Virus record (IMG/VR): IMGVR_UViG_3300009419_000013
Span: 1 to 64,000 of that record
Direction: 5' to 3' (one strand)
Source of the DNA: a virus
DNA: 64,000 bases
Part shown: piece by piece, positions 1 through 64,000 of the stretch
Numbering within the stretch: position 1 is the stretch's first letter
Layout: each line of letters begins with the position of its first letter
Notes under the pieces: generated by a model
The model's input: the letters and a program-made list of their open reading frames with translations, nothing else
Told to the model about the DNA's origin: nothing
Databases searched by the model: none
Translations under genes and position numbers: made by a program

Positions 1-1
1 A

Positions 2-2986
2 TATTATATTAAATGGGAAACTAATGTTTATGAAAATGACAATCTTATTTATTCTGATGTTCTTAATCTGGAAGGAAAAAGGGTCTATATCTCATTCGAT
101 TCGAGATCATTGGGAGATACATTGGCTTGGATTCCCTATGTAGAGGAATTTAGAAAAATCCATAACTGCGATGTTATAGTTTCAACTTTTCTTAATTATC
201 TATTTGCGAATCAATATAAAAGCATAGAATTTGTAAATCCTGGTGATATTGTTAATAACATATATGCACAATATAATATTGGTTGGTATTATGACGATAA
301 GGGTAATGTTGATTATGATAGGGTACCCAACGATTTCAGAAAACAACCTTTGCAGAAAACAGCAACTGATATATTAGGTTTAGAATATAAAGAAATTAGA
401 CCGTTACTTAATTTACCAAAGACTAGCAAAAAGAAAAAAGTTGGGATAGGTATACATTCAACAGCTCAATCAAAATACTGGAATAATAAATATGGATGGC
501 AGGAAGTTGTTGATTATCTTTTATCGATGGGATATGAGGTCATGTTATATTCGAAAGAGAATGACGGATATATGGGTAATTATCATCCGTCAGGAATATC
601 CAAATTTGAAGGTGATGGATTATCAACGTTAATTGATGATTTATCTACCTGTGAATTCTTTATCGGTTTATCCAGTGGACTTTCTTGGCTAGCTTGGTCC
701 GTCGACATACCGGTTATTCTCATATCAGGATTCACCGAAAAATATTGTGAACCATCTATTGGAACATATAGAATAATAAACGAGGATGTTTGTCATGGAT
801 GTTTTAACAGGGAAAGACTTGATGCAGGTGATTGGAATTGGTGTCCTGATCATAAAAATACTGATAGAATGTTTGAATGTACAAAAAGTATAAAATCTAG
901 CCAGGTAATAAAGGAAATTAAAAAAATTATAATGGGCGATAATGTCGTTGAAGTTGAATCTGTTGAATCTGTTGAATCTGATGATAGCATAACTATTGTA
1001 TTGTCGCATGCGGATAATCAATGGAGAAAGAATTTATTGAGGGAGTGTATCGAAAAAATAAGAGGCGAAATAATATTATCTTCAAATTACCCTGTAGATT
1101 CAGATATACAGGAATTATGTGATTGGGTTTTATATACCAAAAACAATCCCTTGTTATTGAAAGATGAGTTTGAGAAATATGACGTCAGCTATAATTATTG
1201 GCATTTTGATGAAAATGGTAGAAAAGTATATTCCCCGATGGAATACGAGCATGGTTATGCAGCATATACATTAATTCAGAATGGTATTAAATTGGCAAAT
1301 CAACTAGGAAAGAAAAAAATTCACGTAATAAATTATGACTATATTATAGATAATCAAACAATATTAAGAAATAACAAAAAGCTTGATGATTTCGATTGTG
1401 TATTTTATTTCTATGATGACAATACCTACGATTTTAATTCGTATTGTAGTGGATTTTTCTCTGGTAAAATAGACGTATTAGATTCCTTCTACGGTAAGTT
1501 TATGTCAAAGGATGATTACTATACTAAAAATAACGTGAATGTTCAGCTTGAAAAAAATCTGTACGATTTTTATAAATCTTCAGAATTTAAAATATTTACC
1601 GATAAATTTAGTGTTTTAAAAAAATTAAACGTAACGAATAGAGAGGGAGTATTAATGTTTGCTAATTCCGAAGATTTCAATAGGTTTAAATATATTAGTG
1701 ACAAATACGAATGCGACAAGACATCGAGCCACGAATATCATAAAATATATCCGGCCATATTAGATCCGATGATCAATGATGAATTTTCATTATTTGAAAT
1801 AGGAATAGATAGAGGTAAATCTGTAAATCTATGGAGAGAATACCTAAAGAATGCCAAAATTTATGGTATGGATATAGGTCATGAATGGACTCATGACAGA
1901 GGAAAAATATTTAAAGGTGATCAGAATAATATAGACGACCTTAATTTCGTAATTGATAGAATAGATAGATGTAAGATCATCATAGATGATGGCTCGCATA
2001 AACCAGATCATCAGATAAAAACATTTCACCATTTGTTTGTAAATCTCCTTTCGGCTGGGGGTTACTATATTATAGAGGATATTGAAACATCATATTGGGA
2101 TCCTGCATCATTTTTATATGGTTATGAAATGGGATATCTAAATATAGTTGATTATTTTACTAAATTTAACCACCAGGTAAATTTTAAATATAATGGACAT
2201 CAGAATGAATTAAATATCGAATATATTAAATTTGCTTCCAACTGTATTATAATTAAAAAATATGATTCACCAGAGCAGGACAAGGACACTGACAATTCTG
2301 GTTTGTTCGATTCCTTTAATTGGGGTAACCAAACTAGAACATATAAAAATACGATGATAAACGAATTAATTACTGAGAATATCTATCAGAAATTTTTTAG
2401 CGTTGACTCGGGTGATATAGTTCTTGATATTGGTGCAAGTCTAGGACCTTTTACCTATTCGATATTAAATAAAAATCCTAAGCATGTATATTGTTTTGAA
2501 CCATATAATGAGTTTTTTGAAATATTGGTTAAAAATACGGAGGGCAAGCAAGTAACAAATATTAATGCTGGAATATCAAATAGTGATGGTACAGCGGATA
2601 ATGATAAGTTGCTTTTTAATTCTGATGTGAGCACACAATCGTCTATGAATAGTATAACATTTAAAAAATTTATAAACGATAACAATTTAGAAAGAATAGA
2701 TTTTTTAAAAACCGATTGTGAGGGAGGTGAGTATGAAATATTCAATTCTGAAAATTTTGATTATATAAAGAATAATGTCAAGAAGATATCTGGTGAATGG
2801 CATCTGAACGAGAATTATGAACCAGGTATAAAGGATAAATTTAGAAAATTTAGAGATCTTTATCTTAAAAATTTTGATAAATATGAAGTATTTTCCATCG
2901 ATGGTATAGATATTAAATGGGATTTATGGAATGAGCATTTTATTGAATATTATAATGAGGTATTGATATACATTGATAATAGGTAA
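2..2986 (+). CDS. Multidomain protein, 5'-truncated by the window: AAH/TibC-type (strand-loop-strand) O-heptosyltransferase + GT-like middle domain + class I SAM methyltransferase + FkbM methyltransferase
   Basis: Frame is open from base 2 (YYIKWETNVY...FDSRSLGDTLAWIPY). GT9-like motifs SLGDTLAW and FFIGLSSGLSWLAW; four-Cys iron finger CHGCFN...WNWCPDHK...FECTKSI; MTase motifs FEIGIDRG, IIIDDGSH, GGYYIIEDI; FkbM motifs VLDIGASLG, IDFLKTDCEGGEY. Confidence 0.8.
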   Translation, partial: YYIKWETNVYENDNLIYSDVLNLEGKRVYISFDSRSLGDTLAWIPYVEEFRKIHNCDVIVSTFLNYLFANQYKSIEFVNPGDIVNNIYAQYNIGWYYDDKGNVDYDRVPNDFRKQPLQKTATDILGLEYKEIRPLLNLPKTSKKKKVGIGIHSTAQSKYWNNKYGWQEVVDYLLSMGYEVMLYSKENDGYMGNYHPSGISKFEGDGLSTLIDDLSTCEFFIGLSSGLSWLAWSVDIPVILISGFTEKYCEPSIGTYRIINEDVCHGCFNRERLDAGDWNWCPDHKNTDRMFECTKSIKSSQVIKEIKKIIMGDNVVEVESVESVESDDSITIVLSHADNQWRKNLLRECIEKIRGEIILSSNYPVDSDIQELCDWVLYTKNNPLLLKDEFEKYDVSYNYWHFDENGRKVYSPMEYEHGYAAYTLIQNGIKLANQLGKKKIHVINYDYIIDNQTILRNNKKLDDFDCVFYFYDDNTYDFNSYCSGFFSGKIDVLDSFYGKFMSKDDYYTKNNVNVQLEKNLYDFYKSSEFKIFTDKFSVLKKLNVTNREGVLMFANSEDFNRFKYISDKYECDKTSSHEYHKIYPAILDPMINDEFSLFEIGIDRGKSVNLWREYLKNAKIYGMDIGHEWTHDRGKIFKGDQNNIDDLNFVIDRIDRCKIIIDDGSHKPDHQIKTFHHLFVNLLSAGGYYIIEDIETSYWDPASFLYGYEMGYLNIVDYFTKFNHQVNFKYNGHQNELNIEYIKFASNCIIIKKYDSPEQDKDTDNSGLFDSFNWGNQTRTYKNTMINELITENIYQKFFSVDSGDIVLDIGASLGPFTYSILNKNPKHVYCFEPYNEFFEILVKNTEGKQVTNINAGISNSDGTADNDKLLFNSDVSTQSSMNSITFKKFINDNNLERIDFLKTDCEGGEYEIFNSENFDYIKNNVKKISGEWHLNENYEPGIKDKFRKFRDLYLKNFDKYEVFSIDGIDIKWDLWNEHFIEYYNEVLIYIDNR
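953..979 (+). repeat. 9-bp tandem repeat (GTTGAATCT)x3 encoding a VESVESVES interdomain linker
   Basis: Read directly from the sequence. Confidence 0.9.
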
Positions 2987-2988
2987 TT

Positions 2989-3360
2989 ATGAAAATAGAG
3001 GTTTCAGTTGGTGAGATAGTAGATAAGCTATCAATATTAAATATAAAGAAGGATAATATACTTGACAAGTCAAAATTGAATAATATTATTAATGAGTTTG
3101 ATTATCTTTACCCGATAGTATTTGAGCACCTTTTAGTAGAACAAGAAGATTTTTACTCACTGTTGAATATAAATAAAAAATTATGGGAGATAGAGGACGA
3201 AATAAGATTGCTAGAAAATTCAAAAAAATTCGATGATGAATTTATAGAATTAGCAAGATCTGTTTATATAACTAACGACAAAAGAGCGGAAATTAAAAAG
3301 TATATAAATTTAAAATATGGTTCTATTTTTACCGAAGAAAAATCATACGAGAAATACTAA
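2989..3360 (+). CDS. DUF6165-like protein, commonly adjacent to glycosyltransferases
   Basis: IEVSVGEIVDKLSILNIK...LWEIEDEIR...FIELARSVYITNDKRAEIKKYIN...EEKSY signature. Confidence 0.7.
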   Translation: MKIEVSVGEIVDKLSILNIKKDNILDKSKLNNIINEFDYLYPIVFEHLLVEQEDFYSLLNINKKLWEIEDEIRLLENSKKFDDEFIELARSVYITNDKRAEIKKYINLKYGSIFTEEKSYEKY

Positions 3361-3371
3361 GAATATAAATT

Positions 3372-3409
3372 AAGAAAATGCTGGATCATAAGTCCAGCAT
3401 TTTCTTTTT
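3372..3409 (+). terminator. Rho-independent terminator
   Basis: AAGAAAATGCTGGA-tcataag-TCCAGCATTTTCTTTTT. Confidence 0.85.
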
Positions 3410-3410
3410 G

Positions 3411-3418
3411 GATATATA
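3411..3418 (+). promoter_or_regulatory. Putative late promoter GATATATA
   Basis: The same octamer recurs about 5-35 nt upstream of many structural genes. Confidence 0.7.
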
Positions 3419-3435
3419 CATAAATAATTAAAAAA

Positions 3436-5925
3436 ATGAGTTTCGTACCAGAAGATAAGTTTCCAAAGCCAACCACTCCTGTATATAATACCAGTGGTGA
3501 GCAATATAATCTATCTGATCAAAGATTTAATTATCATGATGGATTACAAAATACAGACAAAGTAAAGAGCTCATCGACTGATAATATATTCTCTACTCCG
3601 GAGGGTGCAATGGCTAGATCTCAGCAGATAGGTTGTGGCGGATATCATCAGGTATCAATAAACGGAGAAACTTTTTATAAACCGTGCGAAGACTCATCCT
3701 ATTATGATTTAAGAATAGAACAGCTAGATAGTGCATTAAACTTCACCTATATAGGTAATTATAGGGTTCTATCATGGGATAAACCTTTCGAGAACGTTAC
3801 TAAATTTAACGGATGGATAATAGATGCATCGAATAGTAATAACTCGGGATCCATATTAGATGCGAATGATATCGCAATAGATTTTAGATATAGTATAGAT
3901 GGTAAAAGTTGGTCATTATGGACAAACGTAGGTACTGCTTTAAATGGGCTAACTAATGAATTTTCAACTCTCTTTGATATAGCATTAAATCCTAATAATA
4001 AATTTTATCCTGAATTTAGATTTACCTCAGTTCTTATTAATGATGATGGTACTATAATCTATAATACCGAAGAACCTATAGATCCTACTATAGTTATAGT
4101 TTCTTTTGAATTGGATCTAGACTATGGTCCAACACCGGAGGTTGTTATATACAAGCCAGCGCCGGTTTGCACTAATGAGGTTTCATCCAGACCTGTTGTA
4201 TTTTCAAACTGTAATTTTACTTTTAATCCATATGCTGTTAATCGTGCTTTAAATCTATACCAGGATCTTAGTTTAATGGTTAATAATGTTTTTGGTCTAG
4301 AAGCAAATTATTATTCAATACAGCCACAAGCTAGAGGAAAGGATGTTATACTTAGGGAATACACTCTATTTAATGTAGTGGATGAGAAATGTGTTAAGAT
4401 AGTAGTTCCACAAAATCAGTTTCCTGACAATAAAATGAACTTTGATCCTTTTGGGCTCCAGTTTGAGGAACCTTTTGAAATACAGATTGATAAAAGGTAT
4501 TTCGAAAGTATATTTGGTAAGGGATCACAACCAAGGAAGAGAGATATACTTTATTTTCCTATTGCAAATAGAATATATGAAATAAATTCAACTTACCTTT
4601 TCAGGGATTTTATGAATTCCCCTGTTTACTTTAAAGTTGAGCTTAAGAAATATACTCCTAAGAGTAATACGTATTTTCAGGACCCTGCATATAAGGAGGA
4701 ATTAGAGGGAATATCTTTAACTACAAGTGATCTATTTGGAGTTGAAACTAGAGACGAAGAAACGAAAGCTACCAAGCCACAGCAATATGCAACCACGATA
4801 ACCCAATTGTCTCAGGATCCTATAAGATCATATATCTATAAGGAGCTTCAAACAATTGAATATGATCTAAATAATAACTGGACCATAGTTGCTAATAATT
4901 ATTATGATTTATCTGCATCATTTAATGATGATTCCGAATTCGGATATGATCCGGACAGATATAGAAATGCAATTAGATATAAATTCTTACCAAAATCTGA
5001 TTCGTCCACGGAATTAGCATTTACTACATGGTTTAATATAAGAAATTACTATGACAATCAGCAATTATTAAGAAGACCATATCCTGTAATAAACTTGACT
5101 CTAGAGAATTCTACCGATGATTTACTATACTTTAATTCATTCCCTAAAAGGCATAGACTTGAAAGCTGGCAATCATACGCATCAAATCCTAATGGATATG
5201 TAGCTATCAAAGGTGACAAACATCATTCAGGAGGATATCAGGTAGTCTCAGTTTTGGATGAATATAGGTTCACTGTTGTTAATAATAACACAGTTTTTTC
5301 CGAAGGAACCATAATATGGAGAATGCAAAAAGCACAAAGCCGAAATTTGATTAGCGGTTTATATCAGGATGTTGATGATTCGATAAAAGGATTCAGGGTG
5401 GATATAGTACATTCCGGAGTAATGGATGATACAGGTAACCAGTTTTTAGAGACTGGTAGTTTAGTTATAAGATTGAATGATACAATAATAAACTCGCCTC
5501 TACAATTTACACCAGTTTATGGTGATTGGTATTCAATCGTTGTAAACTTTTCCAATGTTTATAAACAGATTTCTGCAAATGTATGGGAAATGTCATATGA
5601 TCCTGTAAATCCTAATGAGCAGACCAGTAAACTTAACAAGGTTCATGAGGTCGTAAGAATGTTTACTGACCCTATATTGTTCAATGCTCCATCTGTAATA
5701 AATAACGATACAGCTAGTCCATTCTATGGTACTGATGATAATACATATAAAATATTCACTGGTCCAATATTCTTAACTAATATTAGATTATTTAAAAATA
5801 TGATAGATATAGATACACAGTCTACAGTTCTAAATCAGAATGTAGTTAGAGATGCACAATTAGCACACATAATAGATAACGCAAAACCATTATTAAAAGC
5901 ACCTAAGTTTGCTAGAAATAGATAA
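3436..5925 (+). CDS. Extended neck/head-closure protein with a central T4 gp14-like domain
   Basis: FGLEANYY...KDVILREY...FDPFGLQFEEPFEIQIDKRYFE...PRKRDILYFPIANRIYEI resembles gp14; lies upstream of terminase. Confidence 0.6.
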   Translation: MSFVPEDKFPKPTTPVYNTSGEQYNLSDQRFNYHDGLQNTDKVKSSSTDNIFSTPEGAMARSQQIGCGGYHQVSINGETFYKPCEDSSYYDLRIEQLDSALNFTYIGNYRVLSWDKPFENVTKFNGWIIDASNSNNSGSILDANDIAIDFRYSIDGKSWSLWTNVGTALNGLTNEFSTLFDIALNPNNKFYPEFRFTSVLINDDGTIIYNTEEPIDPTIVIVSFELDLDYGPTPEVVIYKPAPVCTNEVSSRPVVFSNCNFTFNPYAVNRALNLYQDLSLMVNNVFGLEANYYSIQPQARGKDVILREYTLFNVVDEKCVKIVVPQNQFPDNKMNFDPFGLQFEEPFEIQIDKRYFESIFGKGSQPRKRDILYFPIANRIYEINSTYLFRDFMNSPVYFKVELKKYTPKSNTYFQDPAYKEELEGISLTTSDLFGVETRDEETKATKPQQYATTITQLSQDPIRSYIYKELQTIEYDLNNNWTIVANNYYDLSASFNDDSEFGYDPDRYRNAIRYKFLPKSDSSTELAFTTWFNIRNYYDNQQLLRRPYPVINLTLENSTDDLLYFNSFPKRHRLESWQSYASNPNGYVAIKGDKHHSGGYQVVSVLDEYRFTVVNNNTVFSEGTIIWRMQKAQSRNLISGLYQDVDDSIKGFRVDIVHSGVMDDTGNQFLETGSLVIRLNDTIINSPLQFTPVYGDWYSIVVNFSNVYKQISANVWEMSYDPVNPNEQTSKLNKVHEVVRMFTDPILFNAPSVINNDTASPFYGTDDNTYKIFTGPIFLTNIRLFKNMIDIDTQSTVLNQNVVRDAQLAHIIDNAKPLLKAPKFARNR

Positions 5926-5928
5926 ATT

Positions 5929-6717
5929 ATGCCAAGAAGAAAACCAAAACCGGAAAAAGTTCTGGAAGAAAAGATTAAAGAAAGTTTAGACTCCATTATA
6001 ATGGAGGAAGCATTGGATAATATAGCAGCTGATACCGAAGATCTACCAAGATTAAAAAGTACTGAAGTTATGGATTTTGCAACAGAAAAATCCACTGCAT
6101 TATCTGAGGCGAAGGCTCTTTTAGATTCAATATCCAATTTTTATTTAGATTCTGCAGCGAAAACCGATGCAACACATGTTGAATTTAAAAAGAAGATGGA
6201 CACGATGAATATATCAGCAATGATGTTTCAGTTGAAATCATCTCAACATGCGATTACTAAATTATTAGAGGAAATAGATCTCGGTAATATGCACCCTAGA
6301 CTATTCGAAGTTCTTGCTCAATTACAATCCCAGATTATGCAGATGCCCAAGGACTATCAGGGATATCTTGAAAAAATGGAACAGAACTACAAGAAAACTA
6401 GAATAGAATCTGATGAAAAGAGGCATTCCAATGGTGTCGTAATGGATCAGGAATACACTTCCGATGGTTCATATGCACCGATCCCTAATAGCTCGGATGG
6501 TATTAGATCCAGAGGTACCAGAGGTATAATGGAGGGACTACGCGATATTATAAATAGCTCAGAAGTTGTTGATATAACTCCGGAGATGGTTGATCCTAAC
6601 GCGGTAGTTAACGCTAGACAGAAGAAAATAATAGACGCTAATAATCCTAGAAGCATACAGGAGGATCTAGATTCCGGTATGGAGGATTATTCTATCGAAG
6701 ACGATATATTAGAATAA
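5929..6717 (+). CDS. Probable terminase small subunit (gp16-like)
   Basis: Directly upstream of TerL; HPRLFEVLAQL resembles the gp16 PRxxEV motif. Confidence 0.5.
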   Translation: MPRRKPKPEKVLEEKIKESLDSIIMEEALDNIAADTEDLPRLKSTEVMDFATEKSTALSEAKALLDSISNFYLDSAAKTDATHVEFKKKMDTMNISAMMFQLKSSQHAITKLLEEIDLGNMHPRLFEVLAQLQSQIMQMPKDYQGYLEKMEQNYKKTRIESDEKRHSNGVVMDQEYTSDGSYAPIPNSSDGIRSRGTRGIMEGLRDIINSSEVVDITPEMVDPNAVVNARQKKIIDANNPRSIQEDLDSGMEDYSIEDDILE

Positions 6718-6726
6718 AGCGAAACT

Positions 6727-8547
6727 ATGAGTAATTTACCTGCAGCTGAACAGCAAGAAACCTCCTATTGGACAACCGCTAGGGTTGATGAGTTATTAAG
6801 AAGAGTTGATGAGGACGGACTTGATTACAAGGAAGTTGACAATCCTTTTCATGACCAAGATCCGGAGCTAAAAAGATCTAATATACTTTGGGAATATACC
6901 AGTGAAGAAATACTGGAAATGAAGAAGTGTGCGGAGGATGTTAGTTATTTTGCTAAATATTGTAAAGTAATGACTGATACCGGTTTAGATTACATACGTC
7001 TTAGGGATTATCAGACATCAGTTCTTAAGGAATATCAGAATCATAGATTTAATATATTCTTAGCCCCTAGACAGGTTGGTAAATCAATAACCTCATCCAT
7101 CATATTAGTTTGGTATCTTCTTTTTAACCATGATAAAAATGCGATGATTCTTGCTAACGTAGGTGATACCGCGGAGGAGTTAATGGATAAGATAAAATCC
7201 ATTATAAAGGGACTTCCTTTTTATATGAAACCTGGTATGGTTGTCAATAACGTTATGACAATGAGATTTGATAATGGATGCAGGGTATTAGCTAAAACTA
7301 CAACAAAAACATCAGGTATTGGTTTTACCATACATTTTCTATATATGGATGAGTTCGCTCATATTAATCCAAATTTCATGGAGGCTTTCTTCAGATCAAC
7401 TTACCCCACAGTATCATCATCCAAAGTTTCCCGAATAATAATAACATCAACCCCAAATGGAATGAATAAGTTTTATGACATTTATCAAGGTGCAATAACG
7501 GGGGAAAATAGTTTTAATCCGATTAGGGTTGACTGGTGGCAAGTTCCGGGTAGAGACGATGAATGGAAAAAGAGGGAAATTGGTAACTTAGGAAGTGAGG
7601 AATTATTTAATCAGGAATATGGTAATCAATTTTTAAGCTCATCTAGCTTACTTTTAGGTTCGGATGAATTAAAAAAGATTAGAAGAAATGAGGTTGAGTA
7701 TGAATGGAGGGAATTAAGCTCACTGCATTACGGTGATGTAAATTATGAGAATCTATTATGGCATCCAAAGTTTGATATAGATAAGTGCGATCAGCCCGGG
7801 AAAAAATTTGTTATCTCCATAGATTTGAGTGGTGGTGGTAATGGAGACTTTACGGTTATAAATATATTTAAGGTAACACCTTTACCTAAGTTCATAATAG
7901 AGAAAATAGAGGAATTTGAGGACGAAGCCGATTTTTTTGGCCTGGTCCAGGTTGGTGTATTCAGAGATAATGAAATAAAACTCGAAGAAGTGACAAAACT
8001 TCTACAGTTATTATGTAGCGAAATATTTACTGTTGATAGGGTTAAGATAGCTTTAGAGATGAATTATAAAGGTGAATTGTTATATGATAAATTAATGGCC
8101 AGGGATGACTTTTTTGATGAGATGTTTTTATTTACTAAACATACGGAGGCAGCTAGAATAATGAAGGTTGGTATAAAGTATAATGAGAAAAATAAAATGA
8201 AATATTGTGAGATGCTCAGGGGGCTAATAAAAAGTGACAGAATACTAGTTAATGATAAAAAATGGACCGTACCCGAGCTTTTTACTTTTGGCTTAAATAA
8301 TAGGGGAACATACTCCAGTCAGAGTGGCCATGATGATGTTGCAATGACGCTAGTCAATTTACCCGGCTTATTCGAGGGATATGATTTTAATCAATTAGTT
8401 GGCGAGGTGTTTGATGAGCTTGAGGATAATTCATATAAGGATCTTATAATAAGTAAACTTGAAGGAGGACAGATAAGCGAAGATGAAGGAAGAGGACCAA
8501 GTACTAAGGATGGAAGAATGTTTGGTGATTTTAATAACATGATGTAA
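6727..8547 (+). CDS. terL: Terminase large subunit (T4 gp17-like)
   Basis: LRDYQ, Walker A APRQVGKS, Walker B LYMDEFAH, ITSTPNG, FNQEY, nuclease SIDLSGG...GDF and GHDDVAM. Confidence 0.95.
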   Translation: MSNLPAAEQQETSYWTTARVDELLRRVDEDGLDYKEVDNPFHDQDPELKRSNILWEYTSEEILEMKKCAEDVSYFAKYCKVMTDTGLDYIRLRDYQTSVLKEYQNHRFNIFLAPRQVGKSITSSIILVWYLLFNHDKNAMILANVGDTAEELMDKIKSIIKGLPFYMKPGMVVNNVMTMRFDNGCRVLAKTTTKTSGIGFTIHFLYMDEFAHINPNFMEAFFRSTYPTVSSSKVSRIIITSTPNGMNKFYDIYQGAITGENSFNPIRVDWWQVPGRDDEWKKREIGNLGSEELFNQEYGNQFLSSSSLLLGSDELKKIRRNEVEYEWRELSSLHYGDVNYENLLWHPKFDIDKCDQPGKKFVISIDLSGGGNGDFTVINIFKVTPLPKFIIEKIEEFEDEADFFGLVQVGVFRDNEIKLEEVTKLLQLLCSEIFTVDRVKIALEMNYKGELLYDKLMARDDFFDEMFLFTKHTEAARIMKVGIKYNEKNKMKYCEMLRGLIKSDRILVNDKKWTVPELFTFGLNNRGTYSSQSGHDDVAMTLVNLPGLFEGYDFNQLVGEVFDELEDNSYKDLIISKLEGGQISEDEGRGPSTKDGRMFGDFNNMM

Positions 8548-8578
8548 TAGCATAACACATAATTCCCATTTTGATTTT

Positions 8579-8586
8579 GATATATA
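8579..8586 (+). promoter_or_regulatory. Putative late promoter GATATATA
   Basis: 30 nt upstream of the sheath ATG. Confidence 0.7.
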
Positions 8587-8616
8587 GTCTAGAAGCAAAA
8601 ATATCTTTAATAAATA

Positions 8617-11600
8617 ATGGCAAATAAGGTAAAAATAGACTATTCTCAATTCAGAGCATCTGGAGTCTACACACTTGAGTTTGACGCATCTCAGAATGTT
8701 ATATTAACATCACAAACGATAAGACTGGTTGTTGGGTTTTCTAACAAGGGTCCTTTTAATACTCCGGTTTATATACCGGATGTTACTACAATGATATCGA
8801 TATTTGGAGATGTTGATAGATCATTAGAAAACAAGGGATCTTTTTTCCAAAGATCTATATTAACATGTTTAAATACAGGTCCTGTTTTCGCGTTAAATCT
8901 TTTAAGATTAAATGATGATGAGGAGACTGCAAATCCCGATAAAGTTACATATCAATCATATTCACTTGATACTGAAGAGTATAACGGTGAGGTAACTAGT
9001 AGATTATATTCATCCTACTATAACAAGGAGAGATTTTGGTTCGCTGATCCTAATTACTTTCTTGCTACATTAAGTGTTGCCGATCAAGGTAAGTTATTTA
9101 ATTTAACTAATCTTGGTAAGTCTCCGATGAGTATAATTACCAGAAAATCTACTGATTCATCTAGACCTCTTAGAGGATATGATATTTTCGCAATTGATTG
9201 GTATGGTGCGGATAACGTACCTAGCTTTATGCACCCATATGACTATATGGCTGACTATTTCATTGATGTTATTGCAGTATTCGGTGATTGGACAAATTAC
9301 CAAGCATTATCACTGGATCCTAGATGGAGCACATATTTTACCGATAATGGATTCATAAAAAGTAGAATTGATAGTTTCCTATCTGAACCTGATGTATCTA
9401 TAGTTACCTCAGTTACTGGATGTATTATCCCTGATTTTGTTGACCTTAATGGTGTTACTCAATACATTCAAGTATTAATAAACAATGGCACTCCTTCTAC
9501 TGGACTATTTTGTGCAATAGATGAACAAGCTTTTGATGATATATGTGCTAATGGATCTAAGATAGATCTAGTAGGTAATCACCTTATTGATGAATTAACT
9601 GGTGATAGTGACTTAGCTACTCCTAGAATCAATTTCTTAAGCTATGATCAAGTTCTTGTTGCTGATTATCTTTATACACAAAATGTAATAGGTGTAACCG
9701 GAGCTACCGGATTCAACAGCGCTACCGGAGCAACAGTTTATACTACGGGAGCTAAAGTAGGTACTTTATATACATTAACTGGAAATTCAGGGGCAACAGC
9801 TGGTATCGTTCAGCAATCATTTTTACCTTACGATCCTAATGCATATGATGGTGGATTACACTATCTACAAACTAGCGGAGCATATGGAACAACAGCGGGA
9901 TATTTACAAAATGCAGCCAATGTTAATTCACTTAAGACTTTCTTAACGGTAACATCATCGAATGACGAAAAATTCATACTGGGTGTAGTTTCTGGATATA
10001 CTGGAGGTTTAACCGGCGCATTACTTAATCAATTTGCTGAGGCTGATTTGGTTAAACTTAAAGTTACTGGTACCAGAGACATTTCAGGAACTCTTAGAAT
10101 TTTCTGGACGCATCCATTAGATACATCATTCTATAGAGGACAAGGTATAACAGTTACTCCAACATTTAATTTAACCTCATATAATACGGGAGCTTCTGGA
10201 AGTAATCCTTCATTCTATACTAATGCTTACCAATTTGGTAATTCTGATTATCTTGATATCATCAACGTAGCTACACCTAGTGGAGTTACAGGACCAGGAG
10301 CACCTGCAGGAACATCAAATGTACTTGTCGGATATAACGCTTCCCCACTTTTCCAAGATAATAAATATGCTGAAATCACTGATGGAGATCTTGCTTGGAC
10401 CAGCGCGGATGGAACTTCCCTTAGATACCTAGGCTTTGAATCAACAGTTGATAAGGATCAGTTTAATATGGTTTATACCAGAGCATTTAGTAACGTATCA
10501 AGAGCTAACGAAACGATTACAAACATACCAGCATTTGCTAGCACTTATGCTTCAAATAATATAGGTCTTCCTGTAGGACCACAAAATTTTGACATAATTT
10601 CGCAGGAAGGTTCGATTAACCAATTTGTAGATTGTACCAAAATAGACGTTACCACATTCTTGGTTACATTGGATAGTAATAGTAATGTTCCATTCTCGGT
10701 AGGAGATTTGGTAGTTTCTACTGATCTTGATATATGTGAACCTGCTACAGGGAACAGACAAAGTAGATTAGCAAAGATAACTTCTGTTGCTATGACAACA
10801 ACTCTAGGAACATATAGAGTTACTTCTGCTAGACCGGTTCTTTATTATACATCAGGAACAGGAGTAAGAGTTCAAAAATTCAAATCTATTGCTCAGTTTA
10901 CAAGATCTTTTGATTTCAGTTATTTAAGTGGATTCACTATGAATGAATCACATAGACCAAACGGAAGTGATGCTAGGATTTCTGAAATATTGGATGTTAT
11001 GTATGACACCAATATAGCTAAAACACTGGCTGCTAAGGACGTTATATCATTCAGATACATCGTGGATACTTTCTCTGGTCAAATATTACCTAACTCTAAA
11101 TACCAATTAAGTAGATTGGCTAAGCTTAGACAACAGGCATTAGCATTAATCAACGCTCCTTCAATGGCTCAATTTAGAGCAAGTACGGATCCTAGATTTA
11201 CTGATGCGCCTACAGCTTCTAATCCATATCCAAGATTAAATACTGCTTATATTGTAGACGGTGGTAATTTATCACTAAACCCATCTTACACATTTAGTTT
11301 ACCTAGTGAGGATGAAGGAGCTAAATATGCTGCTTTTTATTCACCTTACATTACAGTAAGAGAAAATAATAGAAACGTGGAAGTTCCACCTTCTGCTTAT
11401 GTTTCTAATAACTTCCTAAGAAAATTTGCAAACGGGGAACCTTATGCAATTATAGCAGGACAGAAAAGAGGGGTTATTAGTGGAGGTAATATAGTTGGAG
11501 TTGAGTATGATTTTACTGATGAAGATAGAGGAAATCTTGAACCATTCGGAATCAACCCAATTATAAAAAGAAGAGGTATCGGAGTGGTTATTTTTGGTAA

Positions 11601-11970
11601 CCAAACTGCATATCAGCAAGTTAATTCCGCATTTAACCTTGTTCACGTTAGAGATTTACTAATCAGTGTAGAAAATGATGTACAAGAAATATTAGCAAAT
11701 TATCTATTTGACTTCAATGACGATTCTATCAGACTTGAAATAAAAACATTAGTAGATAACTATCTGGATGGTGTTAGAGCAGGTGGGGGTATTTATGCTT
11801 ATCAGACTGTTATGGATGCTTCTAATAATACACCTGCAATCATTGATATGAATATGGGTATAATTGACATCATAATCGAACCAGCTAGAGGTATACAGAA
11901 ATTCATTAATAGAATCACTGTTACCAGAACTGGCGGAATCGCATCAGGAGGATTTATACAATTTGCATAA
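8617..11970 (+). CDS. Tail sheath protein (gp18-like) with large insertions
   Basis: SGVYTLEFD...VVGFSNKGPFNTP N-terminus; YSPYI...VPPSAYV...INPII...IFGNQT...VHVRDLL...FDFND C-terminus. Confidence 0.92.
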   Translation: MANKVKIDYSQFRASGVYTLEFDASQNVILTSQTIRLVVGFSNKGPFNTPVYIPDVTTMISIFGDVDRSLENKGSFFQRSILTCLNTGPVFALNLLRLNDDEETANPDKVTYQSYSLDTEEYNGEVTSRLYSSYYNKERFWFADPNYFLATLSVADQGKLFNLTNLGKSPMSIITRKSTDSSRPLRGYDIFAIDWYGADNVPSFMHPYDYMADYFIDVIAVFGDWTNYQALSLDPRWSTYFTDNGFIKSRIDSFLSEPDVSIVTSVTGCIIPDFVDLNGVTQYIQVLINNGTPSTGLFCAIDEQAFDDICANGSKIDLVGNHLIDELTGDSDLATPRINFLSYDQVLVADYLYTQNVIGVTGATGFNSATGATVYTTGAKVGTLYTLTGNSGATAGIVQQSFLPYDPNAYDGGLHYLQTSGAYGTTAGYLQNAANVNSLKTFLTVTSSNDEKFILGVVSGYTGGLTGALLNQFAEADLVKLKVTGTRDISGTLRIFWTHPLDTSFYRGQGITVTPTFNLTSYNTGASGSNPSFYTNAYQFGNSDYLDIINVATPSGVTGPGAPAGTSNVLVGYNASPLFQDNKYAEITDGDLAWTSADGTSLRYLGFESTVDKDQFNMVYTRAFSNVSRANETITNIPAFASTYASNNIGLPVGPQNFDIISQEGSINQFVDCTKIDVTTFLVTLDSNSNVPFSVGDLVVSTDLDICEPATGNRQSRLAKITSVAMTTTLGTYRVTSARPVLYYTSGTGVRVQKFKSIAQFTRSFDFSYLSGFTMNESHRPNGSDARISEILDVMYDTNIAKTLAAKDVISFRYIVDTFSGQILPNSKYQLSRLAKLRQQALALINAPSMAQFRASTDPRFTDAPTASNPYPRLNTAYIVDGGNLSLNPSYTFSLPSEDEGAKYAAFYSPYITVRENNRNVEVPPSAYVSNNFLRKFANGEPYAIIAGQKRGVISGGNIVGVEYDFTDEDRGNLEPFGINPIIKRRGIGVVIFGNQTAYQQVNSAFNLVHVRDLLISVENDVQEILANYLFDFNDDSIRLEIKTLVDNYLDGVRAGGGIYAYQTVMDASNNTPAIIDMNMGIIDIIIEPARGIQKFINRITVTRTGGIASGGFIQFA

Positions 11971-12000
11971 TATCCCAACCAAAGATAAATATTAATAACT

Positions 12001-12555
12001 ATGGCAGGATTACCACATTTTCAAAATTCACTTTCAGGAACAAATAGATTTGAACCTGTTTACCTGAATCAATTTGAAGTTACTATAATTCCACCAGCTG
12101 CAGTAGCTGGTGGTGAAATTCTATTGCAGCACGTAACTAAAGTTAGCGGGCTATCATTAGATAAACACCCTGGATTAGCTACTCAGAAATATAAGTTTGC
12201 TAAAAGAAACTATGCTGGTGCTAAACCAGACCAAACGTACCTTGATTTAAGTTTAAGCTTCAATGTCAATCTTAACGATGATAATTCGATGTATGTATTT
12301 AAGACTTTAAGACAATGGTCAGATCTTATTTACAATCCGTTAACTGGAGCTATGGGACTTAAAAATGATTATGTTGGAACGATAGTAGTATCAATTTTCA
12401 ATAAGCAAGGTGACGTTTATAGAAGAATTACATGTAAGGATGCTTTTATAACTAAGCCAATAAGTCCAATGAATCTTAACTATACATCAACCGATCTTTA
12501 TAAAATAGATGATCTTCAATGGGCGGTTGATTACTGGGAAGATTTATTCCTATAA
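12001..12555 (+). CDS. Tail tube protein (gp19-like), copy 1
   Basis: Follows sheath; NQFEV, RQWSDLIYNPLTG, DYWE motifs; GATAAATA promoter variant at 11984-11991. Confidence 0.85.
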   Translation: MAGLPHFQNSLSGTNRFEPVYLNQFEVTIIPPAAVAGGEILLQHVTKVSGLSLDKHPGLATQKYKFAKRNYAGAKPDQTYLDLSLSFNVNLNDDNSMYVFKTLRQWSDLIYNPLTGAMGLKNDYVGTIVVSIFNKQGDVYRRITCKDAFITKPISPMNLNYTSTDLYKIDDLQWAVDYWEDLFL

Positions 12556-12571
12556 AAATTAAAAAATATAA

Positions 12572-13147
12572 ATGGCAGGATTACCACATTTTACGAACTC
12601 TAGAGCAGCGATAAACAATTTCGAACCTGTTTATCTTAACCAGTTTGAGGTTATCATTAACCCACCTGCTGGTATAGTCGATGCGTCAACGACATTCAAC
12701 GGTGAAGGTATATTAGCGCAGCAAGTTAAATCTATCACAGGATTGGCTGTTGATATAACTGCTAATGACCCAATACAGCAAAATTATAAATTTGCTACTA
12801 GAAGATATGCTGGTGGTGAACCATCAACAACAGATATGACCCTATCGATGGAATTTGAGGTCAATCTGAATGATGCCAATTCAATGACTGTCTATAAAAT
12901 ACTTAGACAATGGTCAGATTTAATCTATAATCCATTAACTGGAGCGATGGGTCTTAAATCGGATTATGTTGGATCCATGAGTATATCAATATTCAATAAG
13001 AGAGGTGACGTATTCAGAAGAATTAGAATACCATCTTGCTTTTTAAGTGAAGCAATAAATCCGATGGAGCTTGATTATGAAACTCCAGCAATATACACAA
13101 TTAATGCTAGCTGGATATGTGATTACTGGGAAGATTTATTCTTATAA
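12572..13147 (+). CDS. Tail tube protein (gp19-like), copy 2
   Basis: Paralog of 12001..12555 with identical termini MAGLPHF and DYWEDLFL. Confidence 0.85.
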   Translation: MAGLPHFTNSRAAINNFEPVYLNQFEVIINPPAGIVDASTTFNGEGILAQQVKSITGLAVDITANDPIQQNYKFATRRYAGGEPSTTDMTLSMEFEVNLNDANSMTVYKILRQWSDLIYNPLTGAMGLKSDYVGSMSISIFNKRGDVFRRIRIPSCFLSEAINPMELDYETPAIYTINASWICDYWEDLFL

Positions 13148-13170
13148 TATTTTTTTTAATAATATTTTAA

Positions 13171-13199
13171 AAAAAGAGGTCAAATTTTGGCCTCTTTTT
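13171..13199 (+). terminator. Rho-independent terminator
   Basis: AAAAAGAGGTCAA-at-TTTGGCCTCTTTTT hairpin with a G-U pair. Confidence 0.8.
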
Positions 13200-13240
13200 C
13201 TGTGTTTGGTTATATAATGAGTAAAGATAAATTAATTAAT

Positions 13241-14311
13241 ATGGATAACATATCACCAGAACAAATACTGAGAGAAAAAGAATTAGCTAGCGGATTTGTT
13301 TATGACGATCCCGTAGTGGATCAAAATGAGATTACCGAATCAAGTGAATCTATAAATAGAACATTACAACAACCGATTGTTGAGGAATCACCTAAAAAAA
13401 GTGAGCCACCTAAAACCAATAATATTGAAGAACCAATTACTTCCATGGGTAAGGCACAATCGGCTAGTCCAGCATTTGATAGCGGATGGAAGAATGTTCC
13501 AGTTACTATATTACCATCAGGAGGCTTATTCTATCCGGAGGGAACCAGAATAGCTATACGTGCTGCTGAAGTAAGAGAGATAAGACACTTTTCTACCATC
13601 GATGAAGATGATAGATTGGACATAGAGGAAAAGTTAAGCTACGTGCTCGAAAGATGCCTTAGAATGGATTTTCCTGGGGAAGGAGTTGTTAGCTATCTCG
13701 ACATCAAGCAAGAAGATAGATTTTTCCTAATATTGGCGATAAGAGATTTAACATTTGTAAAGGGTGAAAATTCAATAATACTGAAGACCAATAAAAAATG
13801 TAAGGAAACACCGGAGTGTCCATTTAATGATGGTATAGAATTAAGAACGGGTGTACTTGGTTCGTATGATATGGATCCTAAGGTGATGTCTTATTATAAT
13901 ACTGAAACCAGAAGCTTTATTTTTGATGTAAAGAAAATAAATAAGGTAATAGAAATGACCGTTCCTAGTATAGGGGTTTCAAATAAGATCAGTGAATTCG
14001 TGATAAAATCAGGAATAAATGGATCGGATATAGACGAGGGATTTTTAAAAATTGCACCATTCATATTTAAGGAATGGAGGGAACTAACAATTGATTCTAT
14101 CAAGATAAAGATGAGGGAGTCTGATTACTGGACAAAAGAAGAATATAGTTTATATTATGAACTTTCCGATAAAATTAGAATAGGCACTAATTTGGAGGTT
14201 AAACAAAAATGCCCAGTATGCGGTGATGAGGAGGTCACCGCTGATATCAACTTTCCCAGCGGGCTCAGATCTCTTTTCGTTATTTCAGATATCTTTGGAG
14301 AACTTCTTTGA
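13241..14311 (+). CDS. Baseplate hub assembly / tail chaperone protein (T4 gp26-like)
   Basis: LPSGGLFYP, DRFFLILAIR, CxxxxxC and CPVC motifs; sits between tubes and tape measure. Start taken as ATG 13241 because the TTG at 13187 is inside the terminator. Confidence 0.65.
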   Translation: MDNISPEQILREKELASGFVYDDPVVDQNEITESSESINRTLQQPIVEESPKKSEPPKTNNIEEPITSMGKAQSASPAFDSGWKNVPVTILPSGGLFYPEGTRIAIRAAEVREIRHFSTIDEDDRLDIEEKLSYVLERCLRMDFPGEGVVSYLDIKQEDRFFLILAIRDLTFVKGENSIILKTNKKCKETPECPFNDGIELRTGVLGSYDMDPKVMSYYNTETRSFIFDVKKINKVIEMTVPSIGVSNKISEFVIKSGINGSDIDEGFLKIAPFIFKEWRELTIDSIKIKMRESDYWTKEEYSLYYELSDKIRIGTNLEVKQKCPVCGDEEVTADINFPSGLRSLFVISDIFGELL

Positions 14312-14483
14312 TATTAAATTTAGATTATGGAAGGAACATGGATTGGATCCTGAATGGATAGAATCTATACCGTATTATGAATATCAGATATGGATCGACA
14401 AGCTTAATTCCGTTATAGAGTTAGAAAATGCTGAGAATCAAGCAGCCGGAGGTCTTACTCAATTATTTAGCTTTACTAAATAA
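14271..14483 (+). CDS. gp51-like / tail chaperone 'T' segment overlapping the gp26-like 3' end (frameshift product or TTG start at 14295)
   Basis: LENFFDIKFRLWKEHGLDPEWIESIPYYEYQIWIDKL resembles gp51-type small proteins; no ATG with the usual A-rich leader. Confidence 0.55.
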   Translation, partial: LFSLFQISLENFFDIKFRLWKEHGLDPEWIESIPYYEYQIWIDKLNSVIELENAENQAAGGLTQLFSFTK

Positions 14484-14510
14484 GGAATTGAATATATACA
14501 TTAATAAATT

Positions 14511-16073
14511 ATGGCAGACCAGAAACTAATATCGAGCATATTTGATCTCACTAAAAATGTGGATAAACTTTCTGGTGACATCAAAAAGAATGCTGCCAGT
14601 ACATCCGAGTTGGCTGCAGCTCAGGAAAAAAGTGCGGAAAGCACTAAAGATCTAGGTAAAGTAGCTGATAGCATAAAGGGATTAGATCTAAAAAGTTTGA
14701 AGGGTGAATTTTCACAGCTTACCAAAAGTATTGGTGGTCTTGACTTTAAGGGTCTTTCTGGTGATCTTAAAGCACTCGACTTCAAAGGATTATCTAAGGA
14801 TTTAAAATCATTGGACTTTAAGGGATTAACACAAGGAATAAAAGGTCTCGATCTTAAGGGAATTGTTAGTGGTGCTAAAGGATTAGATATTAAAGGGCTT
14901 TCTGGATCATTGGGAGATATTGGATCCCTTAAAGATACAATATCAGGATCACTTGGTGGTTTGCTAAAAGGCGGTAAGGGACTTTTAGGTGCATTCGAGA
15001 AGGGAGGACCAGTCAACAAAACAGGACAATACCTTGTCGGTGAAAAAGGACCGGAAATAGTTAAACTACAGCAAGGATCTGCTGTTATACCCAATAACAT
15101 ATTAAAAGCAAGACAAGATATTTTAAAAAAACTTGGAACTGATGCTCCGAGCGAGAAGGAAATATCGAATAAAAGGAAGGAACTTCTTTCATCAGATCCC
15201 CTATATTATGACGGTGAACCAGGCTGGTTAGAGGAAGATATTAATTCATATCTGGAAGGTCTCCAGGGAAAATCAACATCTGAATTTACACAGGAGGACC
15301 TAAAGAAATTAACCAAACCAGTAGATGCTAAAGCTGAAGCATTAGTAAATCCACTGGAAGCTCAAATTAAGGCTTCGAATAAAGAAAAAAATAAGGAAGA
15401 TAAATCCAAATTGAAAGAAAAAAAGGATGGATTATTTTCTAAAATTTTTGGAAAGAAAGATAAAAACGAAACCGAGGGTGAGGGAAAAAAATCAAAGTTT
15501 TCCGATCTGATATCTAAGGGTGGTGACCTACTAAAAGAAAACAAGGATGCCCTGAAAGGAAAGGCTTCCGAATTAGGATTAAGCGGAATGTCTGATATTC
15601 TTAAATCTAAAGGTGCTCCTGAAGGGATCATGAAATCCATCAAAGGTTTAAATAAGAAATCCGGAGGAGGTGAATCAGGTGGATTATTAAGTTCTGTTAA
15701 GGGATTGGTTAAGAAATCTGGAGATGACGAATCAGGTGGAATTAAGAGCGATATAGTTAAGCTATCTAAGAAGGAGAAAAAAAGTGGTTCGCCTAACGAA
15801 CCAATGCAGACGTCGCCAAATCAGGATACTAATGTTAAAAAAGCTGCAGAGGGAGCAATATCTAATAAAGCATCAGAATCATCCAATGCTGAAACAGTCA
15901 AATCCAAATCGGATTCAGCATCTTCGTCATCCGATGGAGGGGCAGGTCAAGTAACTGGAGCTGACCTAGCTGAAATAAAAATTCTTTTAGCAAAAATGGC
16001 AGCTAGTTTGGAAGGTACTTTGAGTGTTTCCCCATTAGAATCGCCATTTAGACCGGATTCTAGAAAATTCTAA
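14511..16073 (+). CDS. Tape-measure-like protein
   Basis: Amphipathic 12-aa repeats; FEKGGPV...YLVGEKGPEIV...GSAVIPN motif typical of tape-measure C-terminal regions; follows the chaperone pair; AATATATA promoter variant at 14491. Confidence 0.6.
   Translation: MADQKLISSIFDLTKNVDKLSGDIKKNAASTSELAAAQEKSAESTKDLGKVADSIKGLDLKSLKGEFSQLTKSIGGLDFKGLSGDLKALDFKGLSKDLKSLDFKGLTQGIKGLDLKGIVSGAKGLDIKGLSGSLGDIGSLKDTISGSLGGLLKGGKGLLGAFEKGGPVNKTGQYLVGEKGPEIVKLQQGSAVIPNNILKARQDILKKLGTDAPSEKEISNKRKELLSSDPLYYDGEPGWLEEDINSYLEGLQGKSTSEFTQEDLKKLTKPVDAKAEALVNPLEAQIKASNKEKNKEDKSKLKEKKDGLFSKIFGKKDKNETEGEGKKSKFSDLISKGGDLLKENKDALKGKASELGLSGMSDILKSKGAPEGIMKSIKGLNKKSGGGESGGLLSSVKGLVKKSGDDESGGIKSDIVKLSKKEKKSGSPNEPMQTSPNQDTNVKKAAEGAISNKASESSNAETVKSKSDSASSSSDGGAGQVTGADLAEIKILLAKMAASLEGTLSVSPLESPFRPDSRKF
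14739..14918 (+). repeat. Five degenerate 36-bp (12-aa) repeats, LDFKGLSxDLKx
   Basis: LDFKGLSGDLKA/LDFKGLSKDLKS/LDFKGLTQGIKG/LDLKGIVSGAKG/LDIKGLSGSLGD. Confidence 0.85.
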
Positions 16074-16090
16074 AAATAAACATCATTTTT

Positions 16091-16126
16091 ATTTTTTTTA
16101 CTCGATTTAATTTCTTATATTTGTGA
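16091..16126 (+). promoter_or_regulatory. Host-sigma (Bacteroidota-type) early promoter, -7 TATATTTG at 16116-16123
   Basis: Matches TAnnTTTG; near-identical context TTTTTTTACTC...TTTCT(T)ATATTTGTGA recurs at 29586-29620. Confidence 0.7.
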
Positions 16127-16149
16127 GAAATTAAATATCCCATGATACA

Positions 16150-16728
16150 ATGGCTCAAGATGATAGTATAATAAAATTGCCAGTTGGGTATAGCCACAGG
16201 AAGAATCTATCTTTTATAGATTCCGAATTTTTGAATCTTCCTTATTGGAGAATAGAAAAAGACGAGCATGATAGTGAATCGTATCACGTCTATGTAGCTG
16301 AAAATCTTGAATCTATAATAAGTCATAGAAGTGACGAAATATATTTAGAAATGGCTGGGGTCTGGTCAAAAAATTCACACTGTAAAAGAATGCAAGTTGG
16401 TTGTCTAATTGTCAAAAATAAGTCAATTATTTCTGATGGTTATAACGGTTCACCCTCCGGGTTTCCGAATGTGTGTGAATCAGATACAAATGATACCTTG
16501 CCATACGTTTTACATGCCGAGGCAAATGCAATAACAAAGTTAGCCAGGGGAACTCAAAGTTCCAATAATTCAACATTATATGTTACATTATCGCCATGTT
16601 TTGAGTGCTCCAAATTAATAATACAATCTGGAATAAAGCGGGTTTTATTTTCCGAAGTATATAGGAAACCTGAATCGATTGCTTTTTTAGCAGAGGCCGG
16701 AATAGAAATAATCAAATTGACCAAATAA
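16150..16728 (+). CDS. dCMP deaminase
   Basis: SHCKRMQVGC, GYNGSPSG, HAEANAI, TLSPCFECSK zinc motifs. Confidence 0.93.
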   Translation: MAQDDSIIKLPVGYSHRKNLSFIDSEFLNLPYWRIEKDEHDSESYHVYVAENLESIISHRSDEIYLEMAGVWSKNSHCKRMQVGCLIVKNKSIISDGYNGSPSGFPNVCESDTNDTLPYVLHAEANAITKLARGTQSSNNSTLYVTLSPCFECSKLIIQSGIKRVLFSEVYRKPESIAFLAEAGIEIIKLTK

Positions 16729-16732
16729 AAAC

Positions 16733-17365
16733 ATGCAAAAGAAAGAAAAAAACATCCAAAAATTAGCGGAAGATTTCATATTGGCTAGAACTGATTCGGC
16801 GTTTAGCCTTTTATTTGAAAGACTTAGACCTGGAATACTTAATCACTGTTTCCTTATTGTAAAAGAGCAAGAATTAGCACAGGATGCTTTTTTAAACACC
16901 ATGACAAAGATATGGACAAAAATCGAACAGTATAATGGTGAACGTGGGAATTTTTCTACATGGTGTTATAATATAGCTAGGAACGAATCATTACTTCTGA
17001 TGAAATCTAGGAAAAGATATTATAATCACAGCGACAGCGAACTTGAATTCTTATCTTCTAAAAATACCATAGGTGATCTCGGTGGAATTTATATGATAGA
17101 GGATGATCCGACAAATACATTTTTTAATGACGGGGAAAGCTTGGATGTAATATACGAATCAGTTTTGGATGAGATTAGAGCACTGCCCGAATTATATAGG
17201 GATATAATGATAGATCGAGAGATAAATAATATGAAGTATAAAGATATAGCTGAAAAATACGACATAAAGAAAAGATCTATAGCTACCAGAATAAGAAGAG
17301 CTAGATGTAAAATTAGAAAAAGCATAGACGGAAACATTACGCTTATAAGCGGATATAAAAAATAA
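16733..17365 (+). CDS. ECF-type sigma-70 family RNA polymerase sigma factor
   Basis: Region 2 AQDAFLNTMTKIW...FSTWCYNIARN; region 4 LPELYR...MKYKDIAEKY...IATRIRRAR. Confidence 0.9.
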   Translation: MQKKEKNIQKLAEDFILARTDSAFSLLFERLRPGILNHCFLIVKEQELAQDAFLNTMTKIWTKIEQYNGERGNFSTWCYNIARNESLLLMKSRKRYYNHSDSELEFLSSKNTIGDLGGIYMIEDDPTNTFFNDGESLDVIYESVLDEIRALPELYRDIMIDREINNMKYKDIAEKYDIKKRSIATRIRRARCKIRKSIDGNITLISGYKK

Positions 17366-17372
17366 AGCTTTT

Positions 17373-17807
17373 ATGTTAAAATTAATTAAAGTGATTAAGG
17401 AAATAATTCTATATAGAGAATATTCCAAAATAATTAAGAAGGAATCAAAGAATGCACAGCTTTGGAGCAGAAGAAAATTAAGACTTGATTTTTTTAATAG
17501 AATATACACAGTTATAAATTTACCGCCTGAGGTTTTATATGCCACTGATTTACCTAAGGAATCAAGACCTTCATTCGTTATAAGCGAAACTAAGGATATT
17601 AACGACTATCTCAAAGCTTTAAATCTTGAGGAATTACTTACAATGTGGATCGAACCAGTAAAAGGTACTGATGAGGAGTCATATCTTGTTGTTTATCAAT
17701 TTTTATTTAGATATTTGAGCTGGCTTTGGATAATCAGGTTTTTATTTGAGATAGCTATAGTGGTAACCATAATATATAATTTGAATTGGATAATATCTTT
17801 ATTTTAA
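17373..17807 (+). CDS. Hypothetical protein with a C-terminal transmembrane segment
   Basis: In-operon ORF with hydrophobic C-terminus. Confidence 0.6.
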   Translation: MLKLIKVIKEIILYREYSKIIKKESKNAQLWSRRKLRLDFFNRIYTVINLPPEVLYATDLPKESRPSFVISETKDINDYLKALNLEELLTMWIEPVKGTDEESYLVVYQFLFRYLSWLWIIRFLFEIAIVVTIIYNLNWIISLF

Positions 17808-18614
17808 ATGATTACTGATAAATTCAAAGAGGATCTGGAAAAAAAATTAGAATTTTTTAATGATCCTAAATTTGTATTCAATGAGGATATACATGTTTAT
17901 AGATATGATGGTATAAAGTTCGATTCGGTCACTACATTTTTAAAGAATTTTAAAACCCCTTTTAATAAGGAATATTGGTCAAAAAAGAAAGCTCAGGAAA
18001 GAGGAGTTGATGTATCATTAGTTTTAAATGAATGGCAGAATAAAGCAGATACTGCTAACGATCTAGGTACAAGAGTCCATAAATTCATAGAAGATTTTTG
18101 GAGCGGACTCAATCCGGTTAATCCGAATGATGGCAGCGAATATTCAAAAAGAATCGATAAATTTATGCTAGCATATAATAAGGTTCTTAAATACATGGTT
18201 CCCCTTAAATCTGAGCTTAGAGTTTTTTCTAAAAAATGGAGAATAGCTGGAACCATAGATCAACCATTTCTTTTTTATGATACTAAGAGGGAAAAGATAT
18301 TTCTCATAATAGGGGACTGGAAAACAAATGGAGAATTTAAGGATGATAATCATCCGAAGGGAAGATATCAGAAATTACTAAGACCTTTTACTAATCTATA
18401 TGCAAATCATCATAATGAGTATTCTATACAGATAAGTATGTATAGATTAATACTTGAGGAGGAATTGGGAATAGAAACCGAGAGTGGATTTCTTTGCCAT
18501 ATAGGTCCAGACGAAGCTCCAAAGATATTCCCAGCGAAGGATTTAAGAGAACCTTTAAGAGCTTATCTAAACCAAAATAGAGAAAATAATTTGGATATTT
18601 TTGATCTAAACTAG
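17808..18614 (+). CDS. PD-(D/E)XK exonuclease
   Basis: SVTT, GTRVHKFIE, IAGTID, IGDWKT, QISMY motifs. Confidence 0.85.
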   Translation: MITDKFKEDLEKKLEFFNDPKFVFNEDIHVYRYDGIKFDSVTTFLKNFKTPFNKEYWSKKKAQERGVDVSLVLNEWQNKADTANDLGTRVHKFIEDFWSGLNPVNPNDGSEYSKRIDKFMLAYNKVLKYMVPLKSELRVFSKKWRIAGTIDQPFLFYDTKREKIFLIIGDWKTNGEFKDDNHPKGRYQKLLRPFTNLYANHHNEYSIQISMYRLILEEELGIETESGFLCHIGPDEAPKIFPAKDLREPLRAYLNQNRENNLDIFDLN

Positions 18615-18640
18615 AAACAAATATAGAATAATAACTAAAA
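18614..18640 (+). promoter_or_regulatory. Putative middle (ECF-type) promoter GAAAC-N16-CTAAAA
   Basis: Bipartite motif found 7 times upstream of non-structural genes. Confidence 0.6.
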
Positions 18641-18658
18641 TAATAAAAATATAATATT

Positions 18659-19180
18659 ATGAAGAAGAAAGAATCAGAAGCGATGGAAAATCAATTCCCT
18701 GGTGGATCTACTGAGATTGATTTCAGTAATGATCCCATCATGAGTAGTCTTAACATCGATAACGAATTGGTAAAATCGTTAGAAAATTCAATTTCTGAAA
18801 AAAAGGAAGAAATAAAAAATAAAGTTTATGCTGTTTCTTTCGATGACAAACTTTTTGATGAGTATGATAGATTTATTGCTGATTATGCAGAATGGACTTC
18901 TACGGAGGCATTAGGAATTGTGCAAGTTAACAAAACTATCCAGAAAATTAAAAAAGAGGGTATTAAGGATGGTGTAATTTATTTAGGTGCTTTACCTCTA
19001 GAAGCAAGCCATTATTTTCTTTCCAAATCTAAAGGAACAGGAAAGGAAAGCGCTGAATCATTTATAAGACTTTATAAGCCTTTGGACATGGCATTATCGG
19101 ATGCTAAATCTGATGTAGCGGAGGTTAAAGATTTAGAAAAGCAATTAGCCGCAGCAATGCAGGGTGTTACATTGGGATAA
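18659..19180 (+). CDS. Hypothetical protein
   Basis: ORF with its own promoter motif and terminator. Confidence 0.7.
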   Translation: MKKKESEAMENQFPGGSTEIDFSNDPIMSSLNIDNELVKSLENSISEKKEEIKNKVYAVSFDDKLFDEYDRFIADYAEWTSTEALGIVQVNKTIQKIKKEGIKDGVIYLGALPLEASHYFLSKSKGTGKESAESFIRLYKPLDMALSDAKSDVAEVKDLEKQLAAAMQGVTLG

Positions 19181-19205
19181 TTCTGAATTTATTTATAGGT
19201 TTTCT

Positions 19206-19231
19206 AAAGCTAGCATTTGCTAGCTTTTTTT
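19206..19231 (+). terminator. Rho-independent terminator, followed by late promoter GATATATA at 19237-19244
   Basis: AAAGCTAGCA-tt-TGCTAGCTTTTTTT. Confidence 0.85.
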
Positions 19232-19269
19232 ATGTGGATATATAATGAATAAATTAAAATAAATTAGTT

Positions 19270-19554
19270 ATGTTAGAAAAAATTAAAAACAATGCTTGGT
19301 CGATAAACATGGTTTTACTTTTATTAGTATTACTGAGACAATGCGGGGTTAATAGGGATATTGATAGGCTCGAAAAAAATTCAAAATCTACAAAGGTTGT
19401 AGTTGATTCACTACTTATCATTACCCCCTCAAATACTGAGATGAGGGAGGAAATGAATCAAACGATGTTTAATTTCCTGATATACGAGGATGATTTTGAT
19501 AAAGGAAAAACTTCTCTGTCTGAAATAAAATCGAAGATAAATGAATCAAAATAA
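19270..19554 (+). CDS. Small membrane-anchored or lipoprotein-like protein
   Basis: Hydrophobic stretch VLLLLVLL followed by RQC, then coiled coil. Confidence 0.55.
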   Translation: MLEKIKNNAWSINMVLLLLVLLRQCGVNRDIDRLEKNSKSTKVVVDSLLIITPSNTEMREEMNQTMFNFLIYEDDFDKGKTSLSEIKSKINESK

Positions 19555-20197
19555 GAGAGAATCCACCATAAAGTGGTTTATCATTGGTACTTTTGTTACT
19601 CTATATTTAATAGTTTCAATCATATCAACTATTCACGTTATTGATTTTTTTAGATTATCCAATCCTGATTGGCTAGCTATATCTTTGGCATTAGCATTTG
19701 AAATAGGTGCTGCTGCATCTTTGGCATCCTTAATAGCTCTTGATAAGATGAATAAAACTATAGTTTGGATGCTATTTATTATCCTTACTTTAATGCAAGC
19801 TATGGGTAATACCTATTATGCATATACTAATCTCTCCGATTTTTCCAAATGGAGTGAGCTATTTGGCTTGGTTGAGGAGGAGATAATATACCAGAAAAGA
19901 ATTCTATCATTGATAAGTGGTGCTATACTTCCCTTAGTTTCTTTAGGATTTATAAAATCACTGGTTGATTACATAAGACCAGATTCAGACTCCAAGGAAA
20001 ATTCTAGCCATATTCCTATGGATATCCCTGAATCTGATGATGTACAGATCGATGAGGTGGATGAAATCGTAGAAACCCCTATTGCCGATAGCTCCAATGA
20101 AATAAAATTAAAGTCAATTGACGCTGGAGGAAGTGGGGCGGAATTAAAAGACTTGGTGTACAAGGATGGACATGTAGATCCAACCATTCTTAAATAA
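19541..20197 (+). CDS. Four-TM membrane protein with an acidic C-terminal tail
   Basis: Four hydrophobic segments; overlaps the upstream gene by 14 nt. Confidence 0.65.
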   Translation: MNQNKRESTIKWFIIGTFVTLYLIVSIISTIHVIDFFRLSNPDWLAISLALAFEIGAAASLASLIALDKMNKTIVWMLFIILTLMQAMGNTYYAYTNLSDFSKWSELFGLVEEEIIYQKRILSLISGAILPLVSLGFIKSLVDYIRPDSDSKENSSHIPMDIPESDDVQIDEVDEIVETPIADSSNEIKLKSIDAGGSGAELKDLVYKDGHVDPTILK

Positions 20198-20220
20198 ATA
20201 TATAAAAAAATTATAAAGAT

Positions 20221-20898
20221 TTGTCAAATACAGAAAACCAAAACGTAGATAATTTCGATGGAGGATCTGCAGCATCCTCTGGACCAATCGAATTTATAGG
20301 TGGTTCGTCAGAATTTGCTACTGATCCTCTGGGTGGTGCTACCGCGGGATTTAATACATTATATACTAATATTGCTCTTACTTATCCTGATATTGATAGA
20401 GTAAAGGCAACATTTGAAAGATTTAATGATCCAAGTGAGATTAGATTTATAAAGGAAGCTCTCACTGTAACGAAGCAGTCACAGACCTTAAATAAGCTGG
20501 AATTGGTTGATTTCTTTCACCCTCTGCAAAATTTTTCGGAGTATCAGAAACAAAGTATGATAATAGGTCCAAGATCATCAGTCAATATAGATGCTGGATC
20601 TTTCTATGGCACCACGGGCGAGGTTTCAATGTTTATCGCTAAGGCAAATTATCTTCCCGAGGCTGGGGATAATGATAGAATTTTATTTTGGGACTATAAG
20701 GCTAATGCCAGAAATATTATGGGAAGCATAATGATTTTGACCGGTGCGGTAAAAAATGGTTCACAATGGAGAGGATGGGACATGGATCCATTTTCAACAT
20801 ATGGACATACTGGGGATGCTAATAGTTCCCAAGGAGGTTTTATATTCACTAATCCAACGGATTATAGTGTTAACCTAACAGTAATAGCAGCTAATTAA
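20221..20898 (+). CDS. Hypothetical late (probably structural) protein, paralog of the next gene
   Basis: TTG start after AATATATA (20197-20204); shares K-A...W-x-Y...MG-xx-MIL-x-G...GW...GG-xx-F-x-NP with 20900..21385. Confidence 0.6.
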   Translation: MSNTENQNVDNFDGGSAASSGPIEFIGGSSEFATDPLGGATAGFNTLYTNIALTYPDIDRVKATFERFNDPSEIRFIKEALTVTKQSQTLNKLELVDFFHPLQNFSEYQKQSMIIGPRSSVNIDAGSFYGTTGEVSMFIAKANYLPEAGDNDRILFWDYKANARNIMGSIMILTGAVKNGSQWRGWDMDPFSTYGHTGDANSSQGGFIFTNPTDYSVNLTVIAAN

Positions 20899-20899
20899 T

Positions 20900-21385
20900 A
20901 TGGCAACACAACCAATAACTTGTCCGTATCTGGTAGACGAAGGATTTAGATTCTATAATGGTAATCTAGTATTGGATAATGGACAGACGAATAATCCACC
21001 GGTGTATTTACCTATGGATGATATTGAATTAAAAGTTGATACGTTTGCAAGAAATCGAGCAATACTAAGAGTATCTAGCTGTTTTCTTTTAAGCCAAAGT
21101 GATATTGCTAATGTTGATGGCTACGTTGATTTTATAGCAATAAAAGCGATATTTCCAGCTAATATAGTGGAATCTAAGAAATATATAACTTGGGAATATC
21201 AAGGTGTCACTAATTATATGGGAGAATTAATGATTCTTAGCGGCAAGATGCTTTCGTCAACAGATTCAACTTTCGAGGGGTGGAATTTGGCTAAACCAGG
21301 TACTACTTTTAATAACGGTGGTATAACTTTTTGTAATCCGCATACCGATATCGAGATAAGATTAGAAATATTAATAGGATCCTAA
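20900..21385 (+). CDS. Hypothetical late (probably structural) protein, paralog of the previous gene
   Basis: See the shared motif with 20221..20898. Confidence 0.6.
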   Translation: MATQPITCPYLVDEGFRFYNGNLVLDNGQTNNPPVYLPMDDIELKVDTFARNRAILRVSSCFLLSQSDIANVDGYVDFIAIKAIFPANIVESKKYITWEYQGVTNYMGELMILSGKMLSSTDSTFEGWNLAKPGTTFNNGGITFCNPHTDIEIRLEILIGS

Positions 21386-21467
21386 AAATCGCTATTAAAA
21401 TGAAATATATAATGTAAAAGTTTCTTGTCCCTTGATGGATATATAAACTGTAAAAAAAAATTTAACC

Positions 21468-23639
21468 ATGGACTTCATAAACCAAGTAAAAAAATTAAAA
21501 GAAGTAACTAAATCACCTGAGGTTAGAACTCTATGTGAAAGTTTTCTTAGCGGAGGATCAGTTTCGGAGAGCGATCTAGTTAAATCTATTAATGAACATA
21601 ATATAACTCCAGACTTCGTATCTAACACACAAAATCATTTAGATATGATAAGAAAAGAGGAGGCAGAACTTTCTAAAAAGAATGCTGCAGCTCTTATGGA
21701 ATCTTGGGGTGGTTTGAAAAATGCATCTTTAAACAATGCAGGATCATACATCTCTAGAAAAGAAGAGAAAGAAGATAGATCACTTTTAGAAAGCTTATCA
21801 CAATTAGAGGGAAGTAATTTAGATTCTACTGCTAAATCATTTATCAAATCACAAGAGGTAAATAATTTAGGAATAAGATTAGCATTAAATTCTATTAAAG
21901 AATCTTCAATTTATAGCTATCCAAAAGCTAAAATTATGGTTGAACAATATAGTAATCTTTTGGAAAATAAAGGAGTCCCTGAATTTTCTTTGGTTCATAA
22001 TTTTCTAAATGATATTAAATCTTTATCTTGGGATAAAGACGTAGCTCAAGTTGCTGAATCTGTTAAGGAGAAATCTGAATCATTGAGCAGAGAAATAGAG
22101 GTAGCTAAAGTTTTAGAGGCTTTAAAGAACAGCGGTAACTCTTCATTCTATTCTGAATTAAACGAAACCTTGAATGATTGGTTGGTATCTGAAGAAAAAT
22201 CTAATGGCCTACTTGTTAGAAATATTTCGAAATGGAATTTCAATCCGATGGTTAGAGGATTAATAAACTATCTTAATGTTAATGAAACTGAAGATAAAAG
22301 AAAATTAGAAATTCCTGAAATGATACAGGGAGAATCTAGTGTATCGAGAGTATACTCTCCAGTTTTATTAGAAAATGGTAGATCCCTATTTTACCTAGGT
22401 GGATTCATATTTGAGGCTAATGAAGACGGTTTAAGAAAAATATCAGATAAAGAAATATCATCATTGCCACAGGAATATCTTTCATTAGTTTATACCTATG
22501 GTAAAAAACATGTTAGAGTTAATGAAAATGGAATCTTTATTAAATTAGGAAAAAGCATAGTTAGACTGGTTGAAGAAAATGACGAGGTAACTGCTTATAT
22601 GGGAAAAACTAGATTGAAATTTAGTGATCCTAGTGGTCTTGCTAAAATTGTTGGATTGGAATCAGGGTCTTATTTCGGAGTTAATGAATCTGATGTAGTT
22701 AATGACATAATGAATCTTTATACTAATTACAGTAACATCGTAGAATTAGACTTTGCTAAAAGTTTAACATCTAATGTATATGAAGGAGTTGGAGTTAATT
22801 TATTCAAATGGATGGATCAAATTTATCTTCAGAAGATAAATGATTCAATGAATGAGAATTCAATACATAAAGTAACTGGAACACAAGCAGTTTCGGTTGT
22901 TAAAAATTATCTTAGATATGACATCTCTGAAGGTTTAACAGAATTTTTAGAAGGTGAAAGTAAGGTTAAATCTGTTATGATCAACGATAGAGAGAAAGTT
23001 ATTTCAAACATATCTAAAGTTGATGAAGAATTAAATAAAATAAATACACTAATAGGATCAAGCCCACTATACGGTGAATCAGATCAGATTAAAGCAGCTA
23101 AAAAAATGCTTGAATCCGAACTTGTTATGCTAAGAGAAAAGTGGAACCAAATAAATCTTGAAATTGAAAAGATAGATCTTGATATTAACATAAGTGGAAG
23201 CTTAGATTTATTCGAGGATGAAAAATTTAATATCGGTTCTTACATAAAGGTTAAGGAGTCTGGGGAGACTGGAAAAATTATATCTATGGATGGTACATCA
23301 GGAAGATATACAGTATTACTAGACAACGGTAAGACATCTGACTTTTTAATAAATGAAATTAGTGATCTTGAGGAAGCATTATCTCAGGCAGCTGAAAAGA
23401 ATGCTGAATCGTCTGACGAAGATGGTGAGGAAGAGGTTAAAGAATCTAATAATCTTAATAAATCAGATCTTTCAATAGAGGAGCAAAAAAATATACTAAA
23501 GAATTTTGCTAATATGCACGGATTTACTAAAGCACCTAAAGGTGAAACGGAAGAAAAAATAGAACTAGGCTTAGATAGCTTACACGGTTACAATATTTCG
23601 ATGAATGAAGAATCTAGTGAAGATTTAAAAAAAAAGTAA
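21468..23639 (+). CDS. Large acidic protein, probable prohead core/internal head protein with a C-terminal KOW/SH3-like domain
   Basis: Late promoter GATATATA at 21438-21445; many L/I/V-x-E(S) gp21-type sites; FNIGSYIKVKESGETGKII. Confidence 0.55.
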   Translation: MDFINQVKKLKEVTKSPEVRTLCESFLSGGSVSESDLVKSINEHNITPDFVSNTQNHLDMIRKEEAELSKKNAAALMESWGGLKNASLNNAGSYISRKEEKEDRSLLESLSQLEGSNLDSTAKSFIKSQEVNNLGIRLALNSIKESSIYSYPKAKIMVEQYSNLLENKGVPEFSLVHNFLNDIKSLSWDKDVAQVAESVKEKSESLSREIEVAKVLEALKNSGNSSFYSELNETLNDWLVSEEKSNGLLVRNISKWNFNPMVRGLINYLNVNETEDKRKLEIPEMIQGESSVSRVYSPVLLENGRSLFYLGGFIFEANEDGLRKISDKEISSLPQEYLSLVYTYGKKHVRVNENGIFIKLGKSIVRLVEENDEVTAYMGKTRLKFSDPSGLAKIVGLESGSYFGVNESDVVNDIMNLYTNYSNIVELDFAKSLTSNVYEGVGVNLFKWMDQIYLQKINDSMNENSIHKVTGTQAVSVVKNYLRYDISEGLTEFLEGESKVKSVMINDREKVISNISKVDEELNKINTLIGSSPLYGESDQIKAAKKMLESELVMLREKWNQINLEIEKIDLDINISGSLDLFEDEKFNIGSYIKVKESGETGKIISMDGTSGRYTVLLDNGKTSDFLINEISDLEEALSQAAEKNAESSDEDGEEEVKESNNLNKSDLSIEEQKNILKNFANMHGFTKAPKGETEEKIELGLDSLHGYNISMNEESSEDLKKK

Positions 23640-23791
23640 GCCGTAACTTTTATTTTGCTCCTAAGGGGGAAAATCAGAATAAACCAGGCGAGACTTTTGT
23701 TCAATCTTCTGATGGTAAATTAAGTAAAGCTCCCGATGGCAAAGAAATAGAATCCTCCGACGAAGACGAGGAGGAAGAGGATAAGGAATAA
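23636..23791 (+). other. -1 frame coding extension of 21468..23639 (VSRNFYFAPKGENQ...SSDEDEEEEDKE*)
   Basis: Slippery T TTA AAA AAA AAG immediately before the TAA; -1 frame open for 51 codons and ends right at the terminator. Confidence 0.6.
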
Positions 23792-23825
23792 AAAGAATGT
23801 AGCTCATGAGCTACATTCTTTTTTT
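23792..23825 (+). terminator. Rho-independent terminator (perfect palindrome)
   Basis: AAAGAATGTAGCTCA|TGAGCTACATTCTTTTTTT. Confidence 0.88.
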
Positions 23826-23827
23826 AT

Positions 23828-23855
23828 GAAATCATTTATCTGTTTTATACTAAAA
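23828..23855 (+). promoter_or_regulatory. Putative middle promoter GAAAT-N17-CTAAAA upstream of the late sigma
   Basis: Matches the recurrent bipartite motif. Confidence 0.6.
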
Positions 23856-23880
23856 CTATAAACCAACCAAATAACAAACA

Positions 23881-24240
23881 ATGGCTAAAGAATATGTTAA
23901 AAACAGCGAGCTTTTAGCAGCTGTAATAGAATCTAAAAGTAAGGGTCAACTTACACCCGATACAATAGATATGTTTATGTTAATGATAAACGGAATATCT
24001 AAAAAAATGTCATATAAGGATCCGGAGGATAAAGAGGATTGTATGGCATTTGCAATGGAGGATCTTTGTAAATATTGGAATAGATTTAATCCTGAAAAAT
24101 CAAATAATCCATTTGCTTATTATACACAGATAGCTAAAAATGGATTTGCTAAGGGATGGAAAAAAATACATCCTCCGAAAAATCCTAAAACAATACCTTT
24201 TAGCTATATAACGGGTGAGGATAATTCGTATAACGTTTAA
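23881..24240 (+). CDS. Late transcription sigma factor (short T4 gp55-like)
   Basis: YVKNSELL, KYWNRFNPEKSNNPFAYYTQIAKNGF gp55 signature. Confidence 0.85.
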   Translation: MAKEYVKNSELLAAVIESKSKGQLTPDTIDMFMLMINGISKKMSYKDPEDKEDCMAFAMEDLCKYWNRFNPEKSNNPFAYYTQIAKNGFAKGWKKIHPPKNPKTIPFSYITGEDNSYNV

Positions 24241-24246
24241 TCTATT

Positions 24247-24732
24247 ATGGTAGATATAAAGAAAGTAAAACCTAACGGTGATCACAAATCTGGAAAATAT
24301 GCACCAAGAAATCCGGATAAGTATATAGGTGATATACATAATATCATCTATAGATCTTCATGGGAATATAGATTCTGTATCTACTGCGATACTAATGATT
24401 CTATATTAAAATGGAGTTCAGAGCCAGTTGCTATAGATTATTATAATCCTCTCGATAAAAAAGATCATAAGTATAATGTAGATTTCTATATAAAGGTGCA
24501 AAGGGAGGATCAAACCGAGCAGGACTGGATAATAGAAATAAAACCCGAAAACCAGACAAAGAAACCTATATATGAAGGTGTTAATACATTAGCAAAACTT
24601 AAATCATACAATAGAAATATGCAGATTTGGATAACAAATCAAGCAAAATTTAAAGCTGCTAAATTATGGGCAGAGAAGAGGGGATATAAATTCGGAGTTG
24701 TTGATGAGAATTTTTTATTTAAAAGTAAATAA
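24247..24732 (+). CDS. Head completion nuclease (T4 gp4-like, TnsA N-terminal fold)
   Basis: GKYAPRNPDKYIGD, YRSSWE, WSSEP, VDFYI, IEIKP, NQAKFKAA. Confidence 0.9.
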   Translation: MVDIKKVKPNGDHKSGKYAPRNPDKYIGDIHNIIYRSSWEYRFCIYCDTNDSILKWSSEPVAIDYYNPLDKKDHKYNVDFYIKVQREDQTEQDWIIEIKPENQTKKPIYEGVNTLAKLKSYNRNMQIWITNQAKFKAAKLWAEKRGYKFGVVDENFLFKSK

Positions 24733-25334
24733 TGTACTCTGATCTTGTTTTGGAATATAAAGATTCCATTGAAATTGGTAAGAATGTATTTACCGAGACT
24801 GATTTATATTTTTCTGATAACTATTTCTTTTCTAACAAGGAAATGATACAATTCAAACCTCCCTTTGTACCTGGAACAATATATAATTTCAACTATTTAA
24901 CGGATACTAGACTAAGTGAAACTAGAAAATTCATAGACAGAAGACCATTGATATTATGTACGAATGTATATCAAAATCCGAATTCTGGTACGATTATAGA
25001 GGGAATAGATATTATAACGGTTCCTCCCCGCATAAGAATAGATATAATAGGGAATTTTTATGATCAGTTTTATTCGCAGGTAGAATCAAATTATTTATCG
25101 TTCCAATCAGGAGGTGCAATTACACCAGTTAATTTAAAAAAGCCGCTATTAGAAAATCTGTTAAGAAACACCGGATATAATTTCTCATTATTTGGTTTTA
25201 AATATAAATTTATAAGAAATCCAAGAATAATATCTAATAAAGATTGGGCCAAAATTCCATATCTTACCGATAGTAACATAGAGGGGTTAAGCTTACAAAC
25301 GATATATAAGGAATATCAATCGAAATTAATTTAA
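24732..25334 (+). CDS. DNA end protector (T4 gp2-like)
   Basis: PGTIYNFNY...DRRPLIL...GIDI...PPRIR; adjacent to gp4. Confidence 0.55.
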   Translation: MYSDLVLEYKDSIEIGKNVFTETDLYFSDNYFFSNKEMIQFKPPFVPGTIYNFNYLTDTRLSETRKFIDRRPLILCTNVYQNPNSGTIIEGIDIITVPPRIRIDIIGNFYDQFYSQVESNYLSFQSGGAITPVNLKKPLLENLLRNTGYNFSLFGFKYKFIRNPRIISNKDWAKIPYLTDSNIEGLSLQTIYKEYQSKLI

Positions 25335-25371
25335 TCTTTTGACTAGAATAAAACATATACTTTATAAATAA

Positions 25372-26970
25372 ATGGCAGGTTTTGTAGATAATAATGATCC
25401 TTCTCAAACTCCGGTAATACAGAGAATTAGAGATTCTGTAAGAAAAATTAGTTCATTTGGTATGAAATACGATGACATGGTCATTCGTAATTCACAGGCT
25501 GTTGGTGTTACTGAGGCTGCTTTTCTTAATAAGAATAAGTCCAATGTCGAGGACGAAAGCATGCTATGGACCTTAGCTAAGCAGGATATATCATCCAGAC
25601 AATTTATAGGATATTTTGATAAGGACTATAAGGGAAAGAGAGACTATCTTAGAAAATTCTCATTAAATCCTGAAGTTGAATGGGTTCTTGATACCATATG
25701 TGACGAGGCAATATCTTATGATCCATCGAATTTCTTTGCTTATCCTGATTTCATAGATCTTAGCGACGTTAATGAAAAAATAAAGGAAGATTTATATGAC
25801 TCTTATAAAAAACTTTATGATGTTTGGGGATTTTCCGATGATATAACAGCTTGGCAATATTTCAGACAATTTATAATAGATGGATTTCTTGCATTTGAGA
25901 TAATCTATGATAATAAGGGTGATAATATAATCGGATTTAAGGAATTGGATCCAATTACACTTATACCTAGTGTGGAGAAACAAATAGATGGTAGCTATCT
26001 TAGCACCTGGACACAGTATCCTCAGGATCCCAAGAGAAAAAGAGTATTATATGATCCGCAAATCATCTACATATCATATGCTAAGGGTAATAGCATATCA
26101 AGAATTAGCTACATAGAAAGATTAATAAGACCTTATAATATTCTAAGAATTATAGAATATACTAGGGTTATATGGTCGGTCATGAATGCATCATTTAAAC
26201 TTAAGATGACCATTCCAATAGGAAGCAAATCCCAACAGAAGGGTATGCAAACTTTGGGTGAGTTAATGAGTATCTATAAGGAAGATATTCAGCTGAATGA
26301 TGATAGTGGTGAACTTACTGTGGATGGTAGACCTAAAATACAATTCTATAAGAATTATCTGATGCCTTCAGGTGTTAATGGTACACCAACTATAGAACCT
26401 ATAAATACTGAGGGTCCTAATCTTAATGATCCTCAGCCTTTATCATACTTCTTTGACAAGTACATCCTTGAATCTAAAGTTCCACCATCCAGATTTCATA
26501 ATCCTGATGGCGGAACAACTTCGCCATATTCAAATGGTGCGGAAGGACTTGATAAGGAGGAAATTAGATTTGCTAAATTTATATCTAGACTTAGATCGGT
26601 ATTTCAGGAGATATTACTAAAACCTTTATGGATACAGATGGTCAAGAAACATAAATCACTTGATGAGGATTTTATGTTTAAGAGTCAGCTTGGATTAGAT
26701 TACGTTTCTGATAACCCATTCAAATTAAATCAGGAGATGGATTTAATAAATAAAAGGAAGGAAGCAGTCGTTGCAATGACCGGATTAATGGGGGATGAGG
26801 AAAAACCATATTTCTCTAGCGCATTTCTTATAGAGACTTTTCTTGGAATATCTAAACAGGATATCGATGCTAATAAAGAGGCATTAGAAAGAAAAGAGAA
26901 GGAGAAGAAAAAAGAGGAAGGTAAAAAAGAAGAGGGTGGAGAAGAGGAAGCTCCAGAAGTAACACTATAA
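25372..26970 (+). CDS. Portal protein (T4 gp20-like), copy 1
   Basis: LNPEVEWVLDTICDEAI, FRQFIIDG, ELDPI, SYIERLIRPYN, KVPPSR, EEIRFAKFISRLRSVF. Confidence 0.9.
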   Translation: MAGFVDNNDPSQTPVIQRIRDSVRKISSFGMKYDDMVIRNSQAVGVTEAAFLNKNKSNVEDESMLWTLAKQDISSRQFIGYFDKDYKGKRDYLRKFSLNPEVEWVLDTICDEAISYDPSNFFAYPDFIDLSDVNEKIKEDLYDSYKKLYDVWGFSDDITAWQYFRQFIIDGFLAFEIIYDNKGDNIIGFKELDPITLIPSVEKQIDGSYLSTWTQYPQDPKRKRVLYDPQIIYISYAKGNSISRISYIERLIRPYNILRIIEYTRVIWSVMNASFKLKMTIPIGSKSQQKGMQTLGELMSIYKEDIQLNDDSGELTVDGRPKIQFYKNYLMPSGVNGTPTIEPINTEGPNLNDPQPLSYFFDKYILESKVPPSRFHNPDGGTTSPYSNGAEGLDKEEIRFAKFISRLRSVFQEILLKPLWIQMVKKHKSLDEDFMFKSQLGLDYVSDNPFKLNQEMDLINKRKEAVVAMTGLMGDEEKPYFSSAFLIETFLGISKQDIDANKEALERKEKEKKKEEGKKEEGGEEEAPEVTL

Positions 26971-26974
26971 TAAG

Positions 26975-28591
26975 ATGGCAGGATTTTTAGACTTTTTAAA
27001 ACCGAATCAATCAGCTTTAGGTAATATACTAAAGAATCTTGGAAACATATCAAAATTTGGTATGCAGTACGATGATATGGTTGTAAAAAATTCTCAGGCT
27101 ATTGGTAAGACTGAGGGATTTTTCTATAATCAGGATGGTAATGGGTTTACACAGAATGATGCTTTCTATTGGACATCATCGTATCAAGACACCAAGGTAA
27201 GAAAATATATTGCATATTTTGACCGTGATTATATCGAGAAGAGGAATTACCTTAGAAAATTTTCACTTAACGGTGAGATAGAGTTTATATTAGATACTAT
27301 AACTGATGAAGCAATAGTGTATGATGATAGAAATTATTTTGCTCAGCCATCGTTTATAAATCTTGATCTTAAGGATAAGGTAAAAGATAAGATCTCGGAG
27401 CATTACAATAAGATCTATAATGTATTTGGATTTCAGAACACAATACTTGGGTGGCAATATTTTAAACAGTTTCTAATTGATGGATTTCTTGCATTTGAAA
27501 TAATATATGATAGCAAGGGAAAAAATGTGATTGGATTTAAAGAATTGGACCCAACCTCTCTTCAGCCTATAGTAGAAAAGATTGGTGAGGAAGAACATAA
27601 ACAATTCTGGATTCAGTATCCAAAAAACCCACAAATGACCAGAAAGCTAACTAATGAGCAGGTCATTTATATTTCATATGCTAAGGGAAATATGATAACT
27701 AGAGTTAGTTATGTAGAAAGACTAGTTAGGTCATATAATATTCTTAGAATAATGGAGAATTCTAGAATTATATGGAACGTAATGAATTCGTCATATAGAT
27801 TGAAATTTATTATACCTATTGGTACACAGTCTCAACAAAAAGCAATGCAGAATCTTGGTCAGTTAATGTCGAATTATAAGGAGGATATTAATATAAATGA
27901 TTCTTCTGGAGAATTAACAATAAACGGTAAACCCAAAATTCAATTCTATAAGAATTATTTATTTCCTGAAAAGGACGGTCAGAGTCCTCAGATAGAATCA
28001 CTTAATCCTAGTGGACCTGATTTTAATGTTATGGAGAATGTGGTTTATTTCTTCAATAAGCTTAAAATGGATTCAAAAATACCTTATGCTAGATTTGCAT
28101 CCAGAAATAGTACACCAGGTAATTATCAGACAAGCATAGATCAATTGGAAAGAGATGAAATTAGATTTGAAAAATTTCTGAGAAGACTTAGATCAATTTT
28201 CCAAGAGATATTAACTAAGCCTCTTTATATACAGATGTGTCTTGATAATCCCGAATTATCAAGGGATAAGAACTTTAAAGCAAATATAGGTCTTAATTAC
28301 AATAGAGACAGCGAATTCGAGGAAATGGTTGAAATGAGTAATTACACTAAGAGAACTGAATTTATAACTGGACTTGGCGAACTTAAGGTTAAGATAGGCG
28401 AGGAGGAGAAGGGATATTTCGATAAGAACTTTTTAATACAAAGATTTCTTGGTATGAACCCGGATCAAATAAGAATGAATGAAAAGTATAAGGAAGCTGA
28501 AGCAAAACTAGCTGAAAAAGCAGGCGGTGAAGCACCACCTGAAGGAGAAGCACCAGCTGAAGGCGAGGAAGCACCTGAGGTAACCCTATAA
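26975..28591 (+). CDS. Portal protein (T4 gp20-like), copy 2
   Basis: Full-length paralog: EIEFILDTITDEAI, FKQFLIDG, KIPYARF, RDEIRFEKFLRRLRSIF; same C-terminus EEAPEVTL. Confidence 0.9.
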   Translation: MAGFLDFLKPNQSALGNILKNLGNISKFGMQYDDMVVKNSQAIGKTEGFFYNQDGNGFTQNDAFYWTSSYQDTKVRKYIAYFDRDYIEKRNYLRKFSLNGEIEFILDTITDEAIVYDDRNYFAQPSFINLDLKDKVKDKISEHYNKIYNVFGFQNTILGWQYFKQFLIDGFLAFEIIYDSKGKNVIGFKELDPTSLQPIVEKIGEEEHKQFWIQYPKNPQMTRKLTNEQVIYISYAKGNMITRVSYVERLVRSYNILRIMENSRIIWNVMNSSYRLKFIIPIGTQSQQKAMQNLGQLMSNYKEDININDSSGELTINGKPKIQFYKNYLFPEKDGQSPQIESLNPSGPDFNVMENVVYFFNKLKMDSKIPYARFASRNSTPGNYQTSIDQLERDEIRFEKFLRRLRSIFQEILTKPLYIQMCLDNPELSRDKNFKANIGLNYNRDSEFEEMVEMSNYTKRTEFITGLGELKVKIGEEEKGYFDKNFLIQRFLGMNPDQIRMNEKYKEAEAKLAEKAGGEAPPEGEAPAEGEEAPEVTL

Positions 28592-28619
28592 ATTATTAAT
28601 CTTTAATCTTTATTAATTT

Positions 28620-29585
28620 TTGAACTTAATAGATAAATTTGGATCTGTTAGAATATTGATTATTGGTGACGTGATGCTAGATCATTATGTTCATGGTAGC
28701 GTTACTAGGATATCACCGGAGGCACCTGTACCTATATTGGATGTAACTCGTTCCGAATATTATTTAGGTGGATCTGGTAATGTTCTACTGAACATAAAAT
28801 CAATGGGTGGTAAGGCCGATATAATTACCATGACAGGGGAGGACATTCATGGCGATATGATCGATGAGCTAATATCTGAACATAGTAATAACTCATTCGT
28901 TCTAAAGGATAGGTTAAGAAAAACAACATTAAAATCGAGATACATTTCAGGATCCAATCAATTATTCAGAGTTGATGAGGAAAGCAAAGATTATCTGGAT
29001 CCCTTATTGGAGGAGAAAATAATCTCAGTATTCAATGATACATTTCTTAATTATGATTGTATATTGATAGAGGATTATAACAAAGGACTATTGACACCAG
29101 GTATAATAAAGAATGTGATATCCAGATGTAATTCTTCAGGAATTCCAGTTATAGTGGATCCTAAGATTTTTAATGTACCTAGCTACTCTGGATGCAAATT
29201 ACTAAAACCTAATTTATACGAATTTTCCATAATGACAGGGTTAGATTGTTCAGATTTAGATCTTACTGAACTGGAGGTTCATGCTCGTCAATTTATATCC
29301 GATAATAATATTGATTCGATGCTAGTAACTTTATCTGATAAAGGACTGATTTACGTAGATGTAAATGAATCTGTTTATGATCCAGGATACCCGATGGATG
29401 TTTATGATGTTTCCGGTGCTGGAGATACTGTTATCTCTATTTTAGCATTATGTATGGTAAGCAATATAGATATTAAAAAATCATTATCCATCTGTAATAT
29501 AGCTGCATCCATAGCATGCTCGAAGTCCGGGATAGCTTCAGTTGGTATAAATGAAATTCTAAATTCCAAATTTTATACATTCTAA
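28620..29585 (+). CDS. rfaE1: D-glycero-beta-D-manno-heptose-7-phosphate kinase (RfaE/HldE kinase domain only)
   Basis: IGDVMLDHY...RISPEAPVP, GGSGNV, DYNKGLL, VDPK, KPN, DVSGAGDTV. Confidence 0.88.
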   Translation: MNLIDKFGSVRILIIGDVMLDHYVHGSVTRISPEAPVPILDVTRSEYYLGGSGNVLLNIKSMGGKADIITMTGEDIHGDMIDELISEHSNNSFVLKDRLRKTTLKSRYISGSNQLFRVDEESKDYLDPLLEEKIISVFNDTFLNYDCILIEDYNKGLLTPGIIKNVISRCNSSGIPVIVDPKIFNVPSYSGCKLLKPNLYEFSIMTGLDCSDLDLTELEVHARQFISDNNIDSMLVTLSDKGLIYVDVNESVYDPGYPMDVYDVSGAGDTVISILALCMVSNIDIKKSLSICNIAASIACSKSGIASVGINEILNSKFYTF

Positions 29586-29620
29586 TTTTTTTACTCCGTA
29601 TATTTTTTCTATATTTGTGA
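29586..29620 (+). promoter_or_regulatory. Host-sigma (Bacteroidota-type) early promoter, -7 TATATTTG at 29610-29617
   Basis: TAnnTTTG consensus; context shared with 16091-16126. Confidence 0.7.
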
Positions 29621-29633
29621 AAAAATAAATAAG

Positions 29634-30965
29634 ATGATAGAAGAAATTAGAATTTTTTGTAGCTTAGAAAAAATGACCGGAAACGGATCTCAAAAATCTA
29701 AGCAAGATCTCATAATGAAATCGATGAATGATAGGATGGAATACATTCTCGATGTTTGCTTCAATCCATTCGTTACAACAAAACTACATAGGATAGGTTT
29801 TAATGATGAATTATCGGAACCTAATGAAAATCATTGGAATGATTTTAAAAGTCTCGTAGAAGACTTAAAAAAAGCCCCAGCTGCTAATGATCTATTAAGA
29901 GAAAGAGCGCAATCTCTTATATCAACTAAAATATCGGATGATCCAGAGGAAGATCTTGAACTTAGAACAATATTGATGAAGATTGTTACTAAGAGAATGA
30001 ATATTGGGATTGGTGCAAAGTTAATAAACAAAGCTGTTGGAAAGGAATTAATTCCTGATCCATCATTGATGTTAGCAACCGACGACGAGAAAGTGATGTC
30101 CTCATGGGATTCAGTTTATTGTGAGGAAAAATATGATGGCGTTCGTGTTATAGCATTATATAAGAATGGTGAATTTTCATATTTTACTAGAGCATTCAAC
30201 GAATTGGACTCTAGCTATTTTCCTAGAATAACATTTGCATTAAAAACTGCCATTATAAATAGTGGAATAATTGGTGATTGGTTTTTTGACGGTGAGCTAA
30301 CAGATCTTAATAGAAAATCGGTTAGTGGCAAGGTTACTCAGATACTTAGAGGAACTGCAAATAGTAATATTGAGGATGGATTTCTATTCAATGTTTTTGA
30401 CTTCGAGGAGCACTCAACACTTTCTCATGGTTCTGGTGTAATTGATTATTTAACTAGAAGAGATACACTCGAAAGAATATTATCTTATGTTCCTGCCGAT
30501 TCTCCTATAAAATTAGCACAATTATGGAAACTCGATTCCGTTGCGGACGTTACAAAAATCTATAAGGATATTGTAGCTCTCGGAGGCGAGGGAGTTATTT
30601 GTAAATCCAATTCTGTATATGAATGTAAAAGATCAAAAACTTGGATTAAAATAAAGGAAGTTAATGAATGCGATCTGGAGGTTTGTGGATGGTATCCTGG
30701 AGAGGGAAAAAGAGAGGGACTTATAGGTGGATTTATCTGTACTGATAAGTCAAAGACACTGAATGTCAAGGTAGGATCTGGATTTACCGATGAGGATTTA
30801 AAATTATTTAGTGTTGATCCTAATTCTTATATTGGAAAAATAATTGCTGTTCAATATAATGTTGTTATAACTGATAAGCATGATAATAGATCATTATTTC
30901 TTCCTAGATTGGTCGAAGTTAGATACGATAAAAATGAATCCGATGATCTTTCCTCGAAATTTTAA
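29634..30965 (+). CDS. lig: ATP-dependent DNA ligase
   Basis: EKYDGVR, FDGEL, FNVFD, EGVICK, YECKRSKTWIKIK, VGSGF, FLPRL. Confidence 0.95.
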   Translation: MIEEIRIFCSLEKMTGNGSQKSKQDLIMKSMNDRMEYILDVCFNPFVTTKLHRIGFNDELSEPNENHWNDFKSLVEDLKKAPAANDLLRERAQSLISTKISDDPEEDLELRTILMKIVTKRMNIGIGAKLINKAVGKELIPDPSLMLATDDEKVMSSWDSVYCEEKYDGVRVIALYKNGEFSYFTRAFNELDSSYFPRITFALKTAIINSGIIGDWFFDGELTDLNRKSVSGKVTQILRGTANSNIEDGFLFNVFDFEEHSTLSHGSGVIDYLTRRDTLERILSYVPADSPIKLAQLWKLDSVADVTKIYKDIVALGGEGVICKSNSVYECKRSKTWIKIKEVNECDLEVCGWYPGEGKREGLIGGFICTDKSKTLNVKVGSGFTDEDLKLFSVDPNSYIGKIIAVQYNVVITDKHDNRSLFLPRLVEVRYDKNESDDLSSKF

Positions 30966-30993
30966 GAAACAACTTACCTAATTAGCGATAAAA
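30966..30993 (+). promoter_or_regulatory. Putative middle promoter GAAAC-N17-ATAAAA
   Basis: Recurrent bipartite motif. Confidence 0.5.
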
Positions 30994-30998
30994 ATAGT

Positions 30999-31943
30999 AT
31001 GATAAAAGAATTATTGACAGAAAAACTTAGGCCTAAAGAGCTAAGACATATGATTCTGCCTTCTAGAATTTCTAAGATATTTGAGAATGGCCTTGGACAT
31101 AATGTTTTATTAAGCGGGCCTCCTGGTTGCGGAAAAACAACGCTAGCTAAAATACTGGCCTCGCCATATCCTAGCTTATTCATAAATGTTTCGGATGAAA
31201 GTTCAGTTGAAACTATTAGAGTTAAGATAACTGATTTTTGCTCAACCATCTCCGTGATGGATGGTAAATCTTCTAAGAAAATAGTAATATTGGATGAGTT
31301 TGATGGTGCATCCGATCAATTTTATAAAGCACTTAGAGGAACTATAGAAAAGTTTGCTACAAATACAAGATTTGTTGCTACTTGTAACTATATAAATAAG
31401 GTTCCTGATGCTATACAGAGTAGATTTGAAGTAATCGATTTCAACCCGGTAACTACTGAGGAAGATGATGCTTTAAAAGGTGAATGGAGAAAGAGAGTCA
31501 ATTTAATCTTAGGTAAACTTAATATAGCAATTGATGATGAATCAATTCTTGAATTTCAAAAAAATTACTATCCGGACTTTAGATCTGCATTAAATAAAAT
31601 ACAGACATGGACTCTTGAGGGAGTTACTGTTGTAGATTCTGCAAAGATAAAAGAATTTGGCTGGTCATACGAGGAACTATATTCTCTTATAGTTACTTCG
31701 AAGGATCCCGTTAAGAATTATCAGGCTATAGTTGGCGAATATCAGGGTAAGGTTGACGAAGTCATGTCAGCTTTAGGCGAGGAGTTTATCGATTGGATAA
31801 TAAACAATAAACCAGATCTTATTAAGATAATTCCAGCTGTGGTAGTATTAGTTGCTGAGCACCAGGCTCAAAGAATACAGGTCATAGATCCTATGGTATC
31901 TCTTCTTTCGTTAGTATTCCAGATACAGAAATTAGTTGTGTAA
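30999..31943 (+). CDS. Sliding clamp loader ATPase subunit (T4 gp44/RFC-like)
   Basis: EKLRP, GPPGCGKTT, ILDEFD, TCNY, IQSRF, YPDFR. Confidence 0.93.
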   Translation: MIKELLTEKLRPKELRHMILPSRISKIFENGLGHNVLLSGPPGCGKTTLAKILASPYPSLFINVSDESSVETIRVKITDFCSTISVMDGKSSKKIVILDEFDGASDQFYKALRGTIEKFATNTRFVATCNYINKVPDAIQSRFEVIDFNPVTTEEDDALKGEWRKRVNLILGKLNIAIDDESILEFQKNYYPDFRSALNKIQTWTLEGVTVVDSAKIKEFGWSYEELYSLIVTSKDPVKNYQAIVGEYQGKVDEVMSALGEEFIDWIINNKPDLIKIIPAVVVLVAEHQAQRIQVIDPMVSLLSLVFQIQKLVV

Positions 31944-32489
31944 ATGGAAAGGAAAAGAGTTATATTGGTCGGTAAAGGAGGATCGGGTAAGGATCATGCT
32001 AGAAAAGTACTTGAAGATATCGGGTTTAGGTATTGTGTATCACATACTACCAGACCTCCGAGAATAGGTGAGATAGAAGGCAAGGATTATTATTACATAA
32101 GCAGAGACTCAGCATCGCATCATTATATAGCAAAAGATCTATTCTATGAATATGTTATATTTAACGGATGGGTTTACGGAACATCCAGGGAAGAATTTGA
32201 AATTGCGGATCTTTTTATAATGACTCCTTCCGGGATATCTAAAATAAAACCTGAGGACAGAGATGAATCATTTATAATCTACTTCGATATTCAGGAGGAT
32301 GTAAGAAAGGAAAGATTGTCTGAGAGAAGAGATGCTGATGATGTCACAAGGAGATTAGCTGCAGACGATTCGGATTTTTCTGAGTTTAAAGATTTCGATT
32401 TTAGAGTTATAGATCCATTGTTTGACATAAAATCAATTTGGGCGAAAATAAAGATGGAACATTCCATCAAAATAAAGGATAAATTATGA
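31944..32489 (+). CDS. gmk: Guanylate kinase-like protein
   Basis: GKGGSGKD, SHTTRPPRIGEIEGKDYYY, YGTS. Confidence 0.85.
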   Translation: MERKRVILVGKGGSGKDHARKVLEDIGFRYCVSHTTRPPRIGEIEGKDYYYISRDSASHHYIAKDLFYEYVIFNGWVYGTSREEFEIADLFIMTPSGISKIKPEDRDESFIIYFDIQEDVRKERLSERRDADDVTRRLAADDSDFSEFKDFDFRVIDPLFDIKSIWAKIKMEHSIKIKDKL

Positions 32490-33625
32490 TTAATATACTG
32501 GTTGATGGAAATTACATATTCCATAAGACTTTCGGAGTTTTCGGAGGATACGGGAAAGCCGATCCCGGTAAGATATTAAAATCTAAAAGTGAACAGGGAG
32601 CTTTTATTAGAAAAGTTTCTACTGATCTATGCTCATCACTTAAGCTTTTACCAACTGGGGGAAGAATGATATTTACCACTGATAGCAGAAGCTGGAGAAA
32701 GGATGTTGAGATAGAGGATGGTGGATATAAATCAGGTAGAGTCAGAGATGATGAAACTGATTGGACCATATTTTTTGAACTTATGAAATCATTTGGCGAC
32801 CATATGGAAAAAATGGGATTTATTTTTTCCAGAGTTGATGGTGCGGAGGGCGATGACCTCCTGATGTATTGGAGTAATTATTTCAACAGTAACGGTGAAA
32901 ATTGTATTATCATAACTGGTGATAAAGATTTACATCAGCTATCTAGAAATACCGACAACTCATGGACAGCAGTTTGGAACAATAATTCTAAAAAAAATGT
33001 TCTATCAGTTCCCCAGGGATGGAAAGAATCTTGGTTAAATAAGGATGAGAGTGTCAGCATATTTAATATGGCTTCCGCAATTTCACCTGAGAAGGAATCT
33101 TTTAAGGTTTTTCTAAAAAAAGTTGAGATAGAGGAAATCGATAGTGACTTCTTCATATTAAATAAAGTGTTGGTTGGTGATAAGGGCGATTCGGTGCCTA
33201 GTGTTTGGGAGACTGTTAACGGCACAAGAACTATGGGATTTACACCTAAGAAAGCTGAATCGGTCCATGAGGCATTCAAATTATCTGAATGGAAATCCTT
33301 GGATTTTAAACAGATGCTAGATTCTCCAGATTTCCTGAATTGGTTAGCTGGGATGGTTTTAAGATCATCAAAATCTGTTGACAGCTCAGATAATAGAAAA
33401 AAAGTAAAAGCAAACATTGAAAGAAACTTTAAACTTATGTGGCTTAATCAGTTAATGATACCTGATTTTGTTGCTTCTGGTTGTAATTTGGAAATAGAAA
33501 GAGGTGTTTCACTACTTAGAAAACCTATAACACTGGATAGAATAAAGATATTGGAGGGAACCGAATGGGTCACGTCTGGTTATCAACCTAAGGGATTTGA
33601 TCCGTTTGAACATATACTAGACTAA
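32486..33625 (+). CDS. 5'-3' exonuclease / T4 RNase H-like flap nuclease
   Basis: LVDGN, SWRK, YKSGR, EGDDL, ITGDKDLHQL, GDKGDSVP. Confidence 0.88.
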   Translation: MINILVDGNYIFHKTFGVFGGYGKADPGKILKSKSEQGAFIRKVSTDLCSSLKLLPTGGRMIFTTDSRSWRKDVEIEDGGYKSGRVRDDETDWTIFFELMKSFGDHMEKMGFIFSRVDGAEGDDLLMYWSNYFNSNGENCIIITGDKDLHQLSRNTDNSWTAVWNNNSKKNVLSVPQGWKESWLNKDESVSIFNMASAISPEKESFKVFLKKVEIEEIDSDFFILNKVLVGDKGDSVPSVWETVNGTRTMGFTPKKAESVHEAFKLSEWKSLDFKQMLDSPDFLNWLAGMVLRSSKSVDSSDNRKKVKANIERNFKLMWLNQLMIPDFVASGCNLEIERGVSLLRKPITLDRIKILEGTEWVTSGYQPKGFDPFEHILD

Positions 33626-33627
33626 CT

Positions 33628-34050
33628 ATGCAGCTTTTTGACATAATAAAAAATATATTTTCCACTAACAATAAAACGTGGAACCAGGTAGGAAGAATAG
33701 ATAAATCCAGAAATTTTTTCATGATTAATAGGATTATGGCTATTCAATTTCCGGTACAAGCAAACCAATTTAATAGGATGCGTATAGTACCTGGTCCGGT
33801 AGTAGACTGGTGGAGAAATACATTATCTGGCAGATATTCAAAGCCACCTAATTGGATATACACAAAAACGAAAAAGACCTCGGTCGAAGATAAAACGAAG
33901 GAATCTAAGAATTTTGACCAGGTGGAGATCTTTATAAGAGAAAAATATTCAGTTTCAAAAAGGGAACTTTCCGATATAAAAAGATTTTATCCTGATAGAT
34001 ATAATAAATGGATATCCGATGTTGCAGATCAGCTAGGTATTCAAAAATAA
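33628..34050 (+). CDS. Clamp loader small subunit (gp62-like), probable
   Basis: LFDIIKNI...FMINRIMA...ANQFN...W-x-Y-TK pattern; near gp44. Confidence 0.5.
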   Translation: MQLFDIIKNIFSTNNKTWNQVGRIDKSRNFFMINRIMAIQFPVQANQFNRMRIVPGPVVDWWRNTLSGRYSKPPNWIYTKTKKTSVEDKTKESKNFDQVEIFIREKYSVSKRELSDIKRFYPDRYNKWISDVADQLGIQK

Positions 34051-34062
34051 GATATATAATAA

Positions 34063-34599
34063 ATGAAGGGTAAAAATAGTAAGTTAATAGACAAAGTTAT
34101 TTTAAGTCTGGACTGGGATACAATTTTTGAGGTTAATAAATGCTTTAAAATAGGTGTCGGTGAGGGGATTTCAGGAATTCCTGGACTTAAAAGAAAACCC
34201 TTCCTAACCGGGGTAACTAAAAATGATATAAAAAACGAGCTTAAAAATTTACTTAAGCACGTAATCGAGAATGATATATCTGAATTTATATACAGCCACT
34301 GGATGATTTTTTGGAACAATGCTGAATGGTCACTAGAGGAACTAAATAAGATAAAAGATGATATGGACGATTCTGAAGATTATTATGATGATCATCTGGT
34401 AATAGATTCAACTCTAGAGGTTATATATTCACCTCAGAGGGTGTTAGCTATGGAACCAGTTTCTATAACTAGTATATCAGGTGAAGATTCTGATGAAACT
34501 AAGTTGGAAGAAATGCTAAAAAAAGCTCTGGAAAACGAACACTATGAATTAGCTTCGAAAATTAGAGATGTGCTGAAGATACAGAAAAACCAGCAATGA
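34063..34599 (+). CDS. Hypothetical protein with a C-terminal UVR (UvrB/C) motif
   Basis: LEEMLKKALENEHYELASKIRD; GATATATA at 34051-34058. Confidence 0.65.
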   Translation: MKGKNSKLIDKVILSLDWDTIFEVNKCFKIGVGEGISGIPGLKRKPFLTGVTKNDIKNELKNLLKHVIENDISEFIYSHWMIFWNNAEWSLEELNKIKDDMDDSEDYYDDHLVIDSTLEVIYSPQRVLAMEPVSITSISGEDSDETKLEEMLKKALENEHYELASKIRDVLKIQKNQQ

Positions 34600-34614
34600 T
34601 AAAGGATACATACT

Positions 34615-35100
34615 TTGATGAAACACTTAAAATCTATATATGAATTTGATTCTGCCTTTGGTGATAGCTATGGGTATGGAGGTGCTAATGGGGTTCTTAA
34701 AATAAACTATAAGCCATTTAGCGATTTATCGGTATCTGTAGGACAAGATCCTAATATCGAGACAACAGTGAAAGGCTCACAATTTACCATAGGTGATATA
34801 GTTATTGCTAGTCCCATAGATTCTGATTCGAAAAAGAAAGTAATTGGTGTTATAGTTAGATCATTTAGAAACCCAGATAATAAACAATATAGATATTTTA
34901 TACAAGTTTATAACAAGGGTAAAGAAACTGAAAGAGTAATAGAGGTAAAATCTGATTCTATAAAATTTGCTCCAGGCGGAGAACATGGAAACATGGAAAC
35001 TGTATCTAAAATGAAAGCAAGCGATGTTCCTGCTTCAGCATACAATTCAAAAACGGTATACAGTGCGAGCGAACTTGGACTTGAAACTACCGGGGGCTAA
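34615..35100 (+). CDS. Hypothetical protein with a CTS-like N-terminus and KOW-like domain
   Basis: MKHLKSIYEF; FTIGDIVIA...IGVIVR; GATACATA at 34605. Confidence 0.6.
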   Translation: MMKHLKSIYEFDSAFGDSYGYGGANGVLKINYKPFSDLSVSVGQDPNIETTVKGSQFTIGDIVIASPIDSDSKKKVIGVIVRSFRNPDNKQYRYFIQVYNKGKETERVIEVKSDSIKFAPGGEHGNMETVSKMKASDVPASAYNSKTVYSASELGLETTGG

Positions 35101-35128
35101 GAAACCAAAACGACTTTATACGGTACAA
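35101..35128 (+). promoter_or_regulatory. Putative middle promoter GAAAC-N17-GTACAA
   Basis: Recurrent bipartite motif. Confidence 0.5.
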
Positions 35129-35141
35129 TAATAAAAAGATT

Positions 35142-36041
35142 ATGGTATCAGGAAGCAATCCAAATATTTCATATTTAGGTTTACCTAAGGCTCTAGCACT
35201 AGGAAGTTTTTATATAAGATCCCACGAGGAAATATTAACACTTATATTAGACCTTGCAAATACAAACCTTTCAATAGGATCCAATATGATTTGCTTAGAT
35301 CTTAATGAAATGGATTTTCATGAGGATTTTTTTAATATAGTTAGTGATGAGGAAGATCCCAAATTATCATCTATAATAGATTCCATAAATTTAATATTAA
35401 ACAAAAATTCAATTAGAGTATCATTCTTTATAGGAAAGGAATACTTTATGGGTAGCCAATTGGAGGGTGTTAAGGAATCAACGGTAAGAGTGATAAATTC
35501 AATCTCCGCCCTACTGGACTTAATTGGTGTGGATTATCCTTCGATAATAATTAGGGTTGGATCAGCTTACGGTAATAGAAAGCAAACGATGTCCAATTTC
35601 TGTAGCCGAATAAAATTATTAGACAAAAATGCGGTAGATAAATTATGTGTTACTAATGACGAAAAACCAAGTCTATTTTCTGTGACAGATTTACTTACTG
35701 GAATATATTACGAAACTAAAATACCCATATGTTTTAGAACATTGGCTCATCATTTTAATAACGGTGGATTAAGTATAAGAGAAGCAATGTTTTTGAGTTC
35801 GTCCACCTGGAAGAATGAACATATACCATTTTTTATACATTCAGAATCATCGGATGTCAATGATGATGGAATCTCCCTTTCACCTAATCCTTCAGCGTAT
35901 TTAAAAAATAGAATACCAACTTTTGGTCTTTCGTGTGATATTATAATAGAATCTCCTGAGAGGGAAAATAGTTATATTCATTATATTAAAAATCAAAAAT
36001 CCTTACCACCTGTTGTAATTAATAAAATATCCGGTAAATAA
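35142..36041 (+). CDS. UvdE/UvsE UV-damage endonuclease homolog with degenerate active site
   Basis: IRVSF, RVGSAYG, F-x6-L...LCVTNDEKPSLFSVTDL, IPICF, STW, HSES, DIIIES keep the UvdE motif order. Confidence 0.65.
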   Translation: MVSGSNPNISYLGLPKALALGSFYIRSHEEILTLILDLANTNLSIGSNMICLDLNEMDFHEDFFNIVSDEEDPKLSSIIDSINLILNKNSIRVSFFIGKEYFMGSQLEGVKESTVRVINSISALLDLIGVDYPSIIIRVGSAYGNRKQTMSNFCSRIKLLDKNAVDKLCVTNDEKPSLFSVTDLLTGIYYETKIPICFRTLAHHFNNGGLSIREAMFLSSSTWKNEHIPFFIHSESSDVNDDGISLSPNPSAYLKNRIPTFGLSCDIIIESPERENSYIHYIKNQKSLPPVVINKISGK

Positions 36042-36091
36042 TTTTTTTATATCGGAATAATAAATTAAATTTACAGCTTAATATAAATAAG

Positions 36092-36793
36092 ATGCTAAGA
36101 AAAGAAGCAATACAAAATCTACTATATTTCGATGTTGAAACTGCAGCATTGTATCCAACTTTGGAAACAATGTATAAAGAAAATTACCGATTATATCATC
36201 TCTGGATGAAGAGGGAGGAATATTATAGGGGTGCTTATCCAGCTTTAGCTGACATGGATTCATTATCAATATACAAACAAAAGGCTGGACTTGAGCCTGA
36301 ATTTTCAAGAGTTGTTTGTGTTTCGTTTGGTACTTTTACCGAGGACGGTGACCAAAAATATGTTTCTTTTTCTGGTAATGATGAAAAGGAAATATTAAAT
36401 AAAGCAAATAAGGTATTTAATAATGCCATGGCTAAAGGATGGAAACTTTGTGGCCATAATATAAAAGGATTTGATGTTCCTTGCTTAGGTAAGAGAATGA
36501 TTTATAATGGTATAAATCCTTCTGGTAACCTTCAAATATGGGATAAGAAACCATGGGAGGTTCCTTATATGGATACTTCCGATATATTTGCATTTGGTAG
36601 TTGGATGCATCAGAAATACTTAAGTCTTGATTTATTAACATGCTCTTTGGACATAGATTCGCCAAAGGATGATATGGACGGATCTAAGGTTAATGATGTT
36701 TTCTGGATCGATAAGGATTTTGAAAAAATAGAATTGTATTGTGAATCCGACGTTAGAGCTGTAATGACAGTAATGGAAAAAATTTGTTTCTAA
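36092..36793 (+). CDS. DEDD 3'-5' exonuclease (PolB-exo related)
   Basis: FDVET, GHNIKGFDVP, SLDLL, SPKDDMDGSKV, YCESDV. Confidence 0.88.
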   Translation: MLRKEAIQNLLYFDVETAALYPTLETMYKENYRLYHLWMKREEYYRGAYPALADMDSLSIYKQKAGLEPEFSRVVCVSFGTFTEDGDQKYVSFSGNDEKEILNKANKVFNNAMAKGWKLCGHNIKGFDVPCLGKRMIYNGINPSGNLQIWDKKPWEVPYMDTSDIFAFGSWMHQKYLSLDLLTCSLDIDSPKDDMDGSKVNDVFWIDKDFEKIELYCESDVRAVMTVMEKICF

Positions 36794-36853
36794 ATTGACG
36801 ATAATTAAAAATAATAAGCTTACATAATATAATATAAAATAGCTAATACATTT

Positions 36854-36889
36854 AAAAGCTTTCCTTGATATATAGAGGAAAGCTTTTTT
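36854..36889 (+). terminator. Terminator hairpin with a late promoter (GATATATA, 36867-36874) in its loop
   Basis: AAAAGCTTTCCT-tGATATATAg-AGGAAAGCTTTTTT, 1 nt before the GTG start. Confidence 0.75.
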
Positions 36890-36890
36890 C

Positions 36891-37706
36891 GTGAATACAG
36901 TATTAGATTTTAATGATTTTTTAAATAATAATGAGATTACTCTTAACGAAAGAGAGAGTAGTCCATATTACCATGACGTTTTAAATCCAGTTTTCTGGAC
37001 ACAAGGAAAAACAAAATCTGGTGAGACCCCTTGGGTTTTTGATCAGAGAGTTAGAAGAAAACTTATTAGAATAGCTGAAGATTTTTATACAAAATTTGAA
37101 GACATTCTGGGTGATAGAGCAATAAGAGATATCCAACTAACCGGATCATTAGCAAATTTTAACTATACAGATTTTTCTGATCTTGATGTTCATGTTCTTA
37201 TTAACATGGATGGCATAGATGACGATAATCCAAAAATATTAAAATCCGCAATCGACGGTATTAAATTTGTATGGAATCTTAGACATAACATAACAATAAG
37301 AGGTTATGACGTTGAACTATACCTGCAAGACCAACATGAGCCACATACTGCATCCGCATTATTTTCATTAAAAAATAATGATTGGATAAGAAAACCAGTT
37401 TATAATTTTCCGGAGATTGATGATATGGATGTGGAAAAAAAGTATTCTGCTATAGCTTCAGATATAGAGGAACTGCAGACAAGACTTATAACCACCGATA
37501 TCTTACCATCAAATGCTAAAACATTATATAGCAGAGCATCTAAATTAAAATCAAAAATCCAAAAAATGAGAAAAGAGGAGCTTGCTAAAGGTGGTGAAAT
37601 GGCAATAGGAAATCTTGTTTTTAAAAAGCTTAGAAATTCTGGATATATAGAGAAATTAATAGATTTGATCTCCAAATCTTATGATAAAATTTACACTGAA
37701 AAATAA
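36891..37706 (+). CDS. Pol-beta superfamily nucleotidyltransferase with a CTS-like N-terminus
   Basis: LTGSLANFNYTDFSDLDVHV, DVELY, NLVFKKLRNSGYI. Confidence 0.8.
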   Translation: MNTVLDFNDFLNNNEITLNERESSPYYHDVLNPVFWTQGKTKSGETPWVFDQRVRRKLIRIAEDFYTKFEDILGDRAIRDIQLTGSLANFNYTDFSDLDVHVLINMDGIDDDNPKILKSAIDGIKFVWNLRHNITIRGYDVELYLQDQHEPHTASALFSLKNNDWIRKPVYNFPEIDDMDVEKKYSAIASDIEELQTRLITTDILPSNAKTLYSRASKLKSKIQKMRKEELAKGGEMAIGNLVFKKLRNSGYIEKLIDLISKSYDKIYTEK

Positions 37707-37713
37707 TTAGATT

Positions 37714-40302
37714 ATGATAATATTATTACCAGCAGGAACTAGATATAAGATAGGGAATAATTTTCCTCTTATGACAATTCCATTAGATATGCCAAATGCA
37801 CAGAGTACCTCGTTCGAGGATTTTCAGTGGTGGGCATTATCTTCGGATTTTCAAAAATGGTTAAAAAAGAATCCTAGAAAATGGGTTGCTGAATCAAATG
37901 ATCTTGAAAAATACGAGGGATCGGTTTCTGAATATCTAAAGGAAAATTACAGTTTCTTAGATCCATTGAACGATGTTAATGAATCTGACGTGTTATCGTT
38001 TGAAGATTTTTCTAGAGAAAAGATGGTTTTTGAAGACGAGAAAGGTGATGCAGATAGCGCAGAGTATAAGGAAGCCATAAAATTTCATTTTGCATACAAT
38101 AGTTTAAAAAGTAAGGGTAAAATAGTTGATTCAATGACCGCATCGGATATCAAGAAAGGTGACGATAAAGCGGTTTTCCTATTATTGGAGGATCCTGCTA
38201 ATGGTGAAAACATGCTGGAAACAATGAAGGCCTATAGAATGACAGGCTATATCGATGTTGACGGTAAATCTAAGATAAGACTTATTGATGTTAGCGAGAT
38301 GCTACCTGGTGGACCAATAAAAGACGACGAGAAAGCTGAAGATGTTATAGGAAAGGTTGTACAGGATGCTGCAGTAATAGCTGCTGCTGGGGGTGTGGGA
38401 CTTGTTCTTTATAGTGCTTTAAAAGTTGCTGGTGGGGGATTAGCTGCTAGAGCTTTACTTAAAACAATTCAAGGATTTTCTCCCAATGCAGGGAAAGCAG
38501 CAGCTTCCGCTGCTCCTTCACTACTTGGTAAAATAAGAGCTGGCGGAGTTAAAGGCATTAAAAGTCTATGGGGAGGTGTTAAAGATATCGCTACATTAAA
38601 AAATACGAGGGCTTTGGCAACCAGGGGATTTAAAGGTGCTAAGGCAGCTTATACTTTAGGTAAAGTTGGAGTTGGTGGTGCTATTAAGGCTTTTGCTAAA
38701 GGAGTAACGAGAGGCGGTAGCAAACTAGGAAGTAGAGCAATACCTTTTGTTGGTGAGGTTCTTATGATTATAGATGCTGTTGGATCTACTTGGAATTGGT
38801 ATAGTGATAATCAAGCTCCTAGATATGGTGAAGTCGAATCTTTTGCAAAAAATGAAATGGATCCTTCTAAGTTGCCAATTGGCGTACCTATTACTGTATG
38901 TTGGTCACAACCAGCTAGTGGTGCTTTGGGTACAGGGATAAGCTTCCTATTCAGTAATGAAACTAGAACTACTGCGGAACTAATTAAGATAGGTGACAAG
39001 AATGGTGAATCAATATTTATAATGACTCAGATTAATTCTAAGGAGGTTCAGAAATCCCTTGCAAGCCACGATCTAACATTGATATCTTTGGATAACAGTA
39101 ACGTGGTTAATGATCAGGCAGAATCTAAAGATGGAGTACTTGCTCAAATAGGTACGGCTATCCAAAGAACTTTTGATAATGAGGATCTTGATTTTAAAAT
39201 ATCACATATAGATGGAATAAATGATATTGCCGCTATGTTTAATTTTCAGGGTATTTGTGACTGGAGCGAATTTGAAACCGCATATCAGTCAGCTGGTGAT
39301 CAATTGATAGTGGTAGATCCTAATGCTCCTGAAACCTATGAATTTTACTACAAGGACAATGAAGAGAATGTGGTAAATGTCTCTGGTAGAATAGTATCAA
39401 ATGATGAACTTAAGAATTCAAGTCCGGAAGAACTTCAAAATATATTCTATTCCGAGGAAATAGAAGGATCAGCAGAAAAGAAGAATGAGGAACACGATAA
39501 TTCTGATATTCTAGGTGAGCTAATTAATGAATCAACTATGATAACTAGTTTTAATGACTTCAGTAATAGACTATCAGGAATATATGAGAATAAGGACGTT
39601 GATTCTAAGAAGGAAAAAACAACTCTCGAATTAAGCCGTGAGCAATCCAGTACTGCAGCTGAGGTTGCTGTCTATGTTGTTACGGAGAGAGAATATGCAG
39701 ATCCCGAGCTTAGAAAATATAAGGTTGGTGTATTCAGAAACTTTATGATAAATGCAGACGATTATAAGGCTAAAGTTAATTCACCGATTGAGGTTGAGAC
39801 AAATACTGTTAATGAAGATATAGATGAGCCTAAAAGAGGAGTTTATGTATTTAAAAAAGAAGCAGATAAACCTAAACCTAAACCTAGCGAAGAAGAGGAA
39901 ATTAAAAGAAATACTCAGCCTTTGACTGATGAGGATCCTAAGAATGACGATCAGAAGGTGAAGGATGATTATTATATAACTGTTGATCCTAAGGACGTAG
40001 TTATAAAGGACAAAAAGAATTCGACCGTAATAAGGGATAACAGTTTTGCTGGTGGAATTAATCTGGTTGATACCTTCCTTACCGATAAGGATAAGGAGAT
40101 TATGAATATAGCAAATTGGAAAGCAGTAACATATGCCAAGGCATCACTAGATACAAGAGGTGACATAATAGAGGTTAAAGTAAAGAATAAATTTGCACCA
40201 TTCGGAGATAAGGTAAGAAAGTTTAAAGTATCTGATGGTGAAGCATTTGAAATAGCTAAAAAATTTGCTACTGAAGTTGAAAGTAGAATAAAATATCAAT
40301 AA
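37714..40302 (+). CDS. Large hypothetical virion (internal/ejected) protein with Gly/Ala-rich hydrophobic segments
   Basis: AAVIAAAGGVGLVLYSAL, AIPFVGEVLMII; internal VNESDVLSFEDF and INESTMITSFNDF motifs; upstream of the head genes. Confidence 0.5.
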   Translation: MIILLPAGTRYKIGNNFPLMTIPLDMPNAQSTSFEDFQWWALSSDFQKWLKKNPRKWVAESNDLEKYEGSVSEYLKENYSFLDPLNDVNESDVLSFEDFSREKMVFEDEKGDADSAEYKEAIKFHFAYNSLKSKGKIVDSMTASDIKKGDDKAVFLLLEDPANGENMLETMKAYRMTGYIDVDGKSKIRLIDVSEMLPGGPIKDDEKAEDVIGKVVQDAAVIAAAGGVGLVLYSALKVAGGGLAARALLKTIQGFSPNAGKAAASAAPSLLGKIRAGGVKGIKSLWGGVKDIATLKNTRALATRGFKGAKAAYTLGKVGVGGAIKAFAKGVTRGGSKLGSRAIPFVGEVLMIIDAVGSTWNWYSDNQAPRYGEVESFAKNEMDPSKLPIGVPITVCWSQPASGALGTGISFLFSNETRTTAELIKIGDKNGESIFIMTQINSKEVQKSLASHDLTLISLDNSNVVNDQAESKDGVLAQIGTAIQRTFDNEDLDFKISHIDGINDIAAMFNFQGICDWSEFETAYQSAGDQLIVVDPNAPETYEFYYKDNEENVVNVSGRIVSNDELKNSSPEELQNIFYSEEIEGSAEKKNEEHDNSDILGELINESTMITSFNDFSNRLSGIYENKDVDSKKEKTTLELSREQSSTAAEVAVYVVTEREYADPELRKYKVGVFRNFMINADDYKAKVNSPIEVETNTVNEDIDEPKRGVYVFKKEADKPKPKPSEEEEIKRNTQPLTDEDPKNDDQKVKDDYYITVDPKDVVIKDKKNSTVIRDNSFAGGINLVDTFLTDKDKEIMNIANWKAVTYAKASLDTRGDIIEVKVKNKFAPFGDKVRKFKVSDGEAFEIAKKFATEVESRIKYQ

Positions 40303-40336
40303 TTGGAAAAGTATTAAAATTATTTGATTTAGAATT

Positions 40337-40348
40337 GATATATAAATA
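40337..40348 (+). promoter_or_regulatory. Late promoter GATATATA overlapping the T4-type TATAAATA
   Basis: GATATATAAATA upstream of the protease/capsid operon. Confidence 0.75.
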
Positions 40349-40370
40349 ACATAAAAAACACAATTAAGAA

Positions 40371-42341
40371 ATGCCAACAACCCAAAAGCTTAATGAAGAT
40401 TTAGTTTTCATCCTTGAAAGACAGGAGAGAGTACTTGAATCTAAGAAGACAGATTCGGAGGATGATTATGTTCTGGAAGGTATAGCAGCTGTTTTCGGAA
40501 AAGAAAACAATAATAATAGAATATACGAGGAAAATGAATATTTGCCTCATTTAGACTATCTTAAAGACAAAATCGCACAGAAGAGACTGGTTGGCGAATT
40601 GGATCATCCTGAAAAATTCGACGTTTCTCTTAAGAATATTTCTCATATTATAGAGGATCTCGCATATGATAAGGATAAGAGAGAACTTAAAATAAAGGTT
40701 AGACTTCTTGATACACCAGCTGGTATTATAGCTAAGAAATTAGTTGATGCCGGAGTACCACTTTCAATATCATCAAGAGCAGCTGGTTCAGTTGGTAATG
40801 ATAAAAAGGTTCAGATCAAGAAAATATTTACTTATGATTTAGTTGCTGATCCTGGTTTTCAGGATGCACAATTGGAAAGAGTATATGAAAGTGCAGGATT
40901 TAGTTTCGAAGACGTTTATAAAATGAGAAACAATACAATTTTAAACGGATTAACTTGCGTTAATGAATCTTTCGGTCTTAAAAATGAATCTTCAATGAAG
41001 ATATATAAAGTTGAAAATAACGAAGAATTCAACAATCTCGTAACAAAAACAGAAAAAAATAAAGAAATCCTTATGGAGAATAAAGAATTTGTTACTGCTG
41101 ATGACCTAAATCAATATTCTATTTTCTTGAAGAAAGAAATGGATTCAATGAAATCGGCTATAGCAGAAATTAACGAAAAGAGAGACTCAATTCAAGAATC
41201 TGAAAAAACATCTAATGATGATGTTGTTACAGCATTGGAAGAAAGAGTAGCTAAATTGGAAAAATATTCTGAGTACTTAGCTGAAAACTTAGATAACGCA
41301 ATTAAGTATGGAGAATACGTTGCTGAAAATCTAGATCAAAACATAACATATTCTAAGTATTTAGCTGAGAATTTGGATAAAAACATTTCTTATTCTAAAT
41401 ATTTAGCTGAGAATGTTGATAAATCTATATCTTATTCTGAATATGTAGCGGAGAGTGTAGATAAGAATATAGAGTATTCTAAATATTTAGCTGAAAAGGT
41501 AGATCAAAATATTTCATATTCTGAATACTTAGCTGAAAATGTTGATAATAGTATTTCTTACAGCGAGCACTTAGCAGAAAACTTAAATAAAGGTATTGCT
41601 TATACTGAATACGTTGCAGAAAAATTAAACGATGGTATCGAATATGCCGAGTATTTAGGAGAAAATCTAAATAAAAATATTCAATATTCAGACTATTTAG
41701 CTGAAAATCTAAATAAAGGTTTAGATTATTCTGAGTATTTAGCTGAAAAAGTTAAAAGATCTATATCTTACAGTGAATATATAGCAGAAAGCTTAAATAA
41801 TTCTGATATGAAATCAGTAGGACAAGATTTAATGGAAAGTGCATCAGTATCAGCATCAGCAGGTTTAAACGAATCTGGATTTGCAGGTAATTATGACAAC
41901 CTTTCAGACAAAATTGATAGTTTGGTAGAATCAGTTAAAACACAAAAAACTGAATCAAATATAAACGAAGCTTCAAAATCATTTGAAGCGCCAGCCAACA
42001 CACAAAAGGCACAAGAATCAGCTCTTAATGAAAACGAGAGCACAACAAAAACAGGTCTTAAGTTTATTGACGAAATGCCTGAAGAATTTGCACAAGTTTG
42101 GGAATCACTTAATGAAGGACACAAGCAATCAATCGTTGCTCAAAGTAACTTCTATAGATTAGATTCTCCTTACCAAATCAAAAACTTCTGGTCAACAAGA
42201 CAACTTGGAACCAAAACAGTTGGAGTTCAAAAATTGAACGAGAGCGAAGAAACAGTGCCAAGTGCAACAACACAAGCTTATTCAAGCGATTACATGGCTT
42301 CGATAGCTGCTGCACTAGAGCAAAAATTTCCAAAAAGATAA
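40371..42341 (+). CDS. Prohead protease (gp21-like) fused to a scaffold (gp22-like) domain
   Basis: LEGI, NNNNRIY, GELDHPE, ISH, LDTPAG, ISSRAAGS, TYDLVADPGF; C-terminal coiled-coil repeats. Confidence 0.92.
   Translation: MPTTQKLNEDLVFILERQERVLESKKTDSEDDYVLEGIAAVFGKENNNNRIYEENEYLPHLDYLKDKIAQKRLVGELDHPEKFDVSLKNISHIIEDLAYDKDKRELKIKVRLLDTPAGIIAKKLVDAGVPLSISSRAAGSVGNDKKVQIKKIFTYDLVADPGFQDAQLERVYESAGFSFEDVYKMRNNTILNGLTCVNESFGLKNESSMKIYKVENNEEFNNLVTKTEKNKEILMENKEFVTADDLNQYSIFLKKEMDSMKSAIAEINEKRDSIQESEKTSNDDVVTALEERVAKLEKYSEYLAENLDNAIKYGEYVAENLDQNITYSKYLAENLDKNISYSKYLAENVDKSISYSEYVAESVDKNIEYSKYLAEKVDQNISYSEYLAENVDNSISYSEHLAENLNKGIAYTEYVAEKLNDGIEYAEYLGENLNKNIQYSDYLAENLNKGLDYSEYLAEKVKRSISYSEYIAESLNNSDMKSVGQDLMESASVSASAGLNESGFAGNYDNLSDKIDSLVESVKTQKTESNINEASKSFEAPANTQKAQESALNENESTTKTGLKFIDEMPEEFAQVWESLNEGHKQSIVAQSNFYRLDSPYQIKNFWSTRQLGTKTVGVQKLNESEETVPSATTQAYSSDYMASIAAALEQKFPKR
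41265..41810 (+). repeat. 13 degenerate 42-bp (14-aa) tandem repeats, YSEYLAENLDKNIS
   Basis: Counted directly in the translation. Confidence 0.92.
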
Positions 42342-42357
42342 AAAATAAAAACAAATC

Positions 42358-44049
42358 ATGAAATTGATCAACGAACAAGAAATCTATGATACATGGTCTC
42401 CGATTATCGAGAGCAAAGCTGGTATCACAGAAGAAGGAAAAAAAGGATGGTTGACTAAATATTGTCATTATCATTCATTAAACGAGTCTGCAGGTGCTTA
42501 TAACACTTTAGGAGTTGTTAACGGTATGGGTGCAGTTGCGCCACCAGCATACCCAGGTATGGCATCTTTCCAAGGTGGTAATGCTAACGCTGGTTTCTAT
42601 AACACAGGAAATCAAGGATCTGGAGATAAATTCCCATCATTATTGCCATTAGCTATTCAGGTAGCTGCTAAGACTGTAGGTTTTGATATCGTTCCTGTTA
42701 TCCCTATGTCAGGACCAACTGGTATCTTATCTTACTTAGATTACGTATATTCAGGTGGTAAAATTGCTGGTGCTACATCTGCTACTTCAGGAGATTCATT
42801 AGCTAAAGCTCCTACAATGATTAAATTCCCAGTTGCACAAGGATCTTCTGCAGGTCTTACTGGTGCTACTGCTGGAACATTCGCAGTAGGTACTGTTTAC
42901 ACAGTTACTAATGGAGGTGTATTAACACTTAAATTCGTAGGTTTATCAAGAATCGATGGTTTCCCAATCTTCGAAATCGAAAACATTACTGATGGTTACA
43001 ATGTTGCTGGTATTATTACAGCTTCAGGAAGTTTCAACGTTGCTACTTCTACAATGTTTACTGCAGGTTCTGCACAATTAGTTAAAGCTTTAGAAGATCA
43101 TATCCAAGGATTCTCTGGTGCTGGTTTCAACAACACCGCTGACTGGCAAGGTCCTTACGTAGATGGTACTAAAACTTACAACCCTATGTTAAGAGGAGTT
43201 GGTGAGTCTACTTACTACAACTCAATGGGTCTTTCTACTTTCACTAAATTCGTGGAGGCTGAAACTTTCCAAGTTGCTGCTTCAGTTACAACTGAGCAAA
43301 TCCAAGATCTTAACAAACAATTCGGTATCGACGTTATCTCAATGATCGAGAACGCATTGGTTAATGAGGTTTCTCAAGCAATTAACAAACACATCTTATC
43401 AAGAGCATTCGCTTTAGGTTGGTCTAACCATAACCAATTCTTCAATGTTGAAAACCAAAACCTTAACTTGAACTTAGTTCTTGGTGGTGGTGCTGGTACA
43501 ACTTTAGCTTATGTTAACAAATCAGATGCTACACAATCTATGCCTATCCCAGCTGGACCAGCTACAGGAGGTTACGAGAACTTATCAACTTTACAAAGAA
43601 GATTATTCTCAAGAATCCTTGCAGGTGCTAACGTGGTAGCTAATAGAGGTAGAAGAGGTCCTGCTAACTTCGTAGTAACGAATGCAGCAGTTGCAAGTGC
43701 ACTTCAAGATATTTCTCAATTCACTTTCGCTCCATTCTCTAATACACTTACTCAAAATAACGGTACTTTATACCCTGTAGGTTCTCTTGCTGGTATGACA
43801 GTTTACGTAGATCAGAATATGAACTATAGCGATACAAGAGTATTAATTGGTAGAAAAGGTGGTGATGATGAACCAGGATTAAAATTCATGCCTTACATGA
43901 TGGCAGAATCGATTCAGACTATCTCTGAAGGTACAATGTCACCTAAAATCGCGGTTAAATCTAGATACGCTTTAGTAGAAGCTGGTTTCTTACCTGAAAC
44001 TATGTACTTAACATTATTCGTTAACGTACCTGCTGGTGGTTTAGCATAA
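42358..44049 (+). CDS. Major capsid protein (T4 gp23-like)
   Basis: TWSPIIES, VPVIPMSGPTG, TEQIQDL, EVSQAINK, RRGPANF, GSLAG, FMPY, PKIAVKSRYAL; strongly biased codon usage. Confidence 0.95.
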   Translation: MKLINEQEIYDTWSPIIESKAGITEEGKKGWLTKYCHYHSLNESAGAYNTLGVVNGMGAVAPPAYPGMASFQGGNANAGFYNTGNQGSGDKFPSLLPLAIQVAAKTVGFDIVPVIPMSGPTGILSYLDYVYSGGKIAGATSATSGDSLAKAPTMIKFPVAQGSSAGLTGATAGTFAVGTVYTVTNGGVLTLKFVGLSRIDGFPIFEIENITDGYNVAGIITASGSFNVATSTMFTAGSAQLVKALEDHIQGFSGAGFNNTADWQGPYVDGTKTYNPMLRGVGESTYYNSMGLSTFTKFVEAETFQVAASVTTEQIQDLNKQFGIDVISMIENALVNEVSQAINKHILSRAFALGWSNHNQFFNVENQNLNLNLVLGGGAGTTLAYVNKSDATQSMPIPAGPATGGYENLSTLQRRLFSRILAGANVVANRGRRGPANFVVTNAAVASALQDISQFTFAPFSNTLTQNNGTLYPVGSLAGMTVYVDQNMNYSDTRVLIGRKGGDDEPGLKFMPYMMAESIQTISEGTMSPKIAVKSRYALVEAGFLPETMYLTLFVNVPAGGLA

Positions 44050-44069
44050 TCCTAACCAACTTAAATATT

Positions 44070-44100
44070 AAAACCCTAGGACTATCCTAGGGTTTTTTTT
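44070..44100 (+). terminator. Rho-independent terminator, followed by late promoter GATATATA at 44109-44116
   Basis: AAAACCCTAGGA-cta-TCCTAGGGTTTTTTTT. Confidence 0.9.
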
Positions 44101-44141
44101 ATTGTTGGGATATATAGATTATAAAAATTAAAGAATTCAAT

Positions 44142-45284
44142 ATGAAAAATCTACCTTCATTCGAGGAATATAAAAAATATGATCATTTTCTGGAAAGAAC
44201 TGAAATCGATTTAGTGACTGAACTTAGATCACTTGAAACTGCTGATCCTTATCATTCGGTTAATGAGGGACAAATTATGAATTCATTAAAAAATACTTTG
44301 TCCAAGTTCTTTTTAGGTTCAGCATCCAGGGTAAATATGTTGGATGAGGCTAGAAAGATAATACTTGAGCTTGAGCTTGATTTAATAGAAAAAAGGCACG
44401 AATTTGAATTAAGTGTGGATAAAATAAATTCTCAGATTGATGAATTAAGTAAAACTGAGGAGAATGATAAAGTTGTTGCACTTGGTAAGGAAAGGGAGGC
44501 TAAAGCTAAAGAAATGGAGGCTTACATAAAGGCTCAGAGGCTTAAAATTAAAAAATCTAAGGAAGTTGCTAATAAATTAGTTGACGGTAATGCCAGAAGA
44601 AGAGAATATCTTATGGCAGGATATTCTGAGGACGAAATTGCTATTGCTGAATTGGAATATAAATTAGCTAAGGAAAGATCGGAGGAATCATCGGTTCTTA
44701 AAGATTATGAAGATAAGATAAAAACTGCCAAAGCTGAATATGAAGAAAAAAGCTCGGATCTTAAATCAAAAATGGAGGATGTAGAGAAGGAAAAGGAGGA
44801 TGATGAATCCACCGGTAACTTAAAAGTCGATCCACGTGAGGAGAAGAAAAAGATTTCAAGTAGAAAGGGTAGGGATATCATACAGAGAAAAAATGAATTA
44901 GAGAAGGATATAGCTGATATCAGATCTTCTATTGAAAGAAAATTGAATAGGTTATCAGATAAAATAAGCAAAGCAAAAGCACCAATCAGTGCTAGATCTA
45001 TGAATCCATATAAGATGGATCTTTTAGAATTGGCATCCTCTCTTGATTCAAAAACAAATCTTCTGACGCTATTTAGAAATTTGGGTAAAACAGAGAATGA
45101 AATAACTAACAGTCTTAAGGGTGAGTCTGATTTTACTAAAATGGCAAATCAGATAAATCAAGTTATAATCGACGGTAATGATGCTAATTCTGGTACTAAG
45201 AAGATTATAAGCGAAGTATTTTCTGGAGGTAATACAGTTACTGTTGACATTATAAATTCAGCTAAGAAAAAACTAAATAAATAA
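44142..45284 (+). CDS. Coiled-coil putative internal head protein
   Basis: MKNLPSFEEY N-terminus, VNEG site; paralogous to the next gene. Confidence 0.55.
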   Translation: MKNLPSFEEYKKYDHFLERTEIDLVTELRSLETADPYHSVNEGQIMNSLKNTLSKFFLGSASRVNMLDEARKIILELELDLIEKRHEFELSVDKINSQIDELSKTEENDKVVALGKEREAKAKEMEAYIKAQRLKIKKSKEVANKLVDGNARRREYLMAGYSEDEIAIAELEYKLAKERSEESSVLKDYEDKIKTAKAEYEEKSSDLKSKMEDVEKEKEDDESTGNLKVDPREEKKKISSRKGRDIIQRKNELEKDIADIRSSIERKLNRLSDKISKAKAPISARSMNPYKMDLLELASSLDSKTNLLTLFRNLGKTENEITNSLKGESDFTKMANQINQVIIDGNDANSGTKKIISEVFSGGNTVTVDIINSAKKKLNK

Positions 45285-45290
45285 TAAATA

Positions 45291-46181
45291 ATGACTCTTA
45301 AATTTAAAGAATGGAATGAGCTGAATGAAGCTAATATCTTTGATAAAGTTAAAGATTGGTTTAGTGTTAATTTCGGAGGTGCTCTAAATAAGATGGAGAA
45401 TCTAATTACTGAATATAGATCTGCCGAGGAGGAGTATATCGACGAATGGGAAAAGGTTAACATAGAATTGGATAAACTGGATCTGCAAAAGGACCAAACA
45501 AAATCAGACCCTGCCGAATATAAGAAGATCGAGAGATATATTCAGAGAAATCAAGAATTGCTTTCTAATATGAAGAAAGCTCATGTTAAGAAGATAGATC
45601 ACATAATGGTCAAAGTAAAATCTCTAATAAATGATAATGCTAAACTTAGAACATATTGGGAGGTTAATAAAACCAGAGTTGATTCGGAGATAGCAGAGGA
45701 TATGTACAAGAGATCAAAGGATCTTGCCGACGAGACATTATCTAGGGATCTTTATAATAAATACAAGGATTCGGTACTAAGAGCAAAGAAAAAGGACGAA
45801 GAATTTAAGGAAAAATATGGTGATCTATTAAAAGGATCTTATAAGAAGACAACACCAGCTCAACAGAAATCTACTTCAAAATCAGGTATATCTGAAGCCA
45901 CATTAGATCTTTATATAACTATGTCGCTTAGCGAGTTTACCAAGGAGATAGAATCTCTGGATCCTAAGGAGAGAAAGGAATTGACAAATCTTCTAATAAA
46001 GAACCGAAATGAGCTATATGTTCAGATGGATATGGAAAGGGAAAATATAAACTCCTTGATATCTAAGGGCCAATTAACAAAGGAAGAGGCTTCTAAGGAA
46101 CTAAAAGACATCAGAGAGAAACACATGAATGATATAAGAGAATTAAGATCTAAAATAACAATATCCAGAAAGAATGCTTAA
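45291..46181 (+). CDS. Coiled-coil putative internal head protein
   Basis: MTLKFKEWNELNEA N-terminus. Confidence 0.55.
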   Translation: MTLKFKEWNELNEANIFDKVKDWFSVNFGGALNKMENLITEYRSAEEEYIDEWEKVNIELDKLDLQKDQTKSDPAEYKKIERYIQRNQELLSNMKKAHVKKIDHIMVKVKSLINDNAKLRTYWEVNKTRVDSEIAEDMYKRSKDLADETLSRDLYNKYKDSVLRAKKKDEEFKEKYGDLLKGSYKKTTPAQQKSTSKSGISEATLDLYITMSLSEFTKEIESLDPKERKELTNLLIKNRNELYVQMDMERENINSLISKGQLTKEEASKELKDIREKHMNDIRELRSKITISRKNA

Positions 46182-46428
46182 TTTCAAAGATTTTAAAATG
46201 AATGAGATCGAAGGGAAGGGTAGGGTTCAAGAAATTAAACTCGAAATAACAAAAAAATTCGATGATATAAAGGAAGCTAAAGCTTCTAAAAAGGAGGGTG
46301 ATGTTAATTCCGAAGTTACCAGTATAGATAAACAAGCATTAATATATGCTGAAATTTCTGGCCTCATGAAAGAATTATCTGCAGAGATTAAAAAATTACC
46401 AAAGGAGGAGTCCTCTAATATATACTAA
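46174..46428 (+). CDS. Small putative internal head protein
   Basis: MLNFKDFKMNE N-terminus. Confidence 0.55.
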   Translation: MLNFKDFKMNEIEGKGRVQEIKLEITKKFDDIKEAKASKKEGDVNSEVTSIDKQALIYAEISGLMKELSAEIKKLPKEESSNIY

Positions 46429-46430
46429 AT

Positions 46431-48923
46431 ATGATGAATAAGAAGAACCCATATATTAATAATCCAATAGCTTCAATGCTTTTTGAAAGCTATAATTCAG
46501 GCATATTGGAAAATGAAAAAGTTGATGCATTATTAAATAAAATAGCAGATAATGCTCTTAATACATTTAAAATATTAACATTTGATCTAGCTCCCAAAAG
46601 GGATAGAAATCCTGATGTTATGAGAGTTAAGTTATCTGATATATCTAACTCCACTAATGTTAAGGAGCTTACCGCAAAACTTGTGGATTATTCTGATGAT
46701 AATGAATTATCAAATTCTAAATATGCTGAGGCTAAGAGACTTTATTTACAGTCATTAAATAAGTTTGCGGAAGCTTTAAATAGAGCTTCAGAGATTTCTA
46801 AGAGTAAGGATGAGGTCATTTTAAAAAGCTTTAAATTGGCTCCTATGAAGCTCCAAAGTAGTCTTGATAATATTGCTAAACAGGCTGAGGACGAAGCAAA
46901 AATAAAAGCAACTAGTGAATCTTTTGAATATCTAGGCGATGCTGTAAATGAATCTATATTTACTGGATACAGAGGAAGGATAGAAAAACTAAAAAAATTG
47001 TTAACTAATCTTATTTCATCTGCGGAAGGAAAAAATCAGAAGAATGGATATGGTAGGGATTGGAAAAGAACTTTCATTGATCTTGACGAGAAAAGAAAAG
47101 TTCTTGATACAACCAGATCTGGATTTGGTGAGAAGGATAAAAAATCATTGGATGAACTGGAGAAGCAAGTAAATAAATTTCAGGATGAATTTAATAACGT
47201 TTTAGTTCAAACTGCTAATAGATCACTACAAGCTCTAGAGGATGATGAAGAAATTTATACGACATATAGCGATGTTGGTGAGTTAACAAATGTAGCATTA
47301 GATTTGTTAACAAGAGCAAAAGCACAATACACACTAGCTGATAAGGAGATTGTTGATGATTATGATGCTCAGGAGTCAACATTCAATAAAACTTTATTTC
47401 CTTTGAAAAGAGGAGACAAGGACTCTGATAAAAAAATGAAAGGGAGTGGACTTGTTTATGCTATACAGAATGCTATATCGAATGGAATACCATCAGCCGG
47501 TAAATTAATAAGATCTAAAGGTGGACCTAATGGAATATATGGACCTGCTACAACATCTGTTATCACAACCATACAGAAGCTATCAGGTAATAAGAATGCC
47601 AATGGCGAAATTGATAAGAATTTACTGGAGGATATAATAGCATCTGACTGGGTTTCTGAAAAAGATAAAAAAGCAATACAGAAGTCGATAGATTCAGCTA
47701 GAATAAAAATGAATGAATCAGCTTTTGGTAGTTTTGATTTTATTGGAATAGACTCTTTCATATCTTCAATAAATGAGGGAAAGATAGTAATTAATAATTC
47801 TGAATTTGAGAAGGAACTATCTAATCAATATAAAGAGGTCAAGTCAAAAACATCATCGACTGAGGGATCAGGTGTTAAAAAGTCCGCCAATTCTAGCGGT
47901 ACTGTTAAGGAACTTGCTAAAGCGCTAAGACAAAATTATAGTCTTAAAGTCGAGTCTGATGATTTTCTTAAAACCGATGGTTCGCTTAAGGCATCATTCA
48001 GTCCTCAGTTTATTGGTGCCTGGAACAAGGCAGTAAATAAGGTTGAAAAAACGAAGGATGATTATTCATATTTCTTTTTCTCTGGTGGAGTGTATCCGAT
48101 TAAATTATCGTCAACTTCACTTAAGAATCCTGCTAACTGGAATAAATGGGCGGATTCAAGACAGCTAAAGGGATTGGGTAATGATGATGCGGTTGATTTC
48201 CTTAGTGATTATCTTAGAAATTGGAAAACTTTTGGTATGGTTAAACCTGATAGTAGATGGAATGGTATAAAATCTGTGATTAAAGTGAGAGAAGATTCTG
48301 ATCTTGCATCAGCTTATGAAATGATGGAGACATCAATACAGAATAAAGGAATTCCTTTCATTGATTTTGATAATTTAAAGGGTGATATAACCAAGGCATT
48401 TAATATGGCTCTACAGAAGTCTGAGAAATCGCCAGATCTTGGAGTGGAGGATTTCACTGCTGTTAATGATTTTATGGTTATGTTATCTAATGCTGTATCC
48501 TTCGATGGTAAAAAATTCATAAGCTGTATAAAGTGGATACATGACCATGTGCTGGGTGAGACGGTAGCCAAAAGGATATCTAAGGATTCCATTTACATGG
48601 AGAGAAGTCTATCTGATGATGAAATACTAAGTTATGTTGGAAGTGATATTAAATTGGTTAAGAGATCATCCATAGGTTCCGGATGGGGAAAAAAATTAGC
48701 TGATAGCAAGAATAGCCCTAGCGAGGATCTTTCTGGATTTGGTCCTTTAATATATTTGAAAGATACTGATTCGAAATATAAAAAAGTACTTGGAGTAAAT
48801 ACTTTCTATATTGCAGCTGATATTTACCCTTCTCTTAAATCACATATTAGAAGAATGAATGCTACTAACTTTGACCAGATACCTCAATTTAAACCCTTTA
48901 AATGCGTGGATGTTAATCTCTAA
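46431..48923 (+). CDS. Large putative virion protein with a central PG_binding_1-like domain
   Basis: LKRGDKD...VYAIQNAI...NGIYGPATTSVITTIQK...NGEIDKN; VNES, MNES and INEG sites. Confidence 0.55.
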   Translation: MMNKKNPYINNPIASMLFESYNSGILENEKVDALLNKIADNALNTFKILTFDLAPKRDRNPDVMRVKLSDISNSTNVKELTAKLVDYSDDNELSNSKYAEAKRLYLQSLNKFAEALNRASEISKSKDEVILKSFKLAPMKLQSSLDNIAKQAEDEAKIKATSESFEYLGDAVNESIFTGYRGRIEKLKKLLTNLISSAEGKNQKNGYGRDWKRTFIDLDEKRKVLDTTRSGFGEKDKKSLDELEKQVNKFQDEFNNVLVQTANRSLQALEDDEEIYTTYSDVGELTNVALDLLTRAKAQYTLADKEIVDDYDAQESTFNKTLFPLKRGDKDSDKKMKGSGLVYAIQNAISNGIPSAGKLIRSKGGPNGIYGPATTSVITTIQKLSGNKNANGEIDKNLLEDIIASDWVSEKDKKAIQKSIDSARIKMNESAFGSFDFIGIDSFISSINEGKIVINNSEFEKELSNQYKEVKSKTSSTEGSGVKKSANSSGTVKELAKALRQNYSLKVESDDFLKTDGSLKASFSPQFIGAWNKAVNKVEKTKDDYSYFFFSGGVYPIKLSSTSLKNPANWNKWADSRQLKGLGNDDAVDFLSDYLRNWKTFGMVKPDSRWNGIKSVIKVREDSDLASAYEMMETSIQNKGIPFIDFDNLKGDITKAFNMALQKSEKSPDLGVEDFTAVNDFMVMLSNAVSFDGKKFISCIKWIHDHVLGETVAKRISKDSIYMERSLSDDEILSYVGSDIKLVKRSSIGSGWGKKLADSKNSPSEDLSGFGPLIYLKDTDSKYKKVLGVNTFYIAADIYPSLKSHIRRMNATNFDQIPQFKPFKCVDVNL

Positions 48924-48942
48924 TAATATTATTAAATTTTAT

Positions 48943-48970
48943 AAAAACGGCCCAAATTGGGTCGTTTTTT
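48943..48970 (+). terminator. Rho-independent terminator
   Basis: AAAAACGGCCCAA-a-TTGGGTCGTTTTTT. Confidence 0.85.
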
Positions 48971-48992
48971 AGTGTTTATAGAAAAAATATAT

Positions 48993-49020
48993 GAAATCAT
49001 ATTGTTCTAATTGCATATAA
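48993..49020 (+). promoter_or_regulatory. Putative middle promoter GAAAT-N17-ATATAA
   Basis: Recurrent bipartite motif. Confidence 0.55.
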
Positions 49021-49036
49021 CTTCTAAACTTTAAGA

Positions 49037-49603
49037 ATGATTTATGTATTCGAAGGGGTTAGAAACTCCGGTAAAACCTATCTATCAAACCATATATCCG
49101 ATGAATTTGGAATAGAAAGATTTCAATTCAATTTTGGATCATATTTTAATTTACTTGATCTGGAGAGTAAAAATAACAGAGAGGCTCATTCGTTCTCTAT
49201 GGGCAAGGAACTTATGTTAATGCAGCTAGCTAAAGATCTGTCAGATAAATCAATTGGTAATTTTATACATGATAGGGGAATTCTTACTGTTTTATCATGG
49301 GGATTATCGGAAAATAGAATAAGCAAGGATGATGTAATTAAGCAGCTTGAGTTTATAAGGGATAATGAGCTTCTTTCTAATATAGTTATAATTCATATAA
49401 AGGGAAACAATCCAAATAGGAGCGATAGAAATAAAGATCAATGGGATTATGCGGATAACGACGATTCTGAATCAATAGCATTTGATTACGTTAAGAAAAA
49501 GCTTATTGAAATATGTAACATTGAGATCCATACAATTACTAACAGATTTGACTTGGAATCAGTTTCTCATCTGGATCTTTTATTTAAAAATTTAATAGAT
49601 TAA
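49037..49603 (+). CDS. Thymidylate/dNMP kinase-like P-loop protein
   Basis: VFEGVRNSGKT Walker A; FIHDRG motif. Confidence 0.75.
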   Translation: MIYVFEGVRNSGKTYLSNHISDEFGIERFQFNFGSYFNLLDLESKNNREAHSFSMGKELMLMQLAKDLSDKSIGNFIHDRGILTVLSWGLSENRISKDDVIKQLEFIRDNELLSNIVIIHIKGNNPNRSDRNKDQWDYADNDDSESIAFDYVKKKLIEICNIEIHTITNRFDLESVSHLDLLFKNLID

Positions 49604-49608
49604 TTGAT

Positions 49609-51018
49609 ATGTGTGGTATACTACTAACAACCGGAGCAAAGACTAATCCAGAGATATTAGATTCTATAAGTCATAGAGGTATAGAGAAATCAACGGAGAC
49701 TATAGGTAACATAACAATGTGTCACCACAGACTGCCAATACAGACACTTGATGGTGATGATTGGAGTCAACCTATCGAGATGTCGGAGGGTGTATATCTT
49801 ATGTTCAATGGAGAAATATTTAATTATGATTCGACTCTGTTCGAATCGGATACTGAATATCTATGCAATCTATTCGGAAAATTTAAAAGCGGAGGTACGT
49901 TAGGATTTTTTGCTGCGATGTATCTTCCGCATATAGTTAAATGGGATGGTTTTTGGGCCATCGTTATATATGATTCTAAGACAGGTAACATAATAACTTT
50001 TACTGACCCCCTTGGTAAGAAATGTTTATATAAAAATGAGCTTGGTGAGATTTGCTCCGAGATGAAGGGATTATATACGGACAATTCAAATATAGATGAT
50101 AAGTTTATAAGTTCCGTTAGAAAATGGGGATATAATAAGGATGACCGGACTCCATATACAAATATAAAAAGATTATTACCCAATAAAATATATTCATATA
50201 ATATTGGATCGCCGTCATTTGAAAACATCTATCATGAATACTATAGATCTTGGGATCTACCAATTCCTGAGCTTATTGATGCTGACTATGATACACATAT
50301 GGAATGGCTATGGTCAAAGATGATCGAAAGTGTTCAGAATAGATTGGTTTCCAGAAATTATCCGATCTCGATATTGGTGTCAGGCGGGTTGGATTCTGCT
50401 ATTATAGCAGGTATTCTTAAGGAGATGAATGCTAATGTAACATGGTTTAGTATAGAGAATGGCGAAACCCCGTTTGTTAATGATTTAAGCAGCCATTTAA
50501 GCACTCCTGTTAATTTTCTAGACTATTCTATGGATAGTGATAAAAATGCTCTTATATACGCTAAATGGAACGAAAGTCCGATAGATCTAGGATCTGTTAT
50601 CCCGCAATATCATTTATTTGAAGCTATTAAGAAAAATACTGATTACAGGATTGTTATAAGCGGTGATGGATCGGATGAATTGTTTGGTGGATATTCAAGA
50701 ATACATGAATATGATTCACAAAAATCGGATATATTCGAGGAGCTTAGCTTTTATCATTTACCTAGACTTGACAAGATGTCAATGGCTCACACATTGGAAC
50801 TTAGAAGTCCTTTTCTAAATCTGGATATAGTTAGATTCGCTATGCATCTCCCACTGGAATGGAGAAAGGATAAAAAAATATTAAAGGACACATTTGGTCC
50901 ACTTTTACCAGCATCCATCGTAGATAGAAAAAAGGAGGCACTTAAGAATCCTGAAATAAAGCAAGACAAAATAGCATATAGACATAAAGCGGTGGATCTT
51001 TTTCTTTCCCTTGCTTAG
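49609..51018 (+). CDS. asnB: Asparagine synthase (glutamine-hydrolysing)-like amidotransferase
   Basis: MCGI, HRG, HRLPI, FNGEIFN, SDTE, SGGLDS, SGDGSDELFGGY, LDKMSMAHTLELRSPFL. Confidence 0.88.
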   Translation: MCGILLTTGAKTNPEILDSISHRGIEKSTETIGNITMCHHRLPIQTLDGDDWSQPIEMSEGVYLMFNGEIFNYDSTLFESDTEYLCNLFGKFKSGGTLGFFAAMYLPHIVKWDGFWAIVIYDSKTGNIITFTDPLGKKCLYKNELGEICSEMKGLYTDNSNIDDKFISSVRKWGYNKDDRTPYTNIKRLLPNKIYSYNIGSPSFENIYHEYYRSWDLPIPELIDADYDTHMEWLWSKMIESVQNRLVSRNYPISILVSGGLDSAIIAGILKEMNANVTWFSIENGETPFVNDLSSHLSTPVNFLDYSMDSDKNALIYAKWNESPIDLGSVIPQYHLFEAIKKNTDYRIVISGDGSDELFGGYSRIHEYDSQKSDIFEELSFYHLPRLDKMSMAHTLELRSPFLNLDIVRFAMHLPLEWRKDKKILKDTFGPLLPASIVDRKKEALKNPEIKQDKIAYRHKAVDLFLSLA

Positions 51019-51068
51019 TGGATGTTTATTATTTTCTGATTGGATATATAGTTTAAATAAAAAATAAG

Positions 51069-51731
51069 ATGCAGAGAATACTTAGACTAGATCAATTTAA
51101 GAGCGATGCTATATCTTTAGAGGAGAATATAGACATTTCAGGAATACTTGGTAAGGTTATACCATCACTGGGAACTGGATTTATCAAAACACTTAAACAG
51201 AAATTAGCAGCAGTGCTGATGGAAAAAATAGGGGTTAAAGAAAATTCAAAATTTTCTATTATTATACAGGAACTAGTGGATTCAATAGAATTTAAAGAAA
51301 TGCCAGGCTTAATAACTGGTGAAAATGCAAATGCAGAATTTCTAGCACCTAGACTAGCTCAGGCTGTGCAAGAATATATACAAAGAAAAGGTATGGATTC
51401 TTTAATCGAGCCTTTTGGTTTGGAACCTAACGGATGGATGTATTCGACCATTAGAGAATCATTACAAGGTGAATTAGGTAAAGAAAAATTAACAGCATTT
51501 TTCATGTCTGCATTTTCTGATGAACCAATAGGAGCAAAAACTATCTCCTCATTAAGCTCTAAAGAAAAAGAAGCATTTAAGAGTGAATTTTTACAAAAAG
51601 CTTCCAAATCTTATCCAACTTCAGCTTCCGCAAGAAATTTAACTTCTGATAGTAAGGAAAATGGTGGTGGTGGAGTATTAGATACTCTATCTGGAATTTG
51701 GGACGGTTTTGTTTCAGGTGCTAAAAAATAA
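51069..51731 (+). CDS. Hypothetical late protein with a CTS-like N-terminus
   Basis: GATATATA at 51043-51050; MQRILRLDQF...LEE. Confidence 0.6.
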   Translation: MQRILRLDQFKSDAISLEENIDISGILGKVIPSLGTGFIKTLKQKLAAVLMEKIGVKENSKFSIIIQELVDSIEFKEMPGLITGENANAEFLAPRLAQAVQEYIQRKGMDSLIEPFGLEPNGWMYSTIRESLQGELGKEKLTAFFMSAFSDEPIGAKTISSLSSKEKEAFKSEFLQKASKSYPTSASARNLTSDSKENGGGGVLDTLSGIWDGFVSGAKK

Positions 51732-51755
51732 ATTAATAACAAAAATAAAATAATT

Positions 51756-51827
51756 ATGAAAGCTATTTGCAATTTAATAACCAGGTTAACATTCGGTATT
51801 GTTTGTTTTGGTTTATGTAAAAAATAA
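51756..51827 (+). CDS. 23-aa Cys-rich hydrophobic peptide MKAICNLITRLTFGIVCFGLCKK
   Basis: A-rich leader (AAAATAAAATAATTATG); fills the gap between two genes. Confidence 0.5.
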   Translation: MKAICNLITRLTFGIVCFGLCKK

Positions 51828-51838
51828 AATTATAGAAT

Positions 51839-52186
51839 ATGAACGTACAGGACGTAGAAAAAAGAGAGGTTCTTGATTATAAACAATTTTTAGGTAAAGT
51901 CCATGATGATACTTATAAACCTTTCGCAGCGGACAATCAAAAAGATTCTAGTGATAGAACGGGTCTTTCAACAATAAAGAGAGAACCAGCTTTTGATTTT
52001 GTTGGTTATGCAGATTCGGTATTTGGTAATAAATCCAAAATAGATGTACCTGCTTATAGAATAGATATGGATGGAAAGCAGGGAGAAGTAGATGCTCAGC
52101 AATTTGGAAATATGTTTAATATGGATACTAGTGAATCGAATGATAATTCTGAATACACTTTTATAAAAAATCTTAGTGATTTTTAA
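51839..52186 (+). CDS. Hypothetical protein
   Basis: CTS-like VLDYKQFL near the N-terminus and FIKNLSDF at the C-terminus. Confidence 0.6.
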   Translation: MNVQDVEKREVLDYKQFLGKVHDDTYKPFAADNQKDSSDRTGLSTIKREPAFDFVGYADSVFGNKSKIDVPAYRIDMDGKQGEVDAQQFGNMFNMDTSESNDNSEYTFIKNLSDF

Positions 52187-52201
52187 ATTTATCATTAAAA
52201 T

Positions 52202-52237
52202 AAAAAAAAGGCTTCGTTCTAAAACGAAGCCTTTTTT
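52202..52237. terminator. Bidirectional terminator between convergent genes
   Basis: AAAAAAAAGGCTTCGTT-ctaa-AACGAAGCCTTTTTT. Confidence 0.88.
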
Positions 52238-52961
52238 ATGATATTTTCTCTATAAACTTTTCTTTTGCTAACCTATATATTTCCGAGTTTTCCTCGAAAT
52301 TTTCATATATCTGAATTACGTATAGACTCGGTGATGATTTTTTTTCTAGATTGGACTCAGCCAATATTTCATGATAAATGTATTCGTAATTCAAAGAAAA
52401 TTTAGAATTCTTTAAATATATTCTTTTTAATATACATATTTCCTTATCCCCCTCATCGGTTTTCATCGTTAATGATCCTTGCCAATGATAAGGTATGATT
52501 TTATCATTTATCATGTTTCTGATTATAAGAATTCCAGAATTTGATTTTTTGTTTAAATTCTTTTCTATTTCTGTTTCAACCTCAAATATCTTTATCTTTG
52601 ATTCCTCATCCTTTAGTATATCCATGCATATTTCTGAATATTCATATAATGTTTCCAGTGAGCTATCTACTATATTTAATATCTTTTCCCTGGTTGATTC
52701 GTCAAGAGCATTAAATTTAAAATTGACTATAATATCTCTATCCTCGGGTTTCCAACCATTAAATGATTTTAACTCCACCGAATTTTTTGATTTAAAGTTT
52801 GTTAATATTCTAAGTAATCTAGAAACCTCCCTTAGAGTGGAGTAGCAATTCTCGGAGTTTAGATTTTTACTGAGCTCTTTTAGATAATCCAGTAGAATAT
52901 ACTCCTTATGCTCCTGATCGATTGGCTCCTTTATGAACCAAATTGGACTTATATTTTTCAT
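52236..52961 (-). CDS. Hypothetical protein; the only credible minus-strand gene
   Basis: Start MKNISPIWFIKEPIDQEHKEYILLDYL at 52961; AATATATA on the minus strand at 52985-52992; bidirectional terminator at its end. Confidence 0.7.
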   Translation of the reverse strand: MKNISPIWFIKEPIDQEHKEYILLDYLKELSKNLNSENCYSTLREVSRLLRILTNFKSKNSVELKSFNGWKPEDRDIIVNFKFNALDESTREKILNIVDSSLETLYEYSEICMDILKDEESKIKIFEVETEIEKNLNKKSNSGILIIRNMINDKIIPYHWQGSLTMKTDEGDKEICILKRIYLKNSKFSLNYEYIYHEILAESNLEKKSSPSLYVIQIYENFEENSEIYRLAKEKFIEKIS

Positions 52962-53047
52962 TTCTTTTAAATGGAATCTTATTTTATATATTTGATTAGA
53001 TAAAAAGTTACGAATGATATATACAATAACTAAAATAAAATTCAAAT

Positions 53048-53479
53048 ATGGCTAAAATATATGATTATGCTGCATTCGCTGGTAGTTCCAAAGGTGCCAA
53101 ATATAACGATTACTCATTTGGGGTTGAATTAAAATATATTGATATAGACATATATGATAGACCGGAGGAATATTCAAATATTTCTGACGCTAAAGTTTTC
53201 ATTGATTATTCGGTTGATCTTATTGTTAATAAAGCTGGAATAGAGGGGATGAATTTTAATATTAGCTCTGTTGAACTTGAATTTATGGTTGATGATCACC
53301 CAAACGAGGATAAGGAATTTGACATAGACCTAATACCTGGTAAAACTATAGACTTTAGTCAGCTTAAAATTGACACTAAGGAAAATACAATACCTTCATA
53401 TCCAGCAAATGTATCCATTAATATGAGAAACTCGACGGATCCTAAAAATTTCGAAATAACCGTAGAGTTCGGAAAATAA
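53048..53479 (+). CDS. Hypothetical late protein
   Basis: GATATATA at 53016-53023; MAKIYDYAAF. Confidence 0.6.
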   Translation: MAKIYDYAAFAGSSKGAKYNDYSFGVELKYIDIDIYDRPEEYSNISDAKVFIDYSVDLIVNKAGIEGMNFNISSVELEFMVDDHPNEDKEFDIDLIPGKTIDFSQLKIDTKENTIPSYPANVSINMRNSTDPKNFEITVEFGK

Positions 53480-53486
53480 TTTAAAG

Positions 53487-54422
53487 ATGAGACATAGAGT
53501 AGTAAATTTTTCACAGTTTAATTTATCCGAATCCGATATAAATAATGAATATAACGTGCCCGGTATAAACAATTATATGACCGATGGATATGAAATATCT
53601 GCATTAGATTGTACCGAATCGGAAACCGAGGATGGTAAAATATTTATCAGAAAAGATACCGGAACATCTGTGCTATTATCTTTTGGTGACACTGAGTGTG
53701 ATATTTGGATACCCAAGGATTCAATTGAAATAAAAAAATTGGATGGTGCTTATATATTGACAATATCACCTGATTCAAAATGGTTTAATCGACCTGAAAA
53801 TAGAATTATAGTGGAAGACTTTATAGAGGGATTTGATTCTTATAGAATCGATAAATCCTCTAGCAATAAGAGAAACATTGACAACGTATTTGATGACATA
53901 TCAACACTATTGGATATGCTTGGTTTGAATATCAATATTAATAATATCGAGATGATATCCGACAATGAGTATGAGATAACATTAGATACTGGAATTTTCA
54001 TATCGCATAAGAGAAGAAGCAGCAGTGATATAATAGGAAATACCAAATTTTATTTGGATCCAAGTTCTTCCGTACCTGGGGTGGAGATAGTATCTACCAA
54101 AAACGGGATAAATTTAATTTCCGATATTCCTGATATCTCCAAGAATGAGATAGAGACGGATTTCGAAAAAATTAAAAATAATCCATATCACAGATATTTA
54201 TTAAAAAGACCTATCGGACTGGAAAGTAATAGTGACAGGGAGAACCTATACTCCCACTATCTGGAGGTTGCAAATTCCAATTTTAAGAATGATTCTAAAT
54301 CGGAAGACCCTAATATATCGGACTCCGGAAGATCGGGAATGGCATACATTAGAGGTATTAAGAAATTAATATCCGAATACATCTCTCCTGAAAAAATTAG
54401 GGAGATATCTCCCGATCTATAA
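53487..54422 (+). CDS. Hypothetical protein with a CTS-like N-terminus
   Basis: MRHRVVNFSQFNLSES. Confidence 0.6.
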   Translation: MRHRVVNFSQFNLSESDINNEYNVPGINNYMTDGYEISALDCTESETEDGKIFIRKDTGTSVLLSFGDTECDIWIPKDSIEIKKLDGAYILTISPDSKWFNRPENRIIVEDFIEGFDSYRIDKSSSNKRNIDNVFDDISTLLDMLGLNININNIEMISDNEYEITLDTGIFISHKRRSSSDIIGNTKFYLDPSSSVPGVEIVSTKNGINLISDIPDISKNEIETDFEKIKNNPYHRYLLKRPIGLESNSDRENLYSHYLEVANSNFKNDSKSEDPNISDSGRSGMAYIRGIKKLISEYISPEKIREISPDL

Positions 54423-54425
54423 GAC

Positions 54426-54454
54426 GAAACAAATTCCATTTACTTTAACTATAA
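54426..54454 (+). promoter_or_regulatory. Putative middle promoter GAAAC-N18-CTATAA
   Basis: Recurrent bipartite motif. Confidence 0.55.
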
Positions 54455-54460
54455 TTTCTG

Positions 54461-54736
54461 ATGGATTTAGCTCCTAATTTTTACCTAGAATCTAACCGGG
54501 TAATATTTATTAAAAAAATTAAAGGATATACCATAATAGAGATCAGAAGACATTCTAGTCCAATTATGGATAATATTATTGAGGTTTGGTACTATGATTC
54601 ACGTAAAAAAATAAAAGGTGAGTCATCATGGATAACCGATAATGATCTTATGTCGCATATTTCCTATTACCGAACTCTTGGTTTTACCGAGATGAGTATA
54701 GAAACAAATCCTAATAACAGGTCTAAAATAAAATAA
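54461..54736 (+). CDS. Hypothetical protein
   Basis: ORF track; promoter motif upstream. Confidence 0.55.
   Translation: MDLAPNFYLESNRVIFIKKIKGYTIIEIRRHSSPIMDNIIEVWYYDSRKKIKGESSWITDNDLMSHISYYRTLGFTEMSIETNPNNRSKIK
54701..54728 (+). promoter_or_regulatory. Putative middle promoter GAAAC-N17-CTAAAA
   Basis: Recurrent bipartite motif inside the upstream gene's 3' end. Confidence 0.55.
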
Positions 54737-54738
54737 AG

Positions 54739-55407
54739 ATGATTAATTTTTTAAATCTCTTTTCTAAAAAATCTAAAAAAAAGAAAAAAATGGAGATAAG
54801 TCAGGAAACTTTGGAGGATGTTATTTCAAAGTACTCCGAAATGGAGTTTCAGTGGATAAAGGGTGAAGATATGTCAGTAACAGAGACATATAAAGATGTA
54901 AACTCCAATGGGGAGGACGTTTTCATTATTTTTAAGAGCGGAAAAAGGATAAACTTATCATTATTGGATGAATATATGGTTTGGTTCCCAGCAAACACAA
55001 GAATTCCAGAAACACCTGTTATTGATCAGAAACCAATTAGAGTTAAATCTGAGCCGATGGTTACATCTATCCAATATTCAGACCAGCCAAATGGTGCATT
55101 CGATGAATCTCCGATATATAAGTTATTAAAAAAACAGAAAAAAAATACTGTTGAGGTTTCAATAAAGCTTAAATTAAATTTACCATCGAAGGATTTATAT
55201 AATGTATTATGTCTTTCTTTTGATGATGCTGAAAAGGAAATAGTTGATTTTGTTTTGGATGACGTTAATATAGACGATATTAAGAGATCACTAGGCGAAT
55301 CAATAAGAAAATCCTATTATACTGCATCAAGCAAATCTAATGATTCAGCTAAGGAGCCTATAGTAACAAATAGAAGAAGAAATAATAGCACCACCAATGA
55401 AAAATAA
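54739..55407 (+). CDS. Hypothetical protein
   Basis: ORF track; real start may be the downstream MEISQ. Confidence 0.6.
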   Translation: MINFLNLFSKKSKKKKKMEISQETLEDVISKYSEMEFQWIKGEDMSVTETYKDVNSNGEDVFIIFKSGKRINLSLLDEYMVWFPANTRIPETPVIDQKPIRVKSEPMVTSIQYSDQPNGAFDESPIYKLLKKQKKNTVEVSIKLKLNLPSKDLYNVLCLSFDDAEKEIVDFVLDDVNIDDIKRSLGESIRKSYYTASSKSNDSAKEPIVTNRRRNNSTTNEK

Positions 55408-55981
55408 AGATAAAGTTTGCTACGAAGCTCCTAAATTTAAGGTTGTCGAAAGGGAGGGTAAAGCTGGTATAGTTTCGACAGTCGAGACCGTTATGATTTT
55501 ACCGTTCATTTCAGATGATCAAGGTTTACCCCTGATGTTGGGGGTCATTAAAGAACCTAATCTTTTTAGAGAGGGAGGTAATACCACAAGTTTGATTACT
55601 GGAACGTGTGATGATGAAGACCCCGATTATTTAGCTACAGCTAAAAGGGAGCTAAAAGAGGAATCTGGATATGATGTTGAAGATAGTTCGAAATGGTATT
55701 TTTTAGGAACTGTCACATCCAATAAGTTTGTACAGAAGGAATATCCATGTTTCGCTGTTAATGTTACCGATATTAAAAAGGGTAAAGCTGAAACTGATGG
55801 CTCTAAGCAGGAAAAAATGGCAGAATTTACTTTTATTCCTGCTAACGATGTTGTTAAATCTCAGGATGTTTTCATCCCAGCATTATTTCTAAAACTTTTT
55901 AAGTTTGTGGTTGGTATGGATTTGTATAATAGAGACGATTCAGTTTTTGGTAAGGATAAAGGATTTTCGGTAGATATTTAA
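55397..55981 (+). CDS. NUDIX hydrolase
   Basis: GTCDDEDPDYLATAKRELKEESGY Nudix box. Confidence 0.88.
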   Translation: MKNKDKVCYEAPKFKVVEREGKAGIVSTVETVMILPFISDDQGLPLMLGVIKEPNLFREGGNTTSLITGTCDDEDPDYLATAKRELKEESGYDVEDSSKWYFLGTVTSNKFVQKEYPCFAVNVTDIKKGKAETDGSKQEKMAEFTFIPANDVVKSQDVFIPALFLKLFKFVVGMDLYNRDDSVFGKDKGFSVDI

Positions 55982-55992
55982 TTTTATATATT

Positions 55993-56289
55993 ATGAGTGC
56001 TAATAGAAGAGAGAGAAGAAAGTTATTGAGACAGTATGGTCTTTTAGATACGATTAAAAAGACATCGGTTGGATCCAGAATTGAGGAAGGTCAGAATACA
56101 CATAGATTAAATTTACAGAGAATCAAGAATGATCAATTAAAAAAAGATAGGGAAAGAATGGGTAATTCTGACACTACCGAGAATATTAATTTTTATCATG
56201 ATAGCAAGGATGAATATAGTGCATTTACTTCGATGCTTTCTTCCAAGAATTGGGAAAATTTAGATACTGGAGAGAAAGATGGAGAGTAA
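55993..56289 (+). CDS. Hypothetical protein
   Basis: NRRERRK N-terminus; ORF track. Confidence 0.6.
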   Translation: MSANRRERRKLLRQYGLLDTIKKTSVGSRIEEGQNTHRLNLQRIKNDQLKKDRERMGNSDTTENINFYHDSKDEYSAFTSMLSSKNWENLDTGEKDGE

Positions 56290-56608
56290 AATGAAGATAA
56301 ATTTCTATATATCTAGATATTCTCCCAAGGAAGCTAAAAAAAGATCGACATACGGATCTGATTTTTATGTTGTTGATATAGCAAAGATAATAAGAGAACT
56401 TGGATATAGTACGGATGAACTTTCAGTAGAATCCGAATTTATCATAAATTACACTATTCGCAAGAAAATAATACAAGGAATATATAGTACAAAGTGTGAC
56501 GGTATACTTGTATGCTATAAGAATATATCTCCCGATTTTGTAGAAAATTTGGAGATCCTATTAGATGAATATTCAGAAGAATTCGAGTATGCTATCACAG
56601 ATCTTTAA
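56279..56608 (+). CDS. Hypothetical protein
   Basis: ORF track. Confidence 0.6.
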   Translation: MESKMKINFYISRYSPKEAKKRSTYGSDFYVVDIAKIIRELGYSTDELSVESEFIINYTIRKKIIQGIYSTKCDGILVCYKNISPDFVENLEILLDEYSEEFEYAITDL

Positions 56609-56629
56609 AAAAAAAGATTTGTATAGTAA

Positions 56630-58501
56630 ATGGGTAGCCCAGCAAATTTAGTAGAAAAACAACAGAGAGGTATATCAAAGGACCTCATAGAGAAAGCAAG
56701 TAATCTTGGATCCAATAATCCTTTTAAGGGTCCAACTGCGAGAAGTTTATTCTATGAAGCTGCAAAAAGAAATCCTGGAAAATATGGACAATTCCTGTTC
56801 TATTCTTTAGGCAGTAACGAGAATGATTTCATAGATGCATATTATAGATCGGAAAATGCCCAATATAACAGAAGGGTATCCTCATTAAAATCTAAAAATC
56901 CATCAGCTGGATATTTAATATCACAAACCAATAGTTTAGAAAATTCATTAGCCAGTGCAGATTCAACTTTAGCTGGATTAAGCTCCAGCTTTGAGAGAGA
57001 TATAGTGGGTGGATTAGCAGCTCCTTATTCATGGAAGGATTTTTTATATGCTAAGCATTATGGTACTATACCTAATAATTATATGATAACTTTGAGAAGG
57101 TTTCCGACTCCAGTTCTGGATAATTTCTCAATACCTGCTATTGTTAAGGATTCAGATTCGTATAAAAAAGAGGGTGCAGGAAGACCTGTTGCACAGGCGG
57201 TAACATGGTTTGGCGGTAATACAGGTAATGCTCTAGGTGAGCTTATTTCATTTACTACTGGGCTAGAATGGACTCCTAAAACGCAGGAAAGTATAAAGGA
57301 AAGTAAATCTACGAGTAATGGATTTTTTGGAGATCTTCCATTCCAGTGGTTTTCGTCAGCTGCTAGAACTGCAACAGGAACTGATATATTAGCGAATGGG
57401 GTATCTTCTTTTGCAGAGGGTGCCGCAATTGCATTCGATCCAAATAATACTTCAATAGACGATCTTAGGGTTAGAGGACTTAGAGACAGAGCAAAGGACG
57501 GATCAGCTGGGCTTCTATCCGAATACATTTGGGTTCCCTTGGATGTAGTTAAACAAACACAGGTAAGGGATGAGGGTCTTAAATTCACTTGGGAATCCCT
57601 GGTTGTTAATTTTGAATATGAATTAACTTCAGTGGGTGAGGTTAATACAAAGGCAGCAATGCTTGATATATTAGGTAACATGCTATCAATAGGAACAAAT
57701 TATGGTAATTTTTTAACCCCTGATATAAGATATAATTCACAATTCCCAGCAATAGGGTTTCCTGGTGGAGATGCTGGTCTTGCATCATTCTATAGGGACC
57801 CACTACAATTTGTAATTGAATATGGCGATCAGTTAACTAATCCTACAAAAATAGCTACTGAAGCTGCTGGTGGTGCAACAGAAACTGGCGGATTTGGCTT
57901 GAATGGCGCAAATGGAAATAGTATGAATGATCTGAGATCTGAATTTGAAAGAATAGTCGGAGATGGTACTGATGCTAATAAGGGTGAAAAATTAACGGTT
58001 AGTAAGCTGAAGGAGCTCTCTGCCAAATTTGGATCAGGTTTCGGTAAATTACTTAAATTAACAGTTTTACCTGATTTTATAGAAAAATGGCAGGCACCTG
58101 CTAGTTTACTTACCGGTGCACCTATAGGCGAATGGCATTTAACTATAGGTAATCCATGTAATCCTATAGCAATGATCGGAAATCTTGTTTGTGACAGTGT
58201 TGATATATCTTTTGGTGATACATTAGGACCTGATGATTTTCCAACTACTCTAAAAGCAAAATTTACTTTGCTACATGGTAGAGATAGGGAGCGAGGTGAG
58301 ATAGAGAGTATATTTAATAGGGGTGATGGTAGACTTTATCAATCCAGCTTGGAAACATCGGCATCCGCTCAATCTTATAATTCACAAGCTGATGTTAATG
58401 GTAATCCTCTTAGCGAACAAACCATTAATAGATATTTGAATATGAATTCATATACCACCGAATTGACAGATCAGCTAGGCCCTAATATACCTCAACCTTA
58501 A
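56630..58501 (+). CDS. Probable baseplate / tail-tube initiator protein (gp48-like fold)
   Basis: WHLTIGNPCNPIAMIGNLVCDSVDISF...GPDDFPTTLKAKFTL tube-like C-terminus; precedes gp53-like gene. Confidence 0.5.
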   Translation: MGSPANLVEKQQRGISKDLIEKASNLGSNNPFKGPTARSLFYEAAKRNPGKYGQFLFYSLGSNENDFIDAYYRSENAQYNRRVSSLKSKNPSAGYLISQTNSLENSLASADSTLAGLSSSFERDIVGGLAAPYSWKDFLYAKHYGTIPNNYMITLRRFPTPVLDNFSIPAIVKDSDSYKKEGAGRPVAQAVTWFGGNTGNALGELISFTTGLEWTPKTQESIKESKSTSNGFFGDLPFQWFSSAARTATGTDILANGVSSFAEGAAIAFDPNNTSIDDLRVRGLRDRAKDGSAGLLSEYIWVPLDVVKQTQVRDEGLKFTWESLVVNFEYELTSVGEVNTKAAMLDILGNMLSIGTNYGNFLTPDIRYNSQFPAIGFPGGDAGLASFYRDPLQFVIEYGDQLTNPTKIATEAAGGATETGGFGLNGANGNSMNDLRSEFERIVGDGTDANKGEKLTVSKLKELSAKFGSGFGKLLKLTVLPDFIEKWQAPASLLTGAPIGEWHLTIGNPCNPIAMIGNLVCDSVDISFGDTLGPDDFPTTLKAKFTLLHGRDRERGEIESIFNRGDGRLYQSSLETSASAQSYNSQADVNGNPLSEQTINRYLNMNSYTTELTDQLGPNIPQP

Positions 58502-58516
58502 AAATAATAGATAAAA

Positions 58517-59107
58517 ATGGGACTTCTTCTGATAGATACTATATCAAGAAATAAATCAATATTTAATCCTTCATCCGATTTAGATTCCAATAAATTCGGG
58601 ATTTGGGATTTAACTAGAGCATCAATTACTTACGATAACGTGGATGTTAAAATAGGCGAGGTTTTTATTGTTGGCGATGATTATCAGATGAGACCAGATC
58701 TAATAGCAGCTATTAAATTTGGTGATCAGGGTAAAATGGGATCTCTGCTAAAGTTGAATAACATAAGCAATCCATTTGCGATGGACCAGAATAGGGTGCT
58801 GATGCTTCCAACCAGTAGCACGATAGACAGCACATTTAATGTTAAAAAATCTAAAAACCAGGCAGTCTCATCATCCAATACCAGTACTAACGCTAATCAG
58901 GTATTTAGAAATAACCAAGAACAGAAGAAGTTTAAGGTTAGTGATGGTAGAAAAAAGTTTTTGGATTCCAAAATAAAGAATGTTCCAGAAATGGCTTTAC
59001 CACCTAATGTTATGCAACCTAGTCAAAGAACAATAATTAAAAAGGATGGATTTATAATATTCGCTCCCGACTCAGGTGGTGGAGGATTAACACAGCCATC
59101 AAATTAA
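58517..59107 (+). CDS. Baseplate wedge protein (gp53/LysM-like)
   Basis: MRPDLIAAIKFGD...LLKLNNISNPF. Confidence 0.7.
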   Translation: MGLLLIDTISRNKSIFNPSSDLDSNKFGIWDLTRASITYDNVDVKIGEVFIVGDDYQMRPDLIAAIKFGDQGKMGSLLKLNNISNPFAMDQNRVLMLPTSSTIDSTFNVKKSKNQAVSSSNTSTNANQVFRNNQEQKKFKVSDGRKKFLDSKIKNVPEMALPPNVMQPSQRTIIKKDGFIIFAPDSGGGGLTQPSN

Positions 59108-59119
59108 CATTAACCGATT

Positions 59120-60673
59120 ATGAATACTGATGACATAAAGATAATTTCATTGGCTTTAAATAATATGAAGCTGGATGAGATGCTTAAAGTTGATAAGTCG
59201 GGCGGATCCGGTAACGTACAGAAACTTAGGGATACTGGTGAGACATCACAATATTCGATAGGTTTGGAATCACCCTATATAATGATCAATGGATATCCGG
59301 TAAGTAAAGGGCTCACTAAATTCCATCTGGATTTGAATGGATTCTTACCTGTAATAAGGTTTTCTTTTAATGTATTGGAACCATTGTTTATTTCGGTTAG
59401 TTATCCCAAGGATGGAGATATAGTTTCAGTATATCTTAGATCACCAGGTGATCTATATAATCCGATGAGAATGGACTATAAGATATTATCCGTTGATGGT
59501 GGGGTATCCAGTAAATATTCGCCAACAGGTTCAGATCCAAATGGTATTAATTTTAAATTTTCAATAGTTGCTGAGTGTTATATACCGGGTTTATACTCGC
59601 CAGTCATAAAGTCATTCAGTAATAAATCATCAGCTGATGTTCTACTTGAGGTTTCACAGGAGCTTAATTTGGGGTTTGCTACAAATGAAAATGCTACTGT
59701 TGATGAGATGACGTGGATATGTCCAAATTATTCATATTATGATTTTATATCCGATGTTTGCATAAGATCATATAAAGATGATGAGACCAGCTTTTTTGAT
59801 TGCTGGGTTGATCAGTATTATAATGTTAATTTTGTAAATATGGGTACACAATTTGCATTTCAAGGTGATCCTAAACAGGAAGTAATGTTTATACCCGGTT
59901 ATACCTCGGATGGGATTAAGCCTGATGCAAATATACCGGGATCTTCTGCTGCAGCTCCAACAACAACACCGTTTGTTTTGACCAATATGCTAGGTGCGGG
60001 GATAACCCCATTTTTTATAAATGGATATACTCTAACCTCAAGATCAGGTAATGTTTCAAACTATTCCGGTTATGTCAATACGATTGGTTTTTATGACGAG
60101 AATACTACTGCGGAGACACCTTCTGAAAAATATACCAAATATGATATGGAATCACAAACACCGGAGAATATAGAAACCGGTATGATTTTACAAAAGGGTA
60201 GAGCAAGAGATAATGAATATAAGAATGAAACCAGAAGAGAATGGCTAGGACCAATTAATATTAATGTGGATGCAACTTATGGTGGAGTCCATGAAAATTA
60301 TTATCATACAAAAATGCAGAATATTATAAATATTTTGGATGTAAATAAACTAACCCTCGAAATAGAAATGAGTTCATATTTTGCTGGTGTCATAAAAGGA
60401 CAGGTCGTCCCTGTTTCAATATATGCATTTGATGGAGGACCAAGACAGCAAAACACTGGAAACCTTCCGAACAAGGAATCTAATAAAACTATGTCACCTA
60501 CTTTGGATTTATTTCTATCTGGGAATTATGTAGTTTTGGGTGTTGAAATATACTGGACCCCTAGCGGAGGTCTTAAACAAAAGCTGAATTTAAGTAGAAG
60601 AGCATGGACTGCTAATTCTTCAGGAGCTCTTCCTAAAGCTTTCCCAATATCCATACAAAGTGGACAATTCTAA
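59120..60673 (+). CDS. Probable baseplate hub (gp27-like) protein
   Basis: Position between gp53-like and gp5-like genes; LSGNYVVLGVEIYW...QKLNLSRR C-terminus. Confidence 0.5.
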   Translation: MNTDDIKIISLALNNMKLDEMLKVDKSGGSGNVQKLRDTGETSQYSIGLESPYIMINGYPVSKGLTKFHLDLNGFLPVIRFSFNVLEPLFISVSYPKDGDIVSVYLRSPGDLYNPMRMDYKILSVDGGVSSKYSPTGSDPNGINFKFSIVAECYIPGLYSPVIKSFSNKSSADVLLEVSQELNLGFATNENATVDEMTWICPNYSYYDFISDVCIRSYKDDETSFFDCWVDQYYNVNFVNMGTQFAFQGDPKQEVMFIPGYTSDGIKPDANIPGSSAAAPTTTPFVLTNMLGAGITPFFINGYTLTSRSGNVSNYSGYVNTIGFYDENTTAETPSEKYTKYDMESQTPENIETGMILQKGRARDNEYKNETRREWLGPININVDATYGGVHENYYHTKMQNIINILDVNKLTLEIEMSSYFAGVIKGQVVPVSIYAFDGGPRQQNTGNLPNKESNKTMSPTLDLFLSGNYVVLGVEIYWTPSGGLKQKLNLSRRAWTANSSGALPKAFPISIQSGQF

Positions 60674-60707
60674 GGTTGAGATAAATAGTATAAATAATTT
60701 TTTTTAA

Positions 60708-63008
60708 ATGTCATTCGGAGCAACAGATCAACAAAGGAGTTTATTTCTAAAAGGCTTTAAATTATCGAAGCAAGGTAATTACGAGGATCCAACATATCTT
60801 GGATTTAAAATAGTATTCGATTTTGGTAATTTACCGGTTGGACCAGACGATGGTCTTCCGCCTAGTCCATTATTCAGGGATAGAAGTTATTTCTACGGTG
60901 CAGGTGCTAGTAATTTTGCAGAAAATCCATTCGGACAACCACAATATGATTCAGTTTCAGGATCAGCTGACGGTAAGGTAGCTTTCTATTCGGCTACTAG
61001 TTATCTGGAGGAAAGAGAATCTGATTTTGCTTATGGTGGAAAAAGATCTGATATGCTGAGACAGTTTAAATTGACTCTTAATGACATAGTAACAAATTCA
61101 CCATGGTTTATCCAATCAATAGGAGGTTTAGATAAATTAGCACAGGTTGGAAGACCTGGGTACAGTCCACAATCCGATGGCGGAGAATTTAATCCACAAA
61201 GAACAGGTGGTAAGGTATTGGAAATATCTACGCTAGAATCAATAAATCTTAGAATGTCTGCTTTGGCTGATTTATACAATCAGGCAACTTTCGATTATGA
61301 TAATATGAGGGAATTATTACCCAGAAACCTTAGAAAATTTAGAATGTATATTTTTGTTTCTGAGGTTAGAAATTTCTTTAAAACATCTAGACTTATAGGA
61401 TCATCAGCAGCATTAACAGCTATTGACAATCTATCAACATTACTTGGATCTGGTAATAATCCGGGGTCAAATTTGGGAGCTTCTACTGGTGTGGATTCAC
61501 AACAGAATGAGAATTTCAAAGCTCCAAATGCTAATATAAGTCCATCAAGCTCATTTAACTCATTTGTTGGTAATGTTGTAAATCAATCTGGACTTGATAA
61601 TGATCTATCACTTTTAAAAAATCAGCAGGATCAATCCGGTATAAAACCAGTTATGGTTTTTGAATGTAGAGGTTGTGAATTTGACTTTACCGAGAGTACA
61701 CCGATTTCAGATGACCTTAATATAGGAACATCAGCGGAAGCAGTTACACAGAAATTTAAAATTCATATAGACAGGGTTAGAGTTAGAAGTCAATATCCAA
61801 ATATTAGACAGGATGGGAAACCTTTAGTACTTGGTGATAGCTGGGATGGTGCTAGATCATCAGTTCAGAAAAATCCTAAGGATCAGGATGACATATTATC
61901 AATAGGAAGTCAATTGCTTACTAATTTTGTTAGTAATTCACTAAATGATTTAATTAATGAAGGTGTTGCAAATTTCATACAACCAAATTTACAAGGGCTA
62001 AATAAGCTAGCACTTGGTAATGCATATAGTTTTAATCCTGGAGAGATATTAACAAGTTTATCATTTAATAACGCTCAAAAATTCTTGGATGGTCTAGGAG
62101 GAGTTAATGCAGGTATCAGTAAAACTGATTTCCCTACTCCACAATCAACCGGATTAGGTGGTCCACCACAAAGAGCTTATCCTGCACCTGGTGGTGACGT
62201 TTATAGCAGAGTAGCTGGAGCTGATCTAGGCGTGCCTGAAAGAGTTTATCCTGAACCTAGTGGTGATGTCTACACTGGTGTACCAGGAGCTGATTTGGGT
62301 GCTCCTGACAGAGTTTATCCAGCTCCACAAGGTGATGTCTACTCTGGTGTACCAGGATCTGATCTAGGTGTACCTGGCAGGGTTTATCCAGCTCCTCAGG
62401 GTGATGTATATTCGGATGTTCCAGGTGCTGATTTAGGAGTTCCTGATAGGGTTTATCCAGCTCCACAAGGTGACGTGTATGATAATGTTCCTGGATCTGA
62501 TTTAGGCTCGCCTGATAGAGTTTACCCTGCTCCTGGTGGTGATGTGTATGCTAATGTACCAGGATCTGATCTGGGAGTTCCTGATAGAATATACCCTGAA
62601 TTTAATGATAGTGTTTATCCTGAGCCTGTACCAGGTCAAAATCTAGGAAATACTGAGAGAGTTTATAATGATGTTGAGCAATCAGCATCACTAGGTGAAT
62701 CACAAGTTTATACCGATGTAATTCCTCCACCTAGTAACGCCGAACTTAATCAATCGATATATCCTGCGGAAACACAAATAACCTCCAATGGTGAATTAAG
62801 AAGTCCTTCAAATACTTTTAACTCAACACCAACTCCGGTTTATCCAAGACAGGAAGTAAAATACAGAAGAGGTGATATAGGTAAGGTGTATCCATCGGTT
62901 AGCGGAGATTTCGATACATCGGATGAGAATCTAGGAAACTTAAAACCTGATACCAAATATAATATTAGTATAGATGGATTTAATCCAAAAAGCTCCGATT
63001 TTAATTAA
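60708..63008 (+). CDS. Tail/baseplate protein with a tube-like N-terminal domain and Pro/Gly-rich repeats
   Basis: GATAAATA at 60680-60687; YEDPTYLGF, LPRNLRKFRMYIFVSEVR, FECRGCEFD. Confidence 0.5.
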   Translation: MSFGATDQQRSLFLKGFKLSKQGNYEDPTYLGFKIVFDFGNLPVGPDDGLPPSPLFRDRSYFYGAGASNFAENPFGQPQYDSVSGSADGKVAFYSATSYLEERESDFAYGGKRSDMLRQFKLTLNDIVTNSPWFIQSIGGLDKLAQVGRPGYSPQSDGGEFNPQRTGGKVLEISTLESINLRMSALADLYNQATFDYDNMRELLPRNLRKFRMYIFVSEVRNFFKTSRLIGSSAALTAIDNLSTLLGSGNNPGSNLGASTGVDSQQNENFKAPNANISPSSSFNSFVGNVVNQSGLDNDLSLLKNQQDQSGIKPVMVFECRGCEFDFTESTPISDDLNIGTSAEAVTQKFKIHIDRVRVRSQYPNIRQDGKPLVLGDSWDGARSSVQKNPKDQDDILSIGSQLLTNFVSNSLNDLINEGVANFIQPNLQGLNKLALGNAYSFNPGEILTSLSFNNAQKFLDGLGGVNAGISKTDFPTPQSTGLGGPPQRAYPAPGGDVYSRVAGADLGVPERVYPEPSGDVYTGVPGADLGAPDRVYPAPQGDVYSGVPGSDLGVPGRVYPAPQGDVYSDVPGADLGVPDRVYPAPQGDVYDNVPGSDLGSPDRVYPAPGGDVYANVPGSDLGVPDRIYPEFNDSVYPEPVPGQNLGNTERVYNDVEQSASLGESQVYTDVIPPPSNAELNQSIYPAETQITSNGELRSPSNTFNSTPTPVYPRQEVKYRRGDIGKVYPSVSGDFDTSDENLGNLKPDTKYNISIDGFNPKSSDFN
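62172..62585 (+). repeat. Six 69-bp (23-aa) tandem repeats RVYPAPQGDVYSGVPGADLGVPD, plus degenerate copies downstream
   Basis: Counted directly in the translation. Confidence 0.92.
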
Positions 63009-63011
63009 AAG

Positions 63012-63713
63012 ATGGAAAATAGAAAAACATATCTGGGTAAAATAGCGGATAACAAAGACCCTTTATATCAGGGTAGAGCAAAGATAAGTGTTTTTGGTAT
63101 ATTTGATGATATACCGGTTGAAGATTTGCCTTGGGCAGAACAGATACCTGGTGTTTCTTTTGGAGGTGGCGGGGTAGGTGGAAATATTTCCATCCCGAAA
63201 ATAGATTCTGTTGTTGCAGTTTATTTTGAGAATGAAAATTATTATAAGGTCTACTATGATTATATCAAGGAGATTGACCCCGTTCTTAAGGAGGAGCTAA
63301 AGACTGAGAATTCATACGAGGGCACACATTCTCTATTGTATGATAGTGAGTCTGAGTCCGGCGTGCTTAAAATGATTTACACCAGGAGTAAAGGCTTATT
63401 ATTTCAGCTTGGTGAAGCTTCGATCCAGATAGACACACAAAATGCGGGAACGGACAAGGAGAAACTCAGAATAGTTCTGAAAATGAATGAGGATGAGATA
63501 AGAATGGAAAAAAGCGGAGGAAAACAGAAGGTAATAGTTAAATCCGAAAATATTGAGCTCGGTGACGGAGCTGTAGAAAAACTCGTACTCGGAAATAAAT
63601 TTTTATCGCTATTTAATCAACATACCCACCCTACTGGTGTTGGACCTTCAGGTGTTCCCATTATTCCCATGGTTGACATACAGCATCTAAGTCAAGTATC
63701 TAAAACCAAATAA
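63012..63713 (+). CDS. Baseplate central spike (gp5/VgrG OB-fold) protein
   Basis: GKIADNKDPLYQGRAKISVFG...LPWA...IPKIDSVVAVYF; C-terminal HTH metal-binding tip HTHPTGVGPSG. Confidence 0.85.
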   Translation: MENRKTYLGKIADNKDPLYQGRAKISVFGIFDDIPVEDLPWAEQIPGVSFGGGGVGGNISIPKIDSVVAVYFENENYYKVYYDYIKEIDPVLKEELKTENSYEGTHSLLYDSESESGVLKMIYTRSKGLLFQLGEASIQIDTQNAGTDKEKLRIVLKMNEDEIRMEKSGGKQKVIVKSENIELGDGAVEKLVLGNKFLSLFNQHTHPTGVGPSGVPIIPMVDIQHLSQVSKTK

Positions 63714-63715
63714 CA

Positions 63716-64000
63716 ATGCCAGCAGATTGGACATCATTTATAAATAACGTTAGCCAGAAATTTGGATCGCAGGATCTTAAGGATTCTGATGATCTTGCTG
63801 AATATTTAACATCACAATATATTGCAGCAACCGTTAATAAGGCTCAATCACCATTCGGGAATCTACACAAGAAAGGCAAGGATTCAGTTATGAAATCTAA
63901 ATTTTCTGAGGCATTCAAAATGTTGGAGAAAGAGAGGGTTCCGTCCTTTGCTGATAAAGAAAGTGATCCGATGTATGCAGATCTTGAAGAGGCTATACCT
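63716..64000 (+). CDS. Hypothetical protein, 3'-truncated by the window
   Basis: ATG at 63716, open to the window end (MPADWTSFINNVSQK...). Confidence 0.6.
   Translation, partial: MPADWTSFINNVSQKFGSQDLKDSDDLAEYLTSQYIAATVNKAQSPFGNLHKKGKDSVMKSKFSEAFKMLEKERVPSFADKESDPMYADLEEAIP

Follow-up and report, generated by a model that had tools for sequence, protein, structure and literature searches.

The DNA analysed here, called the window below, covers the first 64 kb of a linear IMG/VR record of 74,137 bp. The record represents about 20-27% of the genome of an uncultured, T4-like jumbo phage of roughly 370 kb. The contig begins inside an open reading frame, ORF 2-2986, which is open to the first contig base and leads a late structural block that includes neck, terminase and sheath genes (Table 1). 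The ORF encodes several fused enzymatic domains, a DUF6165 gene follows it, and a sugar kinase gene lies further downstream; none of the domain matches of these three proteins is due to chance. A sequence-only reading of this DNA had proposed that the phage boosts its supply of ADP-heptose and decorates its own structural proteins with methylated heptose.

Table 1. Features of the glycosylation cassette and its surroundings (positions in the window).
Feature	Position	Strand	Basis
BAHT (TibC/Aah-type) protein O-glycosyltransferase domain, cut by contig end	2-940	+	TIGR04414, TibC 4rap
1.5-kb module (GT-A + TylF-like methyltransferase), missing from otherwise colinear G042	919-2413	+	blastn
GT-A / nucleotide-diphospho-sugar-transferase-fold domain (MID)	941-1801	+	alignment, AlphaFold model, Foldseek
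MycF/TylF-like sugar O-methyltransferase domain	1784-2282	+	PDB 3ssm, 8ia9
FkbM-family methyltransferase domain	2381-2986	+	TIGR01444, PF05050
DUF6165 protein, four-helix bundle	2989-3360	+	PF19662, 41 bits (cut-off 27)
Neck protein (gp13/14-like), first structural gene beyond cassette	3436-5925	+	PF11649, phrog_679
Large terminase	6727-8547	+	PHROG match, E 3e-52
Tail sheath	8617-11970	+	PHROG match, E 1.5e-118
Two tandem T4-type portal paralogues (25372-26970, 26975-28591)	25372-28591	+	PF07230, E 3.5e-57 and 2e-69
TATAAATT, one base off T4 late-promoter consensus	28585-28592	+	read from sequence
HldA-type heptose-7-phosphate kinase, stand-alone	28620-29585	+	TIGR02198, PDB 4e84

Residues 1-310 of ORF 2-2986 match TIGR04414 (hepto_Aah_TibC) with 274.3 bits from profile position 58 onward (cut-off 200) and align with TibC (PDB 4rap/4rb4) at an E-value of 9e-58; identity to TibC and Aah is 38-41%. 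The AAH/TibC-like transferase with a four-cysteine iron finger that had been read from the sequence is borne out: C264, C267, C281 and C293 align with TibC Cys339, Cys342, Cys358 and Cys370 and do not vary among 87 relatives. The catalytic base of TibC is retained, as are its contacts to the beta-phosphate and to heptose, with D39 (the catalytic Asp), T154, K158 and W229 kept in the alignment, and the TibC contacts Trp-305 (heptose O4) and Thr-226/Lys-230 are invariant among the aligned relatives. Other positions have changed: TibC Arg-286 corresponds to L210, Pro-300 to S224, and the thumb residues are Y-M in the window enzyme and F-V in TibC and Aah. No LPS heptosyltransferase model is listed for the ORF at E <= 0.01, so the grouping with LPS enzymes that would have spoken against the earlier proposal was not seen. 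Judged by its sequence, the window enzyme genuinely belongs to the BAHT family of protein glycosyltransferases and is not an LPS heptosyltransferase.

Behind the BAHT domain, residues from about 312 to 600 form the MID domain. Its AlphaFold model (pLDDT 76) matches hyaluronan synthase, B3GNT2, SpsA, ColGalT1 and IspD among others in Foldseek (probability 1.0, TM 0.38-0.52), and the motifs NYDY/EYDN and EYEHGYA are conserved in the alignment of relatives; it is probably a second, extending glycosyltransferase. The two fused SAM methyltransferases of the sequence-only reading are both present. One resembles MycF (PDB 3ssm, E 1.9e-11) and demethylmacrocin O-methyltransferase (8ia9, E 4.6e-10) over residues 603-700, and the other, at residues 807-916, is of the FkbM family (TIGR01444, 59.1 bits against a cut-off of 37.7; PF05050, E 2.5e-11). 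Such TylF/MycF and FkbM enzymes are known chiefly from pathways that make natural products and polysaccharides, and instead of a glycoprotein the product could in principle be a methylated oligosaccharide, either free or bound to a lipid, or the glycoside of a small molecule. This is very improbable, given that the family of the priming domain is known only as protein O-glycosyltransferases (PMC4358343), that every domain is fused into one soluble protein, and that the conserved partner is a repeat protein (see below).

Comparison with relatives suggests that ORF 2-2986 is short of about 420 residues at its 5' end, which would comprise the start of the BAHT N-terminal beta-barrel and anything upstream of it; the ORF would then represent the 3' three-quarters of the complete gene. 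A GT4 domain stands at the start of nearly all of the 1,563 fused relatives, some of which combine GT4, GT9 and FkbM domains in about 1,400 aa. The full order in the window phage would thus be GT4, BAHT, GT-A, TylF-type methyltransferase and FkbM methyltransferase. Both the MID domain and the 5' truncation had been overlooked in the earlier reading.

A sister phage, G042 (373,485 bp, with a terminal repeat), is colinear with the window, and its backbone proteins are 95-99% identical. In blastn, positions 1-918 align with G042 at 71.5% and, after a gap, positions 2414-64185 align colinearly at 89%. The cassette is a variable region (69-75% identity versus 95-99% for the backbone), so the gene content upstream in the window phage cannot be assumed from G042, where the order is a 2,700-aa fibre, sulfotransferase, APS-kinase-like, nucleotidyltransferase-like, GT9, GT4-BAHT-FkbM, DUF6165 and neck. 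The DUF6165-like neighbour had been recognized correctly. It has a 73% identical copy at the equivalent position of G042 and adjoins BAHT/FkbM in loci L079, L196 and L208-L210, making it a recurrent neighbour of the cassette. The family is mostly viral; the window protein is modelled well (pLDDT 90), and comparison of this fold gave no informative match.

In a phylogenetic tree, all phage BAHTs and the bacterial BAHTs adjoining (GTS)n proteins group together in one clade (SH-aLRT 99, stem 0.66), separate from the Aah-type, Paraburkholderia/Acidisphaera and Selenomonadaceae clades. The bacterial loci of this clade, which include Methylococcales, Polaromonas/Burkholderiaceae, Binatia and others, carry a secreted (signal-peptide or lipoprotein), proline-free G-[STA]-[STA] repeat protein beside the BAHT in 21 of 21 evaluable cases, and all 17 measured repeat ORFs lie within 160 bp of the BAHT gene; beside 17 loci (180 kb) of other BAHT clades there were none. 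Among viral sequences, a Gly-X-Y repeat ORF occurs within 10 kb in 38 of 80 IMG/VR loci retrieved via the BAHT domain, and within the fetched locus in 35 of 80 metagenome loci retrieved via the MID-FkbM part. The repeats of phage loci are mostly rich in Ser/Thr, in ORFs of up to 2,224 aa and 623 triplets. One complete relative (G001, 271 kb) has only two long collagen-like ORFs, both directly upstream of the cassette, with Ser/Thr at 83% and 44% of X/Y positions. The G042 fibre gene lies 5 kb upstream of the cassette, and its product has 535 triplets of Gly-Thr-Ser/Asn/Asp type, with Thr at X in 494 and almost no Pro.

The pairing with repeat proteins throughout the clade, together with the G042 fibre, makes the phage's own collagen-like fibre the likely acceptor, rather than capsid or sheath; this assignment is based wholly on gene neighbourhood. 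The 74-kb contig holds no ORF with even two consecutive G-[ST]-x triplets and no candidate acceptor, and a fibre gene in the window phage, if placed as in G042, would lie just upstream of the contig start. The proposal that the phage modifies its own structural proteins is thus likely for the fibre and loses ground for capsid and sheath. A general glycan shield, in which capsid, sheath or further bulk proteins of the virion carry methyl-heptose, would fit a gene that stands first in a block coding for neck, terminase, sheath and tube. It also has a precedent, since phage-encoded glycosyltransferases of mycobacteriophages modify their own virion proteins, capsid and tail-tube subunits (Freeman et al., 2023, PMC10527164, as cited in PMC12619734). 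The repeat-type acceptor motif is in none of the contig's virion proteins, however, and the conserved partner in bacteria and phages alike is a Gly-Ser/Thr-X repeat protein, which makes this reading unlikely.

Less likely still is that the enzymes remodel the host surface, with LPS, an adhesin or some other protein of the host as target and host takeover or superinfection exclusion as purpose. Remodelling of host surface glycans for superinfection exclusion had been offered as an alternative and found no support. Canonical BAHTs do act on bacterial surface adhesins, the bacterial partners of the clade are secreted host proteins, and the G042 cassette includes an LPS-type GT9. Yet the window enzyme is not of the LPS type, its gene sits within the late structural block of a lytic-type phage, in many lineages such an enzyme is paired with giant fibre genes of the phage itself, and no gene for a flippase or for export was seen close to the cassette.

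The claim that a heptose-7-phosphate kinase lies directly behind the portal genes also holds. The gene starts 28 nt past the end of the second portal gene; its product scores 307.5 bits with TIGR02198 (rfaE_dom_I), below the cut-off of 345, with ribokinase next at 61 bits. It aligns over its full length with Burkholderia HldA (PDB 4e84, E 8e-48), retains the DVSGAGDT (GAGD) motif, and has a 75% identical copy at the equivalent place in G042. The TATAAATT motif shares bases with the stop codon of the portal gene and precedes the kinase start by 28 nt, and an exact TATAAATA stands immediately before portal, protease and two other late genes; since the motif shows no overall enrichment, TATAAATT is weak evidence, and the kinase is probably late-expressed. 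It lies 27 kb from the BAHT gene, so the link between the two in the window genome is not one of adjacency. A search for gmhA, gmhB, hldC and hldD, suggested by the sequence-only reading, found none in the 74-kb contig; G042 carries gmhA (239 bits) and an hldC-like gene (107 bits) elsewhere in its complete genome, where GmhB was not found. In 36 of 80 phage loci, HldC-like and HldA-like genes (best NCBIfam matches rfaE_dom_II and rfaE_dom_I) directly follow the BAHT. Kinase and HldC-like proteins score under the NCBIfam cut-offs.

In TibC, Arg-286 contacts adenine N1, and its substitution by alanine abolished or largely diminished activity (PMC4358343). This residue is V, L or I in 50 of 52 phage and 16 of 16 bacterial members of the clade and Arg in 19 of 19 sequences outside it. 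Its loss means that "ADP"-heptose is not secure and that the enzyme may use another nucleotide and, conceivably, another sugar; of the proposed ADP-heptose supply, a kinase of the heptose pathway is confirmed and the "ADP" is not. The fibre could accordingly be modified with another sugar or from a non-ADP donor and the kinase serve otherwise, for instance by perturbing the host heptose/LPS pool. This is a minority possibility, though the least improbable alternative. Besides the clade-wide loss of Arg-286, it is favoured by the distance between kinase and BAHT in the window and by the complete relative G001, which has a BAHT and no kinase, SIS or nucleotidyltransferase gene and would take its heptose from the host or use a different sugar. 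A further point in its favour is that T4-like cyanophages (P-SSM2, S-CAM1, S-T4 and others) encode a PfkB kinase, a nucleotidyltransferase and a phosphoheptose isomerase; tblastn found no BAHT homologue in those cultured phages, and their kinases are only 26-30% identical to that of the window. The invariant heptose and donor contacts, the recurrent HldC-HldA pair behind the BAHT and the trio of gmhA, kinase and hldC-like gene in G042 argue against it. The transferred sugar is likely a heptose, on the evidence of the aligned residues and pathway genes, with its nucleotide carrier uncertain.

The closest known systems are TibC-TibA and Aah-AIDA-I of E. coli, to whose family (TIGR04414; PDB 4RAP/4RB4) the HMM assigns the window enzyme. 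They share with it the catalytic Asp, the Thr/Lys/Trp donor contacts and the iron finger and, as proposed for the window, a cytoplasmic enzyme that hyper-O-glycosylates a repetitive protein encoded nearby. The window enzyme differs in being encoded by a phage, in the additional transferase and methyltransferase domains fused to it, in lacking the adenine-contacting Arg, and in having no autotransporter partner, the partners in its clade being Gly-Ser/Thr-X repeat proteins. Its kinase shares full length and catalytic motif with Burkholderia HldA and the HldE kinase domain but is phage-encoded, stand-alone, without an adenylyltransferase domain on the same protein, and just below the NCBIfam equivalog cut-off. 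The mycobacteriophage enzymes mentioned above reportedly belong to a different family, target the C-termini of capsid and tail-tube subunits and not collagen-like fibres, and are said to come without a heptose pathway or methyltransferase fusion. BclA-type proteins of the Bacillus exosporium and the collagen-like fibrils of giant viruses are filaments of Gly-X-Thr type, heavily O-glycosylated with partly methylated sugars, that form a hair-like surface layer. They involve other glycosyltransferase families and sugars, and belong to a bacterial spore or a eukaryotic virus and not to a tailed phage. No paper describing such a phage TibC-like enzyme for fibre glycosylation was found in the literature.

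The reading favoured here, with a probability of about 0.55, is that the multi-domain enzyme glycosylates and methylates the phage's collagen-like fibre and that the kinase feeds the heptose donor pathway. The BAHT domain would act in the cytoplasm of the infected cell and most likely start the glycan on Thr/Ser hydroxyls in the proline-free Gly-Thr/Ser-X repeats of the fibre; this first sugar would probably be D-glycero-D-manno-heptose, donated by an NDP-heptose. The GT-A domain, and probably also the GT4 domain, would lengthen the glycan, which the TylF-type and FkbM methyltransferases would O-methylate; the HldA-type kinase would phosphorylate heptose-7-phosphate and so supply the donor pathway. 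For the phage, the modified fibre might, speculatively, serve as a "glycan shield".

The reading frame at the left edge of the window, which is open to the contig's first base, begins with a heptosyltransferase domain of the TibC/Aah type. Bacterial autotransporter heptosyltransferases (BAHTs) transfer heptose to serine residues of proteins and assemble as dodecamers. A sequence-only reading had placed the enzyme in this family, and the profile search bears it out: residues 1-310 score 274.3 bits against TIGR04414 (cut-off 200; profile positions 58-374) and match the TibC structures 4rap/4rb4 at E 9e-58. An identity as an LPS heptosyltransferase was rejected because no such model was listed for the protein at E <= 0.01. 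In TibC, Asp-110 is the catalytic base, Thr-226 and Lys-230 contact the beta-phosphate, Trp-305 contacts heptose O4, Arg-286 touches adenine N1 and thereby gives ADP specificity, Pro-300 (Ser-294 in Aah) determines C6 stereoselectivity, and Cys-339/342/358/370 form an iron finger (PMC4358343). The catalytic base corresponds to D39 in the window (Asp in 87/87 relatives), and the phosphate and heptose contacts to T154, K158 and W229, invariant or nearly so in all groups. The four cysteines noticed in the sequence-only reading are all there (C264, C267, C281 and C293); they are invariant in 87/87 and are predicted to bind iron. The stereoselectivity position is S224, the thumb residues are Y190 and M191 (F265 and V266 in TibC), and the Arg-286 position is L210: of TibC's listed functional residues, only the adenine contact is not kept. 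The N-terminal beta-barrel covers TibC residues 1-97, and the contig starts only at TibC residue 70; in the BAHT of a sister phage, G042, TIGR04414 aligns from profile position 39 and Pfam TibC_1st is not reported.

Two methyltransferases had also been proposed as part of the fusion, and the searches give matches for each: a MycF/TylF-like stretch (3ssm, MycF, E 2e-11; 8ia9, E 5e-10; about 100 residues matched) and an FkbM domain (TIGR01444, 59.1 bits, cut-off 37.7). Pfam TylF is not reported for the window protein; it is reported for a relative in locus L046. The proposed domain list overlooked a 290-residue domain between the BAHT and the methyltransferases. Its model, built with a ten-homologue alignment (pLDDT 76), matches GT-A/nucleotide-diphospho-sugar transferases in Foldseek with probability 1.0 and TM-scores of only 0.38-0.52 (hyaluronan synthase, B3GNT2, SpsA, ColGalT1, IspD); nucleotidyltransferases score as high as glycosyltransferases. 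GT-A glycosyltransferases have an acidic DxD-like motif, and the domain has a conserved YDY/YDN motif. Canonical plasmid-borne BAHT genes adjoin AIDA-I-type autotransporter genes, whereas the window enzyme has no autotransporter partner and is followed by DUF6165, neck and terminase genes. The DUF6165 assignment was likewise correct (PF19662, 41.2 bits, gathering cut-off 27). A confident model of this protein shows a four-helix bundle that resembles no PDB entry informatively, and its Atlas neighbours are DUF6165 clusters only, mostly viral.

The record, of which the window forms the first 64 kb, is linear, 74,137 bp long and 27% complete according to CheckV. GC content is about 33% in the window, and almost every gene is on the + strand. 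By its predicted genes the virus is a distant T4-like myovirus: it encodes a neck protein, large terminase, a 1,117-aa sheath, two tube paralogues and a tape-measure-like protein; a gp55-type late sigma factor, head-closure protein, two tandem portal paralogues, prohead protease and gp23-type capsid protein; and a ligase, clamp loader and AsnB. The T4-type late-promoter motif TATAAATA shows no enrichment there (16 observed in the window, 18 expected); exact copies stand directly before four start codons, and such single copies right before late genes are suggestive, though only that, of late promoters. Exact-pattern scans of metagenome and viral collections for sequence extending the contig upstream gave no match. 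A separate 97.7-kb contig carries an identical kinase.

Features of the window, its contig and the sister phage G042, with protein identity to G042 unless marked as blastn
Position	Feature	Identity to G042
2-2986	BAHT-(GT-A)-(TylF)-FkbM fusion	69% (BAHT domain)
1-918	blastn match	71.5% (blastn)
919-2413	GT-A domain and TylF-like methyltransferase	no counterpart (blastn)
2414 onward	colinear blastn match	89% (blastn)
2989-3360	DUF6165	73%
14511-16073	tape-measure-like protein, variable island	77%
16150-16728	dCMP deaminase, variable island	83%
25363	exact TATAAATA before portal gene
25372-26970	T4-type portal paralogue, diverged	98%
26975-28591	T4-type portal paralogue, diverged	98%
28620-29585	HldA-type kinase	75%
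36082	exact TATAAATA before 233-aa gene
40341	exact TATAAATA before prohead protease gene
41265-41800	staggered multiple blastn matches, in prohead-protease-like gene
49609-51018	asparagine synthase (AsnB-type, with glutamine amidotransferase domain) amid late genes
53487-54422	311-aa protein, variable island	82%
60689	exact TATAAATA before 766-aa gene
62172-62666	staggered multiple blastn matches, in 766-aa gene
63704-65269 (contig)	522-aa protein, variable island	48%
L230 3-5582 and L248 (G042)	collagen-like fibre
L230 5635-7309 (G042)	sulfotransferase, APS-kinase-like and nucleotidyltransferase-like genes, between fibre and BAHT

With the window's kinase as query, complete IMG/VR genomes were retrieved, G042 among them, whose kinase is 75% identical. 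The G042 genome measures 373,485 bp and has a terminal repeat of 127 bp. It runs colinear with the contig over the contig's full length (window position x falls at G042 position x + ~10,510), and its backbone proteins are 95-99% identical to those of the window. Once it was available, the more distant complete relative G001 (25-53% identical, not colinear) was dropped as the best model for the window phage; G001 has one portal gene, which matches both window paralogues. The staggered blastn matches to G042 point to internal tandem repeats, and a few other genes depart from the backbone identity. In this otherwise near-identical pair the glycosylation genes are variable islands. Since the central stretch of the fused gene lacks a G042 counterpart and its flanks align, the window enzyme is best read as the sister's BAHT-FkbM protein with an inserted two-domain module, and it probably also has the sister's GT4-bearing N-terminus of about 420 residues, missing from the contig.

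The sister genome also contains a candidate acceptor. Upstream of the point that matches the window's start, a reading frame that closes across the terminal repeat encodes a 2,700-residue protein (Pfam Collagen, E 7e-151) made up of a 341-aa N-terminal domain, three collagen-like segments with 535 triplets in total, and a 441-aa C-terminal region of IGGG-x-x-N repeats that is reminiscent of trimeric adhesin heads. Thr occupies X in 494 triplets, Y is Ser, Asn or Asp, and Pro is nearly absent. The GTN-GTS triplets give hundreds of N-G-T sequons, so that modification might conceivably be N-linked in addition to O-linked. After the fibre come, in order, genes for a sulfotransferase, an APS-kinase-like protein, a nucleotidyltransferase-like protein, an LPS-type GT9, the 959-aa GT4-BAHT-FkbM enzyme, DUF6165 and the neck protein, which suggests that the glycans of G042 may be sulfated instead of, or besides, methylated. 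In a rival explanation the product is a non-protein glycan; the TIGR04414 match and the protein-directed activity of the family speak for a protein acceptor.

Gly-X-Y runs were scanned across all fetched loci. The closest stand-alone BAHT genes, from Methylococcales, Polaromonas and other Burkholderiales, Binatia and others, each adjoin a small repeat protein, and the 17 repeat reading frames that were measured all lie <=160 bp from the bacterial BAHT frame. These partners begin with a signal peptide or lipoprotein signal and continue as (GTS)n, (GSS)n or (GTA)n; when interrupted repeats are included, a partner is present in 21/21 bacterial loci with enough flank. No repeat protein was found in 17 loci of other BAHT clades (Aah-type, Paraburkholderia/Acidisphaera and Selenomonadaceae; 180 kb). 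Among phage loci found via the BAHT, 38/80 have a Gly-X-Y frame within 10 kb, and among loci found independently via the GT-A-to-FkbM part, 35/80 have one in the fetched locus. The phage repeats are mostly Ser/Thr-rich, in frames of up to 2,224 aa and 623 triplets. The 74-kb contig itself has no Gly-X-Y run of at least 5 triplets and no G-[ST]-x pairs. Two rivals are a general shield on the capsid or sheath and remodelling of the host surface. The repeat partners found beside BAHT genes point to the fibre.

The heptose-7-phosphate kinase proposed to stand alone directly behind the portal genes is confirmed in both identity and position. It starts 28 nt past the second portal gene, its residues 8-313 align with Burkholderia HldA (4e84, E 8e-48), and its DVSGAGDT matches the PfkB GAGD motif. 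The score against TIGR02198 rfaE_dom_I, 307.5 bits, is under the equivalog cut-off of 345 and five times that for the next kinase family. The remaining pathway genes, which the sequence-only reading proposed to look for, are recovered only in part and only by proxy: gmhA (SIS_2), hldC (CTP_transf_like), GmhB and hldD (heptose epimerase) are all absent from the 74-kb contig, and G042 has gmhA (NF001628, 239 bits) and an hldC-like gene (rfaE_dom_II, 107 bits) elsewhere in its genome, with GmhB not found in that complete sequence. Directly behind the BAHT, 36/80 IMG/VR loci carry a small cytidylyltransferase-fold gene and a 245-aa PfkB kinase gene, and large terminase follows 5-8 kb further on in 50/80. 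In NCBIfam these two small genes match rfaE_dom_II and rfaE_dom_I best, in each case under cut-off; as putative HldC-/HldA-like pairs they are independent support for heptose as the sugar. In L124, a beta-proteobacterial MAG locus, genes for a full-length HldE-type kinase and for a nucleotidyltransferase immediately precede those for a BAHT and a G-[STA]-[STA] repeat protein, which makes it a bacterial counterpart of the phage cassette.

Among GenBank phages, relatives of the enzyme occur only in three huge uncultured phages and in Microcystis phage Mel-JY01, where a 1,226-aa fusion has 53% identity. IMG/VR has a relative on 245 viral contigs, and a set of 5.8 billion proteins holds 1,563 fused relatives (546-1,740 aa, E <= 1e-30), nearly all with a GT4 domain at the start. 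In a tree of 87 BAHT domains every phage sequence groups with every repeat-linked bacterial one in a single clade (SH-aLRT 99, stem length 0.66), inside which the bacterial group is nested within the phages; the bacterial set was gathered by scanning with two motif patterns drawn from the phage proteins, so sampling is tilted toward relatives of the phage clade. Arg-286 is replaced by V, L or I in 50/52 phage and 16/16 repeat-linked bacterial members and is Arg in 19/19 members of other clades. Selenomonadaceae (Anaerovibrio and relatives; L109, L112-L120, L126) have two tandem BAHT paralogues that retain Arg-286, with no repeat protein nearby. Several contigs in species-representative bacterial MAGs resemble mis-binned phage DNA: on L085 (CAIWBA010000291.1; 254 kb) the phage cassette occurs together with TerL and a small-terminase-like gene, and L083, L084, L086, L108 and L110 have only phage-type fused BAHT genes and low GC, L110 and L108 having a weak placement in the tree or none. 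The MAGs into which phage contigs were binned bear conflicting labels (Bacteroidetes, Rickettsiaceae, Muiribacterium, Chloroflexota, Acetivibrio), and therefore no host is named.

The most likely mechanism can be divided into three. A multi-domain enzyme, expressed late and located in the cytoplasm, would prime Thr/Ser of the phage's own collagen-like fibre with heptose; the same enzyme would then lengthen and O-methylate the glycan; and the kinase, along with gmhA and hldC at other places in the genome, would supply the donor pool. Counted against this are the lack of an acceptor on the contig, the lost adenine-contacting Arg, several pathway scores below cut-off and the lack of GmhB, as well as the complete relative G001, where a BAHT and giant fibres occur and heptose genes are lacking. 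The loss of the Arg and the gene content of G001 would be compatible with a different sugar on the same fibre; the HldC-/HldA-like pairs behind the BAHT favour heptose.

Taken together, the results allow a broader reading of fibre glycosylation, to which we give roughly one chance in three. Tailed phages of several lineages would make half-micrometre, proline-free collagen-like fibres that expose Thr/Ser in each triplet, and a dedicated, previously unrecognised TibC branch would hyper-O-glycosylate them into a bottle-brush glycoprotein. From one near-identical strain to another, the glycan chemistry would be swapped much like O-antigen (the window's GT-A and TylF module versus the sister's sulfotransferase and PAPS-synthesis set), and the same enzyme-substrate pair would yield secreted (GTS)n glycoproteins in methanotrophs and Burkholderiales. 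If real, such strain-level swapping would be a sign of an arms race on the surface of the virion. In the library searched, no paper dealt with TibC-like enzymes of phages or linked heptosyltransferases to collagen-like proteins. The closest parallels are the glycosylation of mycobacteriophage virions, as cited in PMC12619734, and T4-like cyanophages, which carry heptose genes of unexplained purpose. The window adds the BAHT-(GT-A)-(TylF)-FkbM domain order, a module swapped at strain level relative to a near-identical genome, the loss of Arg-286 throughout the clade and a canonical-length HldA kinase behind portal genes. If the fibre-glycosylation reading is true, TibC/Aah, a family of virulence-associated protein glycosylation, would gain both viruses and a new acceptor class (collagen-like Gly-Thr/Ser-X repeats), and some long-unexplained heptose-pathway genes of large phages would have a purpose. 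Many environmental phages would then be predicted to carry heavily glycosylated fibres that are also methylated or sulfated, which would influence host recognition, particle stability and surface adhesion.

Follow-up and report, generated by a model that had tools for sequence, protein, structure and literature searches.

Portals and the question raised by this locus

Head assembly in tailed phages is nucleated by the portal, which is also the docking site of the packaging motor, the sensor of headful pressure, the gate for the DNA and the joint to the tail; to our knowledge it has always been described as a homododecamer made from one gene. The stretch of viral DNA analysed here (64,000 nucleotides, referred to as the window) carries two portal genes in tandem, which raises the question of whether both are genuine and functional and, if they are, whether their products meet in the same ring.

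Two complete portal genes in the head module

Gene A (25372..26970, + strand) encodes a protein of 532 aa belonging to the gp20 family, in which wing, stem, clip, tunnel loop and crown are all present, and gene B (26975..28591, +) encodes a protein of 538 aa of the same family, also with the full domain set. A stops only 4 nt before the ATG of B, and this spacer, TAAG (26971..26974, +), holds neither a promoter nor a terminator. Both proteins start with MAGF and end with EEAPEVTL; the adjacent pair described in an earlier note on this DNA was thus confirmed in its coordinates and termini. The two proteins share 51% identity over 518 aa with only 7 gaps, in line with the divergent interiors claimed in that note.

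Both products match the PF07230 Portal_T4 profile far above its cut-off of 22.9 bits (A 194.5 bits, B 234.8 bits, model positions 3-432 of 433) as well as the PHROG 213 portal family, paralog B being somewhat nearer the family consensus than paralog A. AlphaFold monomer models (pLDDT 76 for A and 74 for B) have secondary-structure elements that match one for one and in identical order, and T4 gp20 was the best Foldseek match of both (E 8e-19 for A, 2e-21 for B). Domains were assigned by alignment to gp20 residues 250-520, using the domain limits given in PMC4493910. Models and alignment together place wing, stem, clip, tunnel loop and crown in the order of a gp20-type portal in A and in B. Contigs of three further sequencing runs, two of which belong to other studies, also cross the A-B junction, and the tandem pair is therefore not an assembly artefact.

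The pair is placed among head-morphogenesis genes. Directly upstream, in the same gene string, is a gene for a T4 gp4-like head-closure protein with a TnsA-like N-terminal fold (24247..24732, +; PHROG 218, E 1.9e-46; PF08722). On the same strand, 12-15 kb downstream, are a single-copy gene encoding a prohead protease fused to a scaffold-like C-terminal part (40371..42341, +; PHROG 207) and the single full-length gene of a gp23-like major capsid protein (42358..44049, +; PHROG 138 and 28442).

A late-promoter-like box, GATATATA, is found 64 nt upstream of A (25301..25308, +) and is the sole putative promoter of this type for the pair, no such box being present between A and B. The window holds 15 GATATATA boxes, 14 of them on the + strand; as this count is not above chance (11.3 expected), only the placement and strand bias of the boxes are suggestive of a promoter role. 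In relatives the A-B spacer measures 1-23 nt. The operon-like layout, the short spacer and the single upstream box fit co-expression, and A and B would be co-transcribed from one late promoter.

One old duplication kept throughout a phage lineage

Two search queries matched more than 400 IMG/VR contigs, of which 160 were examined. All 160 loci are consistent with an A gene followed by a B gene, 144 with two full genes and 16 cut by contig ends, and the only disrupted copy is the A' gene of a short contig (L133). The A orthologs in 80 loci are 65-99% identical, and B orthologs are 68-98% identical. Five complete genomes (319-434 kb) contain exactly two Portal_T4 matches each, both in the tandem pair; these genomes and the 144 loci depart from the one-gene-per-genome trait of gp20-type portals. 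The same five genomes have one PF03420 protease, one full gp23 match and a short gp24-like match. Since there is one major capsid protein and one protease per complete genome, the two-portal phages have only one head type. The carriers of the pair are an uncultivated group of jumbo phages present in lakes and at subsurface sites. One copy is binned in a Chitinophagia MAG, which makes a freshwater or subsurface member of the Bacteroidota the probable host. There are more than 2000 clusters, so that A-B pairs in the thousands should be available in metagenome contigs.

A and B stem from one old duplication. Each is monophyletic in the tree, the two are sisters (support 99-100) and their topologies mirror each other. 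In a wider tree A groups with A' (support 99) and B with B' (support 90), the single-copy lineages falling outside; among these is a P0005-like IMG/VR sister lineage with a single-copy portal. An AU test spoke against a separate duplication in each of the two clades (p = 0.0245), which is moderate evidence only because the group was named after the tree had been seen. The earlier note had set two ancient clades, both kept by relatives, against random retention of a single copy. Trees and AU test bear out the former, and no loss was seen among relatives in either clade.

Purifying selection is strong and equal on the two genes. The medians of dN/dS lie at 0.022-0.026 in A and at 0.012-0.026 in B (about 0.02 for both), and mean dN is 0.174 and 0.173, respectively (r = 0.96), so that the rates are equal and relaxed selection, which the note had named as a possible objection, affects neither copy. 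The rates of A and B still covary once neighbouring genes are controlled for (partial r = 0.54, p = 0.001), but as the unrelated pair u200-clamp reaches 0.56 this covariation is neither specific nor decisive.

The idea that the pair has no function, being a recent or decaying duplicate or an artefact of assembly, is refuted: the junction is bridged independently, the copies are only 51% identical, the arrangement recurs in 160 loci and five complete genomes, and both genes are intact under the same strong selection. The note's own judgement on this point stands.

We also considered whether A and B could be interchangeable homododecameric portals, one per virion, kept for example as insurance against host defences or to suit different hosts or conditions. 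Phage portal proteins are among the targets of some bacterial Avs-type sensors, and a second, diverged portal could in principle help to evade such portal-sensing defences; both copies also look fully competent. With one putative promoter and a spacing of 1-23 nt, however, no independent regulation is visible. Redundancy also predicts occasional loss, and none occurred in 160 loci across deep divergence, while a decoy would not need every functional domain at a dN/dS of 0.02. We regard this explanation as improbable.

Regions of divergence and conservation

Divergence between A and B is greatest in the tunnel loop and the crown. In A the tunnel-loop region (26476..26541, +; about residues 369-390) carries the A-specific motif ...SRFHNPDGG..SPYSNGAEGLDKEE and is a low-pLDDT loop between helices 355-368 and 390-411, aligning to the T4 gp20 tunnel loop 374-398 (PMC4493910); its identity is 0.71 within A and 0.30 to B. 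The corresponding region of B (28076..28138, +; about residues 368-388) carries the B-specific motif ...ARFASRNSTPGNYQTSIDQLERDE. For the channel-lining helix and tunnel loop together, identity is 0.71-0.86 inside one paralog and 0.30-0.34 across paralogs. There are 28 fixed A/B differences, densest in the channel-lining helices. Fixed, conserved differences in the channel argue for complementary and not redundant roles, which counts further against interchangeable portals.

The clip and the outer stem helix, on the other hand, are alike in both paralogs, and the clip strands (GEL..G.PK.QFYKNYL.P) are nearly identical. The clip strands of T4 gp20 make the only main-chain contact between subunits (PMC4493910); in T4 the clip and outer stem helix, with domains as in the same work, form an inter-subunit beta-sheet and bind terminase and neck. 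The near-identity of these strands in A and B lends indirect support to an ability to co-assemble, although conservation of the clip is also expected if A and B formed separate rings that bind terminase or neck proteins. A point against co-assembly is that the 28 fixed differences include neither a fixed charge reversal, as might mark an asymmetric salt-bridge interface, nor any other clear sign of asymmetry.

Two separate homo-oligomeric rings with different jobs would comprise one true portal at the packaging and tail vertex and one portal-like ring elsewhere, for instance stacked on the portal inside the head, anchoring the inner core, or at a second special vertex. The conserved, paralog-specific channel helix and tunnel loop and the 28 fixed differences do show real specialisation, and extra internal head structures are known in jumbo phages (PMC13282480). 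Several observations nevertheless make this arrangement unlikely in our opinion. Both paralogs keep the full clip and the conserved elements that bind terminase and neck in T4, they evolve at an equal rate, and the phages have a single capsid protein and a single protease. In addition, tight co-translation and near-identical interface strands would make mixed rings hard to avoid.

The C-terminal tails and their shared tip

Each paralog ends in a tail of its own. That of A (26884..26967, +) is a low-complexity Lys/Glu-rich linker with the tip EEAPEVTL encoded at codons 26944-26967, and that of B (28508..28588, +) is an acidic linker rich in Ala, Pro, Gly and Glu with the same tip at codons 28565-28588. 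The A and B codons for the tip differ at 4 synonymous positions in the window, and identical A/B tips show as many as 4 such differences; on this ground identical tips were judged not to stem from gene conversion alone. Gene conversion could contribute occasionally, as in one locus (L050) where A and B share an identical run of 28 nt.

Over their last 8 residues, A and B from one genome agree better (5.74) than A and B from different genomes (4.38), the within-genome value being reached in 0 of 5000 shuffles, and the N-terminal control gave no within-genome A-B matching effect. A hydrophobic C-terminus was present on both paralogs in 59 of 107 distinct pairs, on A only in 33, on B only in 15 and on neither in 0, against about 4.6 expected under independence, a figure that ignores phylogeny. 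The strict tip motif is absent from both paralogs in 4 of the 107. The carrier of the hydrophobic tip changes from one lineage to another, and this is hard to reconcile with fixed separate roles in two rings.

The acidic tail had been put forward as a possible protease recognition signal. The T4-type prohead protease cleaves at (L/I)-x-E, and no such site was seen at the EEAPEVTL tip, which leaves that proposal unsupported. A role of the tip as a general cargo or targeting tag was rejected as well: when the acidic linker with an xVTL tip was looked for elsewhere in a complete relative of 373 kb (G001, about 505 ORFs), only A and B carried the tip. In appearance the tail is closer to a flexible acidic linker whose hydrophobic end would anchor a partner common to A and B.

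A proposed mixed portal ring and its possible workings

Our preferred reading, inferred from sequence evolution and held with moderate confidence, is that A and B are subunits of one mixed portal ring. Co-expressed paralogs of a homomeric ring co-assemble by default unless their interfaces diverge. Indirect support for a mixed ring comes from the predicted co-transcription, the conserved interface-forming clip, the co-varying tips and the switching of the tip carrier.

The proposed course of events begins with an ancient single tandem duplication of a T4-type portal gene that gave rise to A and B. The two would be transcribed together from one late promoter, translated back to back, and assembled into one ring at the single portal vertex, a hetero-dodecamer with perhaps an alternating 6+6 order. 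With paralog-specific sequences in the channel-lining stem helix, tunnel loop and crown, the DNA would pass through a channel and gate with loops of two kinds. Every subunit has a flexible acidic tail, and in most genomes both tails finish with one and the same short hydrophobic tip. This tip is probably the anchor for one common internal partner; that this partner is a scaffold or core is a guess. Because A and B would sit in one ring, either paralog could supply the tip.

More tentative, and on the doubtful side, is the narrower version in which the portal is an obligate, ordered A6B6 assembly, a 6-fold ring of alternating tunnel loops and crowns. If true, such a ring would have a two-state gate or sensor for the DNA built into it and would fit the 12-fold portal in advance to the 6-fold neck and tail, and the lineage of tailed phages and herpesviruses would have its first heteromeric portal.

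Two diverged portal genes have thus persisted over a very long time in a widespread natural lineage, and with the tandem pair it can be tested whether portal rings may be heteromeric, what share each set of tunnel loop and crown has in packaging and gating and, if the ring is 6-fold, how the symmetry mismatches between 5-fold capsid, 12-fold portal and 6-fold tail are handled. There is also a practical side, since annotation pipelines and marker counting of the CheckV type take a single portal per genome for granted and would misinterpret these phages. No earlier account of double or paralogous portals in tailed phages was found in GenBank or in the literature searched, which lay mostly outside subscription journals, and a 2026 review of jumbo phages (PMC13282480) does not mention paired portals.

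Comparison with known portals and paralog rings

T4 gp20 (PF07230; PDB 3JA7, 6UZC, 9MKB) has the same family, fold and domain order as A and B and, like them, an acidic disordered C-terminal end; the head modules of T4 and of these phages both contain gp4-like, gp21-like protease and gp23-like capsid genes. T4 has one portal gene and a homododecamer, whereas here two paralogs are retained, each about 20% identical to gp20.

The nearest GenBank relatives are LR756500-LR756504, Prevotella Lak phages and Tenacibaculum phage PTm1, all with large genomes and portals of 30-44% identity. LR756500 shares the MAGF start of A and B but has one portal. A single matching place for paralog A was found in 1995 of 1997 GenBank phage records with a match, the exceptions being LR756501 and its twin LR756503; LR756501 encodes one full-length portal and, elsewhere, a C-terminal fragment of 101 aa. 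The huge-phage and megaphage relatives examined thus have a single full-length portal, unlike the A-B pair.

Within T4 itself, gp23 and gp24 are likewise products of a duplicated head gene, both present in one virion at complementary positions, although those are lattice positions of the capsid shell and A and B concern the portal ring.

Hetero-oligomeric rings that arose from homomeric ancestors include the fungal V-ATPase c-ring (Vma3/11/16), the proteasome, CCT and MCM2-7. Co-assembly is experimentally established for those rings, while for A and B it is deduced from sequence evolution alone. With them the portal pair has in common the duplication of a ring subunit, here a single event, together with putative co-expression, long retention of both copies under purifying selection and complementary partial losses, which for A and B concern the C-terminal tip. 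The pair would be a natural example of a homomeric part of a viral machine that gained complexity after duplication.

Identification of the portal gene pair

The source record of the window is 74 kb long with a completeness of 27% (CheckV), and its first 64 kb, which form the window, have a G+C content of about 33% and carry nearly all genes on the + strand. Two adjacent ORFs, A (25372-26970, +, 532 aa) and B (26975-28591, +, 538 aa), lie 4 nt apart with the junction sequence TAA-TAAG-ATG. Both match Portal_T4 (PF07230), at 195 and 235 bits respectively against a Pfam cut-off of 22.9, as well as PHROG 213 'portal protein', and the profile search thereby bore out the earlier note, which had described them as T4 gp20-like. 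The shared MAGF start and EEAPEVTL end that it had reported are present in both translated ORFs, and the interiors are indeed diverged, the two proteins aligning end to end with 51% identity and 7 gaps. AlphaFold models built from 93-sequence alignments (pLDDT 76 for A and 74 for B) show one and the same succession of helices and strands, and T4 gp20 chains are their top structural matches (E 8e-19 and 2e-21).

The tandem pair is real. The A-B junction is also spanned, with 0 to 7 differences, by contigs from three further public runs, of which two belong to other studies; the runs holding most of the window are labelled subsurface or freshwater metagenomes. Moreover, selection acts on both copies and is relaxed in neither: with the Nei-Gojobori method, applied to 60 distinct genome pairs, the median dN/dS in every dS bin was 0.022-0.026 for A and 0.012-0.026 for B. 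An assembly artefact or a decaying copy, which the earlier note had already discounted, is thus excluded. Mean dN is 0.174 for A and 0.173 for B, and the two are correlated across genome pairs (r = 0.96); their partial rate covariation (r = 0.54, p = 0.001) is equalled by an unrelated gene pair.

Genomic context

Upstream of A are genes encoding a gp55-like late sigma factor, a gp4-like head-closure protein and a 200-aa protein of unknown function. The head-closure protein (24247-24732, +; PHROG 218) also matches a TnsA-like endonuclease N-terminal domain (PF08722, E 1.5e-17). The 200-aa protein (24732-25334, +) has no family match and occupies the place of the 'DNA end protector' gene in Tenacibaculum phage PTm1; its rate covaries with those of the portals when neighbouring genes are controlled for (partial r 0.55 with A and 0.47 with B, 19 genomes). 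Directly 3' of B, between structural and replication genes, lies a PfkB-family carbohydrate/nucleoside kinase (28620-29585, +; PF00294, E 3e-28), which also matches PHROG 8133 (no known function), and a DNA ligase and a clamp loader are likewise found downstream. Further downstream are a protease-scaffold gene (40371-42341, +) and a gp23-like capsid gene (42358-44049). The former encodes 656 aa, with a prohead protease domain in the first ~310 aa fused to a long C-terminal part, and its PTm1 homolog is annotated 'prohead core scaffolding protein and protease'.

The portal pair is preceded by one GATATATA box, 64 nt upstream of A, with no box between the two genes; another lies at 41000, inside the protease-scaffold gene. 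Since the box count is not above chance, the box upstream of A is treated here as a candidate late-promoter element.

A second tandem paralog pair is present in the window (12001-12555 and 12572-13147, +), encoding proteins of 184 and 191 aa that are 56% identical and match PHROG 32623 and, weakly, tail-tube families. It is placed directly 3' of a 1117-aa tail sheath gene (8617-11970) and is also found in G001, a complete relative of 373 kb; the pair would encode two adjacent tube-like ring proteins. G001 has only 9 paralog pairs among about 505 ORFs, and at 240458-241771 (L196 458-1771) it carries tandem glycosyltransferase family 25 paralogs that are 33% identical.

Distribution and origin of the pair

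A scan of IMG/VR with B gave 227 related stretches. In the best 80 of these (clade 1), an A ortholog (65-99% identical) immediately precedes a B ortholog (68-98%) wherever there is enough flank, with A-B identity near 50% throughout. The representative P0003 led to a second, deeper group of 184 stretches, and the best 80 of these have the same tandem arrangement, their genes A' and B' being 52-56% identical to A and 51-54% identical to B, respectively. A six-frame check of these 160 loci found two full-length portal genes in 144, one full gene with the other truncated at the end of the contig in 15, and a single locus starting 20 nt before B. No single-copy locus was seen among the 160, so these relatives do not randomly keep one gene. 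The sole disrupted copy is an A' split into ORFs of 327 and 178 aa on a 5 kb contig (L133, 1542-3164), perhaps a true pseudogene, perhaps an error of sequencing.

In five complete genomes (319-434 kb; three have terminal repeats) Portal_T4 matches exactly twice per genome, and always at the tandem pair. Each genome also has one full-length gp23-type capsid gene and one prohead protease, and therefore one kind of head; a short gp24-like match occurs in four of the five.

The nearest lineages outside both clades, namely IMG/VR contigs with P0005-like portals and the huge phage LR756500, have a single portal. LR756501, a huge phage of 735 kb, carries one complete portal and, ~57 kb away, a 101-aa fragment (L087, LR756501.1, 15166-15351, -) that matches only C-terminal profile positions 374-431. 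In GenBank, 1997 phage records match A at only 1999 places; the two extra places belong to LR756501 and its twin record LR756503, and in LR756501, the twin examined, the extra place is this fragment. Close homologs of A and B in a collection of 5.8 billion proteins are all unnamed metagenomic proteins. One A ortholog (P0166, 84% identical) is listed at NCBI under a 'Chitinophagia bacterium' MAG as a hypothetical protein; its contig probably belongs to a phage and was binned together with the host, which hints weakly at a Bacteroidota host.

A tree of 135 rows recovered A orthologs and B orthologs as two monophyletic groups (support 99-100) that are sisters (99) and mirror each other in branching order. 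A mixture-model tree including the deeper clade joined A with A' (99), B with B' (90) and all four together (99), leaving single-copy lineages outside. Relatives thus keep both copies as two ancient clades, the pattern that the first reading had proposed to test for. Independent duplications, modelled by forcing A' and B' into one clade, cost 32.7 log-likelihood units and were rejected (p-AU 0.0245), which is moderate evidence only because that group was picked after the tree was seen. Trees and test together indicate one duplication, older than the split of the two clades, after which the copies co-diverged with their genomes.

Divergence between the paralogs

T4 gp20 domain limits (PMC4493910) were carried over through HMMER alignments. 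Within-genome A-B identity is 0.74 in the first stem helix, 0.57 in the clip and 0.55-0.56 in the wing, falling to 0.34 in the channel-side stem helix, 0.31 in the crown and 0.30 in the tunnel loop. The channel-side helix and tunnel loop are well conserved inside each paralog (0.71-0.86), so their divergence is fixed and paralog-specific rather than drift. In clade 1, 28 positions are fixed differently in A and B, none of them a charge reversal, with the highest densities per site being 0.29 in the channel-side stem helix, 0.12 in the first stem helix and 0.10 in both the alpha-8 part of the wing and the clip. Relative to single-copy relatives, A and B are about equally derived. The clip strands, which in T4 gp20 form the only main-chain inter-subunit sheet (PMC4493910), are nearly the same in both; in T4, DNA gating and the response to headful pressure fall to the channel helix, tunnel loop and crown.

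The C-terminal tails are of low complexity, Lys/Glu-rich in A and Ala/Pro/Gly/Glu-rich in B, and in most genomes end in a short tip, e.g. APEVTL, PPQVTL, APAVTI, DTATL or EAVTL, which A and B share within a genome but which differs between genomes. The last 8 residues share 5.74 identities within a genome against 4.38 with shuffled partners, a value that 0 of 5000 shuffles, which ignore relatedness, reached; an N-terminal control segment showed no such effect. The tail is also the only region where within-genome A-B identity (0.45) equals between-genome ortholog identity (0.44). Identical tips are often encoded by different codons (4 synonymous differences in the window, and likewise in L032 and L037), so it is the peptide, not its coding sequence, that is kept identical; L050, with 28 identical nt in a row, suggests only occasional gene conversion. 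None of the other ORFs of G001 (about 505 in total) has such a tail.

Among 107 distinct pairs, the C-terminus is hydrophobic in both proteins in 59, in A only in 33 (most of the deep clade plus L058, L059 and L063), in B only in 15 (the L008 and L065 groups) and in neither in 0; this lack of pairs without any hydrophobic C-terminus is only modestly beyond expectation, in a figure that ignores phylogeny. The carrier of the tip thus varies by lineage. Since the portals of single-copy relatives have a hydrophobic or aromatic last residue as well, the tip is ancestral.

A possible mixed portal ring

The firm result is that A and B are functional portal-fold proteins, both of which a large group of uncultivated jumbo phages has kept ever since a single old duplication. 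Co-assembly in one portal ring is the most economical mechanism, and the one that we cautiously favour on these sequence comparisons. Their adjacency and predicted co-transcription would fit a single mixed ring, as would equal evolutionary rates and the alike, interface-forming clip. Tails that track each other would be expected of proteins with one shared partner, and the supply of the ancestral tip by either paralog would make sense if both are in the same assembly. That A and B instead form separate rings with different roles seems unlikely. It is more improbable still that they are alternative or redundant portals, because neither copy was ever lost among the examined loci and no separate regulation of the two is visible. 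With co-assembly, the DNA channel would be lined by two kinds of element, since channel helix, tunnel loop and crown are specific to each paralog. An ordered 6+6 ring, a narrower version of co-assembly, is put forward more tentatively.

Neither two portal paralogs in one phage nor a heteromeric portal was found in the full-text literature searched or in a 2026 jumbo phage review. The portal family and its fold are known; the tandem gene arrangement appears to be new, and a mixed composition of the ring, as suggested here, would probably be new as well.
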